A stretch of DNA of 64,000 nucleotides. Origin: a virus. The position numbers were made by a program, and so were the translations under genes. The stretch lies in the UHGV virus genome UHGV-1366603. One strand, given 5' to 3'. Each line of letters begins with the position of its first letter. The first letter of the stretch is position 1. This document shows positions 1 to 64,000 of this stretch, one piece after another. The notes below the pieces were generated by a model. The model was not told the DNA's origin. It searched no databases and saw only the letters and a program-made list of their open reading frames with translations.

Positions 1-1
1 A

Positions 2-187
2 CAGCAACAGAATGCTGAAACCAACATCGTGGATACCGTCTGCTGGAGCGATATCCTTACTAATGAAACCATGTCTCGTATTCGAGATATCTTTATTGAA
101 AATCTGGCATTAGTGAAAAGGGTGTGTAGTTCCGAGATTATTTATTTATCATCAAAACTTCAACCCGCTAAGACAAGCACCGTTTAA
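2..187 (+). CDS. 3' end of an upstream CDS (partial, start outside window)
   Basis: Open frame from the window edge to TAA at 185-187; no other support. Confidence 0.3.
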   Translation, partial: QQQNAETNIVDTVCWSDILTNETMSRIRDIFIENLALVKRVCSSEIIYLSSKLQPAKTSTV

Positions 188-204
188 CTTAAGGAGATTA
201 AAAC

Positions 205-693
205 ATGAATTTAAATCAAATTATCGCTTTGAAAAACTCAGACATCATTCATGAATTCCTCAACCATACCGACCGTGTACATGCCACGATCAGAAATAAA
301 CTCGCACCAATGGTCGTCGATACTCCCTGGATGGCTGGCGTTGCCAGCGACTACATCGAAAATAGTTACAGAGCCCGACTTATAACGAATCTGGATGATT
401 TCTTTGTTGGTTTCTTTGGCGGAATCACAAAATCATTTATCGATAGACGGTTATACGGAATCCGTATTGAAACATTACAATCGCTAATTAACGAATACCA
501 TAACGGTTTTATCCCAGCAATTGTACCGCCTTATGCAGAAGGTGAGTGGCGTCGTTTCTATAGTCAAATTTGGGGCAATGAAGCACACTCACACGGTATT
601 GTGGAAATCATTAGCTACGATCAAGGTATGCTCGCACTACACCTGTGGGAATGGCTAAAAGCTAACTATCCAAATTACGTCAAGATCGACTAA
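205..693 (+). CDS. hypothetical protein (162 aa)
   Basis: ATG preceded by AAGGAG RBS; hairpin terminator follows. Confidence 0.55.
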   Translation: MNLNQIIALKNSDIIHEFLNHTDRVHATIRNKLAPMVVDTPWMAGVASDYIENSYRARLITNLDDFFVGFFGGITKSFIDRRLYGIRIETLQSLINEYHNGFIPAIVPPYAEGEWRRFYSQIWGNEAHSHGIVEIISYDQGMLALHLWEWLKANYPNYVKID

Positions 694-699
694 TATACA

Positions 700-733
700 C
701 CCTAGCCTCGGCTAGGGTTACTTTATTTTAACC
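700..733 (+). terminator. intrinsic terminator hairpin (CCCTAGCC-TCG-GCTAGGG) plus T-rich tail
   Basis: Inverted repeat read directly, followed by TTACTTTATTTTA. Confidence 0.5.
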
Positions 734-751
734 ATTTTAGGAGTATATACC

Positions 752-1684
752 ATGTATTTGTACAAAAGTAAAAAAGTAAAAGGTATTAAAGACTGTCTTA
801 GACAAATGGGGAGTCAGCATCTAGAAAATGTCATGGAAGAAAACCAAACAAAAGAAAATCCTGTCTCGAAATGGATAAAAAAGAATCGTAACCATTTAAC
901 CAATTCCTTTATACCCTACGACACTGAGTTAGGTCTCAAAGATCCACGTTCCCTTCACGCACAAACGTTGGCAATCGGGTGGCTATATGGCGGGGTTTCC
1001 TTAATATCCAACCAAGCACTTAGAGAACTTGTTTTCGAGACTGAGATGCCCAGTAAATTCCCTGAAGAATGGTTGGACTTTATACCCGCATGGACTGTGG
1101 CAATCGACGTAGGTAAAGAGGATGAGACTTTCTTTCTCGGCTATCGAAAAAATGGGAAGAAAAGGTTTATTATAATCGCTACAAATACTGATTACGGGTT
1201 AACAGAAGGAGTTACCACAATTGCCACTTGTTCGTTAGAGCTTCGTAGTGTAGGAAACGGGCTTGTTGAAATTGATTATACAACTGGCGTACAGACCGAA
1301 GAAGAGAAGATGTTATGGTTATCTCTGGCCAAAGCCGCCACTTCGATGATATTTCTGTGCACGCTAATCCCGCCTAATTACAGGGAGTCTTTTAATGATA
1401 TTAAGTTCAGGGAAATCAAAAAGAACGGTAGTATTAGTTACGACGTTAAACCGCGAGAACGTGATGTTAAGGTTGATATCACACCAGGACAAGTAAAATA
1501 TCTAAAAGGATTTAACACCGACTTGAAAGCCATGCAGGGTATCAAACACGCCAAAGCTGCACATATTCGTCGTGCACACTGGCGTAGATATTGGGTCGGT
1601 CCAAGAGATGGGGAAAGGAAGAGAAAACTTTGCTGGATTCCACCGACGTTTGTCCGAGGCTACGTACCCCACACGCAAGACTAG
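752..1684 (+). CDS. hypothetical protein, paralog 1 of a tandem pair (310 aa)
   Basis: AGGAG RBS; C-terminus AAHIRRAHWRRYWVGP...WIPPTF closely matches the next gene; internal GW(L/Q)Y(G/A)G block also shared. Confidence 0.6.
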   Translation: MYLYKSKKVKGIKDCLRQMGSQHLENVMEENQTKENPVSKWIKKNRNHLTNSFIPYDTELGLKDPRSLHAQTLAIGWLYGGVSLISNQALRELVFETEMPSKFPEEWLDFIPAWTVAIDVGKEDETFFLGYRKNGKKRFIIIATNTDYGLTEGVTTIATCSLELRSVGNGLVEIDYTTGVQTEEEKMLWLSLAKAATSMIFLCTLIPPNYRESFNDIKFREIKKNGSISYDVKPRERDVKVDITPGQVKYLKGFNTDLKAMQGIKHAKAAHIRRAHWRRYWVGPRDGERKRKLCWIPPTFVRGYVPHTQD

Positions 1685-1694
1685 GAGAATTATA

Positions 1695-2579
1695 ATGTTA
1701 AGACGCAGAATTTATGGAGACACGCTTCGTCGTATTAGTGAAGCTATAGAGACTGCACACAAAGACTTGTTTGGTCTGAAAGAAGATCGGTTTCTAACGT
1801 TTGTCAGGGAACACAAGAGACAACTCCCCGTAACCTTTCTGCCCGTTAACGACCCAACGTACCGTGAGTTCGGCACCACCAAACAGGTGCCGTATTCTAT
1901 TCGCCAGTCGTTAGGTTTGGGTTGGCAATACGCAGGTATTGAAATTATCTCTGATAAAGAGCTGATGGGATTACTTGCAGACACAGAACGTTTAACGGAT
2001 ATTCCGTACGCGTGGATTGAAGCCATCCCTTCATTCACCTTTTCCGTGACTGTCAAGATTAACGAACTTCCTGCTACGCTCTTTATCGGTCGTCGTAAAT
2101 TCGAAGGTGAAGAAGTATTGTTCGTTTTACGATGGGTGGAGATAAATCAGCGGCACTGTTGGTCAACCAAGATTTATCGGTTCAACAGAAAGGCAGACGA
2201 CTTTGTTAGTTTAGAACCTTACTTTGCTAACGAGTCAAAGGACGAGGAACTTCTGGATGAGGTACATATCGGTTTATATCTTTCCTCGCGGGTGAAGAAA
2301 TCGGAACGCGAGCGACGGGAATACCGTGGTAGAACGACACGTTACGTACCTGATACAGAAATCCTCCCACGCAGAGAACCTGTCGTTGTTGACGTAAGTC
2401 CAGTACAACGCGAAGACTTAGAGAAGCAACGCAGAGAAGGCAGGAGAATCTGTTTAACGCCGCATCGCGCAGCGCACATACGCAGAGCACATTGGAAACG
2501 GGTCTGGTGTGGACCAATGACAGGGACACGCTGGCAGGAATGGCGTTGGATTGCACCCACCTTTATATCCGGTTTTTAG
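1695..2579 (+). CDS. hypothetical protein, paralog 2 of a tandem pair (294 aa)
   Basis: Start moved to in-frame ATG 1695 with AGGAG RBS just after the upstream stop; C-terminus AAHIRRAHWKRVWCGP...WIAPTF. Confidence 0.6.
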   Translation: MLRRRIYGDTLRRISEAIETAHKDLFGLKEDRFLTFVREHKRQLPVTFLPVNDPTYREFGTTKQVPYSIRQSLGLGWQYAGIEIISDKELMGLLADTERLTDIPYAWIEAIPSFTFSVTVKINELPATLFIGRRKFEGEEVLFVLRWVEINQRHCWSTKIYRFNRKADDFVSLEPYFANESKDEELLDEVHIGLYLSSRVKKSERERREYRGRTTRYVPDTEILPRREPVVVDVSPVQREDLEKQRREGRRICLTPHRAAHIRRAHWKRVWCGPMTGTRWQEWRWIAPTFISGF

Positions 2580-2596
2580 CGTGAAAATAAAGATTA

Positions 2597-2640
2597 CCCC
2601 TAGACCTTGTGGTCTAGGGGTAGCTTTTACTTATTATTTT
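2597..2640. terminator. bidirectional terminator hairpin between convergent genes
   Basis: Perfect 10-bp stem CCCCTAGACC-TTGT-GGTCTAGGGG with T-rich tracts on both sides. Confidence 0.6.
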
Positions 2641-3389
2641 TTGTTTGCCTTCAGCGCTTTCAGGCGTTCAGCCGTCACGTTCAGGCATTCAATCAATTCG
2701 TTCACTTGTTTCATGAACAAACCAAACAGTTCAACCCAATCGGATGCAAAGTCTAACATCGCTGTCAGTTCTTTTGCCACATTAGGATGGATGTTTTGTT
2801 CAGACAGAATCGTTGCAGAAGCTTTAATGGACTCGATGGATTTATCGATGTTCGTACGAAGTTTCTTCGTGATTTCAACGTTCAGTGCTTTTGCACGGTT
2901 AAACGCAATATCGATTTCCGTAGCACTGTGGTACGTTTTCTCAATCGGACGCTGGTCAATAACGTTGTTGGTGTAAGACTTAGCCAACTGGTTAACCAGG
3001 TCTTTCGGATTCACGTTACGTAACGGAATGTTAACGTTTTTATAACGGAAACCGATAGGTAATGACAGTACGCCCACATCATGTGTAAGGGCGGAAAGTT
3101 GCAACTCAACAGGTAAAAGGACACCGTCGTAGATCTTCTGTAATGAACTCCACACCGATTCTAAGCGGTTAATGTGATCCATTACGTAGGTATTGAAGCC
3201 TGGCGGTACAATAACCAACATGCCTGCAAAGTGTAAGAATTTTTCCTGTTGCATCCACTTGGAAACGTCTGACATGTCGTCGTAAGTGGTTAATGCAATC
3301 TCTTGTTGAGGGCCACTGAACCCTTTGGGTAAGATTGCAGACGCTTTAGCGGCAAAGCTAGTTAACGCTGCAAGTGGATTTACGTTCAT
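2634..3389 (-). CDS. hypothetical protein (251 aa)
   Basis: ATG with GAGG RBS on minus strand; long ORF. Confidence 0.55.
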   Translation of the reverse strand: MNVNPLAALTSFAAKASAILPKGFSGPQQEIALTTYDDMSDVSKWMQQEKFLHFAGMLVIVPPGFNTYVMDHINRLESVWSSLQKIYDGVLLPVELQLSALTHDVGVLSLPIGFRYKNVNIPLRNVNPKDLVNQLAKSYTNNVIDQRPIEKTYHSATEIDIAFNRAKALNVEITKKLRTNIDKSIESIKASATILSEQNIHPNVAKELTAMLDFASDWVELFGLFMKQVNELIECLNVTAERLKALKANKK

Positions 3390-3486
3390 TTAAAACCTCG
3401 GATTATAAGTCAGGGTTACATAGTAAAGTCTTTTTACAGTTCATCCTGAACTTATGACCGAGATTATCTCACAAAGGTAAAGCTCG

Positions 3487-3786
3487 ATGAAAATCAAATT
3501 ACTGACTCGAAACACCACGCCTCGTCTGGAACCGGAAATCTATCTTACCCCGGTGAAAAAAGACAAAGAAGGTAAGCCTATTCAAGTAGGTAAGATTCTT
3601 AGCGTGACTTCTTTACCTAACGGTAAGCGCGTGATGGAATTAGAAATCGACGAGCGCAACAAACGTCGTTTCGAGTCTATTGAGAACCCCTATCCTGAAA
3701 AATCGGAAGAAGTCACCGAGTGGGCAGAGACCTACTTTGAATTCTGGCACAAACGCCGTCTTCTTCTTCCGACCAAGAATCGTTAA
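3487..3786 (+). CDS. hypothetical protein (99 aa)
   Basis: ORF with AAAGG RBS. Confidence 0.45.
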   Translation: MKIKLLTRNTTPRLEPEIYLTPVKKDKEGKPIQVGKILSVTSLPNGKRVMELEIDERNKRRFESIENPYPEKSEEVTEWAETYFEFWHKRRLLLPTKNR

Positions 3787-3801
3787 TTATTGGAGCGCTA
3801 A

Positions 3802-5298
3802 ATGGCAGGCCCAACTAAGCAAGTTATCGGTGAAGTAATTCGTCCTCGTTTTAACGTTTATACCATCATGGACCACGCCTTAGGCAACTACGAAAGAGGC
3901 GAAGATGGTTTATACTACCTTAACGGTGGTTTTGCCCACATCATGGGTTTCGCGGGTCGTGGTAACACCTTCAAATCTACACTGTTGGATTTCTGTATCT
4001 TCCAAATCCTGCAACGCTATAAAGCAGAGTGGGGTTCGAAATACGATACCGAAGTGTCTGCTGCCCTCGATCGCTTAGAGACTGGTTATATTTCTGCCAT
4101 GCACGCCAACGGTATTGACGATGGAACTTCGGTACTGGAACTTATTCACGAAGGTCGTTATAACCTCGTTGGTTCTGACGTGATGCCAGGGGAACAGTAT
4201 TACAGTGACTATATTCGTGACGAAGTGGAAAAACGCTTCAAGCAGTATATGTCTGGTAAAACCCGTGTAACCCCGTTCCTTGACCCAGTTCGTCGTAAGC
4301 AAAAAGAAATCCTTGACCCGTGGCTGTATTCTATCGACTCCCTGTCTGAGTGGCACTCGTCTTCTCTGGAAGACAAGCACGCTAAAACGGATATCGGTGA
4401 TTCCGATCAGAACATTCTCAACGCCCACGACGCCTTACAGAAATCGAACATGATGAGCCGTTGGCCGTCTGCGTTTGCCCGTGGTGGTTTCTACATGGGC
4501 TTTGTTGCACAGATGGCGGACGACTCCGGTAAGGCGATGGCTGGCGGTCGTCAAGGGCAGAAAGCAAACGCGAAACTGCTGGACGATGCGAACGACGATC
4601 TCAAATTCGCAGGGATTCCTCGTCGTCAGTTAAGCTTCCTGACTAACTCGTTTATTGTTGCGACAAAATCAGGCGAGCTGAAAAAAGACCAGAGTTATAA
4701 TGCCCAGACCGGTGTTAACGAAGAACTTTACCCAACTGCACGTTCAAAAGCCATGAACGCGTCGGTTAACGACCTGAAAGTTATCACCTTTACGCAATAC
4801 CGTGCTAAAGGCGGTCACACGGGTGTGAAGTTCCAGATGATCTTCTCACAAGAGATGGGTCTACTGTACCACCTGAGCCTGTGGCATTACCTGAGTGACA
4901 CCCTGAAAAAATCCGAATTTGGGTTTACGTCCAGCGGTAGCGGTGGTTCCATTAAAGAACTCCAGATTCTTCCTGGTGTTAAATTCCAGCGTACGACGAT
5001 TCGTGACATGATTGACGATAACCCGAAACTGCGTCGGGCATTAGAAATCACGGCTGCGATTGCGTACATGCAAAACAACTACCATCGTTTAGAGGTTAAA
5101 TACCACCTCACGATGGAAGAAATCTACAAACTCATTGATGAAAAATGGGATTGGAATGAGATTCTGGAAAACACCGTAGAATACTGGATGTTTAAAGACC
5201 AGGAAACGAAAGGTGGTAAACGCACGTTAACTGCCCGTACGATTCTGGGTATGGCCGTGGACGGCCTGGAACCGAAGTTCCTCACCAAAAAGAAATAA
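3802..5298 (+). CDS. putative UvsX/RecA-like recombinase
   Basis: Walker-A-like GFAGRGNTFKS resembles UvsX AGPSKSFKS; IDSL Walker-B-like segment; later KAMAGG segment; GGAG RBS. Confidence 0.45.
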   Translation: MAGPTKQVIGEVIRPRFNVYTIMDHALGNYERGEDGLYYLNGGFAHIMGFAGRGNTFKSTLLDFCIFQILQRYKAEWGSKYDTEVSAALDRLETGYISAMHANGIDDGTSVLELIHEGRYNLVGSDVMPGEQYYSDYIRDEVEKRFKQYMSGKTRVTPFLDPVRRKQKEILDPWLYSIDSLSEWHSSSLEDKHAKTDIGDSDQNILNAHDALQKSNMMSRWPSAFARGGFYMGFVAQMADDSGKAMAGGRQGQKANAKLLDDANDDLKFAGIPRRQLSFLTNSFIVATKSGELKKDQSYNAQTGVNEELYPTARSKAMNASVNDLKVITFTQYRAKGGHTGVKFQMIFSQEMGLLYHLSLWHYLSDTLKKSEFGFTSSGSGGSIKELQILPGVKFQRTTIRDMIDDNPKLRRALEITAAIAYMQNNYHRLEVKYHLTMEEIYKLIDEKWDWNEILENTVEYWMFKDQETKGGKRTLTARTILGMAVDGLEPKFLTKKK

Positions 5299-5305
5299 AA
5301 GCGTT

Positions 5306-5328
5306 AGGGTAGGGGATTACCCTACCCT
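5306..5328 (+). other. stable hairpin without U-tract just upstream of the next RBS
   Basis: AGGGTAGGG-GATTA-CCCTACCCT, 9-bp perfect stem. Confidence 0.4.
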
Positions 5329-5343
5329 AGCTAAGGAGTCGTT

Positions 5344-5643
5344 ATGCGTTATCAAACGGAGATTGTGGAACGCTTAAGCGAAGGTTTAGCCAGCGTCAGT
5401 CTGGAAACAGCAGCGGCATTTCGTGAGACTTTCGCTACTTTCTTTCCCGATCGTGAATCTTTTTGTTTAAAGGTCGGTGAATATTATTCCAAGTTACTCG
5501 AACACTACGGTTATCCGCCGGTGAAATTCGACGTACCTGAAAACACCGACGACATCAGTTATTGGATTGAAACCCTCGAAGCAGGGACACTTTCCAACTT
5601 GCGTAAGGCGGTAGAAAATGAAACTCGATCCAGCGCGGCGTAA
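5344..5643 (+). CDS. hypothetical protein (99 aa)
   Basis: AAGGAG RBS. Confidence 0.45.
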   Translation: MRYQTEIVERLSEGLASVSLETAAAFRETFATFFPDRESFCLKVGEYYSKLLEHYGYPPVKFDVPENTDDISYWIETLEAGTLSNLRKAVENETRSSAA

Positions 5644-6286
5644 AAAAGCGGAAGCTTACGCCTTACAAATCTTAAGCCTGGTTGACCCCTCTGGGATTAA
5701 CGCGGAAGCAGCAAAGAAAGCCTTTGCTCGAATGACGGACGAACAGTTTAATCGTCTTCGTGAAGGGCTACCGATTTACAACCCGGTCGGTAGTAAAGTT
5801 AAAATCGACCACATGCGAAACGTTAAGCTTTGTCGTGTTTTAGGTTTGAACCTGGAACAACGGTTGTGGTTAACTGAGCCGAAAACGGGTGTTTTCCATC
5901 GTACTCGCTATCCCCATCTGGTGCTACGTTTACCTGCGCGTCGTCAAACACAGATGCAAGAAAAGAAAATGGCGGTAGCGAAGAACGACAAAGTTCGTGA
6001 TAAACTCTCCGGTCAGGTTGTGGGTCCTTCTAAGGCATCTGGCGTCTCTTTCCCAGAAGCGTACATCATGTACTCGGATGGTCACGACTGGACACTGAAA
6101 GAGTTTCTGTGGGCGCGTGGGGGTAACGAAGCGTTACAACGTGCGTTCTATCAATCGTTACGTCAAACCGGTAAGGGACGTATTGACCTACCGGGGGCAG
6201 AACGTACCAGTTCGAAAGCAACACGTACCTGGTCTGCGTATCTGAAAGCGATGCACATTGGTAACAACATAGGCCATCCGTCATGA
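5618..6286 (+). CDS. hypothetical protein (222 aa)
   Basis: ORF overlapping upstream gene end; start uncertain. Confidence 0.45.
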   Translation: MKLDPARRKKAEAYALQILSLVDPSGINAEAAKKAFARMTDEQFNRLREGLPIYNPVGSKVKIDHMRNVKLCRVLGLNLEQRLWLTEPKTGVFHRTRYPHLVLRLPARRQTQMQEKKMAVAKNDKVRDKLSGQVVGPSKASGVSFPEAYIMYSDGHDWTLKEFLWARGGNEALQRAFYQSLRQTGKGRIDLPGAERTSSKATRTWSAYLKAMHIGNNIGHPS

Positions 6287-7005
6287 GATTTTCTCGACGT
6301 TTTTTGATTGATATCGATGCGTTGTTTGACACCCGAATCGGTTGGGTCAAAGCCATCAAACCTGAAAGATTGGAAATTATGGATTACGACGTTTATCGTC
6401 GTCGTTTTACGGAGGAATGGGCGACTGTCTTGGGGTTTGAGAATTGGGAAGAGGAGTATCAGAAACGCGATAAACGCGCGTTGATGAATGCGGAACCCAC
6501 CGAACTGTTGTTGACGATGAAGAACGAGTTCGAATGTATGTTACTCGAAATCGAGATGCATTCGCCTATCGAAAAACCGACGCTGACGATCAACACCTGG
6601 CCGTATACTGATCTTACTGACCAAGAAATGCAAACGTTCTTGCAGATGTTCCGTATCTATTACGATATGGTGCAGGTTGAGTTAGTGTCGTGGCCGCATT
6701 CGGAGCTCACACCAGGTCGTTTAGCGACGGCTTGGGATTGTTGGATAATGTACGATTGGTTCGCTTGGATTGAACTCAATGCGAAACATCTGAAAAAACC
6801 TATCCCTAGCTTTACCATTACGCACCCTGCCCTGCTAACACCGGAGCTTACAAAAGAGACGGTAGAGCAGCTTAAACGCGATGGTGTAAATCCGTTCAAG
6901 GAACACATCCGGTTTATGGCAGAGTGGGTCGGTGTCGACCCACGTGATTCTGCGTTATTTAGTCTTGCTCGTCCGAAGAAGGACGCGCAAACGCCGCAGT
7001 CATAA
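6283..7005 (+). CDS. hypothetical protein (240 aa)
   Basis: ATGA start/stop overlap with upstream gene. Confidence 0.5.
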   Translation: MRFSRRFLIDIDALFDTRIGWVKAIKPERLEIMDYDVYRRRFTEEWATVLGFENWEEEYQKRDKRALMNAEPTELLLTMKNEFECMLLEIEMHSPIEKPTLTINTWPYTDLTDQEMQTFLQMFRIYYDMVQVELVSWPHSELTPGRLATAWDCWIMYDWFAWIELNAKHLKKPIPSFTITHPALLTPELTKETVEQLKRDGVNPFKEHIRFMAEWVGVDPRDSALFSLARPKKDAQTPQS

Positions 7006-7423
7006 TGGACTTCACGTCAATTTGTTCGCCAACCGGAGCCAACTCCCCTTCCGAGATTTCTACGTTAGGAATGTCTGGAAGGGTGGGTTGGTAACTATTA
7101 TTTTCATCAGGTTCTTCGTCGTGACGTTTTATTTTCACGTTACCGCGTTGCATCAGAATTGTATTCAGTGCGTTAGCCAAGTCTTGGTTCGCTTCACTGT
7201 TTTTCTGAGCAGCAGCAACACGACGTTTAGAAATGATTTGCTTATCTAGGTCGTTTAATAACGTCCCGATACGATCCACGGTCTTTAAATCTTTGTGGGC
7301 ATTAGGATCGTCTAAGATTAGATTGACAATTCTGACACGGGCTTGTTGCGTTTGGCGGAGAAGCGATTCTTCGTCGTCTACTTCACCATCTAACGCCTGG
7401 TATTTCACTTCTTCTTCAGCCAT
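6959..7423 (-). CDS. hypothetical acidic protein (154 aa)
   Basis: ATG with GAGGTGG RBS on minus strand; 3' end overlaps the convergent upstream gene by 47 nt. Confidence 0.5.
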   Translation of the reverse strand: MAEEEVKYQALDGEVDDEESLLRQTQQARVRIVNLILDDPNAHKDLKTVDRIGTLLNDLDKQIISKRRVAAAQKNSEANQDLANALNTILMQRGNVKIKRHDEEPDENNSYQPTLPDIPNVEISEGELAPVGEQIDVKSIMTAAFARPSSDEQD

Positions 7424-7455
7424 TTAAAACCACCTCATTTTCAAAAAGAAGTCAG

Positions 7456-7474
7456 ACAGATATTATTTACGTGA
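7456..7474 (+). promoter_or_regulatory. conserved promoter-like motif AGATATTAT-N4-GTGA
   Basis: Exact 13-position motif in an intergenic region about 22 nt upstream of the 7496 start codon. Confidence 0.5.
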
Positions 7475-7495
7475 GACATTCTTTCGGAGTGAATT

Positions 7496-8044
7496 ATGTT
7501 TACAGGATTAATAGCACGTTTTAAGAAACGTCTACAGCAAAAGCGTTTACAGGCTCTCAGAGAGTCTCTAAGGCAGGAGTTTCATAAGAACATCCATAAC
7601 CCCTACGTAAGAACGTTTAGCGGCTTACGGTTGCTTACGTTGCCTATAAACGTAGATACCGAACCCTACCACCCCAGCTTACGTGGTAATCTCGAGTTAC
7701 GTATCGCTAATCTCGATATTCTTTACCAACGTCTTGCTTTTTATATCAACGAATACCAACGCACGATTAACGGCACCTCTATCGAGTGGTTATCATTGCC
7801 AGAGTCGTTAAGTAAACAAAAAGACTCGTCAGAAAACCGCTGGTTAGACACTTATTTTGGGACGTCCAATCCGGCGGTTGCCTATTATAAGCTAACGCAG
7901 TTACTCGAGCTTATCGATCCTTACGAAGATATTTTCTTAAAGCCCAAGACCGATGAAGATCGGGCATTGGTGAATCACTGTGCACATTTGTTTCGTGAAA
8001 TGGAGGTACTCATCGAACACTACCTTTTAAACCGACCTGTTTAA
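7496..8044 (+). CDS. hypothetical protein (182 aa)
   Basis: GGAG RBS; downstream of the conserved motif. Confidence 0.5.
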   Translation: MFTGLIARFKKRLQQKRLQALRESLRQEFHKNIHNPYVRTFSGLRLLTLPINVDTEPYHPSLRGNLELRIANLDILYQRLAFYINEYQRTINGTSIEWLSLPESLSKQKDSSENRWLDTYFGTSNPAVAYYKLTQLLELIDPYEDIFLKPKTDEDRALVNHCAHLFREMEVLIEHYLLNRPV

Positions 8045-8077
8045 TAACCAGTTAACCCCTTGTAACAAGGTGAAGTG

Positions 8078-8890
8078 ATGGATAACGAAGCAAAAGCAAA
8101 ACTGCAACGAGACGAAGACGAACGTGCGGGTAAACCGTTGCAAAAACTTTACTGGGAATATAAAACTCAGATTGGGTGGGAACCTAAAGATTATAAGCTT
8201 GCGGTTGCAAGACACATCCTATCCCCTGATTTCCGCACACGTTCGAAGGCCGTTCTCGAAGATCGAGTACAACGCATCTCAACGAAACTTACCTCGGGTA
8301 ACAACCGTGACTTACCGGTTGACCTTACGTGGCGAGGGTTCACGGAAGGGTTAGTGATTACCGGGGTAGAATCGTTGAGAATCTGTATAACGACTTACCG
8401 TGGACGTTTCCAGACAAAAACCATTTCTGAAGTCACCACACGAGTGCGTGACGATCTTATCCGCTACGATTTCGAGGACTGTAACGAGAAACCGACGGCC
8501 AGTGCCAGTACGGAACTGAATCGTTTCTTCCGAGATTGTGCGGGAACCGCAAAGACGATGGAGCACCCCCTTTCGAGACTCCTGTGGACAATTTTTGCGA
8601 ATATCAAAATGACTTCGGATTGGTGGCATCGACTTTCAACGAACTATGTTAATAATCCAGAGAACTGTCTTCCTATCTCTTCTAAACGCAATGACATGCG
8701 GCACAATATGCAGCACAACATGCGACTGAAAAAGAAGCTGTCTTGGAAATGGTTTATGAGGATACTCAAGGCGATTGATGTGAAGAAATTCGACATTCTG
8801 TTGACGTTAAAACGCAAAAACGACAACAAGATTTACGAAGTCGTTCACACGGTTGACCTCGAGGCTTATCAATTTCGGAGTACAGAATGA
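8078..8890 (+). CDS. hypothetical protein (270 aa)
   Basis: ATG at 8078 chosen over GTG at 8075; AAGG RBS. Confidence 0.5.
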   Translation: MDNEAKAKLQRDEDERAGKPLQKLYWEYKTQIGWEPKDYKLAVARHILSPDFRTRSKAVLEDRVQRISTKLTSGNNRDLPVDLTWRGFTEGLVITGVESLRICITTYRGRFQTKTISEVTTRVRDDLIRYDFEDCNEKPTASASTELNRFFRDCAGTAKTMEHPLSRLLWTIFANIKMTSDWWHRLSTNYVNNPENCLPISSKRNDMRHNMQHNMRLKKKLSWKWFMRILKAIDVKKFDILLTLKRKNDNKIYEVVHTVDLEAYQFRSTE

Positions 8891-10161
8891 AACTCGATCA
8901 GATAACCAGCCAGATTAACAAAGGTCAATCGGCTATCGACAACTCGGTTAATACCGCGAAGAATGCGGTTAACCGAGTACAGTCTACGGTGGAGAACGCC
9001 GAACGTGGCATTCAGAATACCGTCGATAAAGTCAGTCAGCTTTCCGATCGTGCTGGTGAAACCTTTAACAAACTCATCAGCGGTGGGAGCGAACTGACCT
9101 CAAAAATCGGTAACCTTTTCGGTGGTAGCGACATTGCAAGCGTAGGGGGTACCAAAACAGCGGGTAGCTCCACTTCCGGTGTTTCCCCAGGACAAAAAGT
9201 TCCTGGGTTTGCTTCTAACACTAAAGAGACACTGCCTGTTCTCGATCCGCAGAAGCGTGATGTTTCAGAACCTTTCAAAAAGGTTAATGAGGAAGGACTT
9301 AAAGCACTAGGGTATCTGTCACCGGGTGACTCAGGAAGTTTACTGGGTAAAGGTTGGAACAGTCTTTCGTCGCTTAGTGATTCTCTTCTGTCAGGAATCG
9401 GTACTGACTTCTCCTCCGTGAAGAAACGTCTCGAAGGAACGCTGAATATCGCAGGTCAACTGGCTAAGCTTCCTTCGGAAATCAGTCATGAAGTCAACAA
9501 CTTTATGTCTGAAGTCAACAGTATGCGTTACCAGATAACCTCGGTTATTGATGACGTACAACACACGTTTGACAGCTATAAAGACCTTGACGATTTCTTA
9601 GCCATCGACAACTTGATTAACAGTTTCAAAGGCAGCGACAGTTTTTCAGCGTTAGACATTAACACATCGTCTGCATTGATCTACGGTCTGTCTACGAAAC
9701 TTAACAGTTACGGACTGCCTGCAAAAATCGACCCGATGATTCAGGCTATTACTGACGATCAAGCAAAAGAGGCGCTTTACGGGGAGTTGATGATTCAAGC
9801 TGCTGCGACCGGTAACTTGGACTCAACGGAATATTACCTGGACAAACTTCAGGAAGGTCAGGGCAAACAGATTGCGGAAACCGTGATTCAAAACATCATG
9901 GCTAACTTGCGTGTAGAACCCGGTACGAGTTTTAGTACGTACGGGACACGAATGTTGGCGTTGTTTAAAGCACTGGATGCCAAATGGGATAAAACGAAAA
10001 ACGTTACTCCCGAAACTACCGAATTGAAACTCTATACTTACGCAGGCGCTAACGCGATACAAGCGCTGATGACCACCGAAAAACGTAACTACGTTTTAGC
10101 GGCAGGTAGTGTAAGTTATCAGTCTACCGATGAAATCGTGGAAGACTACTTTGCAATCTAA
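8887..10161 (+). CDS. hypothetical protein with predicted N-terminal coiled coil and Gly/Ser-rich region (424 aa)
   Basis: ATGA overlap with upstream gene; GGAG RBS. Confidence 0.5.
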   Translation: MKLDQITSQINKGQSAIDNSVNTAKNAVNRVQSTVENAERGIQNTVDKVSQLSDRAGETFNKLISGGSELTSKIGNLFGGSDIASVGGTKTAGSSTSGVSPGQKVPGFASNTKETLPVLDPQKRDVSEPFKKVNEEGLKALGYLSPGDSGSLLGKGWNSLSSLSDSLLSGIGTDFSSVKKRLEGTLNIAGQLAKLPSEISHEVNNFMSEVNSMRYQITSVIDDVQHTFDSYKDLDDFLAIDNLINSFKGSDSFSALDINTSSALIYGLSTKLNSYGLPAKIDPMIQAITDDQAKEALYGELMIQAAATGNLDSTEYYLDKLQEGQGKQIAETVIQNIMANLRVEPGTSFSTYGTRMLALFKALDAKWDKTKNVTPETTELKLYTYAGANAIQALMTTEKRNYVLAAGSVSYQSTDEIVEDYFAI

Positions 10162-10171
10162 GAGGCCGGAT

Positions 10172-10993
10172 ATGTCCGAACCACAATTACTGCGCTCCGT
10201 ATTAATGAAAATCAAAAGTCAACGTGAAGACATTCAATCATTGGCTTTAACGCTCGGTTATGCGCCGGGTGACTTACGTTCTAAATCCTACGTGAACGCG
10301 TCAAGCATTGTACTCACGCCTGATGAGCGCCTTGCTTATGTCCTATACCTGAGACGGTTAGGCTATGTTTGTGCTTTACCTGAACAACTCCCGTTTACCG
10401 ATGGGGTGAACCACATCAACTTTTACTCCAACGGTCGTACTACCGTGGGTAAGATGATCAGTAACTTCTACGCGAAACCTGACGGGTCAAAATTCGACAC
10501 GATTCACGGTCAGTTCCTGACGTTGGAAGGTTACTATCACTACTTGCGTATCGTTGACTACATGTTACACATGGGTTATTCGATTAAAACGATGGGGCGT
10601 CTGGAAACTGAATTTCCTGATATTCTTCGTTTACGTACGTTAACGGGTACGGAATGTATTCAGTTAGGTCGTCGATTAAAAGCGGCAATTTACGGGAAAA
10701 CGGATTACCGTCCGGGCGAGTTTAGTAGCTACGCGACTGGCGCATTTAAGAATGCACTGCTGCGTAAGTTACACCTGTTACAATACGACGGGTCTTGTTT
10801 AGGTAATACCCTGTCTTACTGCCATTCAATGAATCTTCCGTTCTTGCATTATTACGTTATGAACGGTCGGGTGATTACACCACCGCATTCTGAATGGCTT
10901 CCTAATCTGGTGATTTCTATTGTAGAAAACATCGACTATAACGACTCGACGTTCGATATTACGGACGTCAGTGAACGTATGGGATTAATCTAA
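10172..10993 (+). CDS. hypothetical protein (273 aa)
   Basis: Start placed at ATG 10172 with AAGAGG RBS rather than the overlapping upstream ATG. Confidence 0.5.
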   Translation: MSEPQLLRSVLMKIKSQREDIQSLALTLGYAPGDLRSKSYVNASSIVLTPDERLAYVLYLRRLGYVCALPEQLPFTDGVNHINFYSNGRTTVGKMISNFYAKPDGSKFDTIHGQFLTLEGYYHYLRIVDYMLHMGYSIKTMGRLETEFPDILRLRTLTGTECIQLGRRLKAAIYGKTDYRPGEFSSYATGAFKNALLRKLHLLQYDGSCLGNTLSYCHSMNLPFLHYYVMNGRVITPPHSEWLPNLVISIVENIDYNDSTFDITDVSERMGLI

Positions 10994-11652
10994 TGGGATT
11001 GTTCGATACCCTAGCGCGGCTGGATAAAGCGCAGGAAGAAGAAATCATTCGTGTTGCAGGTGAATCCATTAAACACGAAGTCGAAAAGGAATACTGCGTT
11101 TGGGTAAAACCGACGCAAGCGGGATGGGATTGGCTCCACGCACAAGAAGCCAAGATGTTCATGGACATTCTCATGCCGATAGAAGGTGGGCGTCGTCGTA
11201 TCCGTATTAAAGAAGACGGTACGGCACAGCTAACGCTTAAGCGTAAATTCCAGGACGGAAAGGTTGAAGAGAATTCGGATATCGGGATTAGTTCCGCACT
11301 CTCTTTTTACAAAGATGGCTATTTGGCACACCTGGTGAAGCGTGTTCACTTAGAGCCAGGTGAATTAGCCGATAAAGGTGCTAAGCATTGGGATATTGAT
11401 ATTTTCAGTATCACCACCGGACACCCTGCTATTGAAGTTTCGGCTGACTTTAACGATCTCCTCACCGAGATGCGTAGTAGTACCAGCGTCGGAGACTGGG
11501 TGAAAGTTGAACTGGAAGTCGAGCGTTACGAGATTGCGGATGTGTTGTCCGTGATTCCGTTTGAGTTTGACGGCCATATTCCGGCTACGCCAAAAGATCC
11601 TGAAGACCAAGAATACCTTCGCGATTACTGGGATTCAGTTACCCGTATGTAA
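10993..11652 (+). CDS. hypothetical protein (219 aa)
   Basis: TAATG overlap with upstream gene; terminator follows. Confidence 0.5.
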   Translation: MGLFDTLARLDKAQEEEIIRVAGESIKHEVEKEYCVWVKPTQAGWDWLHAQEAKMFMDILMPIEGGRRRIRIKEDGTAQLTLKRKFQDGKVEENSDIGISSALSFYKDGYLAHLVKRVHLEPGELADKGAKHWDIDIFSITTGHPAIEVSADFNDLLTEMRSSTSVGDWVKVELEVERYEIADVLSVIPFEFDGHIPATPKDPEDQEYLRDYWDSVTRM

Positions 11653-11657
11653 CACCT

Positions 11658-11697
11658 ACCCTACTCCTGTCTGGGAGTAGGGTATTTTCATTTTTTA
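11658..11697 (+). terminator. intrinsic terminator
   Basis: ACCCTACTCC-loop-GGAGTAGGGT followed by ATTTTCATTTTTT. Confidence 0.6.
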
Positions 11698-11716
11698 CCC
11701 TAAAGGAGAATTTACC

Positions 11717-12085
11717 ATGCAAGCTCAGTTTTTTAATACTCCCAACGGATTCGGTTTTAGATTCCCTGAATTTGTTTTACCAAAACAAGTTATTGAAGTA
11801 CCACTCACACGTGGTGTGCTATTAAAGCTACGCACCGTACTGGCCAACTTCTCAGGAAAGACTGTGGATATTCGTGTATGGTCAGGTTCGGGAAGTCCTG
11901 GTGGTGTTTTGTTTGTCGATTACAATTGGATTAAAAGGACAGGTTTTCCGCTTGTACGAAAAGTTGAAGCTGTACACGGATTATCCTTCCACACTCTGCT
12001 GGGTGATTTAACGTTCCCTGAAAGTGGCGAATATTCTACTCCTGCTGAAGACGAATACCAAATTCATCTCGTTTTGTTGAAGTAA
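11717..12085 (+). CDS. hypothetical protein (122 aa)
   Basis: AAAGGAG RBS. Confidence 0.5.
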   Translation: MQAQFFNTPNGFGFRFPEFVLPKQVIEVPLTRGVLLKLRTVLANFSGKTVDIRVWSGSGSPGGVLFVDYNWIKRTGFPLVRKVEAVHGLSFHTLLGDLTFPESGEYSTPAEDEYQIHLVLLK

Positions 12086-12148
12086 TTTTTACAATTAGGT
12101 GTAGATTTATGTCTCCCCTAGAACAAAATCTAAATCGGAGAAACAATT

Positions 12149-12559
12149 ATGCGTGAACATATCCTCGATCTTAGTGTTTCTGTAGAAGAACTTGTCAATC
12201 AACTTGGCGGCACGGGTCATGGTCTTCATTCAAAGACGAACAGTATAAGCCATCTCCTCGACCCAGAGTACGAACGAAAACTCCACATGATCGCAACCGT
12301 TCGTAACAAAGCCATGCACGAGAATATTCTCCCTACCAACATTCAAGCCTTTGAACAAGCCGTAGCAGATACAAAAGTTTATTTGCTTGACCTCTGTTTG
12401 CGCCAAGAAAACCCTAGCCAGTCGGAACCCAAAGAGCCGGGTAAAAGAAAGCTTGGGTGGTCTGAAATGAATAAGAAGCAAAGAATCTATTACGGTATCG
12501 GTATTGCTATCGGCTGTGTCGCTATTGGTATTTTCGGTATAACAGGACCTAAAAGATGA
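12149..12559 (+). CDS. hypothetical protein with C-terminal hydrophobic segment (136 aa)
   Basis: GGAG RBS; C-terminal IYYGIGIAIGCVAIGIFGI. Confidence 0.5.
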   Translation: MREHILDLSVSVEELVNQLGGTGHGLHSKTNSISHLLDPEYERKLHMIATVRNKAMHENILPTNIQAFEQAVADTKVYLLDLCLRQENPSQSEPKEPGKRKLGWSEMNKKQRIYYGIGIAIGCVAIGIFGITGPKR

Positions 12560-13101
12560 AACTCGTAAACATGACGGACGAGGTTTCTAAGTTTATTGTT
12601 TTCTTAGAAAACCAAAATGTAAAGCCGGGTGAGAACATTGACGAATGGATGCTTAGACTACACAGCACGATAGGTAAAGTGTGTGGGTCAATCACCTCAA
12701 TCGACAGTTTAGGTCTGGCCAGAAACATTGGGGTAGCCTTTTGGGATATTGCTGCTTTTGTCTACGTTACTAATAAAGGAAACTTACACCCGTTCTTAAG
12801 CTCTCTGGTAAGGATGAATGGGGTTCGTAAATGGAGCAACGACCCTATCGTGATACAGGGAAGTAAATTAGTTAACGCGGCAGTACGAACTATTGCTCTT
12901 GGGCAATGCCGTACGGGAAAATACACGGACAAATGTGAGATAGAACTCACGACGTTAACTTATCGCCTGGCGTCTGTTGCCAGAACCAACGGCTTAGTCG
13001 TAGACCGCGTTATCAAAAACGGTCGCGAGACGTGGGTTAAGGAACAAAACAAAGGCGATTTTCTCTCTTATCTTGAATTACACAAAATGATTAAAGGATA
13101 A
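12556..13101 (+). CDS. hypothetical protein (181 aa)
   Basis: ATGA overlap with upstream gene. Confidence 0.5.
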   Translation: MKLVNMTDEVSKFIVFLENQNVKPGENIDEWMLRLHSTIGKVCGSITSIDSLGLARNIGVAFWDIAAFVYVTNKGNLHPFLSSLVRMNGVRKWSNDPIVIQGSKLVNAAVRTIALGQCRTGKYTDKCEIELTTLTYRLASVARTNGLVVDRVIKNGRETWVKEQNKGDFLSYLELHKMIKG

Positions 13102-13109
13102 TCAGTACG

Positions 13110-13418
13110 ATGGAAAACTATTCGGGTTGGGCAATTTCGCAGTGCATTGGCTATTCTTTACGTTCTTTAGTGCGTACACTTTATAACAAAAACTCAGGTG
13201 AAGCTATTACACCACAGTTACTGGGCAAATTGGAAGTCGAAGTTAACCACAAATTAAAGCAGTTACTCGACAACCACGTAAGAACAATGCGTTGGGAGTT
13301 TTTGTTGCGTGGTAAGAAGCCGTCAATTACTGTTGTGGCAGAAGGCAGTGAAATTGTTCTCCAATCCAACGCAGACCTGTTTGAAATTTTAACTGAACTC
13401 GAAAAGGACAAAATCTGA
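13110..13418 (+). CDS. hypothetical protein (102 aa)
   Basis: AAAGGA RBS. Confidence 0.45.
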
Positions 13419-14452
13419 TGAAACAGTATTTAGCGTTAATGCAAGACATTCTGGATAACGGCGTTGTCAAGAAAGACCGTACAGGCGTAGGGACACTTTC
13501 TGTATTTGGCCGTCAACTACGTTTTGACCTGAAAGAAGGTTTCCCATTAGTTACTACGAAAAAGGTTCACCTGAAAAGTATCATTCATGAACTGCTGTGG
13601 TTCTTAAACGGTGACACTAACGTGAAGTACCTGCAAGAGAATGGGGTAAGAATTTGGAACGAATGGAGTGATGAAGAGGGGAACTTAGGGCCAGTATATG
13701 GTAAACAATGGCGCGAATGGCGCGACTGTAAAGTTGTGGAATGTCACGATGTAGGACGTACACAACAACTAATGCAGCTCGGTTACAAGTATATTGGGAA
13801 CATAAAGGAAGACGGTACGACGTATTTGGTCTATGAAAAAGCACATGACCAGATCAGTAAAGTTATCCAACAACTTCGTGAAGACCCAGATTCTCGCCGC
13901 ATTATTGTTAGTGCCTGGAACGTAGCCGACCTGGACGACATGGCACTTAACCCATGCCACAACTATTTCCAATTCTACACTACAGAAATGACACTGCTTG
14001 AACGACTGGATTGGTACGAAGTAAACGAGCCGGAAAAATTTGCGAGCGCACCGCTTATTAATCACGAAGATATTGATGATGAAGAGCGGCTTCAAGAAAC
14101 TTTAGATCGTGAGGGCATTCCACGCCGTAAGCTTTCATGTTTTTACATGATGCGGAGCAACGATTACCTACTCGGCGCGCCATTTAACATCGCTTCCTAC
14201 GCTCTGTTAACCTATATGGTTGCACAGCAGTTGAACATGGTTCCAGACGAACTCGTTTACAGCGGCGTAGATGTTCATCTGTACTCTAACCATCTGGAGC
14301 AAGCAAAACTTCAGCTTACACGCGAACCATACCCGTTACCTAAACTGGTTATCAAACGTAAACCTGATTCTATCTTCGATTACAAATACGAAGACTTCGA
14401 ATTAGTCGGCTATCAAGCACATCCACATATTGCGGCCCCCGTCGCAGTATAA
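13418..14452 (+). CDS. thyA: thymidylate synthase (ThyA) carrying two insertions
   Basis: Near-collinear by-eye match to E. coli ThyA (MKQYL..., [39 protein letters not shown], catalytic [21 protein letters not shown]-terminal APVA); TGATG overlap with upstream gene. Confidence 0.9.
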
Positions 14453-14482
14453 ATTACCACCTAATTAAAAAGGTATGATAAA

Positions 14483-14929
14483 ATGTCTAAAACTCATGTT
14501 AACTATAACATCGTAGTAGAAGAATTATCAAAAGGTTTAACCGATCTGGATTCTAAAGATAATCCGTTTACCGATCGCTATGGTCCCAATGCTTTGTCTG
14601 AATTTCGTACTATCCGCTACGGTACAGGTAGGCAGATGGGGCTTACAGACTTTGGTGTCGAGTTAGCTAAGAACCATAAAGGGAAAGTATTATTCGTTAA
14701 CCCAAAAGGGTTCTTAGAGGACGATGTGCTATTCCGTTTAGGTCTCGAAGACTTACCGGAGAATATCACACAAATCAGCGGTTACCAAATGGGTACAGAA
14801 AAAGAAAAATACAGCCTTGTCATTGTAGACGACGCTGGGGTTTTCTTTAGCATGTTCCGTTACATGAAGTTCTTCCGCTTACTTGCAAACTCAGTAACTA
14901 AAGACGTTGTAATCCATTTAATAGGTTAA
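14483..14929 (+). CDS. hypothetical protein (148 aa)
   Basis: AAAGG RBS. Confidence 0.5.
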   Translation: MSKTHVNYNIVVEELSKGLTDLDSKDNPFTDRYGPNALSEFRTIRYGTGRQMGLTDFGVELAKNHKGKVLFVNPKGFLEDDVLFRLGLEDLPENITQISGYQMGTEKEKYSLVIVDDAGVFFSMFRYMKFFRLLANSVTKDVVIHLIG

Positions 14930-14950
14930 TTAATGACGAGGGAATTCTTT

Positions 14951-15100
14951 ATGTCGAATGATGTCATTAAAGTTACTATAAAGTATATCAATCTGAATAA
15001 GAGAATCCGTTGCAAAGTAAATCGTAAAGCTATCGCTAGTCGCTGGCGTAAAGGACCACACAAGGGTCGTAAACGCTTTCTGGCTTTTTGGGATGTCTGA
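14951..15100 (+). CDS. small basic protein (49 aa), first of three coupled micro-ORFs
   Basis: ATG with GAGGG RBS; below the ORF-track cutoff; stop overlaps next start (TGATG); contains RWRKGPHKGRKRF. Confidence 0.35.
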   Translation: MSNDVIKVTIKYINLNKRIRCKVNRKAIASRWRKGPHKGRKRFLAFWDV

Positions 15101-15324
15101 TGAAAAAACCACGTTTTCACAGCCTGAGATACTTTACAGGTACTCTATATTTTATTGGCTACAACCGTGTACGTAAGGGTCCTGGTAAATCGAAGATGCG
15201 CATCGTGCGATATAAAGAGACGCCGCCAGGTCTAGCACCGATGGCGAAACTTCTGTCGCCGTTCGCTAACCTTAATATCAAAACTGTTAACCCCTTTGTA
15301 AGAAATCTGGAAACTAAAAAATGA
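15100..15324 (+). CDS. small basic protein (74 aa)
   Basis: ATG overlaps upstream stop; contains RVRKGPGKSKMRI, echoing the previous ORF. Confidence 0.35.
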   Translation: MKKPRFHSLRYFTGTLYFIGYNRVRKGPGKSKMRIVRYKETPPGLAPMAKLLSPFANLNIKTVNPFVRNLETKK

Positions 15325-15464
15325 CTGAAGAAGTTAAAGTAGAAGCCGTTAAAGAAACTGACGAATTTGCAATCCCTGGCTTAGACCCGGAAGCGACCGT
15401 AGAGAAAGGTGCTGACCCAACTACGGAAGACGATAACTGCTCAGGCGGGGCTTGCAAAATTTAA
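15321..15464 (+). CDS. small acidic protein with C-terminal CSGGAC (47 aa)
   Basis: ATGA overlap with upstream ORF; terminator directly downstream. Confidence 0.35.
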   Translation: MTEEVKVEAVKETDEFAIPGLDPEATVEKGADPTTEDDNCSGGACKI

Positions 15465-15472
15465 CAGTTCAC

Positions 15473-15512
15473 GGGGTGCTTATGTAGCACCCCTAATCCT
15501 TATTCTTTTTTT
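15473..15512 (+). terminator. intrinsic terminator
   Basis: GGGGTGCT-TATGT-AGCACCCC followed by a T-rich tract. Confidence 0.6.
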
Positions 15513-15534
15513 GTTAATCTAATGGAGTTTTAGA

Positions 15535-16365
15535 ATGGGCGAACGTTTTAACATCAACGCTATTTACAACATCGTAGTTAATCCTGGTCAGCACCTGGAA
15601 GAAGTTAACGCGCAACTGCGTGCTCTGAATGAGAAGGCAATACAGTTCGACGCCATTTACACAATCGGTGTAAACCCTGGTACCAATCGTATTCGCGTGG
15701 AAGGTAAACGACACACCGGCACTCAAGAACTGGACATCGAAACGATTGAAGCACCGATTAAACTTACTGATGCTGTTTATAACGGTACAGTAATGCACAC
15801 CGTATCGGTTCCGGTCTATTCTATTGCGAACTGTGCAGAACATGTTAAAGGTTGGTCTAAAGAACGCGGCATCCTCGATAACGGTAAACTGGAAACTCAA
15901 ATCACGAAATTCTTTGAAGAGTTTGGTGAAATTGCAACGGGTATCAGTAAAAACAAACCTGATTTGATCATGGACGGGATCGGCGATGCGTTAGTGGTTT
16001 TAGTGAACATCCTGGAGCTGGGTAAAGACAAACTGTCTGGAGAAATGACAACCGCTGAAATCATCGAGCACGGTTTACAGTTGCAGGTAGATGATGTCGC
16101 TGACGTTGAAGAACATTTTGATGACAACGGGTATCCACATCATTTGTATCTCCACGCTACCGAAATCTTCGCTACCGCATTTATTCGCTCCGATGCTGGG
16201 TTCGATCAGCTTAACTGGGCTTTGTACCGCCTTGCAAAACTGGCTCTCTACTATCGTCTTGACATTCGTCATTGTTTCTCTTTAGCCTGGCACGAAATCA
16301 AAGACCGTAAAGGTTACCTGAACGCCGACGGCATCTTTGTAAAAGAAGCAGACTTGGCGAAATAA
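15535..16365 (+). CDS. putative MazG-like nucleotide pyrophosphohydrolase domain protein (276 aa)
   Basis: FEEFGEI...DGIGDALVVLVNILEL resembles the MazG EExxE / ExxD metal-binding helices; TGGAG RBS; N-terminal ~120 aa unassigned. Confidence 0.4.
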   Translation: MGERFNINAIYNIVVNPGQHLEEVNAQLRALNEKAIQFDAIYTIGVNPGTNRIRVEGKRHTGTQELDIETIEAPIKLTDAVYNGTVMHTVSVPVYSIANCAEHVKGWSKERGILDNGKLETQITKFFEEFGEIATGISKNKPDLIMDGIGDALVVLVNILELGKDKLSGEMTTAEIIEHGLQLQVDDVADVEEHFDDNGYPHHLYLHATEIFATAFIRSDAGFDQLNWALYRLAKLALYYRLDIRHCFSLAWHEIKDRKGYLNADGIFVKEADLAK

Positions 16366-16371
16366 ATAAAA

Positions 16372-16418
16372 GTACCTACCTCCGAAAGGAGGTAGGTTAA
16401 CTTTCTTTTTTTCTTTTT
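16372..16418. terminator. bidirectional terminator, member of a repeated hairpin family
   Basis: GTACCTACCTCC-GAAA-GGAGGTAGGT followed by T-run; near-identical copies at 40076 and 57286. Confidence 0.65.
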
Positions 16419-16982
16419 TTAAGCGCCAGGAACAATCCCAGAAGAGATATACGTCAAACCGTCAAGTTCGGTAACTTTAATCAGTTTCGAAATATCCTTA
16501 CCGTCAGACGGCAGTTCAGTTAAGTACACTTCCAACTGACCTGTCCAAGCTAAAGATCTCCCGTTCATGATAATGATGGTTTTATCTTTGCTGTCTGGCG
16601 CAGCTGTTGGGTTCTCAACTTCGTCGTCCGTAATCTGTAAGTTATATTTCGTACGGAATAGTTCCAATACTTCAGAAACAGTAGCAGCGTTCACACCTGC
16701 GACAGAGACAACGAAATCACCTAACAGATGTTCCAAATCCAACCGACGATAAATAACGTCAATTTTACCAAACGTTTTCTGTTCAATAATTCCCTGGACG
16801 CTGAGTTGAGTATTTAATCGCGTAAATTGAGTTTCTGGTGTTTCTACTGCGGGGATATGTGCCGGTGTGCCGAAATTCAATTTATCGATTGTAATACCTT
16901 TCTCTACCAAACCTGGATTCTTTTTTACTAATAACTCATAAACCAGTTGTTTTCCTGATTTACCTAATAGCGTATTAGCCAT
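16419..16982 (-). CDS. hypothetical protein (187 aa)
   Basis: GAGAGG RBS on minus strand; last gene of a minus-strand block. Confidence 0.5.
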   Translation of the reverse strand: MANTLLGKSGKQLVYELLVKKNPGLVEKGITIDKLNFGTPAHIPAVETPETQFTRLNTQLSVQGIIEQKTFGKIDVIYRRLDLEHLLGDFVVSVAGVNAATVSEVLELFRTKYNLQITDDEVENPTAAPDSKDKTIIIMNGRSLAWTGQLEVYLTELPSDGKDISKLIKVTELDGLTYISSGIVPGA

Positions 16983-16998
16983 TATTTCCTCTCAAACA

Positions 16999-19200
16999 TT
17001 AACGTGCTTGCGGCAGGAAGATGTTCGCGATCTGGCGTGCTGGGATAACATCCAGTGCCGAGTTAATAAAACTACCCTGCGACCATGCAGATGCCCAGTT
17101 TTGTGCCCAGATGCTCGCATTAATCTTGGCACGCGCAATACCGTTAGTACGTTCGTACAACGTAGCACCACCTAAACACGCCATAAATTCACTGAATTTG
17201 TTATCATCATCCCACACACCTGTGTCAGTAACAATGGGCATGTACATAACGCGAGTCAAATCACGAATAGTAACAGAGATGTCGCAAGACAGTGGGACGG
17301 AATCACCTGGCCGCCAACCTAAACCACCCACACCGAACTGTAACGACATCGACGTTACCATTGCATTACGGAACGAGAAACGTCCTTGAGAGTAACACTC
17401 TAAGTAGAACGGGTGGGTAAAGGATTGTTTACCGGTTGCGAGCGGACACACTGCTGCAATCCAAAACGAAAGCGGAACTAACAAATCCTGGAAAATATCC
17501 AGGTCGTTACCCGACCAACAACGTAAAGGAATGGTTAAAGTAATGTCGTCTCCTGATGCGTCAGAACTATCCCAGACTTCTGGGAAGTCTATCACCGAGG
17601 AGTTGTACAACGACATTATCCCTGTCAAATGTAGGGTGTCTGCAACGCCTCGCATCGCTGACTTAATACCGGAAACTAAAGCATCGACCGCACTAAAACC
17701 GGTTTGTCCACCCGACAGGTTAACCTCCAACGAACGCGCTTTTGCTGTTGCGGAGTTTACCATCCCGGAAATCTCAGGTTCTTTCGTGGAGTTAGAGAAC
17801 GAACGCGAAACGGTGTCTTTACCGTCAATACGCCAAGTAACCCATTGTGAACCGTTCTTAATCTCTGACAGGACGTTATCGCCAACATCCGCAACCATGT
17901 CGGTAAACTCTTTAAAGAACGTTCCTACTTTGGATTCATCTTTACCTTTGTTCATCCAATCTTGGACTTGAACGATGTCTCCTTCGGTAAGGTCTTCTGG
18001 GTTCTTTTCATCTAACGTAGAGTTCAACTGCTTAGCTGCTGCCGCACGTTTCTCCATGGTCTGACGGGTTTTTTCCTGCTCAGATTGGATTTCTGCGGCT
18101 TGCTGTTGTAGTTCATTAGCGGTACCACCCACCACCAGGCTATTACTCATCTGTCCGATGAGCTGGTCTTCCTGACTGTCAATATCCTGTATCGGAGAAG
18201 CGTAACCACCCTTTTCACTTCTGGCAACTTTTTCCAAGTCGTATAGCGAGACTTCGAACTGTTCTGCTTTTAGACGTACGTTATCGCTGTAAGTAGCATT
18301 ATAGTAAAACGCACGTAAGCGACTAGCAAACAATTCTTCATCGTCACCGGATTCTACACGAATCGCATCGATAGTTTTAGCCTGATAGTTCGCCAAGGTC
18401 TGGTAACGGTTAATCATTCGGTAAATGTCAAACTCACCGTTCGCTTTCCAGACTTCGGGTAAGGATTTATACCACTCTTCACGATCTTTATGGTAACTAT
18501 TTTCTTTGCTTTCGGTATCGTAGCCCAACGCAAAAGTCCCTAACACCCCTGTAGGTACCAAACGACGGTAAATTAGCTGGGTATTCAGGATGTTTTGCAC
18601 CGCGCGCAAATACAGATGCATTGTGGGCTTAACGTAATAGTATCTTGACGTTTCTTTATTCAGCGCTGCCGAAAGAATCCTCGGTGTAATCAGAATCACC
18701 GCAAACGCTACAGTACCCACCGTCGCCCAAATAGCAGCCGCACCGATGTACGATGCCGCTGTTCGAATAATTCCTGGATAGTCACCTGTACGCGCAAGAT
18801 ACGCCAGGTTAGAATCGTACATGTTCGCAAAGAACGAAGCCATGCCCAGATACTTCGGTTTACCGAAACGGCAATGAACGTAAAATGAGTTCTGGCTGAT
18901 ACTTTCGTAGTAATACGTCCCTAAGCGATAAGACCCTGCGGCTGAGGAGTTATAAAGGGACTCGGTACCGCTCTTAGTCGCGTCGGGTTGTGCAAACGCG
19001 CCTGTTGAGGAAGGGTCTGCAAAAAGTGTAAACTGGGGCGGTGTGTTAATCGCTTTACTGCCACCAACTGTGGTGTCTTCAAACGACATCATACCACCGG
19101 AATAGCGGCGCAAGGCCAGGAAACGTTCATCTCGGCCATCGACTGCGCCATTAAATAGGTTTTTGACCCAGCTTGAGTCGTTAACTGTTCTAGCGTCCAC
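16999..19200 (-). CDS. hypothetical protein, possibly virion-associated (733 aa)
   Basis: GTG start with AAGAGG RBS; co-oriented directly downstream of the giant SLT-domain gene; one hydrophobic segment. Confidence 0.45.
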   Translation of the reverse strand: MDARTVNDSSWVKNLFNGAVDGRDERFLALRRYSGGMMSFEDTTVGGSKAINTPPQFTLFADPSSTGAFAQPDATKSGTESLYNSSAAGSYRLGTYYYESISQNSFYVHCRFGKPKYLGMASFFANMYDSNLAYLARTGDYPGIIRTAASYIGAAAIWATVGTVAFAVILITPRILSAALNKETSRYYYVKPTMHLYLRAVQNILNTQLIYRRLVPTGVLGTFALGYDTESKENSYHKDREEWYKSLPEVWKANGEFDIYRMINRYQTLANYQAKTIDAIRVESGDDEELFASRLRAFYYNATYSDNVRLKAEQFEVSLYDLEKVARSEKGGYASPIQDIDSQEDQLIGQMSNSLVVGGTANELQQQAAEIQSEQEKTRQTMEKRAAAAKQLNSTLDEKNPEDLTEGDIVQVQDWMNKGKDESKVGTFFKEFTDMVADVGDNVLSEIKNGSQWVTWRIDGKDTVSRSFSNSTKEPEISGMVNSATAKARSLEVNLSGGQTGFSAVDALVSGIKSAMRGVADTLHLTGIMSLYNSSVIDFPEVWDSSDASGDDITLTIPLRCWSGNDLDIFQDLLVPLSFWIAAVCPLATGKQSFTHPFYLECYSQGRFSFRNAMVTSMSLQFGVGGLGWRPGDSVPLSCDISVTIRDLTRVMYMPIVTDTGVWDDDNKFSEFMACLGGATLYERTNGIARAKINASIWAQNWASAWSQGSFINSALDVIPARQIANIFLPQAR

Positions 19201-19245
19201 TTTCTACCTCTTTAAGATGGGGGTGGTTTCCCACCCCCGTTTGTA

Positions 19246-22200
19246 TTAACCTGCACGTCTAACGTTAAGCTGTCGTGCTGGCTGTTCAACGGACATTTGT
19301 CGTGATGCTGAACCTGCTGGTGCCATAGGTTGAGCCGATGCGGTGTTTTGTACCGGTTGTGGACGTTGCTTAAGGATCGTGACAATCTCTTTGAGATAAC
19401 CCGCCGATTCTTTCGCAACAGCCAACTGCTGAACACTAATCGGATCGCCACTGCTAAGTGTAGGTCCGTTTTGTGCATCAGAAGTAACCGCAGGTGCCGG
19501 TTTACTCGTCGCTGCTGCGCGCTGCACAGCACCTTCTTTCACCTTCTCGACATCTTCTTCAGGCAACCCTTCATTTCTGGCTCCAGTTGCAACAGTCTCC
19601 CCAATCATAGAGGCGTCACCGCCTGCACTACTACCGCCAGGTGACGGTACTGCTGGACCACCACTGGTTGCAGCTTTGACGTTGTCCGCACCCATTGCAC
19701 CTTTCTCTGCTAACGCTTCATCACGACGCGCAGCATTGGACGCAGGCAAGTTATCCGTCGCTCCAGAAATTGATGGATCGTTAGCTGCCCCTGCTGCTAC
19801 CGCCGGAGAGGAGGCAACCGCAGGCGTTAGCCCTTTCACCATGTCTTTCGTTGAAGCTGGGTTAGCCGCAATTTCGTTTGTCGCCACAGCACCCATACGG
19901 CGGTTCAGTTCATTAATAACTTCACCAACAGTACGAATACGAACAATCTGCTTGCCGCGCATTTCGTAGAAGACCCCCTTATTACCACTAAGGATTTGAG
20001 GAGTAATGCCTTCTGCTTTGTCGGCTGGCATGTTCGGATTCTGCCGCCATGCATTAAGGAACTTCTTACCACCGCCTGGGCCCAAGAAGTGATACAGATA
20101 CGCAACAGCCGGAGGCGGTTCTACACCACCTAAGTCTTTCTGCGCCTGCATGATATTGTCACGAATAAACTGTACCCCGAGGATGGTATTTGCCCACGGG
20201 TCGTACTGGTTTACTTGCGGTATACCGTACCGACGAGAGTACCCTTTCATCATTCCAGACCACGTTTTGTCAATGAACTGGAACAACCCTGCTGCTGACG
20301 CACCTGGGTTCTTGACACCATATTTGAAATCAGATTCGGCTTTCGCCATCGCAATCGCGACCGCAGGCGGAACACCTAAGGTATTTGCGACATCCGCAAT
20401 CATCGCTTTAACGCCTTCTACGTTAGGTGACTTACCATCACCCAGTTTGCTGATTGGATACTTCTCAGCCAAGGTTTTGTAATCACCTTCTTTGACGTCC
20501 CCGAGTTTAATCCCGGATTGGCCCGTAGAGAACTTCGCGTAATTGCTAATACCCATCTCACCCACAACTTGAGACAGATCACCCGGTGTACCGTAAGACG
20601 ACCCACCGTTTGGCAAGTACCCATCCTTAGACGCTGTACCCCAATCAACAACACCTTTGAAACGATCTTTGGTGTCTTCGTCGGTTTGGTACATTCTCGT
20701 CGCACGATCGGCTTTCTGCCACTTCGCACGTTTACCTGCTGCGGGTGTAGACCGCAGGGTATCACGAACAGCCAGGTCAGGTTCTTTGGACAGTTCTTTC
20801 AGGTTGGCAAGTTCAGTAGCAACAGAACCTGCGTCGGTGTTTGCTTCTTCACCCAGTGGGTTGAACGGAATCTCCCACACGGACTGACGAATACCACCCT
20901 TCATGTTGTAAGCGCCACGAATCATCAACGCCAATTCGTACATGAACCCACCGGATACTTTCAGTTCGGTAGGGTCTGCTTGCGGAATGTAACGTTTCAG
21001 ACCAACGACGTAGGTCATATACGCCGGTAAGAAACGGTTGTAGAACCAGTTCTTACAACGCTCCTCTTTAGGACCACCTATCAGGTCAGGCGAGATAACC
21101 GCAATGGCTTCTTTCCAGTTGCCTTTATAGGTACAGTTCTTCACATCAATGTCTTTCAACACGTTCTTCTCTAACAGTGTGAAAAGATTACGCGTTGTTT
21201 GGTTGATAGTAACCGCACCGTAGGTTTTCCACCTGACCGATTCCAGGTCTTCCAAATCACTTTTCTTCGGTAAGGAATGCCAGTCAACTTGGATTTGAAC
21301 CTGTTCAGTTCCGTCTTCCCAACCTTCGACCTTCGCAACTTTCTCGTTACGTTCAGCATCTGCATTCGCCAGTACCTGACTGGTTTCAGCAACGGACGCA
21401 ACTTTGTGGCCTTCGACAGCATCACGCATACCTGAACGTTGTTTCCGTTTGTCGTCAGTACGCATGTTGATTGACCGCCACACACGTTCCTGTGCTTCGA
21501 CAACCTCTTCCCCTGACAAGAACTCTGCCGGAGTAAAGGTAACGAAATCCCACGCTTTAGAGAACCAACCCTGGTTAACTTTACGCGGGTCAGTCAATGA
21601 ACGGAATTCCGCAGAATCTTTACCCATCTTCATTTTGTTGTAGAGGGTAATCATATCCGCTTTCGACACTTTCTTCGGATCACCAACATCTGCCAAAGCG
21701 ATGTCGTTATCCATCGACTTCAGTGCTGAAATCCAGCGGAGGTAAATCGGTGCGAAACGTTGTAGCATAAACGCAGTAAATGCTAACATCTCACCACGTT
21801 CTTCCAAGTTTACACCGAACCCTTCTGCGAGTTTCTTCACGTCTTCGGAAGACAAGCCACGTAATTGTGCTTCACCCCCTTCGGTATACGAGACGTAAGG
21901 TTTCAAAGCGTCTTCTAAATAACGGGCTTTCATACCGTCTTCAGAAGACCACTGGTCGTAGTCACGGAAACCGTATTGTGCCAGACGCATATAGTCGAGG
22001 TACTGTGCTTTCACACGGGTAGCGCATTTATACGCCCAATAACCCAGACCAGCGGCAGTCGCACCGATCGCAATTGCAGGCCAACCCACCGCAGCCACTA
22101 CCGTAGATGCAGCCGAGGCTACCGCAGTCACTGCCGGTACCGCTAAACGTTGTACAGCAAACTTACCAACGTTCCACGCTGCTTTACCGAGGAACCCGGT

Positions 22201-25200
22201 AGGTTTAAAAATACCCCACTTCGCAACTTTGCCCAGTATCGAACCCACCGTACCTAAGATACTCACGATTGGTCCTACTAACGGTAAGTCTTTGAGGAAG
22301 TCCATCACCCCGCCTTTACGTCCTTTCTGCTCAGCGGTTTTCTTGGCTTTCTCTTCTTCCTTAGAACGTCTACGACGACGGAAGAATTGGAAGTAGTCAC
22401 GTTTTTCATCGTTGGCTGCCGGTTTGTTACGTTGTCCGAACTTACTGAACATCGTACGAATCAGGCCATCAGGTGCACCAGCACGTTCCGCAGAGTCACG
22501 CATGGTGTTAAACCAGGACATTTCCTGGAGGTTAACCATCCGGTTTAAACGTTCCAATAATGCTGAACCAACACTCTTCGCTTTCTGCTTACCTTTGTTG
22601 ATAACGCGTCCTGCGGTATCCGTTGCGGTTTCGAAATCCTCCTTCGCTGCGTTAAACACGCGTGTTGGAGAAACCTTACCACGAGCGTACAAGTGTTGAC
22701 GGTAAAACTCCGCAACGTCATCATCACGACCCGCTAAACGCGACTCCGCCCGATAACGTGTGGCAATATCGTAGCGTGGGTCACGGAAGCTATCTACTGT
22801 TTCACCAAAGCGCCCACGGAAACGGTCAAACCACCCTTTACCCGCAGCGCCCCAACGAGACAGTCTATCGCCAACGCCATGACGGAAACGTGAGAATCGG
22901 TCACGTTGTCTGCCTCGCCAATCCCGGAAATTCTGGAAGTAATCTTTAAATCCGTCGCGGAAATCCTTAACACGGTTAAGCATCCCTTTGATAGATTTCG
23001 AGCCAACGTTTTTCTCCAGTTGCTCCGTCCAGGATTCATCTTCAGGCTCACCGTCTAAACGACGGTTAAGGAGTTTATAGATACGAATCAGGATATGGTT
23101 GGTCTTACGGCCATTCGACCAAGAGAACATGCTGAAGCCACCGCCAGAACCACCTTCCTTACGATTCTGCCACCACCGGGTAAGCGGGTTGTCGGTCGCT
23201 AACTCTTTGAATTTCTCAAAGCCACGTTTTGCATTGTTCCACAAACGAGCAGGCATTCCGGTTACGCGAGAAATCATGCTTTGTAAACGTGTTTTCTCAC
23301 TCCCCTCAGGAATCTCATTAAGCCACTCACGCGCTTTCTCGAAGATAGACGCTGCTCTTGGCGAGATTAGACCAATCAGTTTCTTCGGTAAGTTAACAGC
23401 TTTGTTTACTGCTGTACCTGCTTTACCGGAGATATACTGGAACAGGGCCTGGAGTTTACCGCCTTTATAGAAGCGCAGTTTACCCGCAGCCGCTAAGTCT
23501 GCCGCTGCGAGAATCAAGTTCCCGGCTTCGTCAACAATATCACGACCCAGCTTAATGTCGTCTAACGAGCGGAGTTGTACCAGCTTGTTGGTTTTAGGGT
23601 CAGCCTGATAATACTCACCTGCCTCTAAACGGCTTCCTTGTAAAACAACATTGCCTTTCTCGTCGTAGATGTCCCGAACACCAAGAACACCTTTCCCGAA
23701 GGCGACCGCCGAATTCCAGCCTGTGGACAACGTACCAGTAACTAAACCTTTCAGTCGTTCAAAAACACCTGGACCGTCAGATGGCCCACCGGAGAATTTC
23801 CCACGAATAAAACTGCCCAGTGACTGTAAACGCCCTTTCCCTCTCAGGAACATGTTCTTCGCAAAACGACCCGCGCCCGTACCGGTGTCCCAAAGTACGC
23901 CCGCCCAACGACGGAACAGCCCACTTTCACCAAGCACGATGCGTTTACGCTTGCGTTTGTTACCGGTGCTACCTGCATCTTCAGAAGCGTCACCCTCGTC
24001 ACCGTCACGACCACCACCTAAGCTGGCCAGCAGGATACCTTCCTCATCCATGTTCTTAACATGTTTCAGAATTTCCTGCACGGTGTTGGATTCGGACTTA
24101 TTACGAATAGCATCAACGATTCTATCAAACTGTTGCTCTAACCCTGCGGTGGTATCAGGACGTTCGCTTAGCAGTTCAACAAAGTTGGTAGATTTTTCAC
24201 CGTAGAGGACAGCAGCAAGTTGTCGTGCCGACAGTCCACGGCCACCGCGACCGCCTTTACCTTTAACGGTGTCAATTGTCGACTCGTCACCGGTTACGGA
24301 GGCGTCTACCCCTAAACGACGTAAATAGTCACCTAGCGCAGAACCGTTTTTCAGTTTGCGCTGGATTTCTTGTTCACGCGTTAACGAACGACCGGAACGG
24401 GTTTTCCCCATGGCCAGGTCGTTATACAGCGTATACGGATCGTTAATGTCTTTATCTACATCAAACCGATCGTTCTTCGCATCGTACTTAAAGATACCTG
24501 CATCACGTAACGCATTCTCACCGTAGATAATTGAAGCTTCGTCTACCGTGTTTTGACGTGCACGAATTGTTGACTGAATGGCCGAAATCTTACCAGCGAT
24601 TTCGTTGCTAAGTTCGTGATGACCGCCTGTCAGTTCTGAAGACCGTGCTTCTAAGACCGCCTGAATCGCTTCTACCGCGTTTGCATTCATGTAACGATAC
24701 ATGTGCATCGGGTCTTTCAGCAGACTGCCTACGTCGAACGCCTTACCTTCAGACGCACGTGATTCGATATAGTCCGCCAGCGCTTGGCGAGTTTTCGAAT
24801 CCAGAGTTTTGTCTTTGTCGATAAAGTCAACGGTTTCGTTAATGTACTGCTGTAAACGCTTCCGCTGTTCATCGTTCGCAACCGCTTTACGGACACGGTT
24901 GCCGACAACTTTACGGTCAATCATCCCACGCGTGGTTAAATCGTACACCTGGTCGTGGTGTTCGCCGTACCCGCGACGAATAGATTTGTTAATCTCCGTC
25001 AGCAAAGTCGGGATGACTTCCGTGATGCTAAGATACGCTTTACGGTCGAACTTCGCAGCGGCGGATAACGCTTCTGCTGAACGTTCTTCTAAAGCTAATC
25101 CCTCACGACGCAGCGGTGTCACTAACCCCATCTCGTGCATTAAACGGAAGACGGTGGCCAGTGGGCCGTCTATCTCACCAGCAATCGCCGAGTTAGAGAT

Positions 25201-26382
25201 AGAAGATAAGTTACCGAACCCGTAGCGTGCCAACTGAAGCCGTTTCATGACTTCTGGGTTCTTTTCTAACTCACTGCGTGTCCAGTTCTGTAAACGTTCT
25301 ACCTGAGGTTGTAAGAACCGTTTTGCTAACCAACTACCGGCAAACCCTGCGACTTTACCTCGGGAATTCGTACGACGACGTTCTGGCGACAGTGTAGAAC
25401 TGTCTTCCATGCCGAAGTCGTCTTCCTGACTCATTGACAGAACTTGTTCTAATATCCCGCGTCCGTCGCTGAAGATATTCGAAATCTTTTTCTTCGCGTT
25501 CTCACGAATCTGATCAATAAAGTTATCCGCGTAACGCAAGGGGTTCATCCATTCGGCAGCTTTACGTTTTACGTTAGCCCAACGAACTTCAGAGAATTCC
25601 TCTTTTGCGTAGTCCGGCAACGCGGTGTTTTTAACAATCGCTTCAAGTGCCGGGGTGTTACGGCTAAACTCATCCTGTTTAAGTTTAGCAATATCTTGCA
25701 ACGCGAATAACGTACGGTATTGCAGCTCTAGCTGTTTACGCTGAACGTTAAGCATTACCCCGCGACTTAAACTGGTCGTCAGGTTAACGTCTTTCGCAAT
25801 ACCGATAACCGTCTGGAACAGCGCATCGGACTTCATGTCCTTGATGGTGTCACGAAGACGGTCTTCTACCATTCCTTCCTGAACTTCACGTTGTTGTTCA
25901 GGTGTTTGTGGCGTACCTGCAAAAACAGAGTCTAACTCACGATCCATTAACGCTTGTTTAGGATCGTAATTCCCGTAATCGTACTGGTCGCTTTTCGCCC
26001 ACTTGTCGATCTTACGGGTTACACTGTCAGGCAAATACCGTTTTAGGGTTGGGCCTAACTGACGAGCTTGTGCCTTCACCACACGGGAGGTCTTTTCAAT
26101 CTCGTCTTTCGTATGGGCCAGAATGTCTTGACCTGCGGCTTTGACGTTCTTATAACCTTCATAAGCGTCAGTCGCCGGTTTTGGCATTCCTTTTAAAATG
26201 ACCTGATCACGTTTATTTTCGGGCCAGATAGTCGACAACGCCGACTTACGGGCAGCACGAAATGTGTCCATGACCGGGTTACGCGATTGGTCTTGTTGAC
26301 GAGGGGGCTCATCAAAATCGTCCCAGTCGTCCATGTTATCAAGATCGATTTCATCGAAATCGTCTTTACCTTTTTTAGCCAT
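19246..26382 (-). CDS. giant virion-type protein with lytic transglycosylase (SLT) domain (2,378 aa)
   Basis: SLT signature AESDFKYG...AAGLFQFIDKTW and AYLYHFLGPGG near residue ~2000; acidic N-terminus; hydrophobic segments; Ala/Pro/Ser-rich C-terminal tail; size and domain placement recall phiKZ gp181. Confidence 0.7.
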   Translation of the reverse strand: MAKKGKDDFDEIDLDNMDDWDDFDEPPRQQDQSRNPVMDTFRAARKSALSTIWPENKRDQVILKGMPKPATDAYEGYKNVKAAGQDILAHTKDEIEKTSRVVKAQARQLGPTLKRYLPDSVTRKIDKWAKSDQYDYGNYDPKQALMDRELDSVFAGTPQTPEQQREVQEGMVEDRLRDTIKDMKSDALFQTVIGIAKDVNLTTSLSRGVMLNVQRKQLELQYRTLFALQDIAKLKQDEFSRNTPALEAIVKNTALPDYAKEEFSEVRWANVKRKAAEWMNPLRYADNFIDQIRENAKKKISNIFSDGRGILEQVLSMSQEDDFGMEDSSTLSPERRRTNSRGKVAGFAGSWLAKRFLQPQVERLQNWTRSELEKNPEVMKRLQLARYGFGNLSSISNSAIAGEIDGPLATVFRLMHEMGLVTPLRREGLALEERSAEALSAAAKFDRKAYLSITEVIPTLLTEINKSIRRGYGEHHDQVYDLTTRGMIDRKVVGNRVRKAVANDEQRKRLQQYINETVDFIDKDKTLDSKTRQALADYIESRASEGKAFDVGSLLKDPMHMYRYMNANAVEAIQAVLEARSSELTGGHHELSNEIAGKISAIQSTIRARQNTVDEASIIYGENALRDAGIFKYDAKNDRFDVDKDINDPYTLYNDLAMGKTRSGRSLTREQEIQRKLKNGSALGDYLRRLGVDASVTGDESTIDTVKGKGGRGGRGLSARQLAAVLYGEKSTNFVELLSERPDTTAGLEQQFDRIVDAIRNKSESNTVQEILKHVKNMDEEGILLASLGGGRDGDEGDASEDAGSTGNKRKRKRIVLGESGLFRRWAGVLWDTGTGAGRFAKNMFLRGKGRLQSLGSFIRGKFSGGPSDGPGVFERLKGLVTGTLSTGWNSAVAFGKGVLGVRDIYDEKGNVVLQGSRLEAGEYYQADPKTNKLVQLRSLDDIKLGRDIVDEAGNLILAAADLAAAGKLRFYKGGKLQALFQYISGKAGTAVNKAVNLPKKLIGLISPRAASIFEKAREWLNEIPEGSEKTRLQSMISRVTGMPARLWNNAKRGFEKFKELATDNPLTRWWQNRKEGGSGGGFSMFSWSNGRKTNHILIRIYKLLNRRLDGEPEDESWTEQLEKNVGSKSIKGMLNRVKDFRDGFKDYFQNFRDWRGRQRDRFSRFRHGVGDRLSRWGAAGKGWFDRFRGRFGETVDSFRDPRYDIATRYRAESRLAGRDDDVAEFYRQHLYARGKVSPTRVFNAAKEDFETATDTAGRVINKGKQKAKSVGSALLERLNRMVNLQEMSWFNTMRDSAERAGAPDGLIRTMFSKFGQRNKPAANDEKRDYFQFFRRRRRSKEEEKAKKTAEQKGRKGGVMDFLKDLPLVGPIVSILGTVGSILGKVAKWGIFKPTGFLGKAAWNVGKFAVQRLAVPAVTAVASAASTVVAAVGWPAIAIGATAAGLGYWAYKCATRVKAQYLDYMRLAQYGFRDYDQWSSEDGMKARYLEDALKPYVSYTEGGEAQLRGLSSEDVKKLAEGFGVNLEERGEMLAFTAFMLQRFAPIYLRWISALKSMDNDIALADVGDPKKVSKADMITLYNKMKMGKDSAEFRSLTDPRKVNQGWFSKAWDFVTFTPAEFLSGEEVVEAQERVWRSINMRTDDKRKQRSGMRDAVEGHKVASVAETSQVLANADAERNEKVAKVEGWEDGTEQVQIQVDWHSLPKKSDLEDLESVRWKTYGAVTINQTTRNLFTLLEKNVLKDIDVKNCTYKGNWKEAIAVISPDLIGGPKEERCKNWFYNRFLPAYMTYVVGLKRYIPQADPTELKVSGGFMYELALMIRGAYNMKGGIRQSVWEIPFNPLGEEANTDAGSVATELANLKELSKEPDLAVRDTLRSTPAAGKRAKWQKADRATRMYQTDEDTKDRFKGVVDWGTASKDGYLPNGGSSYGTPGDLSQVVGEMGISNYAKFSTGQSGIKLGDVKEGDYKTLAEKYPISKLGDGKSPNVEGVKAMIADVANTLGVPPAVAIAMAKAESDFKYGVKNPGASAAGLFQFIDKTWSGMMKGYSRRYGIPQVNQYDPWANTILGVQFIRDNIMQAQKDLGGVEPPPAVAYLYHFLGPGGGKKFLNAWRQNPNMPADKAEGITPQILSGNKGVFYEMRGKQIVRIRTVGEVINELNRRMGAVATNEIAANPASTKDMVKGLTPAVASSPAVAAGAANDPSISGATDNLPASNAARRDEALAEKGAMGADNVKAATSGGPAVPSPGGSSAGGDASMIGETVATGARNEGLPEEDVEKVKEGAVQRAAATSKPAPAVTSDAQNGPTLSSGDPISVQQLAVAKESAGYLKEIVTILKQRPQPVQNTASAQPMAPAGSASRQMSVEQPARQLNVRRAG

Positions 26383-26411
26383 AACGTTTAATCCGTATCA
26401 GGAGATTTAGC

Positions 26412-28037
26412 GTGAATAAACTTAATTGGGTTGACTTTTATCTGCTCAATGTAAACAAGTCTCTTGTGTCGCGATTACGACCCGTCACGACCACAGATAC
26501 TTTTCAAGGGTTGACAAAAAACTTTCACCCTGAAGGGTTATACTCCACGGAGATATTCGGTCTTACGGGAAGTGAAGCCCGAGACTCAACGTTTTCTTAC
26601 ATTGATATTAAATTAGATATCATTTCGCCGACGGTGTGTTTGGCGTTATTCCAACTAAAACAACTCTACGAAGAAATTTGTTCTGGAAAACGCTACGCAA
26701 CCTGGAGCGAAAAAGAAAAAGATTTTGAACCGGCTTTGCCTGGCGACGCTGGCGCAGATACCGGTTTTAACTTTTTCCTTAGTCACTACAACGACTTAAA
26801 ACCCGGACGTAACGAATCGTTACAACGTGACGAAACGGTGGATTTCTTCGAGAAGTTCCGTCCCGTGAGTCTTAGCCGCTATGTTCTCGTATTACCCGCA
26901 GGTTTACGTGATTTGGTGGTTAGACAAGACGGTAGGGAACAGGAAGAGGAAATCGGCGGGTTATATCGTCGTTTGATTTCTTTGGCCAGGGCGATTCCTG
27001 ACCGTGCCACACGGGTTGAATTAACGAACCCTGTGCGATGGAAACTCCAACAAACCTTTAACGAAATCTGGATGTACTTCTTTAACATCCAGGACGGTAA
27101 AGGGGGTTTCCAACGTCGTAAAGTGACGTCGCGTAAACTGATGAACGGGACACGTAACGTATTGTCCTCATTCTCCACAGGCTCTAAATGCATGGGGCGT
27201 GAGGATGCGATTCGACCAACTGACACCAAAATTGGTTTGTATCAGGGTCTGAAGGCGTTACTGCCCGTTGCGCAATACCAGATACGTGAACGTTACCTCG
27301 GTAACATTCGTGCTGGCGATGGCAACCTTTACGGCGTAAACACCAAAACGCTTAAACGCGAGTTCTTGGAAGTTGGGGGTCGAGTTTACGACACCTTTAC
27401 CACGGACGACGGTATCGAAACATTAATTAACCGAATGGAAGCTCGCGAGCTTCGTCATCAGCCGTTAATGATTAACGATACCCATTACGTCGCGTTAGTC
27501 TACCAAGACAACAAACATTTTAAGGTGTTCTACGATATCGATGAACTGCCTAAAACGTTTGACCGTAAAAACGTCCACGGAATGACCCTGGTAGAACTAC
27601 TCTACTTATCGGGTTACGATCTGTGGAACAACTATTTCGGTTTCGTTACACGTTATCCCGTCACCGGTCGAGGCTCGACGTACTCATCGACCATAAGATT
27701 GGAGACCACCACGTCATCTTTATACTTAAAAGAACTGGAAGATGACTGGGAGACTGAAAAGCCTCGCGGGGCAATCAGTTATCCTGACCGGTCGGTTCCA
27801 ACCTTTGTTGAGTCGATGGCACCGCACCCGTCACGACTGGGTGGCTTAGGGGGTGACTACGACGGTGACACCGGTTCACTTAACGCGCCTATGTCGGAAG
27901 AAGCGCTCGAGGAAAACCGTAACTGGGTACACTCGAAGAACTACTGGTTCGACTCTGACGGGAATTTCAAAATCAACCCCGTCAACAACGTGATTAAACG
28001 TGCGACGCAAGCGTTATTAAAGAATCCAAAAGGCTAA
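26412..28037 (+). CDS. RNA polymerase beta-prime-like subunit, N-terminal fragment (541 aa)
   Basis: GTG start with AGGAG RBS; segments parallel to bacterial beta-prime: EIFG, LVLPAGLRDLV...LYRRLI, GKGGFQRRKV, and DYDGD matching the NADFDGD catalytic loop near the C-terminus. Confidence 0.6.
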   Translation: MNKLNWVDFYLLNVNKSLVSRLRPVTTTDTFQGLTKNFHPEGLYSTEIFGLTGSEARDSTFSYIDIKLDIISPTVCLALFQLKQLYEEICSGKRYATWSEKEKDFEPALPGDAGADTGFNFFLSHYNDLKPGRNESLQRDETVDFFEKFRPVSLSRYVLVLPAGLRDLVVRQDGREQEEEIGGLYRRLISLARAIPDRATRVELTNPVRWKLQQTFNEIWMYFFNIQDGKGGFQRRKVTSRKLMNGTRNVLSSFSTGSKCMGREDAIRPTDTKIGLYQGLKALLPVAQYQIRERYLGNIRAGDGNLYGVNTKTLKREFLEVGGRVYDTFTTDDGIETLINRMEARELRHQPLMINDTHYVALVYQDNKHFKVFYDIDELPKTFDRKNVHGMTLVELLYLSGYDLWNNYFGFVTRYPVTGRGSTYSSTIRLETTTSSLYLKELEDDWETEKPRGAISYPDRSVPTFVESMAPHPSRLGGLGGDYDGDTGSLNAPMSEEALEENRNWVHSKNYWFDSDGNFKINPVNNVIKRATQALLKNPKG

Positions 28038-28040
28038 TCA

Positions 28041-31000
28041 ATGCTGCTCATTAAACAGTTTAACCAACGCTTCTCTGTGCGTAAAACAGACGAGTTTGGT
28101 AATCCGAGGATTATCCCGCTCGAGAAGCTCCAGATACCACGAGGCTCCATACTGCACGTCGTGGATCTCGATCAGGTGGTCTTAGCGCCACCTGCTACGC
28201 TGGAAATCATCCAGCCGTTGGAAAAACCTGCACAAATTCGCCACCACTTTAAACTTCCCGAAGAAGGGATTAGTGGGCATCCACGTAACAAACCTGTGCA
28301 GGGGCAAGAACGTGCTATCTTTGCGTACCATCGCGCTAACCGTCCAATTCGTCGTCTGACTTCAGATGACCTGGTGCGTAAAGACTTAAAAGTTCTCCTT
28401 ATTGAGAACTACACACCGATGTTATCGCACTACTATTATCCAGACACTCAGTTAGCCTGGTACGATAGACTGCGTAATATCCAGCTGTTAATGACCAACC
28501 AGTTCAAATACGACACGCAAGAATACATGCGTCAGAACTATTTCGTGATTGAGCTGGGATCAACGTTACCGTCTTTCCAGAAGTTCCAAACGACGTATAA
28601 CGATCGCGTTAAAAGCAAGATTGAAAAGTTCCAGGACTTTAACCTGCTGTGGCTGTTGGAACTTTTCGCTTGGGCGTACGGTAAACAGTCCGATTCTCTG
28701 TTTGCGGGAATGGACTTAACGCAACTGTCTCGAATGAACTTCATCTTCACCCATAACGGCGGCTTTACGTCGATGAACATGGGTGTCGTGGAGAAGATGC
28801 GTAAATCGTCCGGTGGTCGTTTAAGTGACGACCAGATGGCCAGGATGTTCTATCGTACGTTAGTGCGTGTAATGACACAAGCACCGTCTAATGCGTACGA
28901 AGCTGAATTCCTGACACCGGAAGGTGATGAACGTATCTTTGTTAAAGACATCGAAGAAGAGACGGTTGACGTCGCTGACGATGGAGACGTTGTTAACGAC
29001 GCTGTGGTTGAATCGGATAACGCATTCGATGAAAAAGAAGACCTCGTTATTGAGGAACCGAAAGAAGACGTTAAGCCGACGACTATCGTTATCGAAAAAA
29101 CGATTGCTCACGATGACATTATCAAACAGGAAGCGCAGAAACTGGCTGAGGCGGGCCGCTTAAGCTCTAAAGCGTATCAGTTCCTGTCTGATTCGACTAA
29201 ACGTTTCGTTCAGTTACCGAACCCGTATAACCCGAAAGAGACTTACGGTGAAGCATTAACCATTCACGAAAAAGACATTGCCGTGAAAGCGGAACCGAAG
29301 AAAGTCCAGCGACTGGTTACGGATGAAGGTTGGGCAGAAAACGTCACCGACCAAATGGTGAAACAATACAACCAGACCATGATGAGTAAAGACGTACTGG
29401 CAGCTGTCGCCAGCTCGCAGCGTCTTGGTTTGGCTATTCACAACCACACGATCGAGAAAGAGATTTCCGTTACGGGAACTATCGAACACCACACCCTGCG
29501 TGTTCAACCGATTGGTGGTGAACCGACGACAGTGCGTTTCTCTATCCCTGGTCTAACCGAAGACGGTACCTGGGTAGCAAACGGTGTTGAATACACCATG
29601 CGTCGTCAGCGTGTAGACGTGCCGATTCGTAAGGTCGCCCCAGACACCGTAGCGTTAACGACCGCTTACGGTAAAAACTTCGTACGTCGCAGTGACAAAG
29701 TCGCAAACGACTACGGTCGCTGGTTAACGAACGCGATTATCACGCGTGCCGTAGACCCGACCAACACGGAGATCACTGACGCACGTCTCGCGAACGTTTT
29801 CGATCCTACTGAGAAACTTCCTCGTCAGTATACGGAGATTGCACGTCGTATCGCCAGCTTTAATGCAGGCGGGTATATGTGGAACTTCGATTATAAAGAA
29901 GCGGTTAACTTCTTTAATGACGAACAGCTTACTGACGCAAACAACGTTGAGATGTTGCCGGTTGCGAAACGTCCGCGTAGTGAAGTTATTGTGGTGATGG
30001 ATACCAAGTCCATGCTCTATACCGTTAAGGGTAAAGAGTGCACACCGCTGGGCACCATCTCTGAAGTGCTTGGTTTCAGTAACCAGAAAGCGCCAAGAGA
30101 GATGACCGAACTTTCACTGATGGGCAAATCGCTCTCACTGGGCTTCATCTTCTCGTTCTATTTAGGTCTGCAAGGGATGCTTAAGCATTTCGGCATTCAG
30201 TACGAAATCGTCCCTGTTGGCCAACGTGTAGATAAGAGCACGTACGATTCTATTATTCGTCTCCAGGACAGTAAGTTCCTGGTAACGTGTGATAACGATC
30301 AGCAACGAATGATTCTACACGGTCTGGATAAGTACCTGAAACACCTGGTAGCTTATACCGAGTCCGAAGTCGACCGCGAAGACATTTACCTGAACTTAAT
30401 ACGTGATGCAGATGGGCTAACTCCACGCTACATCAACGAGCTGAAACAAATGCGGGCCGCGTTTGTTGATGACATGCACGCACGTATCCTCAGGAAAATG
30501 GGTGAACCGGAAACCTTTATCGGGCTGTTGGAACGTTCTAACGAACTGTTACAAACCGACCACTCTTTGCCGGAGATTAACGGTGATGAGATGATGTTCT
30601 TAGGGAACCAACGTATTTCCTACCACATCTACACCGCGTTGGTCAGGGCGATGCGTAACTACAACAACGCACCGAACAGTAACCGTAAGTTCGAACTTAC
30701 TCAGGACATGATTTGGGGTGCCATTAACTCCGACCCGTCTGTTCTGTTAGCGCCGGGTGCTAACCCTATCCAGTCGATTAAAGAGAAAGACGTTATCACC
30801 ATGGGGGGCACGGGTGGCCGTAACCGTAAAACAATGGTTTATCACACGCGTGAGTTCCAACCGAGTGACCTGGGTATTGTATCCGGTAACACGGTGGATA
30901 ACGGTGACGTAGGTATTACTGCTTTCGCCACTAACAACCCACGTTTTGATACCGTTGACGGCACCACCTATAAACGGGATGAAAAGAAACTGAAGCCGAG

Positions 31001-32207
31001 TGACACTCTGTCATTTATTGACGGTCTCGTACCGGATACCCTGATGGATGACGCTAAACGTCAAAACTTCGTTGGGATTCAGTTAGGTTCTGCCACCAGT
31101 TGCAACGGCGCTACCACTACCCCTTATCGTACCGAACAGGAGAAATTTGTCGCTCACCGTACGTCGGTGAAACACGCACGCGTTATTGATAAAGCAGGTA
31201 AAATCACCGGTCTGTCTAAAGACCATATCGAAATTACGTACGAAGATGGAAGTAAAGAAGCCTTTCCTCTAGGGCGCTGGTTCGGCCCCCACGAAGGTAC
31301 CTTCTATCCGCACACCCTGGTGACTCGCTGGAAAGCCGGTGACAAACTCCCGGCCGGGGCAGTCATCACCTATAACGAGCAACACTTTGAACCCGATATC
31401 TACGACCCTACTCAGGTTTCCTGGAAAAACGGGGTGCTGGCTACCGTCGCTCTAATCGAAGCTGAAGAAGTAATCGAAGACTCCAATGCTATTTCTGAAC
31501 GGTTCGCGAAGAAAATGGTTGGGCAGGTTACTAAGCTGAAAGAAGTGGTGATTAACAGCAACCAGATGCTCCTGGAAATCGTTAACGAAGGGGAACACGT
31601 TGACGTCGACACAATCCTATGCACATTTACTGACGACCTTACGGGGGATATGAGTACCTTTAGTAAGGAAGCAGCACAAACGTTGCAAAGTTTAAGTTCG
31701 TACGCGCCTCGTGCTGGGGTTCGTGGTATCGTGGATAAAATCGAAGTCGTGTATCACGGTGAAACCGAAGACATGACGCCTTCACTGGCAGAACTGGTAC
31801 GTAAATACGATCGCATTCGTCGTAAAGCAGCATTGGCTGTTAATCGTGGCGATCCGGTATCAGGGAGTGTTAATGGGGATTACCGTGTAGAGGGTGTACC
31901 GTTAGCCTTTAACTCGCTTTGTGTTCGATTCTTTATTACGCACGAAGTTGAAATGGCCGCAGCGGATAAGATGGTTATTGCTAACCAGCTGAAAACCACT
32001 GTACAAGAAGTGATGTACGGGGAAAACAAAACAGAAGATGGCGACGACATTGACATTTTGTTCGGTCGTGATTCTGTCGACGCACGTATCGTAGGTTCTA
32101 TCCAACGAATCGGTACCGCAAATGCTGTGGGTGAACAAGCAGGGATTCTTATCGGTCGTATTCTCGACGGCGAGTCCGTGCCTGAGTTACCAGCGACACT
32201 TAAATAA
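28041..32207 (+). CDS. putative RNA polymerase beta-like subunit fragment with long N-terminal extension (1,388 aa)
   Basis: Adjacent to the beta-prime fragment; region ITMGGTGGRNRK...VDNGDVGITAFATNNP loosely parallels beta GPGGLTRERAGFEVRD...PEGPNIGLINSL; weak call. Confidence 0.4.
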   Translation: MLLIKQFNQRFSVRKTDEFGNPRIIPLEKLQIPRGSILHVVDLDQVVLAPPATLEIIQPLEKPAQIRHHFKLPEEGISGHPRNKPVQGQERAIFAYHRANRPIRRLTSDDLVRKDLKVLLIENYTPMLSHYYYPDTQLAWYDRLRNIQLLMTNQFKYDTQEYMRQNYFVIELGSTLPSFQKFQTTYNDRVKSKIEKFQDFNLLWLLELFAWAYGKQSDSLFAGMDLTQLSRMNFIFTHNGGFTSMNMGVVEKMRKSSGGRLSDDQMARMFYRTLVRVMTQAPSNAYEAEFLTPEGDERIFVKDIEEETVDVADDGDVVNDAVVESDNAFDEKEDLVIEEPKEDVKPTTIVIEKTIAHDDIIKQEAQKLAEAGRLSSKAYQFLSDSTKRFVQLPNPYNPKETYGEALTIHEKDIAVKAEPKKVQRLVTDEGWAENVTDQMVKQYNQTMMSKDVLAAVASSQRLGLAIHNHTIEKEISVTGTIEHHTLRVQPIGGEPTTVRFSIPGLTEDGTWVANGVEYTMRRQRVDVPIRKVAPDTVALTTAYGKNFVRRSDKVANDYGRWLTNAIITRAVDPTNTEITDARLANVFDPTEKLPRQYTEIARRIASFNAGGYMWNFDYKEAVNFFNDEQLTDANNVEMLPVAKRPRSEVIVVMDTKSMLYTVKGKECTPLGTISEVLGFSNQKAPREMTELSLMGKSLSLGFIFSFYLGLQGMLKHFGIQYEIVPVGQRVDKSTYDSIIRLQDSKFLVTCDNDQQRMILHGLDKYLKHLVAYTESEVDREDIYLNLIRDADGLTPRYINELKQMRAAFVDDMHARILRKMGEPETFIGLLERSNELLQTDHSLPEINGDEMMFLGNQRISYHIYTALVRAMRNYNNAPNSNRKFELTQDMIWGAINSDPSVLLAPGANPIQSIKEKDVITMGGTGGRNRKTMVYHTREFQPSDLGIVSGNTVDNGDVGITAFATNNPRFDTVDGTTYKRDEKKLKPSDTLSFIDGLVPDTLMDDAKRQNFVGIQLGSATSCNGATTTPYRTEQEKFVAHRTSVKHARVIDKAGKITGLSKDHIEITYEDGSKEAFPLGRWFGPHEGTFYPHTLVTRWKAGDKLPAGAVITYNEQHFEPDIYDPTQVSWKNGVLATVALIEAEEVIEDSNAISERFAKKMVGQVTKLKEVVINSNQMLLEIVNEGEHVDVDTILCTFTDDLTGDMSTFSKEAAQTLQSLSSYAPRAGVRGIVDKIEVVYHGETEDMTPSLAELVRKYDRIRRKAALAVNRGDPVSGSVNGDYRVEGVPLAFNSLCVRFFITHEVEMAAADKMVIANQLKTTVQEVMYGENKTEDGDDIDILFGRDSVDARIVGSIQRIGTANAVGEQAGILIGRILDGESVPELPATLK

Positions 32208-32216
32208 TCTCAAGGG

Positions 32217-32238
32217 GTGGGTCGCTCCCACCCTGATA
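32217..32238 (+). other. hairpin without U-tract after the RNAP beta-like gene
   Basis: GGGTGGG-TCGCT-CCCACCC. Confidence 0.35.
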
Positions 32239-32254
32239 AACTCCGGAGTAGAGA

Positions 32255-32548
32255 ATGTCTATTTTAGATAAAATCAAACAGCGACACGGTATTCCGACTG
32301 GGAAAAATATTACCCAGCAAAGCGTGGAGGGCTATAGCCCTATCCAACGTACTAACTACGTGTCTTTGGGCAACACGGTTGAACTGACAACGGAAATCGT
32401 GCACGGCTTGATTCGTGGCAATTCTGGAATGTCTGACCGTATCGGCGATCAGAAACTGCTGAAACGCGATATCGCTGACCTGGTGGGAGCTCGTTTGTAC
32501 ACGAAGCTTCAGGATGCCGTCACCACCAATAATGAGGTTAAACAATGA
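32255..32548 (+). CDS. hypothetical protein (97 aa)
   Basis: GGAG RBS. Confidence 0.45.
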   Translation: MSILDKIKQRHGIPTGKNITQQSVEGYSPIQRTNYVSLGNTVELTTEIVHGLIRGNSGMSDRIGDQKLLKRDIADLVGARLYTKLQDAVTTNNEVKQ

Positions 32549-34005
32549 TCAGTTTATACTCGCTGAACGCAGTTACCAACGCCATGAAGCTGTGCAAACA
32601 GCACAACATTCAACTCGGCACCGACGTTGACTCTCCGGTTGACCTGTTAAACCGTGCGGTAGATCCATCTCGTGTTTTTGACACCACCATTACTGACGAA
32701 CAGTTCTTCCAGGAACTGCCAGCAATCACTCAGCTGAAACGTCCGACGGAGGCAACGTCAGAAGCGTCCGTTATCCGTGACGGTGCCATTGAGCCAGAAG
32801 CGCTGCGTGTTGACGATCATGAAACTACGCTGTTCGAACTGAAGAACATGGCGATTCAACGCTGCAACGGGATGCTTGATTTCGCCCGTAACGTGGTACA
32901 GCCGTTCGTTCAGTTGGTTATTCAGAACAACGTTATCGACGAAGTTAAACCGTTGGTAGAAGACTGGAACCTGATTCCGGTGGGCATCGACAGCTGTGTT
33001 GATTCTCCGGTTGTCCAGGCGCTGGTTCAGGAAATCGCTAACCCGATGGGTAACGGAACGACTTACGACCCGATTAATTTCGACGTTCCAACCAACATCG
33101 AAATCCCAGAAACCGGTGTTAAGGCGTACGACGAGTTAGTACGTAGCCTGCTTAACGATTTGGACATTAGCATCTACGATGCAGCTAAACTGATCCTGGC
33201 CGGTAACAATACCGTACCGGTTGCAAGCAACGCACCGATGATCCTAAAAGAGCGTGTGCTGGTACTGCTGCTGTCTTCCTACTACATCGAACGTCCTTGG
33301 CCTGACTCAGGCGTTGACGCGTTGAAGTGGAAAGCAGAAATGGGTCGTGCCTACTACACCTCTATCGGTTGGGTTTACGGTTTTGAAAAAGAAATCCTGA
33401 ACCGTGTCGCGACAGGTAACATCATCTACAGCTACGACACTGATAAGAAAGACGTGTACATCTGTCAGGAAACGATGGATGACTATCTGTCTAAAGGTGG
33501 TATCGTTGAAGGTCTGCTGGGTGCTATCTATCTGATGGACGAAGGTGACTATAACGTTTCTGCCCGTGTTCCTTCGCTGCTGGAAAACCAGAATGCGTAC
33601 GTCGATGCTTATAACCGTCGTGCGATTATCACGCAGAAGAAAAACGAGCAGGACTGGGTAACACGTAACCGTCAGTCGCTGAAAACGGCATTCTCTCTGG
33701 CTATCGACCAGCTCGACCAGGGTTATTTCGATGACGGAGAAGACCAGCGTACGCGTGAAGATGTGAAGCGTTGGGTCATGGCAAGTTGCGACACCTTCTT
33801 TAGCAATGCCGATGACGACATCACGCTCTTTATTATCCAAACCGCGTGTAATGACGTGTTCCGCGTATGGGAAATTGCCCCACTGATGCGCACTATTCAC
33901 CAGGCGATGGTGGATAACCAAGACCCGTCACAAGCAGCAACCAGTTGGATGATTGACTACGTTCTGGACTGGATTTCAGGTTCTGTGTTTGTTGACAAAC
34001 TCTAA
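32545..34005 (+). CDS. hypothetical protein (486 aa)
   Basis: ATGA overlap; GAGG RBS. Confidence 0.5.
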   Translation: MISLYSLNAVTNAMKLCKQHNIQLGTDVDSPVDLLNRAVDPSRVFDTTITDEQFFQELPAITQLKRPTEATSEASVIRDGAIEPEALRVDDHETTLFELKNMAIQRCNGMLDFARNVVQPFVQLVIQNNVIDEVKPLVEDWNLIPVGIDSCVDSPVVQALVQEIANPMGNGTTYDPINFDVPTNIEIPETGVKAYDELVRSLLNDLDISIYDAAKLILAGNNTVPVASNAPMILKERVLVLLLSSYYIERPWPDSGVDALKWKAEMGRAYYTSIGWVYGFEKEILNRVATGNIIYSYDTDKKDVYICQETMDDYLSKGGIVEGLLGAIYLMDEGDYNVSARVPSLLENQNAYVDAYNRRAIITQKKNEQDWVTRNRQSLKTAFSLAIDQLDQGYFDDGEDQRTREDVKRWVMASCDTFFSNADDDITLFIIQTACNDVFRVWEIAPLMRTIHQAMVDNQDPSQAATSWMIDYVLDWISGSVFVDKL

Positions 34006-34022
34006 TGCAATAGGAGGTGATC

Positions 34023-34751
34023 GTGAGTGCGATTGAAACAGCCCGTCGTGATCCCACTAAGATTCATGCGGACTTGGTAAATAACGGCACGGTCACCACT
34101 ACCAAAGGGGGATGTTACATTTACATCCCCGTTGGGTTTGTGGCGAAAGAGTTGGCGGTTATTTCTTCTACGGTAACGATTGTAGGTATTTTTGCTATCT
34201 CAACGGACCGTAAAACTTACGGGGTTTCCAGTGTCACAACACTGATTGAGATTACCCCAACGGCGTTTGAAGAGATTGACGTCTTTGGCGTCCCTTATTA
34301 CGAATTTCGTTTTGACCCCGGCACAGTGGTTTTCCCCAACCGCAATTTACAGGTGTTGTCCGCACCGATATACAACATTGCGTCGTATATTTACGACTTT
34401 GGTAACCGTCCTTTCTGGTTTACCGCTTACGACGATGCTGAACTGTTAGCACCGGATAAGGTAAAGCGATGGAACGGTTTTACTGTATTTGCCGATCAGA
34501 TTACCGCTGACGTTTATGCTGCACACACGCAGCGTAAAGTGGGTGATCCAAAAACGTTTTTCCGTTATACCTTGAAAAAAGACAGTGACTTAAACAACCC
34601 TGTCCAATTCATCCCACTACGTAGTGGGTCTCTTAACAAAACGTCGAGACTGGCGAAGCTTGCTGACGTAGAACTGAAACGTGGTATTCGTTCTGCGCTA
34701 CAAGTTGACCCGGTACGTGCCGAACCGCTCGAAGATTTGTTTATGAGGTAA
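34023..34751 (+). CDS. hypothetical protein (~242 aa)
   Basis: GTG at 34023 chosen for spacing to AGGAGG RBS; start uncertain (34017 possible). Confidence 0.45.
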   Translation: MSAIETARRDPTKIHADLVNNGTVTTTKGGCYIYIPVGFVAKELAVISSTVTIVGIFAISTDRKTYGVSSVTTLIEITPTAFEEIDVFGVPYYEFRFDPGTVVFPNRNLQVLSAPIYNIASYIYDFGNRPFWFTAYDDAELLAPDKVKRWNGFTVFADQITADVYAAHTQRKVGDPKTFFRYTLKKDSDLNNPVQFIPLRSGSLNKTSRLAKLADVELKRGIRSALQVDPVRAEPLEDLFMR

Positions 34752-34782
34752 TTTACCTTTTTACTTTCACTCGGGGAAAACA

Positions 34783-35586
34783 ATGGACAACTTGACCCTA
34801 CGTTACAATTGCGTAGCGTTAGCCGGTGTTAATGCTCCAGCTACTCTGGAGAAAGACGCGGATGGTTATTACCGCGTATTATTGGGTGCTCTGAATATTT
34901 TTAACTCGGAAGGTATTTTCTACGCCTATAACGAGTCTAAGCACGTATTCGAACGCTCTAACATTTTCATGCGTAAAGTAAAAGCCGGTAACCTGTTCGG
35001 GGAAGAAGACCACCCTGCACCAGAACCGGGAATGACCGAAGCGCAGTGGATTGACCGTAACGAGTGGATTGAGACGAAAAACGTCTGTATGCACATTCGT
35101 GAAGTTGAAGTTATTCCGACCGACCAGACCTGTAATGGTTTGCCGGTAATGGAAATCTGGGGCTGGATTAAACCGAACCGTGAACGTGGTCCGTATCTGG
35201 CAGAAGCGTTAGAGAATCCACATCAAAACGTTTGCTTCTCTCTGCGTGCTATCGTACGTGAAGGGTATGTTGGTGGAGTGAAAACGCGTCGTCTGGATCG
35301 TCTGGTCACCTTCGACTGGGTTATCGAAGATGGGCTTCAGATTTGCAACAAATACTCCGCGATTCAGCGTGGTAGCAAAGTGGCTCAGGAATCTACCCGT
35401 GTCCTGCTGGACCGCCGTGTGTCGCTTCAGGCGCTGGAAGACATCCTGCGTAACCCAAACACCACTTCAACTATCGCAACGGAATCTCGTCGCGGCGAAG
35501 TCCGTGCTTTGGCTCAGGAGTATCTGGCAATTGCCAACAAACGCACTAACCTGCGTGTTATGGGCTTAGGGAACGGGAAGTGGTAA
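34783..35586 (+). CDS. hypothetical protein (267 aa)
   Basis: GGGGA RBS. Confidence 0.5.
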   Translation: MDNLTLRYNCVALAGVNAPATLEKDADGYYRVLLGALNIFNSEGIFYAYNESKHVFERSNIFMRKVKAGNLFGEEDHPAPEPGMTEAQWIDRNEWIETKNVCMHIREVEVIPTDQTCNGLPVMEIWGWIKPNRERGPYLAEALENPHQNVCFSLRAIVREGYVGGVKTRRLDRLVTFDWVIEDGLQICNKYSAIQRGSKVAQESTRVLLDRRVSLQALEDILRNPNTTSTIATESRRGEVRALAQEYLAIANKRTNLRVMGLGNGKW

Positions 35587-36225
35587 ATGGCTGATAATGT
35601 CGAACCTTCGCTGGTAAAGTGGTTGGAGCAACAGTTGCCACGTACCGCGAAAAAAGTTTCGTTGAAAAAACTGGATACCGCTCCACTCCACATCAGCGAT
35701 AAAAAAATCCCGGTCTTTACGCCCAGGATTCCTCATAGCGTTTACAGCGACGAAGACAAAACGGTTCCTCGTATTTGTTGTTCTGTCGATTTAGAAAAAT
35801 GTTTGCGCGGCGTTCGACGTTACTTCGTACCGAGTCCTTATGAGGACCTGAGACACCGTTACTATCTTCATGCATTTGATGAGCGTGACGTTGTTCAACC
35901 ATCGGTAGAACTCTCAAGTGAACCTTTCCGTGCGAACGAGGTTTGGATTGTTCCACATCGTTTATCGAACTGGGAAATCAAACCCACCGTTATCGGTGAG
36001 TTACGCTTAGTTCGATTAGCAGATAACGGATATAAACACACACTCGCTGTTGCATTACACGAAGACGTTCGTTTAAACAATAACCAGCTGTTAAAGGCAG
36101 GTAAGTTTTACGAAATCACGGTGACTATCTCTGAACGGGAACCGTTGATTGTTGTTAGTGATGCGACAGAAATCTCGCGTGGTATTTTTGACGCTGCGTT
36201 AAACGAATACACTGTAACTCCATAA
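35587..36225 (+). CDS. hypothetical protein (212 aa)
   Basis: Tightly follows the upstream gene. Confidence 0.5.
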   Translation: MADNVEPSLVKWLEQQLPRTAKKVSLKKLDTAPLHISDKKIPVFTPRIPHSVYSDEDKTVPRICCSVDLEKCLRGVRRYFVPSPYEDLRHRYYLHAFDERDVVQPSVELSSEPFRANEVWIVPHRLSNWEIKPTVIGELRLVRLADNGYKHTLAVALHEDVRLNNNQLLKAGKFYEITVTISEREPLIVVSDATEISRGIFDAALNEYTVTP

Positions 36226-36274
36226 TCGCCCAGTTCATGGTCTGCAACCCGAATTTGTCGATTGTGAGGGAAGC

Positions 36275-36574
36275 ATGAAAGTGGTTAACATTGCCATACC
36301 TCCGACTTTGCAAACTTTAACGCCTGAGGAATTGAAAGCGCTAACGATCTTTGCCGTCCAAGGACGTGCAGGAAAGGAAGTGCTTTCCGAAATACTCGCT
36401 GAACGTTTCGACACCAAACGTAAAGTAAACAACATTGTCGCAGGTATTTCACAACAAGATATCGCAAAGTTTTATTGCGACGTCCGTAAAGCCGGAGCCG
36501 AAATCGACTTTACGCGCACGTATCTCTTGTTAACTGAACCTTGTCGGTTCATTCTTTCGATTAAGCAGTCTTAA
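36275..36574 (+). CDS. hypothetical protein (99 aa)
   Basis: GAGGGA RBS. Confidence 0.45.
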   Translation: MKVVNIAIPPTLQTLTPEELKALTIFAVQGRAGKEVLSEILAERFDTKRKVNNIVAGISQQDIAKFYCDVRKAGAEIDFTRTYLLLTEPCRFILSIKQS

Positions 36575-36631
36575 TTTTTACAATTTCTACCGTTTACTGT
36601 GTCGGAGGAAAATTACAAAGGATAACCAAAT

Positions 36632-37183
36632 ATGTTTAATTTAGACAGCGACGGCGTTTTCGCAAACTGGCGTGGTTACGTTTTGGAACACCACCTTAAA
36701 GGAATGAGTATACAAGAATTTCACGGAATGCCAGAGTTGCATCGTCGTGCTTTGATGCGGGAAATCTATTTAAAAGACCCGGATCTTTTTTATAAACTAG
36801 ACCCGATACCCGAGGCCATTAAAATCCTCGAAACAGTAGAAAGTCTGGGAGAATGTTGGGCGATTTTAACGTCAGGTTCAGAAGATCATTTCGACCACGA
36901 CCGTGTTGTAGAAAGCAAAAAATTATTCTTCGAAAAACACTTCGGTGTCCCTGGCCATAAAGTCATCGTGACAACTTCCTCTGCGGAGAAAGCGACCTAC
37001 GCGGAGAAGGGAAGATTGTTGGTGGACGATTATGGTCGTAATTGCCGTGAGTGGGTGTTAAAGGGCGGGACCGCAATTTATACGCGGACGAACGAACCTG
37101 AGGTCGATGCGATTTGCCGACAAATCAGGACGTTTGCAGAAAGTCCCTTAGAATACTCAGGTCAAATTTTGTGCGTGCAGTAA
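36632..37183 (+). CDS. putative HAD-superfamily 5'(3')-deoxyribonucleotidase-like phosphatase
   Basis: N-terminal FNLDSDGV matches HAD motif I DxDG[TV]; later LVDDYG matches motif IV; AAAGGA RBS. Confidence 0.5.
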   Translation: MFNLDSDGVFANWRGYVLEHHLKGMSIQEFHGMPELHRRALMREIYLKDPDLFYKLDPIPEAIKILETVESLGECWAILTSGSEDHFDHDRVVESKKLFFEKHFGVPGHKVIVTTSSAEKATYAEKGRLLVDDYGRNCREWVLKGGTAIYTRTNEPEVDAICRQIRTFAESPLEYSGQILCVQ

Positions 37184-37190
37184 AACCTTT

Positions 37191-37233
37191 CGGGTAGTCT
37201 ATCCAATGGATAGACTACCCTACTTATTTTTTA
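37191..37233 (+). terminator. intrinsic terminator with 13-bp stem
   Basis: GGGTAGTCTATCC-AAT-GGATAGACTACCC followed by a T-run. Confidence 0.65.
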
Positions 37234-37258
37234 ACCCTATTGAAAAATATCTTAGATA

Positions 37259-37274
37259 TATATTACTTAGGTGA
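37259..37274 (+). promoter_or_regulatory. variant of the conserved promoter-like motif (ATATTAC-N4-GTGA)
   Basis: TATATTAC-TTAG-GTGA about 53 nt upstream of the 37327 start. Confidence 0.35.
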
Positions 37275-37326
37275 GCGTTGTAGAATTACACGCTATTCGA
37301 CTTGTTAACCTAAAGGAGTATTAAAG

Positions 37327-37716
37327 ATGAAAAACGAATTATTCAAAGACCCGTTTGTTGTACTAATGATTTCTACTCGTGCAATCATGCGTCCAGATGA
37401 CCTGGAACGATTAATTACAGATGTGGCTTATCTGTGCGAGCAACGTGACAAACTACTGAACAAAGAATGTCCTTGCGAAAGCATCGGACGTCTGGTGACT
37501 ATCTTTCGTAATCCCGACTGGCGTAGAAACAATGAATTGTCTGATATCTTGAGTGTTTCGCTTGCAAAACTGGCGATGCTGTTCTCTCTCGATAAAGATC
37601 TTAAACAGTGTCTTTCCACATCGGAACGCATCGAACTATTTGAAGGTATTCGGGAATCCGTTAAACGAATTAACGCCATCAGAAACAATTGGATGCTTTC
37701 TAGCGTAGGTAGCTAA
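37327..37716 (+). CDS. hypothetical protein (129 aa)
   Basis: AAAGGAG RBS. Confidence 0.5.
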   Translation: MKNELFKDPFVVLMISTRAIMRPDDLERLITDVAYLCEQRDKLLNKECPCESIGRLVTIFRNPDWRRNNELSDILSVSLAKLAMLFSLDKDLKQCLSTSERIELFEGIRESVKRINAIRNNWMLSSVGS

Positions 37717-37717
37717 G

Positions 37718-38107
37718 ATGGAATGGTCAAAAGAACTTATCGAGGTCTGTCGTGACCCGTTCACACTGTGGTTGTTGTGCAGCCTACGACGTGACGACAG
37801 ATTCTATACTTTCGTCAAAGACCCACAGGCGTTGACCAATCACGTAGAACGTGAGGAGACGCGTTTAGAGACGCTTAAAGAGGAAAGTAATACCCTAGAA
37901 CCAGCTGATGCGTTTTATGTCCGTATGATGTCTCCTACGTGGCGTAATGCGCATCGGTTAAAGGCACCGACGTTAGCAGACATGGTGCAAGAACTTGCCC
38001 GAGCTGTGAGTTCTGACCATCTGCTCTATCGGAATATCATTCAACAACCTGACAGTTGGCACGACTTACGTCTGATGTTAATCCGCTGTCAGTTCACATT
38101 CTCCTAA
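37718..38107 (+). CDS. hypothetical protein (129 aa)
   Basis: Immediately follows the upstream gene. Confidence 0.5.
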   Translation: MEWSKELIEVCRDPFTLWLLCSLRRDDRFYTFVKDPQALTNHVEREETRLETLKEESNTLEPADAFYVRMMSPTWRNAHRLKAPTLADMVQELARAVSSDHLLYRNIIQQPDSWHDLRLMLIRCQFTFS

Positions 38108-38128
38108 TCGACATGTAAGGTTTTATAA

Positions 38129-38800
38129 ATGGAAGCTATCGAAATTAACAAATTCTGGGAACAGGTCATTGCGCAATTCCGCGATTTCTATCGCTACACA
38201 GACAGCGCCCACCGTATCGACCACATCCAGTCAGTAAAGTCTAATGCCATCCGTATTGCTTATCTGCTGGGTGAGTCTAAGCACCTTAAAAATATCCTGG
38301 TCGCTGTGGCAGCACATGACATATTCTCAACTAAAGCCGATCGTGCTTCTCATCACATCAAAGCCTTCAACTACGTTCTGGATTCTGCACCGATTCTAAA
38401 ACGTCGCTTTAAGCTTACCTGTGATGACGTTACCGAGATAGCTTACGCGGTACTAGAACATCGCAGTTCACACAAAGGCGGGTACAACTCTATCGTATCC
38501 GAAATTGTCGCGGCTGCGGATCGTGGTATCCCTTCTATCGATGAAGTGAAAAATTACATGTACCGCTCTTACTTATACGCACGTGACCATGGAAAATCCA
38601 TTACCGATTCGAAGTTCCATGCGATACGTCACGTACAAGAAAAGTTCGGTCGTAATGGCAAATCTCGCGTTCCAGAGTGGTACGAGAAACTCTTCGCAAA
38701 AGAGATTCTGGAACGTCAAGAGTACGTAGAGATGCTCGGCCTCGAGCACTTTACTTTTGAAATCACCAACGACTTAGAAAGTCGTATCCAAAACCAGTAA
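38129..38800 (+). CDS. putative HD-domain phosphohydrolase
   Basis: H...HD...D pattern (HRIDH, VAVAAHDIFS); weak call. Confidence 0.35.
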   Translation: MEAIEINKFWEQVIAQFRDFYRYTDSAHRIDHIQSVKSNAIRIAYLLGESKHLKNILVAVAAHDIFSTKADRASHHIKAFNYVLDSAPILKRRFKLTCDDVTEIAYAVLEHRSSHKGGYNSIVSEIVAAADRGIPSIDEVKNYMYRSYLYARDHGKSITDSKFHAIRHVQEKFGRNGKSRVPEWYEKLFAKEILERQEYVEMLGLEHFTFEITNDLESRIQNQ

Positions 38801-38821
38801 TAACCTGAAGGAATAAAACTA

Positions 38822-39304
38822 ATGGCTAAAGTAACTTCTATCAAAGACCTGGCTGCAATGATCGATGCACTGGAAACTCCAGCAATGACCATGAACGACG
38901 ACCTGGTGGTCAACGCTGACCCGATGGTAAAAATTTATGAAGAAACGCTGCCGGTTATCAAAGTTAACGATACTGACTATCGCTTAACGCTGAAAGACGC
39001 CGACGCGGTTCGTCAACACGATGCTAACTTCCTGGAAGTGTACGGGAAAGTCGCTTCTGGTCTGATTGTGGAAAAAGCGAAAGCCGATGCTGAGATGGCC
39101 GCGATGGACATCACCACCGAAATCGGTAACGCATCGTTCTCCACGGTGTTCTCTCGCCCGACCGGGGACACCATCAGCCAGAAAGAATGGGCTGCATCCA
39201 TCGGTTTCGGTTACGGTGTGCCGAAGTCTAAAGCACTGGAAGGCAAACTTCGTAAGCAATTCGCTGCGGACATGATGGCTTCCGATGACGAAGACGACGA
39301 ATAA
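38822..39304 (+). CDS. hypothetical protein with acidic C-terminal tail DDEDDE (160 aa)
   Basis: GAAGGA RBS; acidic tail reminiscent of SSB-type proteins (speculative). Confidence 0.5.
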   Translation: MAKVTSIKDLAAMIDALETPAMTMNDDLVVNADPMVKIYEETLPVIKVNDTDYRLTLKDADAVRQHDANFLEVYGKVASGLIVEKAKADAEMAAMDITTEIGNASFSTVFSRPTGDTISQKEWAASIGFGYGVPKSKALEGKLRKQFAADMMASDDEDDE

Positions 39305-39460
39305 GGTTGCGATACTCGGAGGGAAGGTAAAACATACCTATATCCCTCCTACACCGATTAACCCTACGGCCTGGCAGAATCCACTCTCCAGAACGTTAGG
39401 GTTACCTAAACCGATTGACGGTTTGGTGTATCTGTCGCATCGACGGAGAAAATAAAAGTT

Positions 39461-39493
39461 AAGGCGGTTTTATGACCGCCTTATTTTTTTTTG
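39461..39493 (+). terminator. intrinsic terminator
   Basis: AAGGCGGT-TTTATG-ACCGCCTT followed by T9. Confidence 0.7.
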
Positions 39494-39510
39494 ATCTCAG
39501 GAGATATAAA

Positions 39511-40071
39511 ATGTCAAATCCTAACCTTTTTGGTGGGCCTGTTACGCCAGGACATCAGATTGTCGACGATGTAAAACCGTTACCTAACGTCATGACGCGT
39601 ACTGAGGTTATTAATCGCCTAAACCAAATCGGTGAAGTTTTTACGCTGTCAATGAAATCTGTGCTGGAAGATGCGTTCCCACACATTGCAGGCTGGCCTG
39701 CTGAAACCATCCCCCACACCATCAACGGATACCAACGTTTCCTGACTGAAATCAGATCAACATCCTCAGGTAACGTTATCGCTGGTTTTGTTATTCGTTT
39801 CAAACAGTTACTGTTAATTGAATTCGGTAAGGACGTTATTGATTCTCTTGAACGTGAACTGGTTTCGTTACACGACAACGAAATCGTACGCAATGAAAAA
39901 GGTGAGGGTTCCAACGAATTAACGCTGTGGAAACTCGCTTATCCTGACGATATCACTAACACCCCACCGACCACTTACGATTTAATTTCAACCTTCCTGT
40001 TGCTGATGCAGATGAAAAACTTAATCATCCGTGCTTCCGCATCGAAAGTCCTGGGAACGGAAGAAAAATAA
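39511..40071 (+). CDS. hypothetical protein (186 aa)
   Basis: ATG at 39511 with AGGAGAT RBS preferred over the upstream ORF-track start, which lies inside the terminator. Confidence 0.5.
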   Translation: MSNPNLFGGPVTPGHQIVDDVKPLPNVMTRTEVINRLNQIGEVFTLSMKSVLEDAFPHIAGWPAETIPHTINGYQRFLTEIRSTSSGNVIAGFVIRFKQLLLIEFGKDVIDSLERELVSLHDNEIVRNEKGEGSNELTLWKLAYPDDITNTPPTTYDLISTFLLLMQMKNLIIRASASKVLGTEEK

Positions 40072-40075
40072 AAAA

Positions 40076-40119
40076 GTACCTACCTCCTTTACGGAGGTAG
40101 GTAAACTTATTTTTTTTTC
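40076..40119. terminator. bidirectional terminator, repeated hairpin family
   Basis: GTACCTACCTCC-TTTAC-GGAGGTAGGTA with T-runs on both sides. Confidence 0.65.
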
Positions 40120-40995
40120 TTAACGAAGCTGTTTGGCCATCTGCTCGTCGGACACAGAACGATAACCGCCAGCCGTAGCATCGACGTCTGGGTTGATACC
40201 GTCGGTCTGTTGAGACGGAGTGAGCCACAGTTTGCGCTCGTAAGGACGCAGACCGTACAGTTTCATACGTTCCAGTTCCTTCTGCGCTGCCTGCATCGGA
40301 CCCCAACCTGTCCATTGCTGGGAGGTAAAGGTGATGGACAGTTCGTTAGTTTGCGGACCGGTGTTCGGGTCACGTTCACCGATATCCTGACCGTTAGACT
40401 CAGGAGCCATGTTGGTCAGCCACCATGCGTTCTGCGGTTTACGCTGATACGCATCCGGTTCGAAGTACAGCACAGTCATGCTATACATATCCGGCAGGTG
40501 GTCAGGAACGTTCGGGTTGATTGCCGCCAGACCAGGGTGGCCTGTGTGCGGGTCACAAACACCGTATACCAGCCACGCCCAGAGCATGTTCTGATACACT
40601 TTACCCAGTTTATCCGGGGTAGTGTGCGTAACGGAAGACAACGCTTCCGTTACCAGACCAGCTTCATACTGGACGCGGTTGTTACGACCCTGTTGGGTCT
40701 GCACATACTCAGCACTCAGGGATTTATCCAAACCGGTAATCGTGGTGTGAACCTCGATAAACGATTTGATTGCCTGACGCCACAATTGTGGGTTCGGCAT
40801 GTAATCAACCCAGCGAGGGAATTCCATCACACGGGCGATTACGTTACGACGCAGACGGTGGGCGTTGGTAACAAACTTACCAACCTGCCCGACCGGACCG
40901 TTTTGACCCGAGCTGAACGGGTTGACCATGTCGTACTGACCACCGTCAACATGCAAGCCCTGGTCAGGTAAAATCATGCGTTCTTTGATGGACAT
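40120..40995 (-). CDS. hypothetical protein; candidate tail tube (291 aa)
   Basis: GGAGAG RBS; co-transcribed 4 nt downstream of the 685-aa gene; product assignment rests on size and gene order only. Confidence 0.3.
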   Translation of the reverse strand: MSIKERMILPDQGLHVDGGQYDMVNPFSSGQNGPVGQVGKFVTNAHRLRRNVIARVMEFPRWVDYMPNPQLWRQAIKSFIEVHTTITGLDKSLSAEYVQTQQGRNNRVQYEAGLVTEALSSVTHTTPDKLGKVYQNMLWAWLVYGVCDPHTGHPGLAAINPNVPDHLPDMYSMTVLYFEPDAYQRKPQNAWWLTNMAPESNGQDIGERDPNTGPQTNELSITFTSQQWTGWGPMQAAQKELERMKLYGLRPYERKLWLTPSQQTDGINPDVDATAGGYRSVSDEQMAKQLR

Positions 40996-40998
40996 CTA

Positions 40999-43056
40999 TT
41001 AGCTCTCCGTACTGTCGCGACGATAAACTTTGATCGTCGTGTTGAACTGCGTCAACAGTACACCGCCTTCAGCTTTAATGTCCAGCGTGATGGAATAGCC
41101 GTTAGCTTTGTCATCCGCTGTCATGTACGCACTCGGAGTAATGTTGGCAATACTATCCAGGCGACCTTCCAAACGCTCGGTGATTTTGTTCTCAATCATT
41201 TTCGCGCGTTCGTCGTCCGTCATACGGCTCTCACCGGACATATCTGCCCAAACTTGATCACTGACACGATAAACGTAAGTCATGATGAAGTTAAACAGTG
41301 CGTTATTCAGCACTGAACGTTCTTCGCTATAGATGGACTGAAGTGCTGGGATGAACAAACGATAGTAGTCGCGGGAACGAGCAGTAACCAGAGACACATC
41401 CCAGTCGGATGCGTAAATCTCGTTACCTTTCCACGGCATACTCAGATCGTACAGATCTTCGATGATCGTCTCTTCACCACGGCTGAAGCGATAAGCAGGT
41501 TTAGCGCGACCTTCACCGGAACCCAGATACTTCGAGAAGAAGTTCGCGATGCTGTAACACATCGGAACCGGTTTCTTGTAAGAGGAATTACGGATGTAGG
41601 CATCCTGACCGCAAATCATCCCACGGCACGCTGGGGTACCGTAATAGGACGATTCAGGTACAGACGTGATCATTTCGATCAGCGCTGTCTTCACGTTCTC
41701 TTCCGTTTGCAGATCGTTACGACCTTGGTTGTAAACGTGGGTGCAAAGAGTCAGGAACGTGTTACGAGAACGACCGATAAAGTTCGTCAGGGCTTTCTTG
41801 GTATCCATGCTGAAGCCGGAATCCCAGAAGCAACCCAGAGAGTATTTCAGTTCGTTATCGTAGCGGACTTTACCGCCATCCGGGAACAGAGACATTTCAC
41901 GGCGAACCAGTTCGTCGTAAACATCGTTGTTCATGGTCCCGTTACTACCGCCTTGCAGGTAGTGGATATTCGAAGCAGAGAAAACAATTTTACCTACTTC
42001 TTCAGACGGGTTAACTTGTAAACCGTCGTAGAGCTGACCGGTTAAGTCAACGCCACCGAAAATATCGACCATATACGGATCGGTAATTGCCGGTTTTGCG
42101 TTTTGAATCTTAGATTGGGCCAGTTTCAGCACCGTTTCCAGGTTTTCACGGTAGATGTAAAACTCTTCGAACGGGCCGTAATCCGGCAGACCACCGATAT
42201 CCGGCATCGTCTGACGATACGCATCTGGAACGACGACTTCGAAGTCCAGCTGGGTGCTCATCGGCTGATAGTATGCATCGGGCTTGAAGCTAACATTGAT
42301 GCTGCTAAGACCTTTGAGGGTCTTCCAAATCACCGGTGATGTTACCCCTGCTAAGGTCTCGAACCATTGCAGTGCGTACATACGTCCGCCTACATTCGTC
42401 TGATAAGCAGACGCAATAGACGGGCTGGATTTTTCGTTCAGCGGAACCAGTTTGAAACCAAATCCGTTGACATCAGAACCCGCGTACGGACCTTTGATAT
42501 CAAAAATCGGATAGAGTTTTGATTTCGCCTGAGTCTCGGTATCAGTCATCGTACCTTCGGTGACGGTGCCCGCTTTTACGGTGCTGACGTCTTCGATGAC
42601 GGACAGACGGAAGACGATTTTCAGACCGTCTACCTGTTCTCTGACTTTCGGCTTACCGCTTACGTCGTACTGAATCACGCCGTTCACACGCTCATAAGCG
42701 GGAACTTTCGTTTCCAGTACGTCAGCAACCAGACGGATAGCTGCGGTTTTCGCATCATCCGGTACCAGGCGCTGATACATGCAATCGTTACCGTTAGCGT
42801 TGAACATCGCCTGGAAAGGTGTGTTAAACGTCGCGTAATCGCCACGCAGGTCGAACAGATCGCGACCAAGCAGAGACAATGCATTATCCCCGGATAACGG
42901 GAACGCCTCGTCGTCTACCCCGCGTGAAGCAAAGGTGAAGATCAGCGGCTTATGAATCGGATCACCCGTGGGGGTCCGAACAAGCTCAGGGACAGAATTG
43001 TCCTGCCACCCCTGCTTGTTATTCAACGGCGCGCCGTTTCGTGGAATAAAACTCAT
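40999..43056 (-). CDS. hypothetical structural protein; candidate tail sheath (685 aa)
   Basis: ATGGAG RBS; size and sheath-then-tube arrangement resemble phiKZ-like myoviruses; no motif-level support. Confidence 0.3.
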   Translation of the reverse strand: MSFIPRNGAPLNNKQGWQDNSVPELVRTPTGDPIHKPLIFTFASRGVDDEAFPLSGDNALSLLGRDLFDLRGDYATFNTPFQAMFNANGNDCMYQRLVPDDAKTAAIRLVADVLETKVPAYERVNGVIQYDVSGKPKVREQVDGLKIVFRLSVIEDVSTVKAGTVTEGTMTDTETQAKSKLYPIFDIKGPYAGSDVNGFGFKLVPLNEKSSPSIASAYQTNVGGRMYALQWFETLAGVTSPVIWKTLKGLSSINVSFKPDAYYQPMSTQLDFEVVVPDAYRQTMPDIGGLPDYGPFEEFYIYRENLETVLKLAQSKIQNAKPAITDPYMVDIFGGVDLTGQLYDGLQVNPSEEVGKIVFSASNIHYLQGGSNGTMNNDVYDELVRREMSLFPDGGKVRYDNELKYSLGCFWDSGFSMDTKKALTNFIGRSRNTFLTLCTHVYNQGRNDLQTEENVKTALIEMITSVPESSYYGTPACRGMICGQDAYIRNSSYKKPVPMCYSIANFFSKYLGSGEGRAKPAYRFSRGEETIIEDLYDLSMPWKGNEIYASDWDVSLVTARSRDYYRLFIPALQSIYSEERSVLNNALFNFIMTYVYRVSDQVWADMSGESRMTDDERAKMIENKITERLEGRLDSIANITPSAYMTADDKANGYSITLDIKAEGGVLLTQFNTTIKVYRRDSTES

Positions 43057-43118
43057 GGAACGTCTCCATATTCAGTCTTTAAGACCTTGAAAAAGGGTCA
43101 TACTAAGGTATCATACTC

Positions 43119-44024
43119 ATGGCACTCAAAAACGCTTACAACGGCACTCCCTTTAATACCATAGACCTTACCCGCTTACACGCGGACTTGGAATTGGCTC
43201 GTAAGGTTAATCAAACTGTTGCTCAGTCTGAAGAAGTCCATTACGTTATCGAAACAGCCGATGTAAAACCGTTCCCGTTACCTATCGTCATTGGTGATGA
43301 CGTGTACGTTGACGCACGAACTTTTACAACGCTCGATAAAAACGGCGAGTTAAAAATTCGTAACCCCATTGAGCACCAATTACGTCTGGACGAAGCACGT
43401 TGGGAATTAGTGTGGAAACGGAACAATGATAAGCTCGGTGCGTTAATGGCCCGAATGTCTTATCACCATGAGATCTTCAGCAGGTGGATTAGCGATGCGA
43501 TTGAACACACCTATGCACTTGCTCCATATCAAAGCGGTCAAGTCAAGGCACTCGCAGCGCTGTTTTCCGTAGGGCAGTTCTATAACAACTTCGAAGATGA
43601 AGTAAAAATGCTGCGTATGCAGCAGCAGTTGGAACGTGAACTGCGACTCTCGCCACAGTTTTTTGAAACCGTCACCGGTAATACCGAGTTTCTGTTCCCG
43701 CGTAATATCGGTGAATTCGTTGAGATGGTTAAAGCAGCGGGTATTCCACGTCTTAATGAACTGAGCGTAGTTAGCTTGCAGTCAATGCTGGCGACCAGCT
43801 TAGGCAGCTACATCAGCTACGACCGTCAGTTGGTAACCAGTGCCATTGAATATCCGCCGTCACTGTTTGTGATTGTCCGCACCTGTTTAGAAAACTCGGT
43901 GTTCAACCGTTCACGTTTGGGTGGGCTGATTAAGAAATGTGACGTAGCAAAACGTAAAGATGCGTTTACTATCGCTTACGATACATTACTGAACCAGAAT
44001 ACCAAACCCTTAAATATCCAGTAA
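43119..44024 (+). CDS. hypothetical protein (301 aa)
   Basis: ORF divergent from the sheath candidate. Confidence 0.5.
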   Translation: MALKNAYNGTPFNTIDLTRLHADLELARKVNQTVAQSEEVHYVIETADVKPFPLPIVIGDDVYVDARTFTTLDKNGELKIRNPIEHQLRLDEARWELVWKRNNDKLGALMARMSYHHEIFSRWISDAIEHTYALAPYQSGQVKALAALFSVGQFYNNFEDEVKMLRMQQQLERELRLSPQFFETVTGNTEFLFPRNIGEFVEMVKAAGIPRLNELSVVSLQSMLATSLGSYISYDRQLVTSAIEYPPSLFVIVRTCLENSVFNRSRLGGLIKKCDVAKRKDAFTIAYDTLLNQNTKPLNIQ

Positions 44025-44034
44025 GAGGTCCACT

Positions 44035-46551
44035 ATGGAGAACTGGCTGGTCGCCCACGCCATCCAAAAAGCGTGGCAGCGTCCATATCTCGACGGGGTG
44101 TTGAACATTGCACCCTTCCGTCTTTCACCCAAGACCGGGGCGATCGGCTTTTTCAAACACGGTCGGACACCGGTAGCGCTACCGAAAGAAAATACCTGGT
44201 GGCACGCATTCGTTATTGATAAACTTCACGTAAACTGGGGGAACTTAGCCATTCCCCTAAACCGTTGGAAGAAACTTTCAACGTGTGTGAACGGCTTCAG
44301 TACCTGGATGCTGGTCTACAACGAAAACGGGGTTTCGATCCCCTCTGAATATGTCTACTTTTACCGCACCAGCTCTGGGATGGTTTACATGGCTATCCCA
44401 CAATCCGATCGCTATAGCTGGTTAGAAGAAGACACCTGCTACCTGCGAATTTATCCAGGTTACAGTGGGGGTGAAAACGCACCGTACATTAACCCAACCA
44501 CCGTTGAGTATTACTCACCGCCTAACCGCGAACAGGTTCAGAGAGTCGTCGATCGGTATAACCTACTTAAGCAACAGAATAAAGGTTACGTTGAGTTCTG
44601 GTTAAACGGCGAATTAATTGACTCACCGAAAACACAAGACATTAAAGCCTGGGACGACATCGACATTCGTGTTGATGGTCGTGTTCGCCGTATTGTTGAA
44701 TTCCGTTGCGGTGACTTACCGACGTTTATGTCTACGCTCGACAGCAAACGTAAGTATTTGCTCCACATTCCGAAAAAAGACGGGATTTGGATTTTCAACA
44801 ACGACGCTGAAATTCAGCTGTTCTGGAAAGGTCGCGGTCGTTATTACCATCGTCATCGCCACCAAGCGATGCGTCAGTTAACGTGGAACGACTTAGCTAT
44901 TCCGACTGAACGCATTGCGAAATACCGTAACGTCTTTAACGAGTCCATCACCGATCTAGATGAACTGGTCATTCGTCTTATCATCCGTGACGACTATCTG
45001 GATATTACACCGCTGTATAACTCGTCCCACGTCCACGATTTGTATCGTCTCACCGACGAACTGATTATCGACGCGATGATTGGCGCTAACGCCAACGTAA
45101 CAGAGTGGCAAGCCGCTAACTTAGAGCAGGCTGCGTTTAACCGTTTGGCTGCGGCTAAGCTGGAAAACATTAATCGTGACTTGTGTACTGACGCTTACGG
45201 TTACAATGCCGTTACGCGCTACGCGGCCGATACGCCACAACGCTTGACTCTAACCGAAGGCGGTTATCGTGCAACGCTCCCTGCGTTACTGGCGGTTAAC
45301 TCCACCGTATACGAATACGACGGTGACGGTTTACTGTTAGAGGCGCATCAAAACACGGGTTATGACGTTTACCAGGCACGTAACGCTAACGCACGCATTA
45401 TCGAAGCAATTGCGGGGGCAAAAGACGACGCGGTGACAATCGTCGATAACGCCGACGACTTCGTGATTAACGAAGGGGAAAACGTTAACCTCTGGCTACG
45501 TAAAGTCATTGACGATATTCCTCGTGACGAATACATCGAAGCAGTGGAAGGGACGGACTACGATCGGGACGGGAACAAGATTACCTGGACGGTAGACAGA
45601 ACGCGACGTCACCCAACGGTGATTTACGACGACCGTCATCTGTTCTTCGAGACCACCTTCGCAGTACGGGAAGGGGAAATTCGCATCCCGATTATGGCGC
45701 GTAACCAGGAAGGGAACCAGCGTACGCTGTGGATTCCGATGGAAACCGTTGAAGTGTGGTTAAATGGCCACCCGCTGGTACACGGCATTGACTACCACGT
45801 TATTTGGCCTGAAATCGTGGTGGTGTGTAAGTCCTGGGTAAGTGACGACGAAGACAACCATATCTCTGTACGTTGCCGTGGGGTAACGGGTACGTTACGT
45901 ATACCGAAACACGGGTTTGTCTCCAGTGGCTTACTGTCTAACAACAGCCAATTCGATTGTCGTGATGACAAAGTCATTCGTGTTGTGGCTGGCGGTTCTT
46001 TACTGCTGCGTGATGAAGTGGTGTTCCGTGAAGACAACACCGTTGGGGTCAATATCGTTGACGACGGTTATCCGTACTCGGTTGACGACCCGACCATTCC
46101 GTTACGGACGATGGTCACCGGTGACACTTACGAACTGCGTGACGTTGCCCGAGACCTGGACACGCGTGTTGAAAATTACATGACACACTGGTTCCCAACA
46201 CCGCCGCCTGAAAACCCGGTACCGCTACCGCACTTATACCACCTGTATTCGCCGACGCTGAACAAAATTCTGTGGGATTACCTGAACGGTATTTTAATCC
46301 TGCGTGAAGACGATCCTGACTACCGTATCTCAACAACTCAGTTGGATGAGATCATGGAACGTTATAAAGATCTGCTTCCATTCGACCCGGCGTATATCGG
46401 CTACGATAAAGCGTTCGTCAAACTCCACCCACACGTCAAATACGAGACGGTGGAAATCAACGAACTCGGTTTTGCGTTCTTAGACCGCGTAAACGAACGG
46501 TACCTGAACGGTGAAGTTCAGCTGAACCAGTATCTGAAAATCAAGGGTTAA
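44035..46551 (+). CDS. hypothetical large protein, possibly structural (838 aa)
   Basis: AAGAGG RBS; sits in a block upstream of the terminase. Confidence 0.5.
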   Translation: MENWLVAHAIQKAWQRPYLDGVLNIAPFRLSPKTGAIGFFKHGRTPVALPKENTWWHAFVIDKLHVNWGNLAIPLNRWKKLSTCVNGFSTWMLVYNENGVSIPSEYVYFYRTSSGMVYMAIPQSDRYSWLEEDTCYLRIYPGYSGGENAPYINPTTVEYYSPPNREQVQRVVDRYNLLKQQNKGYVEFWLNGELIDSPKTQDIKAWDDIDIRVDGRVRRIVEFRCGDLPTFMSTLDSKRKYLLHIPKKDGIWIFNNDAEIQLFWKGRGRYYHRHRHQAMRQLTWNDLAIPTERIAKYRNVFNESITDLDELVIRLIIRDDYLDITPLYNSSHVHDLYRLTDELIIDAMIGANANVTEWQAANLEQAAFNRLAAAKLENINRDLCTDAYGYNAVTRYAADTPQRLTLTEGGYRATLPALLAVNSTVYEYDGDGLLLEAHQNTGYDVYQARNANARIIEAIAGAKDDAVTIVDNADDFVINEGENVNLWLRKVIDDIPRDEYIEAVEGTDYDRDGNKITWTVDRTRRHPTVIYDDRHLFFETTFAVREGEIRIPIMARNQEGNQRTLWIPMETVEVWLNGHPLVHGIDYHVIWPEIVVVCKSWVSDDEDNHISVRCRGVTGTLRIPKHGFVSSGLLSNNSQFDCRDDKVIRVVAGGSLLLRDEVVFREDNTVGVNIVDDGYPYSVDDPTIPLRTMVTGDTYELRDVARDLDTRVENYMTHWFPTPPPENPVPLPHLYHLYSPTLNKILWDYLNGILILREDDPDYRISTTQLDEIMERYKDLLPFDPAYIGYDKAFVKLHPHVKYETVEINELGFAFLDRVNERYLNGEVQLNQYLKIKG

Positions 46552-46553
46552 TC

Positions 46554-48194
46554 ATGGCCTTAACAACTGACATTATCAACAAGGATCGCGGTTTCCGTGT
46601 ATGGCGTCCTGAGGAGCTTTACGCGGCGGAACGACCTACCGGTTACGTACCGAACCCGAAAGATCTGATCGTTAACGATATCACCTCTGGTTTTGATATC
46701 GTCGTAAGCGTTAACTACGCGAAACCCTCGTGGGAAACCGAACCGTGGGGTGGGGTAGGTGTTGCCAACCAGGACGGTCGTCTAAACGGTCACTACCCGT
46801 TACGAAGTGACAAATACCGTGTTTACGTGGACAGTTCAAAACTGCCTGCAACAATGGTCTTGGATAACGCGTTGACGTTTGAAGGACCTGACGTGGACGG
46901 TGTACGTGTCTTCCGTGGTAGCACCGTCGATGACCACGCAGAAATCCTGTCAGGGTATTACAAAGACGGTAAACTCAAATACTCGTACCTGCCCGTACAG
47001 ACCATCTCGGTAGAAGGTGCTGAACGTGTTGTTAAACAAACGCTACCTGGTGCGTGCTTAGCCGACGTCGAAAACGGTGAAGCGTGTATGTTTGCCGTGT
47101 ACTCGGACGTGGGTAACGTGGTACAAATCGGTCATGCCCACATCATCAAAACCAACCTGGTGATGGCACAGGAAACACCGGTTCGTACGGTATTGGGTAT
47201 TAGACTGGTTTCTCCGTTCTTGGTCGACAACGATGGTACGACACTGACGCTGCCTATCAACATGCCTATCGACTCTATTCCGTTGTGGTGTGATGTGATT
47301 TACAGTGACGGTACCAAACGTTTACCGATAGACCAGGCGCGCGTGAAATTCAACGGCTTACGTAACGCCGGTTCTCACGATACCTTCTACATCGCGTCTA
47401 ACGCCGGTAACAGTCTCCCTTGCGTACTGAGTTACAAGCTCTCGAAAGGGGAAACTTACGGTGGTACGGACATCGTCGGTGACACCATCGTGAAGAACTA
47501 CACCGCTGTCACCGAACAGGTTGATGGGGCTTACTCCATGAAACTGTTTGTGGTACCGAGATGGTTGGATGCTACTCGTGGTTATCGTCTGGACTTCCTG
47601 CTGTATAACCTGACGCGTGGTAAAGTTTACGATGCAACAGCACACGTCAACTACACAACGGGCACCACGTTTGACCCGCTACTGATGGGTGTGAAACAGC
47701 GTCTAAACGTCCAGGTTGACATCAGCAAGGTAGACAGCAAGTTCCGTGCGTTTATCCAGTCGCAGTCCTTTGCGATTACACTGGTAAACCCTGGTAACGA
47801 ACTGAACACCAACTTCATTCTGGAGTATCTGCCTGACGGTGAGAAATACGGTGAAAACGTATGGGCGGAGTTCAAATACTCCAACGTTAACTACTCGGAA
47901 ATCGACGTCAGTAACAAAGTCAGCTCGAAAGCAGAGTGGCTTAAACTGCTGTACGAACCGATTTATCCGTTGTACGATCGCCGTAACGAATCGGAACCGC
48001 CTGAACCTACCCATTTCGAAATTCACGTTGGGGGTAAAGTTTACACCTATAGCGTGGACGAGTGGTTAGATAAGAAAGTTATCGATTACCGCGTCCCGTT
48101 AGACGCACCGTTGGTGATCCGTTGGATTCGTCGTACTCCAACCGATACGCTTAACCTTGCAGCGTCACCGATGCTTGCGCATCACATCGAATAA
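46554..48194 (+). CDS. hypothetical protein (546 aa)
   Basis: AAGGG RBS; tightly coupled to upstream gene. Confidence 0.5.
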   Translation: MALTTDIINKDRGFRVWRPEELYAAERPTGYVPNPKDLIVNDITSGFDIVVSVNYAKPSWETEPWGGVGVANQDGRLNGHYPLRSDKYRVYVDSSKLPATMVLDNALTFEGPDVDGVRVFRGSTVDDHAEILSGYYKDGKLKYSYLPVQTISVEGAERVVKQTLPGACLADVENGEACMFAVYSDVGNVVQIGHAHIIKTNLVMAQETPVRTVLGIRLVSPFLVDNDGTTLTLPINMPIDSIPLWCDVIYSDGTKRLPIDQARVKFNGLRNAGSHDTFYIASNAGNSLPCVLSYKLSKGETYGGTDIVGDTIVKNYTAVTEQVDGAYSMKLFVVPRWLDATRGYRLDFLLYNLTRGKVYDATAHVNYTTGTTFDPLLMGVKQRLNVQVDISKVDSKFRAFIQSQSFAITLVNPGNELNTNFILEYLPDGEKYGENVWAEFKYSNVNYSEIDVSNKVSSKAEWLKLLYEPIYPLYDRRNESEPPEPTHFEIHVGGKVYTYSVDEWLDKKVIDYRVPLDAPLVIRWIRRTPTDTLNLAASPMLAHHIE

Positions 48195-48203
48195 AAATAA
48201 AAG

Positions 48204-48229
48204 ACCTCCTACCCGCAAGGGTAGGAGGT
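48204..48229. other. stable hairpin immediately upstream of the terminase RBS
   Basis: ACCTCCTACCC-GCAA-GGGTAGGAGGT; A-rich 5' flank, no 3' T-run on plus strand. Confidence 0.4.
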
Positions 48230-48240
48230 TAGGAGTCTGT

Positions 48241-50349
48241 ATGATACTACGTGAATCGGACTGGCGTTATTATCCAGGCGCTATTGTTGACGATAAAACA
48301 ACAAACAAATCCTTTATCAAGTTTGCTAACTTACTGAAAAAACTGGGTGTAAAACACTGGTATATTCACCTGGCGTTGCATAACCCACTGTTGCAGGGCG
48401 TAGACCCGTTCGATGAAAACCTTTCAGAACAGATGAAGGCATACATCGCCATCGAATGTGCTGAAAACCCGTGGTACTGGTTTAGGGAATGTGTCAGGGT
48501 ACCTGCGGACGGTATGAAGTACGGTTCCCCGTTCCGTATCGACCGTGGTAACTTCTCGATGTACTGGATTTTCTTTAACAACATCGACGTTGCTGTAGAA
48601 TTCTTACGTCAGCACGGTAAAACCGTCGGGATGAGTGGTCTACTGTTGTGGTTGATTCGTTTCTTAGAAAACTCCCGAACCATTCTTATCACAAAAGGCC
48701 CGGCACTGCGTGAAGAAACTATCAACAAACTGAAACAACTTCGTAACGGTTTACCGAGTTACCTCTGGCCACACCACCCTGATGACCCAGATAACCGAGA
48801 AACCTTTGCGTGTTTAGCCCAGGGTAACAAACTGATTACCGGTATCGGCCAAAACGACCCAGAGTCCGCTAACGGTATCGGACGTGGACTTACCGCCGGT
48901 CGTCTGTTCTCGGACGAAGGCCCCTTTACCAAAAACGTACACCACATTCTACCGGCAGCACTGGCATCCGGTACAGCGGCACGTCGTATTAACGAAGCGG
49001 AAGGTGTTCCTTACGGTAACGTATTCGCAACAACCCCTGGTGACTTAGCGACGGAAGAAGGCAAGTACATGTACGAGCTGATGACGTCAGGGATTATGTG
49101 GGATGAGCGCTATATCGACATTCCAACCCGTAAACAGCTTATTGACATCATCCGTTCTAACTCCACGGCAGAAGTCCCACGTATCATGTTCTACGTGAAG
49201 TACAACCACCGTCAGCTCGGGACCACCGATGAACAGTTAGCGGCAATGATTGCGAACGCCAAAGGTACCCCTGACCAGATCCGTCGTGACTTCGGTGGCG
49301 AATGGACGACCGGTGGTCTGAACAAGCCGTTCTCAGCGGAAGATGCAGATCGTATGAATGCTTCACGAATGCGTGCAGTGTTCAAAGATATCTCACCACA
49401 AAACTACGTTACCGACTGGTACTACACCGAAGAAGAAATGATGATGAAACTCAAAGATCGTCATGTCATCGGTTTGGATACCTCCGAAGCCGTAGGTCGA
49501 GATGCGATCGCCATGTCCATCGTCAACTCAGTCACGGCCGAGTACGCCGGTAAGCTTACCGTTAATGAATCCAACGTTATTTCGTTCGCGATCCATTTAG
49601 CGGATTTTATGGTGCGATATCCGAACACGGTGCTGATTCTGGAACGACGCTCAACAGGCTCATCCGTTGCAGATGCGGTTATCCTGCAATTGCAATCACG
49701 GGTGCCCGATTTACACCGTCGTTTGTTTGTGCGAATCACCCAGGACTACTCGCGTACGGACGATCTCTACAAAGAGTATCACCGTGGCCCAGTGGGGAGC
49801 GCAGAGAAATTCTGGAATAAATTCCGCAAATACATCGGGTTCTCAACCGACCAGGAGAAACGTCGTAAACTGTACGGTGAGGTATTCACCACCGCGTTGC
49901 GCTTGTCTGCCGATAAACTCCGTTGTGGAGAACTCATCGACCAAATTCTTAACCTCGTGGAGAAAAATGGTCGTATCGACCACAAAGCATCCGGTCACGA
50001 TGACCTTGTGATTTCTTGGTTACTTGCGATGTGGTTATTGCTACTTGGAAATAACTTAGGACATTACGAGATCAACAACAGCCGTTTGATGATGCGTAAT
50101 CGTAACTTGGCTGAAAACCGGGAAGGGGTGGACGAAGAGTTACAGCTCGAAGAGGAAGCGCGACAGCAAAAACTGATGGGGGAAATTGAGCAGTTAGTGA
50201 GAACGACCCACGGGTTACTCGACCCGGTTCAAGCAATGGCCGCTCGTAACCGACTTCAGGCCCTCATCTCTCAACTTAACACTGATACACAAAACGTGGC
50301 GTCAATGGAAAGCTTGAGAGAGCTTCTCCAACGCCAGAGGATGAAGTGA
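48241..50349 (+). CDS. terminase large subunit (TerL), T4 gp17-like
   Basis: ATG 48241 with AGGAG RBS; Walker A LRQHGKT (T4-type RQxGKT); C-terminal nuclease-like acidic segments IGLDTSEAVGRD and DHKASGHDDLV. Confidence 0.65.
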   Translation: MILRESDWRYYPGAIVDDKTTNKSFIKFANLLKKLGVKHWYIHLALHNPLLQGVDPFDENLSEQMKAYIAIECAENPWYWFRECVRVPADGMKYGSPFRIDRGNFSMYWIFFNNIDVAVEFLRQHGKTVGMSGLLLWLIRFLENSRTILITKGPALREETINKLKQLRNGLPSYLWPHHPDDPDNRETFACLAQGNKLITGIGQNDPESANGIGRGLTAGRLFSDEGPFTKNVHHILPAALASGTAARRINEAEGVPYGNVFATTPGDLATEEGKYMYELMTSGIMWDERYIDIPTRKQLIDIIRSNSTAEVPRIMFYVKYNHRQLGTTDEQLAAMIANAKGTPDQIRRDFGGEWTTGGLNKPFSAEDADRMNASRMRAVFKDISPQNYVTDWYYTEEEMMMKLKDRHVIGLDTSEAVGRDAIAMSIVNSVTAEYAGKLTVNESNVISFAIHLADFMVRYPNTVLILERRSTGSSVADAVILQLQSRVPDLHRRLFVRITQDYSRTDDLYKEYHRGPVGSAEKFWNKFRKYIGFSTDQEKRRKLYGEVFTTALRLSADKLRCGELIDQILNLVEKNGRIDHKASGHDDLVISWLLAMWLLLLGNNLGHYEINNSRLMMRNRNLAENREGVDEELQLEEEARQQKLMGEIEQLVRTTHGLLDPVQAMAARNRLQALISQLNTDTQNVASMESLRELLQRQRMK

Positions 50350-50585
50350 TGGCTCCAATTTACTATTTGCTCGTGTTCTTTTCGTGGATCGCGACGTACA
50401 AAATGATTAGACACAGTTACCAATCGATACAACGATATGGTGCATCGCACGGTGTGTGTCATCGTACGACGCGGTATGCGCAGGCGGTAGCAGTATTCGG
50501 ATTAATGGTGGCAGGGACATCAACGACCTACGCTCTAAACTTGGTGTACACTATCCACTTATTAGCGGTATCCGGGGCCCATTGA
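50349..50585 (+). CDS. small hydrophobic protein (78 aa)
   Basis: ATG overlaps TerL stop; two hydrophobic segments. Confidence 0.4.
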   Translation: MAPIYYLLVFFSWIATYKMIRHSYQSIQRYGASHGVCHRTTRYAQAVAVFGLMVAGTSTTYALNLVYTIHLLAVSGAH

Positions 50586-50603
50586 AACCCTTTAAAATAA
50601 ACT

Positions 50604-50647
50604 AGCCTGAGACCCACCGGGGTCTCAGGCTAACTCTTTTTTTATTT
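50604..50647. terminator. bidirectional terminator between convergent genes
   Basis: AGCCTGAGACCC-ACCG-GGGTCTCAGGCT followed by T-run. Confidence 0.65.
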
Positions 50648-52018
50648 CTGTAACGAACGAATCAGGAAGTAAAGCAGCAGCGCGTTACGCAGTGCAGCTA
50701 ACGCAGACTCGTGACGAATGTGGGTCTCTTTCGCGGCCAGTTTCTCAATACGAGAACGCAACGACAACACATACGGGTTAGGCGATTTCGACGCCTGGTA
50801 CAACGCCCGCATACGCTGTAATACCGTAACCGCATCGTTAAAGTTAATTCGATTGGTAACGATTTCGTCAAAAGCGTGGGACAACGTGTCTTCCATGATG
50901 CTGTTAACCTCATCACGTTTCTTCCCGATGGGGAGTCCTGCGATATACGTCAGCAACGTTTTCAGTGCCGCAGGTGACGCCTTCGGTACCATCTCCAGCA
51001 CCACACGCGCCAACTCTTCTTTGTACAAATTGTTGATATCGTAAGACGCATCAAACAGGTTCTGTTTTGCGATTTCCAACGCACCAACTTTGTCACGAAT
51101 CACCGACTGACCGTCTAACTCCACACGCGCAGACTGACTAACGACACGAGCGTTCTCACGACGTACACGGTCAAGCACTGCGTAGTAGTCTTTCACGGTT
51201 TGTTTCGTACGGGTGTTCAGGTCAGTGATATAACGCAACACCATATCCGGTGCATCAAACCGTTTTACCGCATCGTAGTTAGGGTATTCCGGGGAGCAGA
51301 AATACGTTGCACGTTCTGCCATGTGCAACCCCCAGTTCCCTAAACGACGAATATCGAATTTCATCGACAGCATCGAGTACGCGGCTTCAGCGGCAGGTAA
51401 ATCTACCGGCTTCGGGAAGAAGTGGTAGTAAATACTGGAGTAAAATTTGAACTGAAGAATCGTCACCAGGTCAATAGCCGCAGCGAGAATCTCTTTGTCA
51501 CCGAACTTCGGAATCATCAGGTGCAGTAAATACACAATGGTCAGGTTATACGTGTCACCCGCTACCTGCCAATCGGTATTGATGGAATGCGACTCTTTAA
51601 TCAGCTCTGACAGGTAGTCTTCGTCGATGTTAATCACCTCATCGAACAGACGGTTACGGTCAGAATCGAAAAAACGAATGCTGTGGACACCGAGGAGGTT
51701 CGACCCTAACCACTCGACGTTACCTTCACGAGAGAGTATCCCGCTTACGTAGTGGCGCAGCTTAGACGCCAGCTTGCGATCAATCACGAGTTTGTTAAAC
51801 ACGCTGTCAAACGCTTTACGTAAACGGTCGTCGTGACGGGCTTCGTGAGCGACGGAGAATCCCATCGGTACGTAGCCACCAAAACCGTAGTCGTAGTACA
51901 AACCCGGTGAGGTTTCCGCGTCGTCGAAATACGGGTCGTGACCGAACGATTCCTGAGCAACGCGGGTTCCGGTAGTTTGATAACAACCGGAGGTAAAATC
52001 ATAAACCAGTTCAGCCAT
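50642..52018 (-). CDS. hypothetical protein (458 aa)
   Basis: GAGGT RBS on minus strand. Confidence 0.5.
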   Translation of the reverse strand: MAELVYDFTSGCYQTTGTRVAQESFGHDPYFDDAETSPGLYYDYGFGGYVPMGFSVAHEARHDDRLRKAFDSVFNKLVIDRKLASKLRHYVSGILSREGNVEWLGSNLLGVHSIRFFDSDRNRLFDEVINIDEDYLSELIKESHSINTDWQVAGDTYNLTIVYLLHLMIPKFGDKEILAAAIDLVTILQFKFYSSIYYHFFPKPVDLPAAEAAYSMLSMKFDIRRLGNWGLHMAERATYFCSPEYPNYDAVKRFDAPDMVLRYITDLNTRTKQTVKDYYAVLDRVRRENARVVSQSARVELDGQSVIRDKVGALEIAKQNLFDASYDINNLYKEELARVVLEMVPKASPAALKTLLTYIAGLPIGKKRDEVNSIMEDTLSHAFDEIVTNRINFNDAVTVLQRMRALYQASKSPNPYVLSLRSRIEKLAAKETHIRHESALAALRNALLLYFLIRSLQK

Positions 52019-52033
52019 CAGTGAACCTCGAAA

Positions 52034-52052
52034 TTATTACGGATAGATATTA
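52034..52052 (+). promoter_or_regulatory. conserved promoter-like motif AGATATTAT-N4-GTGA
   Basis: Exact motif (AGATATTAT at 52036-52044, GTGA at 52049-52052) about 39 nt upstream of the 52091 start. Confidence 0.5.
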
Positions 52053-52090
52053 TCCTAGTGAGAGTCTTATTACCTAAAGGAGTTTTTACC

Positions 52091-53215
52091 ATGAGAAATT
52101 ATCTGCGCAAACCCGCTTGGCACAAGATGTTGCGTGAAGGTACCATCGACCGCGAACAGCAAGTCAAGATGTGGGTGCTTCCTCACGGCGTAATTTGTGA
52201 CCTGGTCAGAGTCGGTGGGATGGACATCCTGCGTAACGGTACCTACGACGCCGTCAACTCGTTCTTAGCACGAGAGCTGGCGGAAGCAGGGTTACAAGGC
52301 GAGGTGTTATTTTACACCACCCGTGTTATCCCACAAACGCTGTCTAAGTGGTTAACGTACTGGCTGTCTAGTGACCCTGACGCATCAGACCCCGAACTGA
52401 GTTCGGTAACGATTACCACACTAGGCCAGTATCCCACGAAACCCTTACCGTTCCAGGTGAACGTTGTTGAGCCGCTAATCGTAAAAGCTGGTGACGTGTT
52501 TGACATGATTAAAGTCAAATCCCGTAACCAAGCCGTTTCCCAGTTCATCATCGAAACGGGTGAACACACATTCCGATTAGAACCTGTCCGTAAAACCGAT
52601 GCGACGCTTCTGGCCGTAACGGATTACGGAATCGTTTGTCGTTCTTCCGAAGGACATACCTTCCTGTGCACGATACTCTCACGACGTATTCAGGCACAGT
52701 TAGAGCACTACAAACTTTCCCTGGAAGACATCGTCGGTACGACGTTACGTATCGAATACACGATGTACACGGAAGGGAATCGGCTGTGTAATTACAAGTC
52801 CCCTATCGCTTACCGAGCGTTAGCGCTGGACAACATGGGAGACTGGGTCTCAACGACATACGAAGGGCCTTCCCCCTTCAAAACCATTCCAACACAACGA
52901 CCGGCGTTGTTGACCGTCACCCGCTGTAACCGTGCCGAGATTTTCGAGGAAGAGGGTGTGATTTCCGGTTACGAACGTGAAACAGGGTTAACGCTTTTCC
53001 GCTTCCGACGGGGTGCGGAGTATGGTCGCTACGCAGCGGTGTTCGAACGAGACGGTAAGCAAGAAACCTGGCTTTTCGAATCGGATTTCTCCGTTGAGGT
53101 GATTGACCCTGAGGGCTTTGTGGCTTCAGTGGGGAGTCAGATTTTCTACGCCACGGGCTACAGCCTGTTGGACGTAAAACTGCACTACCCTCAGAAAGAA
53201 CAGGTCTGTCTGTAA
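52091..53215 (+). CDS. hypothetical protein (375 aa)
   Basis: ATG 52091 with AAAGGAG RBS preferred over the upstream ORF-track start. Confidence 0.5.
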   Translation: MRNYLRKPAWHKMLREGTIDREQQVKMWVLPHGVICDLVRVGGMDILRNGTYDAVNSFLARELAEAGLQGEVLFYTTRVIPQTLSKWLTYWLSSDPDASDPELSSVTITTLGQYPTKPLPFQVNVVEPLIVKAGDVFDMIKVKSRNQAVSQFIIETGEHTFRLEPVRKTDATLLAVTDYGIVCRSSEGHTFLCTILSRRIQAQLEHYKLSLEDIVGTTLRIEYTMYTEGNRLCNYKSPIAYRALALDNMGDWVSTTYEGPSPFKTIPTQRPALLTVTRCNRAEIFEEEGVISGYERETGLTLFRFRRGAEYGRYAAVFERDGKQETWLFESDFSVEVIDPEGFVASVGSQIFYATGYSLLDVKLHYPQKEQVCL

Positions 53216-53223
53216 AAAATTAT

Positions 53224-53262
53224 CGGATGGCTTCGGCCATCCGTTTTTTTTTTATTTTTTTG
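53224..53262 (+). terminator. intrinsic terminator
   Basis: CGGATGGC-TTCG-GCCATCCG followed by T10. Confidence 0.7.
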
Positions 53263-53760
53263 CCAAAAAACCTTCGACCTCCTCAGAGCGATTCTAACGC
53301 ATTTTTAGGTCGAGGTGGTACGTTCGTATACCCTGGGCCAGTTTTTCTCGTTAGAGAGCTTCTCAGGAAGAATTTGACGGGGTTTTATTCCCTGTCGAAG
53401 AATTTATTTTACCCCAAACCGCAACAAACCCCAAAACCGGGTGCTGGGTTGTCTCTGGAAACCCTATCCGGTTGGTGATTTTTTAACCGGATTTCGTAAA
53501 ACGCTCTAGAAACGATTTTAACGCAGTTTTTACCCCTACCCAGTACACTTGGGTTACCTGACCCCGTTTAGCACGTTGTGGAGCGATTGAGAAAGCGTAC
53601 GACCCATTGCCGTGGGTGGGTGAGACCCGACCCTGCCACCCGACGGCCAGCCGCCGCGCCGATCAAAAAAACATTCACGCTTCGCGTACTAACGGATCAA
53701 GTGATTGGATCAACTTACTGAATCTTCACACACTGAAGATTCAGGTTGAGTAGTTATCTT

Positions 53761-54260
53761 GCTTGGTTTTTTAAATACTCTCGAGAGACCTCAAGTCTCT
53801 CGGATCGATCTTAAAAATTTAACTCTCTCAAAAACCTGATCTCAAGATCTCTTCCTTATACGCGTGTGCGTGCGCACACGTATAGTATAATATATTTATT
53901 TATAAATATATTATTCCTTTAGGATCAAAATAATAATACCTTTAGGTATTATTTAATTATATATTTTAATATATATTTATTTTAATAAATATAAATATAT
54001 TAAATAAATATATTAATAATATAATTATTATATATAATATATATTATATATAAATATATATAAAACGCGCGCGATCCTTATTATGAGATCTGATCTCGCT
54101 CTGACCCCCAGTGAGGGGGTGGGGATCGGTGAGCGGTATTTTCCGGAAAAACCGAAAATCGTACCCGGGGTAATTCGCCAGGGTAAAATCCCCACCTGGG
54201 GGATCGGGTAGGGGGTACCCTTCCGGGGGAGATCCTGAACACCTGACCAGGGGGTAAAAC
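53761..54260. other. gene-free AT-rich tract flanked by a GATC cluster, palindromes and G/C tracts; candidate replication origin or packaging/terminal region
   Basis: About 180 bp of near-pure A/T (53881-54060); 11 GATC sites counted in ~440 bp; inverted repeats such as GTGTGCG-TG-CGCACAC and AATAATACC-TTT-AGGTATTATT. Confidence 0.45.
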
Positions 54261-54299
54261 CCCATTCCCCTTTTTCGAACGTTAAAACCCTATGGTATG

Positions 54300-54912
54300 T
54301 TCGGAGGATTTGCGTGGGGTTGATTTACAACCACGAAGATTTTTCGGAGTTCAGGTATTACTGCTCACAGCTCAACACGATTACTGTCTGCGATGATTCA
54401 GCAGAGCTCGAACCCCCTGGTTGGTTATTGGCCAGGGGTGTTTTTTCAAGTGCATGGATTTTGGTTCACCGTGTACTGGGAAAAACAAAACGTTCGGCCT
54501 AACACTGGCGATTTGTTTTACTATGGGGTTTCCGTGACTTCGGATAAAAACCTCAGGGGTTGGTAAACCCCACGAATTCAGGTGCTCGGTACCGTTCCCG
54601 CGACTTACGAAGTTTGGGGAAAGCCGCGCTATCAGCGACGCGTGGCCGACATGAGAAAATCCGAGTGAACCGTGGCAGCCTCTGGGGGCGACGTTGGCGA
54701 GAGGTCCGTAGAACTTACCTGCGGGCAGCCGACGGTGGGATGCGTCCCCAGAGGTGCGGCCAGAATCCGAATTACGACGTTGCGTCGAAACAACCCTGCT
54801 CCAGGTAGCGCTGGCAGTGTGATGTCCTCTAGCTTGACGGCTCGCAAAGACGAGAGGGGTGCGTACTCCCGTTGAGAAACGCCGGTACGCAGCTGAATTA
54901 ATTTTTTACGGA
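54300..54912 (+). ncRNA. candidate structured non-coding RNA region (unclassified)
   Basis: GC-rich segment unlike flanking DNA; many nested inverted repeats; internal terminator-like hairpin at 54413-54446; only Arg-rich or TTG/GTG-start ORFs. Confidence 0.3.
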
Positions 54913-54955
54913 ATTTCCTGTTGGTGTGACACAAACCACGGCAGGAGATTTTAAT

Positions 54956-55288
54956 ATGGATTCCAAAGACGTTCCGAACATCGGTTCGAATGTCCCGTAC
55001 CGACTCGATGAATTGGGTAGGCTGCTAAAGGCACCCGAGAATTGGGGTTGTTATGATTCGTCGCTGCTAAACTGCATCGAGACAGTGACGGTGAACCATT
55101 GGCGAAACACAGAGCTTGTTACGGTTTGTGTTAAACTCACCGGTGGTCAGTTGGTTACTCACACCCCGTCTCCCAAGGAGCCGCACGTGGGTTATCGCCC
55201 TTACCTGTTCTCAGCGGTTCAGAAATGCTTACACAAAGCTATCATGAAATACGCCGAGCAATGCATGGCTACGTTCATCATGGATTGA
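54956..55288 (+). CDS. hypothetical protein (110 aa)
   Basis: ATG 54956 with AGGAGA RBS; upstream of the HslV-like gene. Confidence 0.5.
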   Translation: MDSKDVPNIGSNVPYRLDELGRLLKAPENWGCYDSSLLNCIETVTVNHWRNTELVTVCVKLTGGQLVTHTPSPKEPHVGYRPYLFSAVQKCLHKAIMKYAEQCMATFIMD

Positions 55289-55299
55289 GGTTCGCCTGA

Positions 55300-55800
55300 A
55301 TGACTACGATTGTTTTTGACGGAAAGACGTTAGCTTGCGATGGCCAAGTCACCGTGGAAGAGCGTAGTGCTGCCACGCAATACCGTAAGATTCACACGCC
55401 GCCTGAGGGTACGACGTGGAAGCTTTTGGGTGAAGACGTGAAAGCAATTGGTTTGGCAGGTGATGTCGCCGCATTGCAATCCGTGCGTCAAGAACTCACG
55501 CTTGAACGTTTCGGCGGTATCGAACGGGGTGGGGTTCGTTTTGAAACGACGTATCCCGAACAGATTGAATTTATCGTACTTGCTGTTTTGACAGACGGGC
55601 GCGTTATCGACGCCTCGAAGTGCAAAGACAACAAATACGCCAGTTACGTGTTTGTAGAACCGCCGTATGCGATAGGCTCAGGTGCTCACTATGCCCTGGG
55701 TGCATTAGGCGCAGGCGTTGACGCCCCCACTGCGGTGGAAGTGGCGAAACGTTATGACCTGTACAGCGGCGGTCAGACGCAAACGCTTAAGCTGTTTTGA
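55300..55800 (+). CDS. HslV-like (proteasome beta-type, Ntn-hydrolase) peptidase
   Basis: N-terminus MTTIVFDGK...ACDGQVT parallels E. coli HslV MTTIVSVRR...AGDGQAT; later YAIGSGAHYALGA parallels IAIGSGGPYAQAA; GAGG RBS. Confidence 0.65.
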   Translation: MTTIVFDGKTLACDGQVTVEERSAATQYRKIHTPPEGTTWKLLGEDVKAIGLAGDVAALQSVRQELTLERFGGIERGGVRFETTYPEQIEFIVLAVLTDGRVIDASKCKDNKYASYVFVEPPYAIGSGAHYALGALGAGVDAPTAVEVAKRYDLYSGGQTQTLKLF

Positions 55801-55809
55801 AGTATTTAG

Positions 55810-55882
55810 ACCATTGAAGTTAGAGGAATTAACACCCGACTAATAATCGGTTATTTCGCAGGTTCGAATCCTGCCATTGGTC
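55810..55882 (+). tRNA. tRNA-like gene, anticodon uncertain
   Basis: Canonical T-arm GCAGG-TTCGAAT-CCTGC; acceptor stem with one mismatch; D-stem GTTA/TAAC; 73 nt; anticodon loop register ambiguous. Confidence 0.4.
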
Positions 55883-55989
55883 GCCCAGATTAGAACAATC
55901 GAACAAGAGTTACAAACTCGTCAGCCTTCAACTGAGCGTCGGTTGTTCTGATAACTTCTGCTCTTGCTCACGGGTAGAAAGCTCCTTAA

Positions 55990-56110
55990 AAACGTGTAAA
56001 CACCTACCGATTAAGTTCGGACTTACGTTAGGGTCGTGAGACCCTGGTGGTTAGACCACCTAAACGGTTGTACGGTGGGAGGATAACACCTCCCACCTGC
56101 ACCTACCAAG
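55990..56110 (+). other. cluster of short stable hairpins, possible small RNA or processing signals
   Basis: TAAGT-TCGG-ACTTA, GGGTC-GTGA-GACCC, GGTGG-TTAGA-CCACC, GGTGGGAGG-ATAACA-CCTCCCACC in series. Confidence 0.3.
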
Positions 56111-56261
56111 AATTTAATTATTGGGTATTTCCCCTAAGTGTAACGTGAATACCCTGTAATGTGAATTGAGAGTTACGTGTTAACTCGACGGTACTGGTCG
56201 TTGGTCACCTGTAAACCTTCATCGTCCCATGTCATGCTGTGTTTGACCAGTACCGAACTTT

Positions 56262-56333
56262 GTCGCTAAGCCTGGTGACGTGGCTACACACCGAGGCTGG
56301 GGCTCGACACCCGTTAGCGACACCCTTTTTTGC
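56262..56333 (+). terminator. terminator-like structure ending the tRNA/hairpin region
   Basis: GTCGCTAA...TTAGCGAC outer stem enclosing a structured insert, followed by ACCCTTTTTTG. Confidence 0.35.
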
Positions 56334-56394
56334 GTTATTGTCAGTATTCTGAAGCTGTGTTCAGTGACAATAGCGTTTTTTATTCGCGTTGGCG

Positions 56395-56450
56395 TTTGTA
56401 CCATTGCTGCTCTTGCTGTCATTGCTGCCACTGCCTGCTGCGCCTCAACA
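56395..56450 (+). repeat. imperfect 9-bp tandem repeat (TTGCTG core, about 4 copies)
   Basis: ATTGCTGCT / CTTGCTGTC / ATTGCTGCC / ACTGCCTGCTG read directly. Confidence 0.4.
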
Positions 56451-56536
56451 GACGTCAACGCGACCCATTAACCCACACGTCGGGGTATAGCGACGTACAA
56501 CAGAACGAGTAGTAGTAACAGAACGAGGCAACAGAA

Positions 56537-57184
56537 ATGCTTACAGTAAAACGTATTATTAACGGTGACCGTGTCATCACTGTGCACGAACGTGTACGTT
56601 TAGGTGACAGAATGTCCCGTGTTTACAAAGAAGCACTTAAAGTCGTTAACGGCGAAGATAACGAATTGTGTTTTGATAACGCGATTGATTTGCCGAGAAA
56701 ACCGAAACCGGTGAGCTATACCGCTTTAACTGATATGTCCGTAGAGGAACAGAAAAGCACCTTAGCCAACCTGCATCCGTTTTTGCACAATGTGTCAAAT
56801 TGGACCGTTGTCATCGGCGGTCGACCTATTCCAGAGGATGTACCACGTGTGGTGATTGTTAACCCGCGTATGCCATCCGTCGAAGAAAAGAATTCGCCAG
56901 TCGACGAAATTTATATTCCTGGCAATAATTTCTATTGCCGGTTTTGTGGCTTTACACAGCGTGAAATGACGTATGTGATGCCACCTCAAGAAATCCAATT
57001 AGTCCGTGAGCTGATTAACGAAGACGGTGATACCTTCTATCAGAATCAGCTCCGTAGCGGTAAGCACTCCGTTGACGAGGCTATCGGCGTGTTACATGTC
57101 GACGATGCTTACGAATTTTTCTATCCAGGTGATGCGGTTTACATCATGAACAGTGAAGGTAAAACCATCGATAACCTGAGATAA
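56537..57184 (+). CDS. hypothetical protein (215 aa)
   Basis: GAGG RBS. Confidence 0.5.
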   Translation: MLTVKRIINGDRVITVHERVRLGDRMSRVYKEALKVVNGEDNELCFDNAIDLPRKPKPVSYTALTDMSVEEQKSTLANLHPFLHNVSNWTVVIGGRPIPEDVPRVVIVNPRMPSVEEKNSPVDEIYIPGNNFYCRFCGFTQREMTYVMPPQEIQLVRELINEDGDTFYQNQLRSGKHSVDEAIGVLHVDDAYEFFYPGDAVYIMNSEGKTIDNLR

Positions 57185-57285
57185 CCAGTTTAGCTCTGCC
57201 GAAAGCTAAAGCCCGCCCTTCGAGAATGCCCATTCTCATGCCCTGAAGGGTTTAATCCTGTAGTTTCATGCCGATGCCAGGGAAC

Positions 57286-57326
57286 GTACCTACCTCCGAA
57301 AGGAGGTAGGTATATTCTTTTTTATC
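57286..57326 (+). terminator. intrinsic terminator, repeated hairpin family
   Basis: GTACCTACCTCC-GAAA-GGAGGTAGGTA followed by T-run. Confidence 0.65.
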
Positions 57327-57340
57327 GCAAAATTTTAGAG

Positions 57341-57359
57341 ATAGATATTATTTTAGTGA
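57341..57359 (+). promoter_or_regulatory. conserved promoter-like motif AGATATTAT-N4-GTGA
   Basis: Exact motif (57343-57351, GTGA 57356-57359) about 46 nt upstream of the 57405 start. Confidence 0.5.
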
Positions 57360-57404
57360 ATGTTCGCGTGAAACGTTTACTTCGACTTTTTAGGAACTGA
57401 TAAA

Positions 57405-57845
57405 ATGAAATTAGATGCGATTGAAGGATTAATGGGTATGGGTTATTCATTCGAAGAAGCGGCGGTTATTCGTCCGTTTCTGTCACGTCATTTCTCCGTG
57501 TGGCAAGCGTTACCTGAAGATGGGCCAACCGGTAAGTTAGTAGAACGATTCGTTGAGCGTGTGCTGAATCGAAATCGGAATGAATTTAGTTTACGGTGGG
57601 CGGACGGGAAAGAGCGTAAGCACCTAAACCCTAATCCGTGGTGTATGTTGGTGTTTCGTTGTGACGGTGAAGAATTTACGTTCCCGGCTATTGAATTTGT
57701 AAGACGGTACGGTTTAGCGATTTACACCGAGTTAGGAACAAACGGGGCAGGTCGGGTATTAGTTTACGACAGAGGTGAGTTACGCATTAAAACGAAGCAG
57801 TTAGCAGAACTCTACCACGAACGACACGTTGCCGAATTAGTATAA
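57405..57845 (+). CDS. hypothetical protein (146 aa)
   Basis: AGGA RBS; downstream of the conserved motif. Confidence 0.5.
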   Translation: MKLDAIEGLMGMGYSFEEAAVIRPFLSRHFSVWQALPEDGPTGKLVERFVERVLNRNRNEFSLRWADGKERKHLNPNPWCMLVFRCDGEEFTFPAIEFVRRYGLAIYTELGTNGAGRVLVYDRGELRIKTKQLAELYHERHVAELV

Positions 57846-57872
57846 CTATAAATCAGCTATAGAGGGTGTTTG

Positions 57873-57899
57873 GGGACTGCGTGTCCCCATTTTTTTTTG
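57873..57899 (+). terminator. intrinsic terminator
   Basis: GGGGAC-TGCGT-GTCCCC followed by T9. Confidence 0.7.
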
Positions 57900-57939
57900 A
57901 TTTTTACGGTACTGGTATGTATTTATAGGAGGTGGTACC

Positions 57940-58341
57940 GTGAACGAACAACCACAATACGATTTCTATAGTTTACTAGAACAAAAGCGTTTTCCGAACG
58001 AAGTTGCAATTCGTAGTCGATTGGGGTTTCATGTTATCTACATGTTAATGCCAATTATTACTGAATACCCTGCTTTTAAAGAATGGTTTGATAGCATGGA
58101 GTCTGAAGATGTGTCTTCTGTTTTAATGCATGAAGATGTCCCTGTTATCAGGACGAATTACCACATCACCAGAAACGAAGTCTGTGCTACAACGTCAAAG
58201 TTTGTACAGTCGTTTATGGTTGAAATCAGTCATGCTGTTATAAACCAACAGATTACCGTTATGGAAGCTTTCTCTGTGTTATTGGATGCAATCTGTAGTT
58301 TCCAGTACCAGGCAACCAATAAGCTGTCTAATGTCCATTGA
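57940..58341 (+). CDS. hypothetical protein (133 aa)
   Basis: GTG start with GGAGGTGG RBS. Confidence 0.45.
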   Translation: MNEQPQYDFYSLLEQKRFPNEVAIRSRLGFHVIYMLMPIITEYPAFKEWFDSMESEDVSSVLMHEDVPVIRTNYHITRNEVCATTSKFVQSFMVEISHAVINQQITVMEAFSVLLDAICSFQYQATNKLSNVH

Positions 58342-58360
58342 GTTATAGTGGGAGAGAAAA

Positions 58361-58741
58361 ATGAATACTACACTGCGTCCACTGGACGTGATTTTGGTGC
58401 ACCCGGACGCATTGAGTAAAATCACTCTACGGTGCGAGTTAGACAAAAAACTTATCACGTCTTTAGAGTGGGGGTTTGTATTACATCCCGACGAATACAA
58501 AAATACACGCTACAGCGATATTGCTGAAGGTTCAGTCATCGACTGGGGTGTACCTGAGGGTTACGATGATGTCGTGCAATATATGTCAGAGATGACGGTT
58601 CCGTACAGCTTACCGATTGCTGGCCCTGCGGAGAATATCATTTCTTTACGTCGTCTTGTGAATGCCCAACCTGAAAACATTCGCAACGGTGTGGCGTGGA
58701 CAACAGGAACCGCATGTCATTTAAAAAATATGTTGCAGTGA
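58361..58741 (+). CDS. hypothetical protein (126 aa)
   Basis: GGGAGAG RBS. Confidence 0.5.
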   Translation: MNTTLRPLDVILVHPDALSKITLRCELDKKLITSLEWGFVLHPDEYKNTRYSDIAEGSVIDWGVPEGYDDVVQYMSEMTVPYSLPIAGPAENIISLRRLVNAQPENIRNGVAWTTGTACHLKNMLQ

Positions 58742-58752
58742 AAACGATAAGA

Positions 58753-58794
58753 CCCACTACTCGAATGGAGTAGTGGGTAGGTTTTCTTTTTTTG
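58753..58794. terminator. bidirectional terminator
   Basis: CCCACTACTC-GAATG-GAGTAGTGGG followed by T-run. Confidence 0.65.
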
Positions 58795-59607
58795 TTAAGA
58801 TTTGAAACGACCGCCAGACATGTAGTTGTAACGGTTGCCTGCGTCGTCGTTGTGAACCATCGCACGCTGTAGACGTGGTAGGTTGTCGTTGAACATTTCC
58901 CCGGCGTCGGAATAGCCCTCGATAACGTTTTTAAACGCCCCGAACTCCATACCGTTTTCAAGATGACCTGAATCCATATCGAAAATCATTTTGTTGTAGA
59001 TGACCTGTTTAGTGGCGTACAGTGCCATATCTGCAACTACCGGATAGAAGGCCGGTTTGATTTCGTTTAAGTCATCAGACAGTGCAAACTTAACTTGAAG
59101 CTTAGTTGCGTAGACGAACATCCCAGGGTCTTTGATTTTGATGGTGTTCGGTCCAAGTTTCTTAACTTCGGGTGAGGAAATACGTGGCATTGCCGATTGA
59201 CTATCCACTACTTGTTGCGTGGAGGCCAGTACCCCTGAAGTTGCCCCGTCTAAATAAGACCCTGCTGGGGGTAAGGTGTACGCTTGTCCTGCCACTGGTG
59301 TTACGGCGATATGGACGTCCAGTATCGGTCTACCCCCGGTTTTAATGTCATCCAGGTAATAGATACGTGAGTAGTAATCCTGGGTGTCGTTCTCAAAAGG
59401 TAAACCTTGGAGGTCGATTTCGGTGTATTGACCTAGACGGGAAACTTCCGGGATGAGGTATTCTTTAAATACCTTTTCAGTAATCTCGTTATCCAGGGAT
59501 GACGCAACACCATAGTAGCGAAGATTTTTAGGTACAAACGCAGCGCGAAGAATCGGTTCTGGAATCTCTCGACGTATTCTCCGTAGACAGTAGTCGATGA
59601 CACTCAT
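58795..59607 (-). CDS. hypothetical protein (270 aa)
   Basis: AGGAG RBS on minus strand. Confidence 0.5.
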   Translation of the reverse strand: MSVIDYCLRRIRREIPEPILRAAFVPKNLRYYGVASSLDNEITEKVFKEYLIPEVSRLGQYTEIDLQGLPFENDTQDYYSRIYYLDDIKTGGRPILDVHIAVTPVAGQAYTLPPAGSYLDGATSGVLASTQQVVDSQSAMPRISSPEVKKLGPNTIKIKDPGMFVYATKLQVKFALSDDLNEIKPAFYPVVADMALYATKQVIYNKMIFDMDSGHLENGMEFGAFKNVIEGYSDAGEMFNDNLPRLQRAMVHNDDAGNRYNYMSGGRFKS

Positions 59608-59726
59608 TGTGTGCTCCTGTTAGCTCTGTAAAACGGTTCATAGGATCGGGTAATGGGTAACTACGACATTACTAAAAAATACACTCCACGCCCTTCCTGT
59701 GCGCACTATACTCGAACTTTTTTTGT

Positions 59727-59745
59727 ATAGATATTATCTCTGTGA
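59727..59745 (+). promoter_or_regulatory. conserved promoter-like motif AGATATTAT-N4-GTGA
   Basis: Exact motif (59729-59737, GTGA 59742-59745) about 29 nt upstream of the 59774 start. Confidence 0.5.
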
Positions 59746-59773
59746 TGTTCCCTTAAAGGAGTATTTAAAGTTA

Positions 59774-60097
59774 ATGACGCGCGTACTTTTTGGTTTTCTG
59801 CCAGACTCTAGCCATTCAGTTCGCTATCGTCCTGAGGAAATTCTAACAGCGATGCAGGAACTGATTTATCCTGGGATACACAACCTCCCCAGCGATTGCT
59901 TAAAGATTGCAGAAAGATATTTTGGTTCGGACGCTTGGTTTATGATCGGCGCTTTAGGTCGTGACCATTCCAGTCCATTTTCTTATAAAAACGGAGTTGT
60001 GCAAACGTGGTCAAAATACACTTCAATCCAGCTACAGTTTATCATAACTTCTGGGCAGCGGTGGAAGAAACAACCTACGCTCCCGCTTTGCGGATGA
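59774..60097 (+). CDS. hypothetical small protein (107 aa), first gene of a compact small-gene block
   Basis: ATG 59774 with AAAGGAG RBS preferred over the ORF-track start. Confidence 0.5.
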   Translation: MTRVLFGFLPDSSHSVRYRPEEILTAMQELIYPGIHNLPSDCLKIAERYFGSDAWFMIGALGRDHSSPFSYKNGVVQTWSKYTSIQLQFIITSGQRWKKQPTLPLCG

Positions 60098-60636
60098 CCG
60101 TAAAGGAGAAACAGGCCGTTACTGTACAACTGATACACACTGCATTGGAGGACATTTTTTATTCTATTCCGCGAATGCCTAATACACGATTACCGGACTT
60201 TTTAGAAGACTACACAGATTCTTTTGTATTGACGAACCTTCTGGTGAACAGTGGCAAAATGAGCCCACCGAAAACGATTCAAACGCGTCGGTTACGTATT
60301 GAGCAAACCGTGTTTGGCGAAACACCCGTAGGGTTTGAACAGCGTGAAGTTTGTGTTTTACGTCCAAAGTCGTATCTATTGGGATTGGCTTTTGATGATT
60401 GTTACGATGTGTTGTTGTGTGAGGTTGAGCAATTAGTAAAGCAAGGGTTCGAAGCGGTAAACCAACCGTTTAATCCTTACCTTACGGTTGAGATAGAACC
60501 CCACTTAACACCACGCGGTCAGATTGCAATGATGGAGCTTCGTGTTGGAGAAGATATCCGATTTGTCCACTACCGCAACTGTTTCCCAGAAAAAAGATAC
60601 GATCCGAATTACCCTACTCGAACACGTGACGTATAA
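60094..60636 (+). CDS. hypothetical protein (180 aa)
   Basis: ATGA overlap with upstream stop. Confidence 0.5.
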   Translation: MTVKEKQAVTVQLIHTALEDIFYSIPRMPNTRLPDFLEDYTDSFVLTNLLVNSGKMSPPKTIQTRRLRIEQTVFGETPVGFEQREVCVLRPKSYLLGLAFDDCYDVLLCEVEQLVKQGFEAVNQPFNPYLTVEIEPHLTPRGQIAMMELRVGEDIRFVHYRNCFPEKRYDPNYPTRTRDV

Positions 60637-60976
60637 AGCGTACCAACGCATACTCGCGGACGATAGGTTGTCGTCGTATTCTGGTACAGATGCGGAACAA
60701 CTGAAGTACGTGATTCTGTCATTACTTGAGTATCTCATTCCGAACTTTACAGAGACCGGTTTATGGGATACTCATTGTGTGACCACGATAGTCAGGTCGT
60801 TTAGACCGAAATCAACGGAAGAAGATGTTCGTTTGATAACGAGTTATGTACGAAACGCGTTGTGTGAGGAAATGGGCATTCCTCCACGCGGTTGGCGTTT
60901 CTACTTTCGTTTAGACGGACACTTCCTCCGATTTATTCCAAAGAAGGTAACTGATGCCTATGACGATCTTTATTGA
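60625..60976 (+). CDS. hypothetical protein (~117 aa; start uncertain)
   Basis: No in-frame ATG near the upstream stop; GTG 60625 proposed; the open frame extends back to 60542 and overlaps the previous gene by 95 nt. Confidence 0.35.
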
Positions 60977-61358
60977 GTTTCCGTGGACAACCGCAGAGAT
61001 TCTAAAAGTAGTTAAACGGACAGCGTTTCTTCAGTACCTCGATGTGGCGGATACTGTGGACTATTATGTCGAACAGTTAGTAAGGCTGGAAGTGATGCGA
61101 CGGAAGTTCCAAATCGATAAGCGGACAGTTCAAGAGTTGTTCTTAGATATAATGAAGCGGTATCCCATCGTCGAGTTGGAGAAACCGAACAGTTACTGCC
61201 TTAATCATGTTATTGAAACTGAGCTGTTAGCCTCTAAGTCGTTATGGGCACGCTTAGAGGAAGAAGTCCCATTCTTACCGAAATCAGATTTTCTTCTGTT
61301 TCATGTAGGTGGTGGTGTGTGGCGAATGTATACTACAGGAGTGATTTATGGTGCGTGA
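60954..61358 (+). CDS. hypothetical protein (134 aa)
   Basis: AAGGT RBS. Confidence 0.5.
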   Translation: MPMTIFIEFPWTTAEILKVVKRTAFLQYLDVADTVDYYVEQLVRLEVMRRKFQIDKRTVQELFLDIMKRYPIVELEKPNSYCLNHVIETELLASKSLWARLEEEVPFLPKSDFLLFHVGGGVWRMYTTGVIYGA

Positions 61359-61857
61359 GAGCTACTTTATTATCCCGGACTATCAATTCATTTGTGGTCC
61401 ATTAACCGAATTCGATCCCAATTCGATATTGCGAGAAATCAATACCGATCTTAACGAAGTGTTAAACTATGCGATTCAGTATGGAATAACCGGGGAGTTC
61501 CCTAAGCTGGATCGTTTTGCGATACAGGGCACCATTGAGTTTATCTCTCGCGAGTTAAATGCCCAGGGGTATATCATCGAAGGTGAAAGAGCCCTCACTT
61601 ATGTGAAAGCGGTTCAGGATGTGGCCAAAGCGTACTTACTCGCGGTCTCTAGTCACCCGCATTGGTTCACCCGTTTTGGTACGTGGGTAGGCGCTCGTTA
61701 TTGTGCTAATAAGCCGGGTGCTGTGGAGTTCCTGGTTCGTTATGAACAGGTAAAATACCCCGAATTTGAGAACCCTGAGGCTATTCAAACGATGTCGGTT
61801 GGACTTCTCAGTGTTGTTGAGTTATTGCTTGGTAACCTGGCAGGGAAGATGCTCTAA
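61348..61857 (+). CDS. hypothetical protein (169 aa)
   Basis: GGAG RBS. Confidence 0.5.
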   Translation: MVRESYFIIPDYQFICGPLTEFDPNSILREINTDLNEVLNYAIQYGITGEFPKLDRFAIQGTIEFISRELNAQGYIIEGERALTYVKAVQDVAKAYLLAVSSHPHWFTRFGTWVGARYCANKPGAVEFLVRYEQVKYPEFENPEAIQTMSVGLLSVVELLLGNLAGKML

Positions 61858-62363
61858 TGAGATACTACTTTCACGTAGCACAACATGTACTTGATTACGG
61901 CAGGTTGAAGTTCTACGACGCTGTGCGCGAAGTTTTAGTGCAAGTTCTCGAAACAAGCAGGTTGACCGTATCGGAGTACGATATACGTCGACTCTATGAG
62001 GACTTTGCAACTGCGTACATTATCGGTGTGAAAAGTCGTAATCTTGAACTGTTTAAAGAAATGGTGATGACCGTTGCGTATGATGAGAATACCATCCCAG
62101 GCACTACGGTAGAAAGTATTAGCTTCCTTTCCACGCAGGGTACTGAGGACCAACATATTCTCGCAATCGGAACCGCTGCCGATATTCTCAGTCGTGAATT
62201 GGAATCACAAACAGGGTTAGCCGGACTTATTAACTCTATGTTCCCAGGTCAGTTAGAAAACTGGTCAGGTGAGTCTTTTAGCGAATTGGTGATTATCTGT
62301 TATGATACTCTATATGGAAGTTTCGGAAGTGTTCTTTCGGGACCAACTGCTTTCGCGAGTTAA
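61857..62363 (+). CDS. hypothetical protein (168 aa)
   Basis: ATGA overlap with upstream stop. Confidence 0.5.
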   Translation: MRYYFHVAQHVLDYGRLKFYDAVREVLVQVLETSRLTVSEYDIRRLYEDFATAYIIGVKSRNLELFKEMVMTVAYDENTIPGTTVESISFLSTQGTEDQHILAIGTAADILSRELESQTGLAGLINSMFPGQLENWSGESFSELVIICYDTLYGSFGSVLSGPTAFAS

Positions 62364-62364
62364 A

Positions 62365-62733
62365 ATGGCGGATCAATGTAAGGTGAAACCTGATTTGGCG
62401 TATCTGTTTCTGGCGAAGTATGCTGAGGAATCGGTACGCTCTATCGTTAAACGCATGGGCGAGGGTGAAACGTTTTTGACGTTCATCCCGCCCAACCGCT
62501 ATTTTATTCTCACCCAGTTGTCACAAATGTATCCTGAAGACGAGGTTATTATCTTTTCGCATTCTTTAATGTGGGAAGAGATTGATAAAGGCATCGACTA
62601 CCATCGTATACGTTTGTTGGTGGAGAGTTTGTGGCGAGAAAGCGGCTATACCGCAGAGGAAGGATCAAAAAGATCGAGAGTCTCTTTGTTTATGAAAGAG
62701 ATGGGAAAAGGTTTTATTCGTGTAGAGGTTTGA
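62365..62733 (+). CDS. hypothetical protein (122 aa)
   Basis: In-frame ATG 62365 just after upstream stop; weak RBS. Confidence 0.4.
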   Translation: MADQCKVKPDLAYLFLAKYAEESVRSIVKRMGEGETFLTFIPPNRYFILTQLSQMYPEDEVIIFSHSLMWEEIDKGIDYHRIRLLVESLWRESGYTAEEGSKRSRVSLFMKEMGKGFIRVEV

Positions 62734-63336
62734 ATGTATAAAGTGCGTGGCGATCACTTTGTTCAGCCGAATTTAGGTTTACTGGAATATGTTTCCGGCG
62801 GTGACTTCTATAAAGAGTTGCTGATAAAATCGATGAATTTGTTTGACCAGCTAACGATTTCATTACCTACGGATATTGAAAATCCCGATGACGTCACGCG
62901 CATTTTCAACAAATGCTTGAACGAGCGTTCCGGTACGATTAAGTTTCCTGGTAACAAGAATGAGTTAGCCAAACTCGATAAATACCTAAAAGGGTTGAAT
63001 AAGGAATATCGACAGTGGAATTTCATGTCAATGATGGAGACCTGTTATACAGATGCCGTTCTCGATGACATGAAGCCACTTTTGGAAATTTACGAGTTCT
63101 GTAAATTGCAAGGCGATTCCTCATGGGATGTTCTTCGTGAGCACGCTGTTGAGACGTTTCGTGAGGAGCTGGTCAGAATGTTTGACGAGAAATGTCGACC
63201 TGCTTTAGAACTGTTTCGTACAGCGCATAAGGGAAAAGTCTCTGGACTGGAACTTGCTATTAAAGTCTATAATCCGGGTTATGGTCAGGGTAGTTTGTTC
63301 TTGTCATTTACATTCTTGATTAAAATGAAAGGGTGA
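62734..63336 (+). CDS. hypothetical protein (200 aa)
   Basis: GAGGT RBS. Confidence 0.5.
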   Translation: MYKVRGDHFVQPNLGLLEYVSGGDFYKELLIKSMNLFDQLTISLPTDIENPDDVTRIFNKCLNERSGTIKFPGNKNELAKLDKYLKGLNKEYRQWNFMSMMETCYTDAVLDDMKPLLEIYEFCKLQGDSSWDVLREHAVETFREELVRMFDEKCRPALELFRTAHKGKVSGLELAIKVYNPGYGQGSLFLSFTFLIKMKG

Positions 63337-63339
63337 AAA

Positions 63340-63753
63340 ATGTACGACTTCAGTAATATCGAACCGGGTTCAATTGTAAACATCGTTTACGATACCCCGT
63401 TACGTGGTAACGAAACGCGAGTCCGTGTACTCGCGTCAAAAGTGGGTTATGAGCTCGCTAAAAACTCAGGCGAAGATTTAGCCGCTATCCAGAAAAACAT
63501 TTACTCGTCTTTGGTTGGACAACCGGTTAACGATTTGACCGCGTACAACTACATGTTGTTTAAGGACTCCAGTAACCGCATCGGCGTCACTGCTGATGCA
63601 TGGGTACGTGAAGTTCGTGTAGTACAAAGTCTCACCGCACGGTTTGTGGTTCAGTTGGACAACAAACAAGAAAAAGACGATCTGGTAGCAGCACTCAATG
63701 CGCGCGGATTCAATGACGTCGAAATTGAAATCATTGAAAACGAAGCCGGTTAA
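63340..63753 (+). CDS. hypothetical protein (137 aa)
   Basis: AAAGGG RBS; terminator follows. Confidence 0.5.
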   Translation: MYDFSNIEPGSIVNIVYDTPLRGNETRVRVLASKVGYELAKNSGEDLAAIQKNIYSSLVGQPVNDLTAYNYMLFKDSSNRIGVTADAWVREVRVVQSLTARFVVQLDNKQEKDDLVAALNARGFNDVEIEIIENEAG

Positions 63754-63760
63754 AGTTAAG

Positions 63761-63800
63761 ACCCTCTCTTCGGAGAGGGTTTATTTTTTTTTCTTTTTTC
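63761..63800 (+). terminator. intrinsic terminator
   Basis: ACCCTCTC-TTCG-GAGAGGGT followed by a long T-run. Confidence 0.7.
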
Positions 63801-63854
63801 ACGTTACCTGCCATCCTTATAGCCGAGTTAAACTGCCTTTTTCGAGGACAGCCG

Positions 63855-64000
63855 TGGAATACAATTCTCCTTTTCGTTTATCGGTAGACGAGTACCATCG
63901 CGATATCGATATTAACGATGCTTATCGTGAACAGGTTGCGCTATACATTCACAACGTAACCGCACAAAAATACCCTTTGGAATTATGTCGTAAAGAAGTT
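63855..64000 (+). CDS. 5' end of a CDS continuing beyond the window (partial)
   Basis: GTG with GAGG RBS; frame stays open to the window edge. Confidence 0.3.

Follow-up and report, generated by a model that had tools for sequence, protein, structure and literature searches.

A diverged tandem pair of AcrVA2/FinQ-family genes at a variable locus of an enterobacterial jumbo phage

In type V-A systems, AcrVA2 binds the N-terminal LSKT peptide of Cas12a, and the cas12a mRNA is depleted, the loss of reads starting close to the 5' end. AcrVA2, the founder of its family, is described as silencing one chosen host protein by destroying the corresponding mRNA in the course of translation. About 1,800 AcrVA2 orthologs are reported from plasmids and megaphages, mostly of hosts lacking Cas12a, and other targets have been proposed for them (Marino et al., bioRxiv 10.1101/2022.11.29.518452). 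The authors of the AcrVA2 work suggest that thousands of homologs act likewise on other targets. FinQ has historically been reported to act on the transcription of F transfer genes, and to lower the levels of F tra mRNA. Since FinQ is described as acting on transcription, the mechanism may not be uniform in the family.

The stretch of DNA analysed (the window, 64,000 nucleotides of the virus genome UHGV-1366603) hosts two adjacent genes, denominated here A and B, which are enclosed by hairpins.

699..718, plus strand: terminator-like hairpin, ACCCTAGCC-tcgg-GGCTAGGGT followed by a T-run (dG -18.2 kcal/mol, z -2.9)
752-1684, plus strand: gene A, 310 aa, AcrVA2-like (Pfam PF26125, PHROG 6160)
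1695-2579, plus strand: gene B, 294 aa, AcrVA2-like paralog of gene A (PF26125)
2594..2623, both strands: bidirectional intrinsic-terminator hairpin, 12-13 bp, G+C-rich, with T-runs on either side

By sequence comparison, genes A and B are strongly diverged members of the known AcrVA2/FinQ family, Pfam PF26125. A sequence-only reading of the locus had been unable to assign a family. The pair belongs to the described AcrVA2-like one, for which a structure has been solved (7CI1), and not to a family of structural proteins. The Pfam matches precomputed for the sequence collection assign each of the two genes to PF26125:AcrVA2-like. AcrVA2 was the sole match of gene A in a phmmer search of the PDB (7ci1_A, E 8.9e-5), and gene B alone gave no match in the PDB. 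A profile of 15 jumbo-phage sequences matched AcrVA2 in two collinear stretches (E 6.3e-10), and a profile of 148 family members matched residues 6-319 of the 323 residues of the chain (E 1.1e-47). FinQ of plasmid R621a was aligned by hhalign to the jumbo-phage profile over 202 columns (probability 98.7%, E 3.2e-16).

Other searches were less informative. Neither A and B nor the 148 family members obtained a match when the local Pfam-A copy was scanned by hmmscan; PF26125 is evidently absent from that copy, and the result therefore carries no weight against membership. No match was found in NCBIfam, and phrog_6160, of unknown function, was the sole match in PHROGs. When the pair was compared by blastn to phage records, one 97-nt match only was found, because the genes are too diverged in DNA beyond their own lineage. 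The word-indexed protein search was shallow, as 3, 2 and 9 homologs were returned in three runs. AF2 models were consequently built on alignments of 13 sequences and are poor (pLDDT 55 and 51), and AcrVA2 was not recovered by Foldseek with them. The secondary structure predicted by these poor models includes N-terminal helices, a beta-sheet middle domain and four C-terminal strands.

In BLASTP, genes A and B match each other throughout their length, with 24% identity over about 300 columns and a score of 87.4 bits (E 2e-24); the top score obtained with 100 shuffles of gene B was 25.4 bits. The two had been taken for tandem paralogs, and this is borne out, as the similarity spans both proteins from end to end and does not stem from low-complexity sequence. 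Identity varies by segment, being (in gene A residues) 23% at 1-60, 37% at 61-115, 14% at 116-225, 22% at 226-262 and 54% at 263-310. The GW(L/Q)Y(G/A)G block falls in the 61-115 segment. The C-terminal block AAHIRRAHW(R/K)R.W.GP is found exactly in both proteins. The block quoted next to it as W.W.I(P/A)PTF needs correction: the shared part is WI(P/A)PTF, preceded by different residues (...KLCWIPPTF in A, ...EWRWIAPTF in B). The C-terminal tail is basic, as had been noted, with a pI of 11.3 (A) and 12.0 (B) over the last 50 aa. The low overall identity, and nothing further, might suggest that the likeness is due to chance or low complexity, or that one copy is a decaying pseudogene. Both notions are refuted by the BLASTP score, and by the finding that the family HMM matches each gene separately (3e-53 for A, 1.5e-41 for B). 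Both ORFs are intact and keep all the invariant residues of the family, purifying selection is strong (dN/dS 0.02 both in gene B and in the C-terminal part of gene A), and several independent genomes have kept A and B together.

The C-terminal motif hosts residues of known function in AcrVA2.

1562..1579, plus strand: HxRxxH codons of gene A (H271-I-R273-R-A-H276), equivalent to H286/R288/H291 of AcrVA2
2475..2492, plus strand: HxRxxH codons of gene B (H261-I-R263-R-A-H266)

The initial description of this region as conserved and basic holds, but the region is more than a basic block, being the HxRxxH element that AcrVA2 is reported to require for mRNA depletion. By mutagenesis, residues H286, R288 and H291 of AcrVA2 are reported to be needed for the down-regulation of mRNA and protein, whereas binding does not require them (Marino et al., bioRxiv 10.1101/2022.11.29.518452). 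The H286A mutant of AcrVA2 is described as stably bound to its target. The columns of H271 and H276 of gene A are invariant in the 148 family members, that of R273 is at least 90% conserved, and the HxRxxH motif is found in 153 of 155 family representatives. Alanine mutants of AcrVA2 W79 and D89 each show a moderate loss of function. W79 corresponds to W77 of either protein, where conservation of the column is 90% or more. The equivalent of D89 is D87 in gene B and N87 in gene A, and other gene A alleles (P0002, P0003, L011) feature D at position 87. Judging from the aligned residues, the W79/D89 feature is fully present in gene B, and partly in gene A.

By analogy with AcrVA2, these two members of the AcrVA2/FinQ family are, with moderate confidence, a probable pair of target-specific, translation-coupled mRNA silencers, directed to two targets other than Cas12a. 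The N-terminal and middle domains would bind a short peptide of one specific protein emerging from the ribosome. The conserved C-terminal HxRxxH module would then trigger the loss of the mRNA of the target, which would not be made. Probable targets are proteins of host defence or of competing mobile elements, and two paralogs alike only at the effector end would provide two specificities. The suggested link of the pair to defence or counter-defence fits the family, which includes cases of counter-defence (AcrVA2) and of conflict between mobile elements (FinQ); nothing points to the equally suggested role in host range (adsorption).

Proteins of the same fold might act otherwise, either as regulators binding nucleic acid sequence-specifically, or as nucleases, which through the basic His/Arg-rich C-terminus would affect transcripts or DNA of phage or host independently of the nascent peptide, or as an A-B heterodimer working on one target. 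Such actions are, on the whole, improbable. The strongly basic C-terminal 50 residues are in line with nucleic acid binding, the two invariant histidines could make a nuclease-type site, and FinQ was first described as lowering F tra mRNA. Yet the sole mechanistic data reported for the family indicate dependence on the amino acid sequence of the target and on translation (for AcrVA2, also on the start codon of the target), and neither nuclease, HEPN nor other enzyme families were detected in Pfam-A, NCBIfam and PADLOC searches. Co-transcription of A and B would suit a complex, and is considered below along with copy number.

Genes A and B form one operon between the two terminator hairpins. 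The ATG start of gene A is preceded, at a distance of 7 nt, by an AGGAG ribosome-binding site. Gene B begins 10 nt past the stop codon of gene A, which is overlapped by the AGGAG of gene B. The start at ATG-1695 is preferred because preceded by this AGGAG, and because the 294-aa start is used in every annotated relative. A longer gene B ORF starting from GTG-1572, which would overlap gene A by 113 nt, is without support in relatives and was rejected. In a six-frame hmmsearch of the window with the family HMM, genes A and B alone were detected, and a third copy was not found. A scan for sigma-70 promoters identified one site, within gene A, where 7.6 would be expected; transcription in phiKZ-like phages relies on RNA polymerases of their own.

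The 699..718 hairpin ends the upstream operon, and marks the left boundary of the cassette. A strong bidirectional terminator had been noticed after the pair, and corresponds to the 2594-2623 hairpin (dG -27.5 and -25.3 kcal/mol, z -5.6 and -6.1 on the two strands), which has T-runs on both strands. This hairpin separates the pair from the convergent gene 2634-3389, and is common to both. Relatives bearing the cassette feature a second hairpin at its left edge, and in Asesino this hairpin and the downstream one are almost identical; cassette-free phages have one hairpin only at the slot. Neighbours include a 162-aa ORF without PHROG match, members of PHROG 4682 and PHROG 10750 (function unknown) and a UvsX-like recombinase. 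Other acr or aca genes, such as acrVA1, do not adjoin the pair. No further acr-like match was found in the window, and PADLOC gave no meaningful match.

The host genome is a phiKZ/SPN3US-like jumbo phage of Enterobacteriaceae, and the pair is a two-gene cassette found in a variable slot. The element encodes a multisubunit RNAP, a tail sheath and virion proteins, as expected for a phiKZ-like jumbo phage and not for a conjugative plasmid. Among related jumbo phages, the number of copies in the slot is 0, 1 or 2, which agrees with the proposed accessory nature of the region. It is empty in SPN3US and Stratton/phiEaH2, and holds a single copy in 65 of 80 IMG/VR loci, as in Asesino, EC001 and SaP7. 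Because most relatives are single-copy, an obligate A-B heterodimer is unlikely. Hosts seen for this group of phages are E. coli, Enterobacter, Salmonella and Erwinia.

The nature of the hosts bears on the targets. Were A and/or B true anti-CRISPRs, they would silence Cas12a as AcrVA2 does, and both the homology and the retained effector motif are compatible with this function. Type V-A systems, however, are not known to be typical of E. coli, Enterobacter, Salmonella and Erwinia. In the recognition region identity to AcrVA2 is 12-13%, and A and B differ from each other. Most AcrVA2 orthologs are moreover reported from hosts without Cas12a (Marino et al.), and the relatives of this phage are phiKZ-like; in large Pseudomonas phages, the phage nucleus is described as already stopping CRISPR-Cas from degrading phage DNA (Al-Shayeb et al. 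2020, PMC7162821). Silencing of Cas12a is thus highly improbable.

Near-identical copies of the phage have been deposited as circular 'plasmids' (E. coli 98232, Enterobacter ludwigii 51A:C), and are found in isolate assemblies too; about 75 assemblies and runs carry the phage. These records suggest long-term carriage, and raise the possibility that the phage is a plasmid-like episome of about 220 kb, in which A and B would shut down, by the same mechanism, genes of a co-resident conjugative plasmid or of a superinfecting phage instead of host defence genes. Competition of this sort would matter under long-term carriage, and FinQ, a clear homolog, is reported to inhibit F-plasmid transfer. Against this stand the strictly lytic isolated relatives (Asesino, EC001, SaP7), which carry a copy in the same slot, and the 'plasmid' records could be due to carrier-state contamination of cultures rather than to stable maintenance. 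The PLSDB copy of the phage is of the non-mobilizable type, and has no replicon type listed. A FinQ-like competition is accordingly rated as rather unlikely.

Additional information on the two putative silencers comes from the comparison of otherwise near-identical phage genomes, among which the recognition part of gene A occurs in at least three natural alleles. One allele is that of the window, another is represented by P0002 and L011, and a third by P0003.

1097..1426, plus strand: hypervariable middle of gene A (residues 116-225), proposed target-recognition region

Gene A alleles carried by backbones about 98% identical share 48-53% identity at residues 116-225, against 97-100% at residues 226-310. 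The swapped portion corresponds to the N-terminal two-thirds of gene A, the last 85 residues being fixed. Gene A alleles do not track the phage backbone. In L011 gene A is 70% identical at the amino acid level, and 53-64% identical at the nucleotide level in the hypervariable part, despite a backbone identity of about 98%; in L023 and L025, conversely, gene A is 90-91% identical at the amino acid level despite 81% backbone identity. An intragenic recombinant of gene A was found in L019. In the hypervariable part dS is 1.27, against 0.02-0.2 in neighbouring genes, and dN/dS is 0.18-0.33 in gene A outside of the C-terminal part, where it is 0.02. Simple positive selection on gene A was discarded: values of dN/dS below 1, coupled to saturated dS, indicate that old alleles have been exchanged, and do not demonstrate positive selection. 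Gene B is 97-99% identical across the lineage. An apparently different second gene in contig L017 proved to be gene B with a shorter gene call (97% identical).

The modular evolution seen in the sequences is in keeping with a recognition part that varies and an effector that stays constant. The target of gene B is probably conserved, since gene B is nearly invariant, and that of gene A probably variable or contested, since its recognition part has been repeatedly exchanged by recombination. More tentatively, A and B may be two peptide-directed silencers acting against two enterobacterial defence or rival proteins, and the swapped gene A segment (about 1-225, most extreme at 116-225) may be the specificity module of the whole family. 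If so, the alleles would be natural chimeras for decoding, and then re-engineering, peptide-specific mRNA silencing in bacteria. The known AcrVA2 picture is unchanged, and the locus lends itself to tests in E. coli and Enterobacter. Same-effector paralogs, gene A alleles and sister phages with 0, 1 or 2 copies are ready comparisons for the study of targets and specificity. Many jumbo-phage and 'plasmid' records, in which such genes are annotated as 'hypothetical protein', are corrected by the assignment.

Huge phages and megaphages have been reported to carry AcrVA2-family genes, and their hosts usually lack Cas12a (Al-Shayeb et al. 2020, PMC7162821; Marino et al. Fig. 4). In the accessible parts of these two accounts, the present lineage, the tandem pair, the 0/1/2 slot and the swapping of alleles are not described. 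Syntenic single-copy homologs, of PHROG 6160, are found in jumbo phages, namely Erwinia phage Asesino gp235, Escherichia phage EC001 MGA_211, the homolog of Salmonella phage SaP7, and those of Erwinia phages ChrisDB (gp236) and pEa_SNUABM_4. These belong to the same family and feature the same motif, with 24-30% identity to A or B, and each is annotated as a hypothetical protein. Their slot is the same as here, flanked on one side by the gene found upstream of the pair and on the other by the convergent 251-aa gene, which is followed by the UvsX-like recombinase; terminator hairpins of the same kind delimit it.

FinQ, found on IncI plasmids such as R621a and R62, is a member of the same family, with the HIRRGHW...YWTG...W.PP block included in the aligned columns, and likewise originates from Enterobacteriaceae; it is reported to lower the mRNA levels of another mobile element. 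Unlike A and B, FinQ is plasmid-borne and single-copy, and lies next to trb/exc, transfer genes of IncI plasmids. The expression of F transfer genes is its known target, and its N-terminal part diverges.

AcrVA2 was found in a Moraxella bovoculi prophage (PDB 7CI1/7CI2), whereas A and B reside in a lytic-type jumbo phage of Enterobacteriaceae, occur as two diverged tandem copies, do not adjoin acrVA1, and are very unlikely to target Cas12a. Identity to AcrVA2 is 12-13% in structural alignments, and the recognition region is unconserved. In contrast, the proteins are similar in length (about 300-320 aa), the homology is collinear over the whole protein through the 148-member profile (E 1e-47), the secondary structure predicted by the poor models of A and B may agree with the three-domain description of AcrVA2 (in 7CI1, a helical N-terminal domain, a middle domain of beta-sheet and helix, and a C-terminal domain of four strands), and both the equivalent of W79 and the HxRxxH motif are kept.

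The two adjacent genes, here called A and B, and the elements flanking them are arranged in the window as follows.

699-718: terminator-like hairpin, directly upstream of gene A
752-1684, plus strand: gene A, 310 aa; ATG start, AGGAG 7 nt upstream
1695-2579, plus strand: gene B, 294 aa; own AGGAG overlapping the TAG stop of A
2594-2623: strong bidirectional hairpin, between B and the convergent gene 2634-3389

A and B are 10 nt apart. Because hairpins are found on both flanks and no terminator was found between the genes, the two seem to form a transcription unit of their own; the strong bidirectional terminator noticed in the sequence-only reading is that at 2594-2623. A GTG at 1572 was rejected as start of B, since it implies a 113-nt overlap with A and all relatives, annotated or called, have the 294-aa form. 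Window 1-4000 has fewer sigma-70-like promoter matches than expected (1 found; 7.6 +/- 3.0 in shuffles), which agrees with transcription by RNA polymerases that the phage encodes.

A and B had been described as tandem paralogs, and the alignment bears this out. They share 24% identity over about 300 columns (BLASTP, 87.4 bits, E 2e-24), and none of 100 shuffled versions of B scored above 25.4 bits. The likeness is real and well above chance. It is uneven and extends over the whole length, rather than being confined to a short stretch: identity is 23% at residues 1-60, 37% at 61-115 (the GW.Y.G...IS block), 14% at 116-225, 22% at 226-262 and 54% at 263-310. The conserved motifs reported earlier are present in both proteins, except that the last block reads WI(P/A)PTF in both, the additional W.W being found in B only. 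The C-terminal tail, which had been described as basic, is very basic (pI of the last 50 residues 11.3 in A, 12.0 in B).

The family, which the sequence-only reading could not assign, is a described one, AcrVA2-like in Pfam, with a solved structure (7CI1). The pair had no match in NCBIfam, PADLOC and a Pfam-A copy devoid of the PF26125 model, and matched in PHROGs phrog_6160, of unknown function. Both proteins carry the precomputed Pfam label PF26125, 'AcrVA2-like'. Among sequences of solved structures A has a single match, the anti-CRISPR AcrVA2 (7ci1_A, E 8.9e-5), located on the HIRR.HW..YW.G...W.P..FV block and on a weak collinear N-terminal stretch. A profile of 15 jumbo-phage homologs improved the AcrVA2 match to E 6.3e-10. 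An exhaustive profile search yielded 3,010 clusters (50% identity) at E<=1e-3; with a 148-member profile built from the best 150 of the 3,010 cluster representatives AcrVA2 is the sole match (E 1.1e-47, chain residues 6-319 of 323). FinQ, a fertility inhibitor carried by IncI plasmid R621a, matches the jumbo-phage profile at 98.7% hhalign probability (E 3.2e-16). AF2 models of A and B are poor (pLDDT 55 and 51), because alignments were limited to 13 sequences, and a Foldseek search with them found nothing. The element order predicted by these models (N-terminal helices, beta-sheet middle domain, four C-terminal strands) fits the published description of AcrVA2.

According to the account of Marino et al. 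(bioRxiv 10.1101/2022.11.29.518452), AcrVA2 causes translation-dependent loss of cas12a mRNA, irrespective of promoter and codon sequence. In the same account H286A, R288A and H291A abolish down-regulation and leave binding intact, W79A and D89A have partial effects, and about 1,800 orthologs, FinQ being one, are reported from plasmids and 'megaphages', mostly with no Cas12a present. Aligning A and B with AcrVA2 and FinQ by hmmalign gave the equivalent residues (PDB chain number = native number + 1).

Residues equivalent to functional AcrVA2 residues
AcrVA2 H286, R288, H291: A H271, R273, H276; B H261, R263, H266
AcrVA2 W79: A W77; B W77
AcrVA2 D89: A N87; B D87

In the 148-member alignment these positions belong to the columns that are invariant or nearly so, and HxRxxH is found within the last 80 residues in 153 of 155 representatives. 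Residues needed for AcrVA2 activity are thus retained in A and B, which belong to the AcrVA2/FinQ family and are both intact and under constraint.

The window derives from a phiKZ/SPN3US-like jumbo phage, and encodes multisubunit RNAP beta subunits, a tail sheath, thymidylate synthase and a UvsX-like recombinase. Other features are a giant 2,378-aa ORF (19246-26382, minus strand) with a tail-fibre match (phrog_3201) and a C-terminal transglycosylase-like region (phrog_4067), and a tRNA-Ile gene predicted by ARAGORN (55809-55885, plus strand) with the unusual anticodon AAT. The pair is preceded by a 162-aa gene (205-693), which has no match in PHROG or PADLOC, and followed by the convergent 251-aa gene, a 99-aa gene and uvsX. 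The accessory nature proposed for the region is upheld by related phages, in which the slot varies in copy number.

Family members in the slot
0 copies: SPN3US, Stratton (species Erskinevirus EaH2)
1 copy: Asesino gp235, EC001 MGA_211, SaP7, ChrisDB gp236, pEa_SNUABM_4
2 copies: the lineage of the window

SPN3US, EC001 and SaP7 are assigned to one species, and therefore presence/absence is a true polymorphism. Occupied slots have two related flanking terminator hairpins, nearly identical in Asesino, and empty slots only one. Hence the unit looks like a gene plus terminator added behind a pre-existing terminator (hairpins at 699-718 and 2594-2623 in the window, 3834-3860 and 4834-4862 in locus L001, about 4244-4272 in L004 and about 3958-3983 in L005). 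Alexandravirus phages and Klebsiella phage FBKp24 have one copy in other neighbourhoods. A six-frame hmmsearch of the 64-kb window found no family copy besides A and B. In a simple neighbour-joining tree, devoid of bootstrap, A and B form weakly joined sister clades within a syntenic jumbo-phage clade, which is compatible with, and no proof of, an old in-place tandem duplication. Two family members lie within 4 kb of each other in 15 of the best 80 IMG/VR loci. These loci fall into three lineages, that of the window and the two listed below, and pairing therefore recurs in the family. In the latter two, which are unrelated phage contigs, the AcrVA2-like ORFs are about 1 kb apart.

L082: 1226-2308 and 3305-4345, two full-length copies
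L084, L088-L091, L093, L094, L099, L100, near-identical contigs: 3206-4288 and 5244-5597, one full-length and one partial copy

B is 97-99% identical throughout the lineage of the window, and for A there are three or more types of allele (window/P0001, P0002/L011, P0003), which share about 70% protein identity at residues 1-115, 48-53% at 116-225 and 97-100% at 226-310. The effector end is fixed and the remainder varies, both between A and B and among A alleles. L011, an Enterobacter ludwigii 'plasmid' (NZ_CP134650.1), is 95-100% identical to the window across most of 1400-6680 and only 53-86% at 640-1400, lowest at 1100-1400; the gene upstream of the pair is wholly replaced. The gene at 205-693 is replaced or diverged in L011, L016 and L022, and homology is regained only in the segment 1-157 of the window. 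Hence the variable patch reaches past A and covers roughly 158-1400, 158-751 being its upstream part.

Nei-Gojobori estimates, window versus L011
A, residues 1-115: dS 1.01, dN/dS 0.18
A, residues 116-225: dS 1.27, dN/dS 0.33
A, residues 226-310: dS 0.42, dN/dS 0.02
B: dS 0.14, dN/dS 0.02
Neighbouring genes: dS 0.02-0.21, dN/dS about 0 to 0.02
99-aa gene, the exception among these neighbours: dN/dS 0.28, resting on one change of each kind

On these values a burst of point mutations is rejected, and the variable part of A is an old allele acquired through recombination. In agreement, A is an intragenic recombinant at residues 184-231 in L019, an E. coli 'plasmid' copy. Moreover, the IMG/VR contigs L023 and L025 (220-225 kb), from a more distant phage with a backbone about 81% identical to the window at the nucleotide level, encode A proteins 90-91% identical, whereas A of L011 is 70% identical in a backbone about 98% identical. 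This mismatch implies that A alleles pass horizontally from lineage to lineage.

Plausibly, the N-terminal and middle domains of each protein recognise a specific, perhaps nascent, target polypeptide, and the HxRxxH module then triggers loss of the target's mRNA. A and B would aim at different targets, that of A being variable or contested. A ribosome-coupled cytoplasmic mechanism would suit such a phage, its mRNAs and those of the host being translated in the same cytoplasm. Other mechanisms, for instance binding to nucleic acids directly or a complex of A with B, have less support than this target-directed mRNA loss. Cas12a is an unlikely target, because the observed hosts comprise E. coli, Enterobacter, Salmonella and Erwinia, there is no conservation in the recognition region, and family members mostly occur without Cas12a in the account of Marino et al. 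(bioRxiv 10.1101/2022.11.29.518452). Of the early suggestion of a host-range or defence/counter-defence role, the counter-defence part is reasonable for a member of the AcrVA2/FinQ family. As to the target class, a FinQ-like role against competing plasmids or phages has to be taken seriously as an alternative, since isolate genomes contain the phage in circular form, at about 220 kb. The phage is 97-98% identical in nucleotides to circular 'plasmid' records of about 222 kb, from a gull isolate (L011) and from an E. coli human urine isolate (L019, NZ_CP173450.1), and is found in the isolate assemblies GCA_007152965.1 (L012) and GCA_917061725.1 (L015). These records suggest a phiKZ-like phage in a carrier or pseudolysogenic state, or maintained like a plasmid. 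Many sequencing runs contain the phage as well, and 75 collection blocks list protein A in exact form.

The pair, the slot polymorphism and the swapping of A alleles make the locus a good experimental system, and the modular variation of A is its most informative new observation. The family was already known (Pfam AcrVA2-like, 7CI1, Marino et al.), as was its presence in very large phages, AcrVA2-like proteins having been noted in huge phages by Al-Shayeb et al. (PMC7162821). To this knowledge the locus adds the tandem pair, the 0/1/2 polymorphism of the slot and the allele swapping of the proposed recognition part of A.

Follow-up and report, generated by a model that had tools for sequence, protein, structure and literature searches.

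Five intergenic sites that are probably early-class promoters in an uncultivated SPN3US-like jumbo phage

The analysed window, a stretch of 64,000 nt from the virus genome UHGV-1366603, is syntenic with the genome of the Salmonella jumbo phage SPN3US, and its source is a related uncultivated jumbo phage. The RNA polymerase (RNAP) subunit genes noted in a preliminary description of this DNA were found to encode orthologues of four of the five subunits of the SPN3US virion RNA polymerase (vRNAP), namely gp218, gp240, gp241, and gp244 (Table 1); the gene of the gp240 orthologue is syntenic with SPN3US 212357-213970. The virion location of this multisubunit enzyme has been shown for SPN3US (PMC5105663).

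The window also contains five copies of a promoter-like motif, numbered 1 to 5 in Table 1. The preliminary description stated that the motif marks the 7496 gene, the 52091 gene, and the small-gene blocks starting at 57405 and 59774, and each of these is indeed the first gene after a site. The 7496 gene heads a long plus-strand block syntenic with SPN3US 191.6-200 kb, within which a thymidylate synthase counterpart is located at 13418-14452, and the 59774 gene is syntenic with SPN3US 7435-7755. None of the five genes that directly follow the sites has an assigned function. Promoters 1, 3, and 5 are located in divergent intergenic regions, their upstream minus-strand neighbours being the genes at 6959-7423, 50642-52018, and 58795-59607, respectively. 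Promoters 2 and 4 lie directly behind intrinsic terminators, and the former terminator shows two compensatory base-pair changes among relatives.

Table 1. Features associated with the five promoter-like sites in the 64,000-nt window
Feature	Coordinates	Strand	Details
vRNAP subunit, beta C-terminal fragment (SPN3US gp218 orthologue)	5618..6286	+	85% identity; role PMC5105663
Probable early-type promoter 1	7436..7476	+	core AGATATTAT-TTAC-GTGA 7458-7474; G of GTG 7471; 37.9 bits
First gene after promoter 1	7496..8044	+	182 aa, phrog_8650, no assigned function
vRNAP subunit, beta' N-terminal fragment (SPN3US gp240 orthologue)	26412..28037	+	phrog_2986, E 1.6e-235; role PMC5105663
vRNAP subunit, beta N-terminal fragment (SPN3US gp241 orthologue)	28041..32207	+	77% identity over 1,400 aa; role PMC5105663
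Candidate vRNAP subunit, beta' C-terminal fragment (SPN3US gp244 orthologue)	34017..34751	+	87% identity; PMC5105663
Intrinsic terminator directly 5' of promoter 2	37192..37232	+	13-bp stem, then T run; closes preceding operon
Probable early-type promoter 2 (variant)	37236..37276	+	TATATATTAC-TTAG-GTGAG; core 37258-37274; G of GTG 37271
Promoter 2 leader	37274..37302	+	stem-loop 37274-37294 (AGCGT.GTA / TAC.ACGCT); TCGACT box 37297-37302 (+27 from G of GTG)
First gene after promoter 2	37327..37716	+	129 aa, phrog_27024, no assigned function
Probable early-type promoter 3	52023..52063	+	core AGATATTAT-CCTA-GTGA 52045-52061; G of GTG 52058; 34.7 bits
First gene after promoter 3	52091..53215	+	374 aa, phrog_8136, no assigned function
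Intrinsic terminator directly 5' of promoter 4	57286..57323	+	12-bp stem, then ATTCTTTTTT
Probable early-type promoter 4	57321..57361	+	core AGATATTAT-TTTA-GTGA 57343-57359; G of GTG 57356; 32.9 bits
Promoter 4 leader	57356..57387	+	stem-loop 57356-57380 with G-U pairs; TCGACT box 57382-57387 (+27)
First gene after promoter 4	57405..57845	+	146 aa, phrog_9548, no assigned function; starts small-gene block
Probable early-type promoter 5	59707..59747	+	core AGATATTAT-CTCT-GTGA 59729-59745; G of GTG 59742; 32.7 bits
First gene after promoter 5	59774..60097	+	107 aa, phrog_9874, no assigned function; starts small-gene block

An exact search of the window for AGATATTATNNNNGTGA revealed four matches, all on the plus strand and all of the form AGATATTAT-N4-GTGA (promoters 1, 3, 4, and 5). 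The previously reported count of exactly four copies and three of the four positions were correct, while promoter 3 had been placed 9 nt too low, at 52036-52052 instead of 52045-52061. The fifth, variant site was also present as described; it was recovered on the plus strand by a search allowing two mismatches and reads ATATATTACTTAGGTGA, that is, ATATATTAC-TTAG-GTGA. No exact match appeared in 100 dinucleotide-preserving shuffles, in agreement with the expectation of far fewer than one chance match, and the relaxed core ATATTAY-N4-GTG occurs five times on the plus strand of the window and never on the minus strand. All five sites are wholly non-coding; given a non-coding share of ~5% of the window, the chance of this is ~4e-7. 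The motif ends 22, 30, 46, and 29 nt before the start codon at promoters 1, 3, 4, and 5, respectively, so that the plus-strand, intergenic placement 22-46 nt upstream of a start codon holds for all exact copies; for the variant this distance is 53 nt.

A promoter model of 59 positions was built from 16 sites of the window and SPN3US. The consensus of their alignment is TTCnAAAAnATTTCAGATAKATATTAYCTAGGTGAG, with 11 invariant columns, and the motif spans ~40 nt (…TTCnAAAAnATTTCAGATAKATATTAY-N4-GTGAG), including conserved TTTCAGAT immediately 5' of the core and TTCnAAAA farther 5'. A motif search addressing bias in position and strand had been proposed in the preliminary description; with this model, 27 matches were found in the window and SPN3US together, every one of them on the plus strand. 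No further copies were detected on either strand of the window at E<=10, and the structural operons of the window (tail fibre, sheath, terminase, and vRNAP genes) contain none. The highest model score in the window, 43.4 bits, was obtained for promoter 2, which carries the exact phiKZ core TATATTAC.

The SPN3US genome contains 11 strict ATATTAY-N4-GTG sites, all on the plus strand and intergenic before plus-strand genes, and ~11 weaker model matches, also plus-strand and co-oriented with genes. All five window sites have an SPN3US counterpart at the matching position. That of promoter 1 (191580-191617) reads CAGACAGATATTAT-CTAT-CCGA; promoter 2 corresponds to a site at 223283 and has counterparts in three IMG/VR relatives, two of them reading ATATTTTAC; the SPN3US-type counterpart of promoter 3 is weaker (ATATGTTAT-CATA-CTGA, 13.7 bits); and those of promoters 4 and 5 are located at 4433 and 7396, the latter having an identical core and similar flanks. 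In relatives with an 89-99% identical protein downstream of promoter 3, the core and leader are near-identical or identical despite divergence of the neighbouring coding DNA. In more distant IMG/VR relatives the core of promoter 4 has decayed to AGATGTTAC-CTGT-ATGA, the downstream gene being 93-94% identical. Thus, the motif described as strictly conserved is so inside the window but not across relatives, where orthologous sites show ATTTTA or ATGTTA for ATATTA and CCG, CTG, or ATG for GTG. Some of the "invariant" positions are therefore variable among orthologues; either variation is tolerated by the polymerase, or single promoters are gained and lost. A core-perfect copy, AGATATTAT-CTTA-CCGA, is located directly 5' of gp34 and gp35, genes of the non-virion RNAP of SPN3US (for the role of gp35, see PMC5105663), which fits the phiKZ scheme of the vRNAP expressing the second polymerase.

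Predicted early promoters of phages N1M2 (…TTTCARRYAKATATTATYWAAGTGWA) and OBP have been published, together with consensus sequences for 201phi2-1 and phiKZ (PMC7058600). The window motif matches the N1M2 and OBP predictions and contains the phiKZ early core; the N1M2 sequence and TTTCAGATAKATATTAY-N4-GTGAG of the window are nearly equal, and one copy of TTTCAGATAGATATTAC-TAAA-GTG was found directly in the OBP genome. Like the window sites, the N1M2 and OBP promoters are intergenic, are present in many copies per genome (31 in N1M2), and stand at operon starts. These phages, however, belong to other genera and infect other hosts. Their promoters, too, rest on prediction only, and neither a 5' stem-loop nor a TCGACT box follows the single OBP copy that was examined.

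In phiKZ and 201phi2-1, an AT-rich element lies ~10 nt 5' of the mapped early start sites (PMC7598289, PMC8244752, PMC11512511). These promoters, attributed to the vRNAP, resemble those of the window in the core TATATTAC ~10 nt 5' of the start site, putative in our case, in positions around -20 and -30 that are T-rich or conserved, and, for the 201phi2-1 consensus, in the terminal GTG; however, four window sites read GATATTAT in place of TATATTAC, and the flanking consensus differs in detail. The window phage displays the following characters of the phiKZ-like (Chimalliviridae) early class: an AT-rich core of ~8-10 nt (TATATTAC or KATATTAY), added upstream conservation (T-rich beyond ~-19, with the -20 and -30 regions; cf. 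PMC8244752, PMC11512511), many intergenic copies facing a downstream operon (5/5 in the window; the strict and weaker sites in SPN3US), and a virion-packaged multisubunit RNAP, represented by the four orthologues. The Bacillus phage AR9, a jumbo phage with virion and non-virion multisubunit RNAPs, also has a conserved motif before early operons (PMC5312081), but its motif differs in sequence, its DNA contains uracil, and it is only a distant relative. As of 2017 no vRNAP, that of phiKZ included, had been purified (PMC5312081).

Altogether, we assign the five sites to the early class of promoters, in a jumbo phage of SPN3US type related to phiKZ, with a probability of about 0.85. The earlier proposal of a phage-specific promoter class of a phiKZ-like multisubunit RNAP gains support from the synteny and vRNAP orthologues, the match to N1M2, OBP, and phiKZ, the position relative to the start sites mapped in phiKZ and 201phi2-1, and the fact that only one of five sites passes a sigma-70 scan. 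The observation holds but is largely unsurprising, because a nearly identical consensus has already been published, and the promoter class described, for related phages. The start sites, early timing, and polymerase used are those that we infer by homology.

The sigma-70 scan concerns the possibility that the sites are read by the host RNAP right after injection, as are the early promoters of T4 or T5. Indeed, TATTAT agrees with the -10 hexamer TATAAT at five of six positions, and the A/T-rich upstream region, another feature shared with T4 early promoters, offers the -35-like hexamers TTGAAA, TTCAAA, and TCGAA. However, with TTGACA-like and TATAAT-like hexamers at a spacing of 16-18 nt, only promoter 1 passed, and weakly (TTTTCA-17-TATTAT, 9/12), while the sites at 37258, 52045, 57343, and 59729 failed in spacing and -35 sequence, the best -35-like hexamers being merely ~15 nt from TATTAT. 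Sigma-70-like matches in the 50-64 kb region are at chance level (21 observed versus 19.3 expected). Half of the SPN3US sites read TATTAC, a variant incompatible with sigma-70 since the critical final T of the -10 hexamer is absent, and the best-conserved positions, AKA 5' of the hexamer and GTGAG 3' of it, lie outside the sigma-70 contacts. Furthermore, the motif is common to phages of Pseudomonas, Klebsiella, Erwinia, and Salmonella, and phiKZ development is independent of the host RNAP (PMC7598289, PMC13282480). Recognition by the host enzyme therefore appears improbable.

We regard as equally improbable that the sites are later-class promoters read by the non-virion RNAP instead of the virion enzyme. 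In favour of this reading, the operon following promoter 1 reaches nucleotide-metabolism genes, possibly middle ones, and some genes of phiKZ have a middle promoter in addition to an early one (PMC8244752). However, the phiKZ middle and late motifs are different (weak AT-rich/TACT near -22 to -24; TATG at the start; PMC7598289, PMC8244752). The window motif contains the early core TATATTAC, and in SPN3US one copy stands before genes of the non-virion RNAP, which need to be expressed before that enzyme exists.

Mobile early-promoter/stem-loop cassettes occur in T4-type phages. It is very improbable that the sites represent such a repeated intergenic cassette, spread by recombination or duplication, or a binding site of a phage regulator, without promoter activity of their own. 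Sites of the promoter 2 type do share a similar stretch of ~95 nt, which reaches from the promoter up to and including the ribosome-binding site and recurs at multiple loci within a genome and in different genera, and the terminator-then-promoter order resembles the T4-type layout. However, the sites are not palindromic, always face the downstream gene, and keep a constant spacing from the start codon region. They also stay in place at orthologous positions although their flanks diverge, and in phiKZ and 201phi2-1 the homologous motifs fall at mapped start sites. Mobility would not exclude promoter function.

For early-class promoters, the following mechanism could be proposed. The multisubunit vRNAP, four of whose five subunit genes lie in the window, would be injected together with the DNA and would recognise the ~40-nt element, which consists of an A/T-rich part with TTCnAAA at about -35, TTTCAGAT at about -20, and the core AKATATTAY, whose centre is close to -10. 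The start of transcription would lie ~5-8 nt past the core, on the conserved GTGAG or close to it, and host sigma-70 would not be needed. Each promoter would open a plus-strand operon of small genes without assigned function or of nucleotide-metabolism/replication genes; being located just past intrinsic terminators, the promoters at 37258 and 57343 would restart transcription between operons.

These five well-supported early-promoter calls and the 59-position model, available for the uncultivated 225-kb (224.8-kb) phage and the cultivated SPN3US, permit annotation of early operons without transcriptomics. The conservation of the early-promoter sequence across phages of Pseudomonas, Klebsiella, Erwinia, and Salmonella and the window phage implies a conserved DNA-recognition surface in the vRNAP; no published account of its promoter-recognition mechanism was found in a literature search.

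In the clade of SPN3US and Erwinia phages, many such promoters precede a presumably transcribed 5' stem-loop, the arms of which covary, and a TCGACT box; both elements are present in the window at promoters 2 and 4. The box usually starts 27 nt past the G of GTG, and this position is kept despite changes in stem-loop size. Substitutions that relatives show in the promoter 4 leader maintain pairing only if G-U pairs are allowed, which points to a sense-strand RNA structure. In phage N4, too, early promoters are served by an RNA polymerase that the virion injects, and a hairpin belongs to their conserved architecture. That polymerase, however, has a single subunit, and the N4 hairpin is located upstream of the start site, in DNA, whereas the window stem-loop lies downstream of the putative start and, with its G-U pairs, behaves like a structure in RNA.

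A scan of the whole window at Rfam gathering thresholds gave no match to the leader and detected only a tRNA (55810-55882), and a literature search found no published description of the stem-loop and TCGACT leader, which seems to be unreported. One could tentatively hypothesise, although we are doubtful, that the early promoter of this clade is the front of a ~80-nt composite cassette comprising promoter, 5'-end stem-loop, and TCGACT box, perhaps a signal on vRNAP transcripts. Possible roles of the leader are promoter-proximal pausing or antitermination, protection from 5'-end-dependent decay, or a tag for a phage protein, and the stem-loop with the box at +27 offers a mutable target for studying the control and stability of early jumbo-phage transcripts. 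Matches to the promoter-plus-leader cassette were obtained by blastn in 64 phage records, mostly in unannotated DNA; those inspected belong to jumbo phages of Salmonella, Erwinia, and Cronobacter.

An exact search of the window for AGATATTAT-N4-GTGA returned the four copies claimed in the preliminary description, all on the plus strand; three of the coordinates given there were right, while the second, 52036, was 9 nt too low. The fifth, variant site was also recovered when two mismatches were allowed, reading ATATATTAC-TTAG-GTGA at 37258-37274. Dinucleotide-preserving shuffles yielded exact matches in 0 of 100 cases, and of the relaxed core ATATTAY-N4-GTG the window has five copies on its plus strand and none on its minus strand. 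All five sites, named here by the start of the core (7458, 37258, 52045, 57343 and 59729), lie wholly inside non-coding DNA, which a generous ORF-based gene call puts at about 5% of the window (chance about 4e-7). Their placement before start codons likewise held for every site, with the motif ending 22-53 nt upstream of an ATG that carries a Shine-Dalgarno sequence. Sites 7458, 52045 and 59729 are located in divergent intergenic regions, and an intrinsic terminator immediately precedes 37258 and 57343.

Megablast related the window to Salmonella jumbo phage SPN3US and Erwinia jumbo phages, although in conserved genes the nucleotide identity is only about 76%. Its gene order corresponds to that of SPN3US between about 183 kb and about 12 kb, a segment that spans the ends of the deposited sequence. 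The IMG/VR contig IMGVR_UViG_3300045988_078609 (224,831 bp) is about 99% identical to the window at the three genes checked, and further relatives show about 89% protein identity; no close relative was found in the INPHARED collection of deposited phage genomes. SPN3US carries 11 exact ATATTAY-N4-GTG sites, all intergenic and 40-150 nt upstream of plus-strand genes, and all five window sites have positional counterparts in this phage (see table).

Coordinates of the predicted promoter sites, leader elements and virion RNA polymerase genes
Feature	Position	Strand	Details
Exact motif matches, window	7458-7474, 52045-52061, 57343-57359, 59729-59745	+	exact search
Strict sites, SPN3US	4433, 7396, 15620, 23816, 56300, 65419, 72690, 94245, 113992, 165693, 223283	+	exact ATATTAY-N4-GTG
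Positional counterparts, window/SPN3US	7458/191580, 37258/223283, 52045/238166, 57343/4433, 59729/7396		all five sites
Stem-loop and box, site 37258	37274-37294, 37297-37302	+	
Stem-loop and box, site 57343	57356-57380, 57382-57387	+	
Virion RNAP subunit orthologue	5618-6286		SPN3US gp218, 85% identity
Virion RNAP subunit orthologue	34017-34751		SPN3US gp244, 87% identity
Virion RNAP subunit orthologue	28041-32207		SPN3US gp241, 77% identity
Virion RNAP subunit orthologue	26412-28037		SPN3US gp240, PHROG match and synteny

In an ungapped alignment of these 16 sites, 11 columns are invariant; the consensus, ATTCnAAAAnATTTCAGATAKATATTAYCTAGGTGAG, spans about 40 nt. A sequence-only model built from the same sites was searched against the window and SPN3US, and all 27 hits, including 11 weaker SPN3US copies, fell on the plus strand; in the window, no copy beyond the known five appeared at E<=10, and the structural operons had none. 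Among the weaker hits, SPN3US 191580 reads …CAGACAGATATTAT-CTAT-CCGA, and another is 238166, the counterpart of 52045, for which the SPN3US-type phage EC001 reads ATATGTTAT-CATA-CTGA. Two of the weaker SPN3US copies (L002, 28948-28990, and L005, 41580-41625) combine a perfect AGATATTAT core with CCGAG in place of GTGAG, one of them directly upstream of the genes of the non-virion polymerase, gp34/gp35, and the other being the counterpart of 7458; GTG is therefore not obligatory. The aligned sites form two sub-types differing at two positions that change together: TATATATTAC-YTAG-GTGAG, comprising window site 37258 and seven SPN3US sites, and TAGATATTAT-N4-GTGA, comprising four window and three SPN3US sites, plus TTGATATTAT at SPN3US 15620. 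One SPN3US site, 4433, is of mixed sub-type (TAGATATTAC). Scanning IMG/VR for the pattern GATAKATATTAYNNNNGTGA produced at least 120 single hits in unrelated small contigs and was discarded as uninformative, since by our own estimate a similar number is expected by chance in a collection of this size.

In closer relatives that share 89% identity in the protein encoded downstream of site 52045, the promoter and leader of this site are near-identical, whereas the neighbouring coding DNA diverges. Two relatives have ATATTTTAC at site 37258, where the upstream terminator shows two compensatory pair changes among relatives. More distant relatives, in which the gene downstream of site 57343 is 93-94% identical, have AGATGTTAC-CTGT-ATGA at this site, a degraded core that suggests tolerance or decay. 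Among members of the clade, ATATTA can have A, T or G as its third base, and GTG can be replaced by CCG, CTG or ATG; the motif, initially described as strictly conserved, is so within the window but not in the clade as a whole.

Recognition of the five sites as sigma-70 promoters by the host polymerase is very improbable. A sigma-70 consensus scan does call site 7458 (TTTTCA-17-TATTAT, 9/12), but none of 37258, 52045, 57343 and 59729, and sigma-70-like hits in 50-64 kb occur at the chance level (21 observed versus 19.3 expected). Moreover, C is the final base of half the SPN3US sites, so that the last T of the -10 hexamer is lost, and the best-conserved flanks are not sigma-70 contacts.

A phage-specific promoter class served by a phage RNA polymerase, as originally proposed, is supported by the comparative evidence and by the literature. 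The predicted promoters listed for other jumbo phages are TBYAWWWWWTTTCARRYAKATATTATYWAAGTGWA for N1M2 (31 sites), …TTTYARRYAKATATTATYWWADTG for OBP, …TTTRARR_BTATATTACDWHDGTG for 201phi2-1 and TATATTAC for phiKZ (PMC7058600, Table 2). The element in the window is the same one. A copy found in the OBP genome, TTTCAGATAGATATTAC-TAAA-GTG, lies in a divergent intergenic region adjoining the terminase gene. According to reviews and transcriptome papers, all jumbo phages that encode an RNAP carry a motif of this kind upstream of their early operons, and it is attributed to the virion RNAP; where early start sites have been mapped, its centre falls near -10, and further positions are conserved near -20 and -30 (PMC7598289, PMC8244752, PMC11512511, PMC10914365, PMC13282480). 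The promoter class is thus already described in the literature; only the stem-loop of the leader and the +27 box might be new. In the papers searched, no mapping of transcripts from SPN3US-like phages was found, and no purification of a virion RNAP had been achieved as of 2017 (PMC5312081).

The RNAP subunit genes noted earlier are indeed present: the window, whose gene content includes tail fibre, sheath, terminase and RNAP 'beta' proteins, encodes orthologues of four of the five subunits that make up the virion RNAP in SPN3US. The roles and virion location of the SPN3US subunits are known from mass spectrometry and amber mutants (PMC5105663), and the orthology therefore identifies the window proteins as subunits of the virion enzyme. 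The large subunit had no match among PDB sequences. By homology, we infer the start site, timing and enzyme as follows: the injected virion RNAP would recognise the element of about 40 nt and begin transcription at or near GTGAG, giving leaders of 25-56 nt if the G of GTG is approximately +1, and would then read plus-strand operons of small genes of unknown function or of nucleotide-metabolism and replication genes. The PHROG matches of window genes that follow the promoters were all labelled 'unknown function', and Pfam gave nothing significant for genes 7496, 52091 and 8887, all hits of the last being below the cut-off. Identification of the SPN3US genes following 15620 and 72690 as nuclear-shell protein and tubulin PhuZ was rejected, as neither PDB sequences nor Pfam gave a match. 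Gene 57405-57845 (146 aa) covers positions 6-146 of a 326-position PHROG profile and appears shortened or split in this phage; its SPN3US counterpart, 4501-5448, encodes 315 aa.

At most sites, a stem-loop of 6-8 bp with arm sequences that vary between sites directly follows GTG. Positions +1 to +32 of the 16 sites fold more stably than shuffled sequences (mean z -1.6) and also more stably than 292 other window segments that begin with GTGA (Mann-Whitney p 5.5e-4). For 23 distinct leaders, the sense strand folds at -6.0 versus -4.1 kcal/mol for the antisense (Wilcoxon p 0.0012), a gap that G-U pairs account for and that speaks for a structure formed in RNA. In the orthologues of SPN3US 94245 from STsAS, phiEaH2 and Asesino, stems are kept and loops are free to vary, with one A-U to C-G double change, and the stem substitutions at 57343 in relatives all retain pairing via G-U. 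Eight same-register leaders had 98% paired cells, compared with 79% for shuffled sequences and 29-54% for slid controls, with both sides changed in 5 of 7 pairs, counts that overstate the case because the set was picked by its own folds and four members are orthologues of one site. RNAalifold found no consensus structure in a MAFFT alignment of 13 leaders, as the stem-loop registers differ by 1-3 nt; the case therefore rests on the folds against shuffles, the sense/antisense asymmetry and the pair count in the eight leaders.

Downstream of the stem-loop, YCGACY is present in 9 of the 16 sites (binomial tail about 1e-9), starting in six of the nine at +27 from the G of GTG, a start shared by STsAS, phiEaH2, Asesino and most leaders of close relatives despite varying stem-loop size. 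The loose pattern AWYCGACYW occurs at the chance level across the window; the significance of the box comes solely from where it lies relative to these promoters. Stem-loop and TCGACT box, almost always present in the TATATATTAC-YTAG-GTGAG sub-type, were found at SPN3US 4433, 56300, 65419, 94245, 113992 and 223283 (loci L002-L006) and at window sites 37258 and 57343, whereas the one OBP copy inspected has neither; the leaders of 7458, 52045 and 59729 are short and have no box. The whole cassette of promoter, stem-loop and box (window 37232-37326) matched 64 phage records from Salmonella, Erwinia, Cronobacter, Escherichia and Proteus by blastn, mostly in unannotated DNA, and the arrangement of stem-loop and TCGACT is kept in Seoulvirus and Erskinevirus phages. 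No Rfam family matched it. Candidate functions of the leader are mRNA 5'-end protection, a promoter-proximal pause or antitermination signal, and a protein-binding tag. In some SPN3US early leaders (L005, 17490-17625 and 15693-15783), a second, terminator-like GC-rich hairpin with a T run lies between the 5' stem-loop and the box, resembling the premature termination reported in 5' UTRs of phiKZ and 201phi2-1.

Several other features of the window were observed. The palindrome GTGCGCAC with flanking ATACTCGAA at 59699-59706, about 25-40 nt upstream of the 59729 core and kept at SPN3US 7364-7371, may be a regulator site or a promoter part of the divergent gene 58795-59607 (minus strand). Between 50000 and 64000, hairpins resembling intrinsic terminators occur at about double the frequency expected from shuffles (28 versus 14.3), and several are bidirectional (53224-53243, 58752-58778 and 63759-63782). 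A single tRNA gene at 55809-55885, just after 55300-55800, was identified by ARAGORN as tRNA-Ile with the anticodon AAT (Rfam tRNA, 40.1 bits), an anticodon unusual among bacterial tRNA-Ile genes. The gene-poor region 53479-54313, which corresponds to the ends of SPN3US as deposited, includes about 190 nt of almost pure A/T (53880-54065), rich in overlapping direct and inverted repeats. This stretch may act in DNA unwinding or as an origin of replication, or may be close to the genome terminus; the sigma-70 scan found several perfect TATAAT hits on its minus strand.

Follow-up and report, generated by a model that had tools for sequence, protein, structure and literature searches.

The third of three coupled micro-genes in a jumbo phage genome encodes a 47-aa acidic protein, ORF3, whose extreme C-terminus reproduces the redox tail of class Ia NrdA: the CX4C cysteine pair, the residues flanking it and the position at the stop codon are all shared. 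Judged from its sequence, ORF3 would be a trans-acting mimic of the NrdA tail, a diffusible electron shuttle that sustains or raises the turnover of the host RNR; the locus would close, at its 3' end, a transcription unit for nucleotide metabolism made up of thyA, orf148, ORF1, ORF2, ORF3 and a terminator, with mazG next. To this explanation as a whole we assign a probability of roughly one in two. The stretch of DNA analyzed, 64 kb long and called the window here, comes from a ~224-kb Salmonella jumbo phage, kin of CR5 and SPN3US; a megablast search against the phage collection returned distant matches only and no near relative of the window.

All features of the locus lie on the plus strand. 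ORF1 (14951-15100; 49 aa) is a basic micro-protein of an RKGP family, here represented by allele a; GAGGG stands 8 nt 5' of its ATG, and an alternative ATG at 14933 would give a protein of 55 aa. Its stop codon has one base in common with the ATG of ORF2 (15100-15324; 74 aa), a basic RKGP-family paralogue of ORF1, in a TGATG overlap read from the sequence at 15098-15102. The ORF2/ORF3 junction (15316-15324) consists of an A6 run and an ATGA stop/start overlap (ATGA at 15321-15324), and ORF3 (15321-15464), which is predicted to be disordered, is read in the -1 frame with respect to ORF2. The chain of 49-, 74- and 47-aa ORFs and its basic, basic, acidic order, both described in the first-pass annotation, are reproduced in our analysis, with pI values of 11.7, 11.2 and 4.1, respectively.

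The hairpin that the same annotation placed at the end of the chain is likewise present: at 15473-15493 the sequence reads GGGGTGCT-TATGT-AGCACCCC, with an 8-bp stem (15473-15480 paired with 15486-15493), a loop at 15481-15485 and a folding energy of -16.3 kcal/mol; a T-tract comes after it (15500-15512), and the whole element spans 15473-15512. Compensatory changes preserve the stem in Caitlin, SPN3US, SPAsTU and the contig L026. A strict terminator scan missed the element because in the window lineage the T-run begins 7 nt past the stem; with its GC-rich hairpin, U-tract containing a T7 run and conservation in relatives, it is, on sequence grounds, an intrinsic-terminator-like end of the transcription unit.

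Both neighbors of the micro-genes are conserved. Upstream lies orf148 (14483-14929), of unknown function, which matches phrog_2586 (E 4e-27) and has orthologues in Caitlin (gp245) and SPN3US (gp233, ACQ60_gp033) at 42-50% identity (blastp, E 1e-32 to 5e-42); in Seoulvirus and Machinavirus the orthologue of orf148 stands directly 5' of that of ORF3. A profile of the orf148 family found zero matches in the PDB, and AF2 run on orf148 alone gave an unusable model (pLDDT 33). Downstream lies a MazG-like nucleotide pyrophosphohydrolase gene (15535-16365), whose match to Pfam MazG (E 7e-4; 20.3 bits) falls slightly under the gathering cutoff of 22, and whose orthologues in relatives carry the mazG annotation.

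Comparative sequence data confirm the three micro-genes as real. Public gene callers predict all three in 13 related contigs, and the frames are open across five to seven distinct alleles. Summed pairwise pN/pS is 0.18 for ORF3, the same value as for mazG, and 0.08 for orf148; ORF3 is under purifying selection equal to that on mazG. The ratios for ORF2 (0.33-0.39) and ORF1 (0.55 for allele a, 0.40 for a second allele, b) are higher, with few substitutions behind them. A structured RNA in the ORF1/ORF2 region was also considered and is not supported, there being no Rfam match and a folding z of -0.79.

ORF3 is the widely conserved core of the locus. We count homologues in 66 jumbo-phage records, in each of which the product is called hypothetical, and ORF3 matches PHROG families 38753, 14561 and 24014 (E 1e-14, 1.1e-14 and 3.4e-13); the family is thus already catalogued, as one of unknown function and with no link to RNR. 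ORF3 has retained its start, frame and invariant motif in four or more phage genera, the unrelated Alexandravirus among them. The sequence C-x-x-G-A-C-K-(I/L) followed by a stop ends 111 of 120 family members, the exceptions being frameshifted or scrambled gene calls, and both cysteines with the native CX4C spacing are invariant. A second motif, IPGLDP (15372-15389), is invariant in alignments of the phage-type members and absent from the bacterial subfamily described below. Thirteen residues of ORF3 are D or E, and an AF2 model of the natural ORF2-ORF3 fusion, unusable as a whole for its very low confidence (pLDDT 39), has the ORF3 part as coil. Pfam, NCBIfam and PADLOC scans of ORF1, ORF2, ORF3, orf148 and the bacterial homologues gave nothing useful, the PADLOC defense and counter-defense HMMs producing no meaningful match to any of the four phage proteins. 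By spacing (CX4C, not CxxC), by length (47 aa, not ~75-110 aa) and by the lack of a Pfam or NCBIfam match, ORF3 is distinct from the thioredoxin-fold redoxins Trx, Grx and NrdH. We found no literature on gp234, the orthologue in SPN3US.

The likeness to NrdA lies at the very end of the protein. The last residues before the stop are IQDDGCESGACKI in E. coli NrdA and TEDDNCSGGACKI in ORF3; over the last 11 residues of ORF3 (DDNCSGGACKI and stop, 15429-15464) there are eight identities with E. coli NrdA 751-761 (DDGCESGACKI-stop), and the ORF3 stop codon comes directly after K-I. This segment of NrdA includes Cys754 and Cys759, the pair through which thioredoxin or glutaredoxin passes electrons on to the active site of RNR. 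The first-pass annotation had rightly picked out a C-terminal CSGGAC and missed that DDNCSGGACKI-stop as a whole is a copy of the NrdA redox tail. Some relatives come closer than ORF3 itself: Phobos gp116 ends GCESGACKL, and the last nine residues of family member P0051 are identical to those of NrdA (9/9). Agreement with the cognate NrdA is not perfect, three different variants being present in Erwinia phages; strictly speaking, the likeness could still have arisen by convergence.

Several searches converge on this match. Six-frame tblastn with NrdA returned the ORF3 tail as the best match in the 64-kb window, and an ORF3-family tail as the best match in each of the whole genomes of CR5, SPN3US and pEa_SNUABM_30. 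Searched against 177,635 PDB sequences, an ORF3-family profile (A2) gave 14 matches (E=0.04), each of them an end-to-end alignment with either a class Ia NrdA C-terminus or 1QFN_B, the free R1 tail peptide. When the C-termini of stop-to-stop segments were compared (1,089 in the window, with further sets of 3,957 and 4,385), the ORF3 tail was the sole outlier at 8/11, the next best reaching 3-4, and the score of its alignment to the NrdA tail is 58, where 2,000 shuffles reached 43 at most. The common motif covers only ~11-15 residues and the E-values, taken singly, are marginal (0.04-0.26); what carries the case is the agreement of independent tests, the terminal position and the invariance. 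A phmmer search of the PDB with ORF3 alone gave a single, spurious ankyrin match, the motif being too short for a single-sequence search; family profiles were used for this reason. A search by tblastn with NrdB found no match in ORF3, and mimicry of the C-terminal docking peptide of NrdB by the acidic N-terminal half was considered and dropped, as its scores were not above those of shuffles (P 0.03-0.8).

The family extends to bacteria. Homologous proteins of 42-52 aa are chromosomally encoded in Neisseria, Eikenella, Pasteurella and Moraxella, and the bacterial subfamily aligns to the phage family with an hhalign probability of 98.3% (E 1.5e-14). A profile built from the bacterial sequences finds only NrdA tails in the PDB, one spurious acidic peptide aside. 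Two of the Neisseria copies (P0057 and P0076) end CAGGACKI, like the NrdA of N. gonorrhoeae (7MDI), and copies of the N. meningitidis type have CEGGACKI, an imperfect match to the cognate NrdA. None of the bacterial genes is linked to nrdAB. Their neighborhoods are varied and often of redox or Fe-S character: the Eikenella homologue lies inside an isc operon, others stand beside OYE, nitroreductase or pirin genes or beside Rrf2, HxlR or Usp regulators, and no conserved partner gene was found in the six contexts inspected. Such neighborhoods are compatible with a broader dithiol role.

RNR is the bottleneck in DNA-precursor supply, and many large phages encode an RNR themselves. By annotation and by search, no RNR gene is present in the complete genomes of CR5, SPN3US and pEa_SNUABM_30, nor was an NrdA body or NrdB found in the window; the absence of RNR thus refers to three related complete genomes, ~160 kb of the window phage's own genome lying outside the stretch analyzed. 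The same three genomes all have thyA, tmk, dCMP deaminase, DHFR or MazG genes, and in the phage contexts examined the ORF3-family gene adjoins thyA/mazG or dCMP deaminase. Since no RNR catalytic body accompanies the 47-aa protein, ORF3 would be a mimic or derivative of the tail and not an RNR subunit.

Comparison with known systems places ORF3 closest to the native tail. The tails of class I alpha subunits are disordered, carry a Cys pair that re-reduces the active site, and are themselves reduced by Trx or Grx (PMC9669993, PMC11903788). Like the class Ia NrdA tail (~737-761 in E. coli), ORF3 has DD-x-C-x-x-G-A-C-K-I-stop with the CX4C pair at its extreme C-terminus and an acidic segment before that pair, disorder being predicted for ORF3 only at low confidence; it differs in being a stand-alone protein with no RNR catalytic domain, and hence no barrel, attached, and in that its phage-type family has the invariant IPGLDP, which NrdA lacks. 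A precedent for an RNR redox C-terminus as a separate gene product is NrdJb, the separately encoded C-terminal Cys-rich domain of a split class II RNR (NrdJa plus NrdJb, for example in Pseudomonas aeruginosa; PMC5704485). NrdJb, however, is a folded zinc-finger domain of a class II enzyme and is encoded with a tail-less catalytic partner; no such co-encoded subunit exists in the three RNR-less genomes, and the partner proposed for ORF3, host NrdA, is encoded by a different genome and keeps its own tail. E. coli NrdA carries its tail, so the enterobacterial host enzyme, as judged from E. coli and not from Salmonella NrdA, is not tail-less. The isolated NrdA tail is known as a tractable and specific ligand from the free R1 25-mer of PDB entry 1QFN, with which the ORF3-family profile aligns end to end and which was studied with glutaredoxin-1 (Berardi and Bushweller, 1999, as cited in PMC5704485); that peptide, in contrast to ORF3, is synthetic, carries C754S and is not a natural gene product. 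Sml1, Spd1, Dif1 and Hug1 are small disordered proteins acting on the RNR large subunit, and their likeness to ORF3 is one of functional analogy only: they are eukaryotic, non-viral inhibitors with no copy of the tail, and a sequence relationship is not expected. By its title, a paper on yeast Sml1 (Zhang et al., 2007; cited in PMC4078304 and PMC5704485) reports that this protein interferes with the regeneration that the R1 C-terminus mediates.

The history of the two basic genes appears to be a different one. The shared stretch noted by the first-pass annotation is evident (SRWRKGPHKGR in ORF1, NRVRKGPGKSK in ORF2); its core, RWRKGPHK at 15041-15064 and RVRKGPGK at 15166-15189, is encoded by synonymously different codons (CGT AAA GGA CCA in ORF1, CGT AAG GGT CCT in ORF2), and R-x-(R/K)-K-G-P is present in every paralogue found in relatives, with R..KGP invariant in the eight (8/8) that were aligned. 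Allele a of ORF1 is called as a gene in three contigs (L008, L012 and L013) and is replaced by the divergent, 57-aa allele b in seven (L005-7, L009-11 and L022), in one of which (L022) ORF2 is truncated. Relatives are few: only two close clusters for ORF1 among 5.8 billion proteins, and for ORF2, in an exhaustive phmmer search of 1.84 billion representatives, only an ORF2-ORF3 fusion form and a truncated form. A search for further RKGP ORFs, covering the remainder of the window, CR5 and the retrieved portions of other relatives, found none. In SPN3US and Caitlin this position is occupied by genes of 255-272 aa and ~150 aa; the idea that ORF1 and ORF2 are remnants of these is rejected, as the sequences show no similarity and the ~150-aa gene has its true orthologue in orf148. 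By these distributions ORF1 and ORF2 are recent, lineage-specific, fast-evolving basic paralogues inserted between orf148 and ORF3. The earlier suggestion of a small regulatory or inhibitor module pointed in the right direction for ORF3; the three ORFs are not one ancient module.

ORF2 is nevertheless tied to ORF3 in many natural variants. In-frame ORF2-ORF3 fusions make up eight independent clusters with four junction types (GTK-MSEE, ETK-MTEE, EAK-MSEE and ETKK-MTEE); although the amino-acid sequence of ORF2 has diverged substantially among these clusters, its frame is open in all eight. At the junction, the A-run differs in length between the unfused and the fused variants; the junction in contig L020 has two fewer A's and an A-to-T change that abolishes the TGA. 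Because ORF2 is translationally coupled to ORF3 and so often fused to it in frame, it may serve the tail mimic as an optional accessory module at the N-terminus, for instance in docking or charge neutralization.

Under the shuttle reading, ORF3 would act in trans on host NrdAB. Host thioredoxin or glutaredoxin would reduce its Cys40 and Cys45, as with the native tail and the free R1 25-mer, after which the pair could enter the NrdA active site; the additional shuttle would raise or sustain the turnover of the host enzyme in an infection that demands far more dNTP than the host chromosome is able to provide. This reading is suggested by the invariance of both cysteines, which permits a complete dithiol/disulfide cycle, together with the constant placement of the gene among those for dNTP supply. 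A free peptide would compete with a tethered native tail of high effective concentration, so that net stimulation is not obvious and inhibition is chemically equally plausible; the effect of ORF3 could be either to boost RNR or to block it competitively. As a competitive decoy, ORF3 would occupy the entrance to the NrdA active site or soak up reduced Trx or Grx and so block regeneration of the host RNR, in functional analogy to yeast Sml1 and perhaps to shut down host replication or redirect reducing power. The evidence on the identity of the tail applies equally here, and a free copy of a tethered element is the classic design of a competitive inhibitor; small disordered regulators acting via the R1 C-terminus are known (the Sml1 report, as cited above), and the stress-type bacterial neighborhoods (HxlR, OYE, Rrf2, Usp) would fit a brake on DNA synthesis. 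We consider such a decoy distinctly less probable, though worth serious attention: the phages concerned have genomes of 224-260 kb with a large dNTP demand and no RNR of their own, so blocking the sole RNR looks self-defeating; a dead-end trap needs one cysteine, yet both are invariant at the native spacing; and the gene lies among those for dNTP supply.

Other readings detach ORF3 from RNR function altogether. The phage and bacterial proteins might be general small dithiol proteins, acting as a redox buffer or sensor, as a metal or Fe-S factor or as a partner of, for example, orf148, and resembling NrdA through a common Trx/Grx recognition motif. The bacterial copies, never beside nrdAB and set instead among isc, OYE, nitroreductase, pirin, Rrf2, HxlR and Usp genes, speak for this, as does the linkage of the phage copy to orf148/phrog_2586 in several genera; we regard it as improbable given that the likeness goes beyond the Cys pair to the flanks and the K-I terminus (DD-x-C-x-x-GACKI), that one Neisseria case (CAGGACKI) tracks a variable position of a Neisseria NrdA, and that PDB-wide profile searches yield NrdA, apart from the one spurious peptide. 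Loss of the 5' part of an ancestral phage nrdA would leave a tail-only fragment, and RNR beta is reported to be conserved in more than half of jumbo phages (PMC13282480), which makes loss of RNR plausible; ORF3 could then be a functionless 3' remnant, and ORF1 and ORF2, orphans with relaxed pN/pS in a hypervariable intergenic slot (the L022 truncation, the allele replacement), would be decaying ORFs or spurious ones. Against this stand the intact state of ORF3 in at least four phage genera and in bacteria, its pN/pS of 0.18, the retention of RKGP among paralogues despite synonymous codon differences and the open ORF2 frame in the eight divergent fusion clusters, and we judge the remnant very improbable. 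Least credible of all is the precursor-peptide-like reading raised in the first-pass annotation, a RiPP-like precursor with CSGGAC as its modified core. ORF3 is small, with an acidic, leader-like N-terminus and a Cys-containing C-terminus, and radical-SAM proteins are encoded elsewhere in the CR5 and SPN3US genomes; those genes, however, are 30-60 kb off, no maturase, protease or exporter gene adjoins the family in the phage contexts or the six bacterial contexts examined, no NCBIfam or Pfam RiPP-precursor model matches, and the match to the NrdA tail accounts for the motif.

If ORF3 is a mimic of the NrdA tail, it would be a very economical means of manipulating host RNR, of which we found no published example, just as we found no literature on a free-standing NrdA tail. 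This phage clade is without RNR, yet must make several host-genome equivalents of DNA. The finding offers a testable function for three PHROG families listed as of unknown function and for SPN3US gp234 and, if true, would provide a natural tool for studying how class Ia RNR is re-reduced, a half-cycle that is poorly understood; ORF1 and ORF2, for their part, illustrate how orphan micro-genes may arise, duplicate and fuse beside a conserved gene. RNR is a drug target in pathogens of the genera Neisseria, Eikenella, Pasteurella and Moraxella, in which the bacterial mini-protein points to an unrecognized RNR or redox accessory factor. More tentatively, and with the odds rather against it, one may think of a new class of RNR accessory factors, “tails in trans”: free-standing, diffusible and disordered proteins, ~45 aa long, that copy the NrdA tail and would either bring electrons from thioredoxin or glutaredoxin to the active site of NrdA or gate this transfer, found in RNR-less jumbo phages and, independently, in Neisseriaceae, Pasteurellaceae and Moraxellaceae, with an A6 junction that, in the window lineage, would switch between free and RKGP-fused forms by indels or by -1 ribosomal frameshifting. 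Were this true, a virus would tune the rate-limiting step of its host's DNA-precursor synthesis without encoding the enzyme.

Three chained micro-ORFs with TGATG and ATGA overlaps, proposed in the first-pass annotation, are present precisely as claimed: the stop of ORF1 (14951-15100, 49 aa) has one base in common with the ATG of ORF2 (15100-15324, 74 aa), and the ATG of ORF3 (15321-15464, 47 aa) overlaps the ORF2 stop. The charge pattern of basic, basic and acidic also holds, with predicted pI values of 11.7, 11.2 and 4.1. An alternative ATG at 14933 would give an ORF1 of 55 aa; public gene calls, and a Shine-Dalgarno-like GAGGG that lies 8 nt ahead of 14951, favour the 49-aa version. The hairpin terminator placed at the 3' end of the micro-ORFs is real: GGGGTGCT/AGCACCCC at 15473-15493 folds at about -16 kcal/mol, and a T7 run occupies 15506-15512. 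The offset of this T-run is the sole reason why a strict terminator scan missed the hairpin. In Caitlin, SPN3US, SPAsTU and the metagenomic contig L026 a hairpin and T-tract occupy the equivalent position, with stems that differ in sequence yet stay complementary, so that the hairpin has been conserved by compensatory change. The micro-ORF region had no match in Rfam and folds no better than shuffled sequence.

The window phage is a jumbo phage with only distant DNA-level kinship to SPN3US (Seoulvirus), Caitlin (Machinavirus) and CR5 (Derbicusvirus); its close relatives are metagenomic contigs of ~224 kb (ORF3, 91-98%), one of which, of 223,835 bp, carries the label Salmonella enterica at NCBI and thereby indicates the host. 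The gene order is thymidylate synthase (13418-14452, 344 aa), orf148 (14483-14929), ORF1, ORF2, ORF3, terminator and MazG-like gene (15535-16365). In SPN3US, SPAsTU, Caitlin and pEa_SNUABM_29 the orf148 orthologue (phrog_2586) lies directly 5' of the ORF3 orthologue, followed by the hairpin and mazG, and because the two genes adjoin there, ORF1 and ORF2 represent an insertion specific to the window lineage. The expectation that all three frames would be conserved in relatives stands for ORF3, which is widespread and has a pN/pS of 0.18, equal to that of mazG (seven distinct alleles, close relatives); ORF1 and ORF2 are kept only within the window lineage, and CR5, SPN3US, Caitlin and the other loci compared have no homologue of either.

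Several features of this interval deserve record in their own right. Thymidylate synthase varies in length among close relatives (344 versus 346 aa) and has a replaced internal segment, for example 25 residues in the window and TKLVYLWDERSKDVLRERGYRYVGT in contig L021; E. coli ThyA, at ~264 aa, is considerably shorter than the 344-aa phage enzyme. In L026:1-1400 (IMGVR_UViG_3300011862_000001) the gene is interrupted: the middle of ThyA follows an unrelated N-terminal segment in a 233-aa ORF, and an ORF of its own, 95 aa long, encodes the ThyA C-terminus. This arrangement suggests that an intron or homing endonuclease has inserted there, as with the T4 td intron. At L023:1606-1902 and L026:1409-1708 thyA is followed by an inserted ORF of ~98 aa whose C-terminal part resembles a helix-turn-helix (…KLAEIHGVTPSRISQII…); the window lacks this ORF, a further sign that the thyA-mazG interval is a hotspot of gene gain and loss. 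Between the convergent MazG-like gene and a 187-aa DUF7941 gene, there is a perfect 10-bp GC-rich hairpin (ACCTACCTCC GAAA GGAGGTAGGT, 16374-16397); T-rich tracts accompany it on both strands, and it probably terminates transcription from either side. With a pN/pS of 0.08 the orf148 family (also L001:2478-2930, L003:1936-2415 and L017:2859-3314) is strongly conserved. In several genera it is linked to the ORF3 family, and it could be a partner of ORF3; it contains a degenerate P-loop-like pattern, YG(A/T)GRQxG(V/L)T ... hhhh(D/I)(D/E/S)AG(F/V/Y)(F/Y)F, had no profile match in Pfam, NCBIfam or PDB, and gave no usable AF2 model. In Derbicusvirus the ORF3 and orf148 homologues stand in the reverse of the order seen in Seoulvirus and the window, those of ORF3 have long N-terminal extensions (78-97 aa), and an "Arn.3-like" gene (L017:2324-2809, CR5_114; L028:2587-3033, Phobos gp117) overlaps the ORF3-homologue end and sits between it and the orf148 homologue.

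By tblastn the ORF3 family occurs in 66 phage records, all jumbo phages of 224-267 kb infecting Salmonella, Erwinia, Cronobacter, Escherichia or Proteus, and is annotated "hypothetical protein" in every one (66/66). Three PHROGs families match, with function unknown in that catalogue; Pfam, NCBIfam and PADLOC hold no ORF3 model, and our literature search found nothing on SPN3US gp234, the ORF3 orthologue, or on a free-standing NrdA tail. A member is also present in the Alexandravirus pEa_SNUABM_30 (NC_061446.1, L055:23055-23198), whose repertoire is quite different (sigma factor, UvsX-like recombinase, topoisomerase II, NAD-dependent ligase), implying horizontal transfer between unrelated Enterobacterales jumbo phages. 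Several Salmonella phage SPFM5-15 records (hits H68, H83-H90) match the ORF3 region in fragments only and elsewhere (~40-43 kb); their proteins P0040, P0065, P0082 and P0090 look as if segments of gp233 and gp234 had been shuffled together, and an artefact of assembly or annotation is the probable cause.

Three elements are invariant in ORF3 orthologues: (I/L)PGLDP, G-x-D and, at the end directly before the stop, C-x-(G/S)-G-A-C-K-(I/L). This terminus resembles that of NrdA, the class Ia ribonucleotide reductase (RNR) alpha subunit: E. coli NrdA ends ...IQDDGCESGACKI-stop and ORF3 ...TEDDNCSGGACKI-stop. The best six-frame tblastn match of E. coli NrdA in the 64-kb window is the last 11-15 codons of ORF3, and in the complete genomes of CR5, SPN3US and pEa_SNUABM_30 it is the same stretch of the ORF3-family tail. 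When ten diverse family members were built into a profile and compared with every distinct PDB sequence (177,635), 14 matches resulted (E=0.04). Each was to a class Ia NrdA or to 1QFN_B, the free R1 tail peptide, and in every match the final profile position fell on the chain's last residue. Among all stop-to-stop segments of at least 30 aa (1,089 in the window, 3,957 in CR5 and 4,385 in SPN3US), the ORF3 tail is the sole C-terminus with 8/11 identities to the NrdA terminus, the runner-up having 3-4; its alignment score of 58 compares with a maximum of 43 in 2,000 shuffles. Divergent members come nearer to NrdA than ORF3 does: the terminus of Phobos gp116 is GCESGACKL, and metagenomic P0051 has the same last nine residues as E. 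coli NrdA. The motif is strictly terminal in 111 of 120 family members. With so short a motif, every statistic taken singly is modest; chance is very unlikely given the agreement of the tests, the strictly terminal position and the invariance. From these comparisons of sequence we judge ORF3, with a probability of roughly 85%, to be a homologue or mimic of the NrdA tail.

RNR genes are present in phiKZ (PMC12571901), and RNR beta is reportedly conserved in more than half of jumbo phages (PMC13282480). Three complete genomes bearing an ORF3-family gene were examined for RNR: those of the window phage's relatives CR5 and SPN3US and of the architecturally unrelated pEa_SNUABM_30. They encode thymidylate synthase, thymidylate kinase, DHFR, dCMP deaminase, MazG, HD or Nudix proteins; none has an annotated RNR, thioredoxin or glutaredoxin, and tblastn found neither the NrdA body nor NrdB in them. 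This speaks against ORF3 as the split-off end of a phage RNR and for a copy of the host enzyme's tail. In each phage the gene is part of a cluster for nucleotide metabolism, with thyA and mazG next to it or dCMP deaminase just ahead of it.

ORF1 yielded only two close clusters among 5.8 billion proteins, and ORF2 only two relatives among 1.84 billion representatives, both of the window's phage lineage. The stretch said to be common to ORF1 and ORF2 proved to mark one paralogous family, in which ORF1 allele a, a divergent 57-aa allele b, a third 56-aa copy (contig L023) and ORF2 all align around an invariant R..KGP core; retention of the motif despite synonymous codon differences argues that they are coding. 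Their pN/pS is 0.33-0.55, from few substitutions. The slot is very plastic: tandem copies number one to three, alleles have been replaced, some contigs have lost orf148, and ORF2 is truncated in L022. Eight separate clusters at 90% identity contain an in-frame ORF2-ORF3 fusion, and four different junctions occur among them; in L020 the fusion comes from an A-run 2 nt shorter and loss of the TGA. AF2 gave an uninformative model of the fusion (pLDDT 39). In the window an A6 run (15316-15321) abuts the ORF2 stop and ORF3 is in the -1 frame; speculatively, a -1 slip there would yield the same architecture. In our reading, ORF2 would be a basic module that the tail mimic can optionally carry at its N-terminus, and ORF1 a paralogue of ORF2.

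The ORF3-family profile also retrieved many acidic proteins of 42-52 aa from bacterial chromosomes (Neisseria, Eikenella, Conchiformibius, Pasteurella, Moraxella and one Thiotrichales MAG), ending ...VEGGxD...(D/E)D(N/G)CxGGACKI-stop and homologous to the phage proteins across the last 24 residues (hhalign 98.3%, E 1.5e-14). Their own profile matched only NrdA C-termini in PDB, bar one spurious acidic peptide. The N. gonorrhoeae NrdA (PDB 7MDI; PMC11226230) ends QDDGCAGGACKI and the Neisseria mini-proteins P0057 and P0076 end EDDNCAGGACKI, with the residue at the variable position in common; the tracking is imperfect, since other Neisseria copies have E or V there. At the loci examined nrdAB was not adjacent; the mini-genes are orphans in varied, often redox-related neighbourhoods: DUF3079 with HxlR; old-yellow-enzyme, nitroreductase, pirin and LysR; Rrf2; within an isc operon; Usp; and between MnmG and a YfbR-like nucleotidase, an HD protein. 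These settings can be grouped as redox, Fe-S or stress. The members (P0057, P0076, P0085, P0095, P0096, P0116, P0119, P0121; loci L032-L048) belong to no curated family and look like an uncharacterised small-protein family in their own right.

In class I alpha subunits the C-terminal tail is disordered; its Cys pair returns the active-site disulfide to the reduced state and in turn takes electrons from thioredoxin or glutaredoxin (PMC9669993, PMC11903788). The E. coli tail has been studied as an isolated 25-mer (PDB 1QFN; Berardi and Bushweller 1999, cited in PMC5704485). ORF3 would join this relay from host thioredoxin or glutaredoxin through the tail to the active site, as a trans-acting shuttle supporting turnover of the host RNR. 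We prefer this reading because both cysteines and their native spacing are invariant, preserving a full redox cycle and not a one-Cys trap, because the phages rely on host RNR, and because the gene travels with dNTP-supply genes. The main rival, a competitive, Sml1-like block of RNR regeneration, is compatible with the chemistry alone, and the bacterial contexts suggest a broader dithiol role. We consider the odds that ORF3 acts on the host relay as proposed to be about even, and our confidence in the direction of its effect is low.

Among known systems, ORF3 matches the NrdA redox tail in sequence and position; lacking a catalytic domain, it is not an RNR subunit. Its one parallel with the split class II NrdJb is that each is an RNR C-terminus with a gene of its own (PMC5704485), and its likeness to Sml1-type regulators is functional only. 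A thioredoxin-fold redoxin was rejected, and the earlier precursor-peptide-like reading was abandoned, as a RiPP precursor is discounted by the lack of a maturase near the ORF3 gene. We class ORF3 as a free-standing copy of the RNR electron-relay tail, encoded by viruses and also by bacteria.
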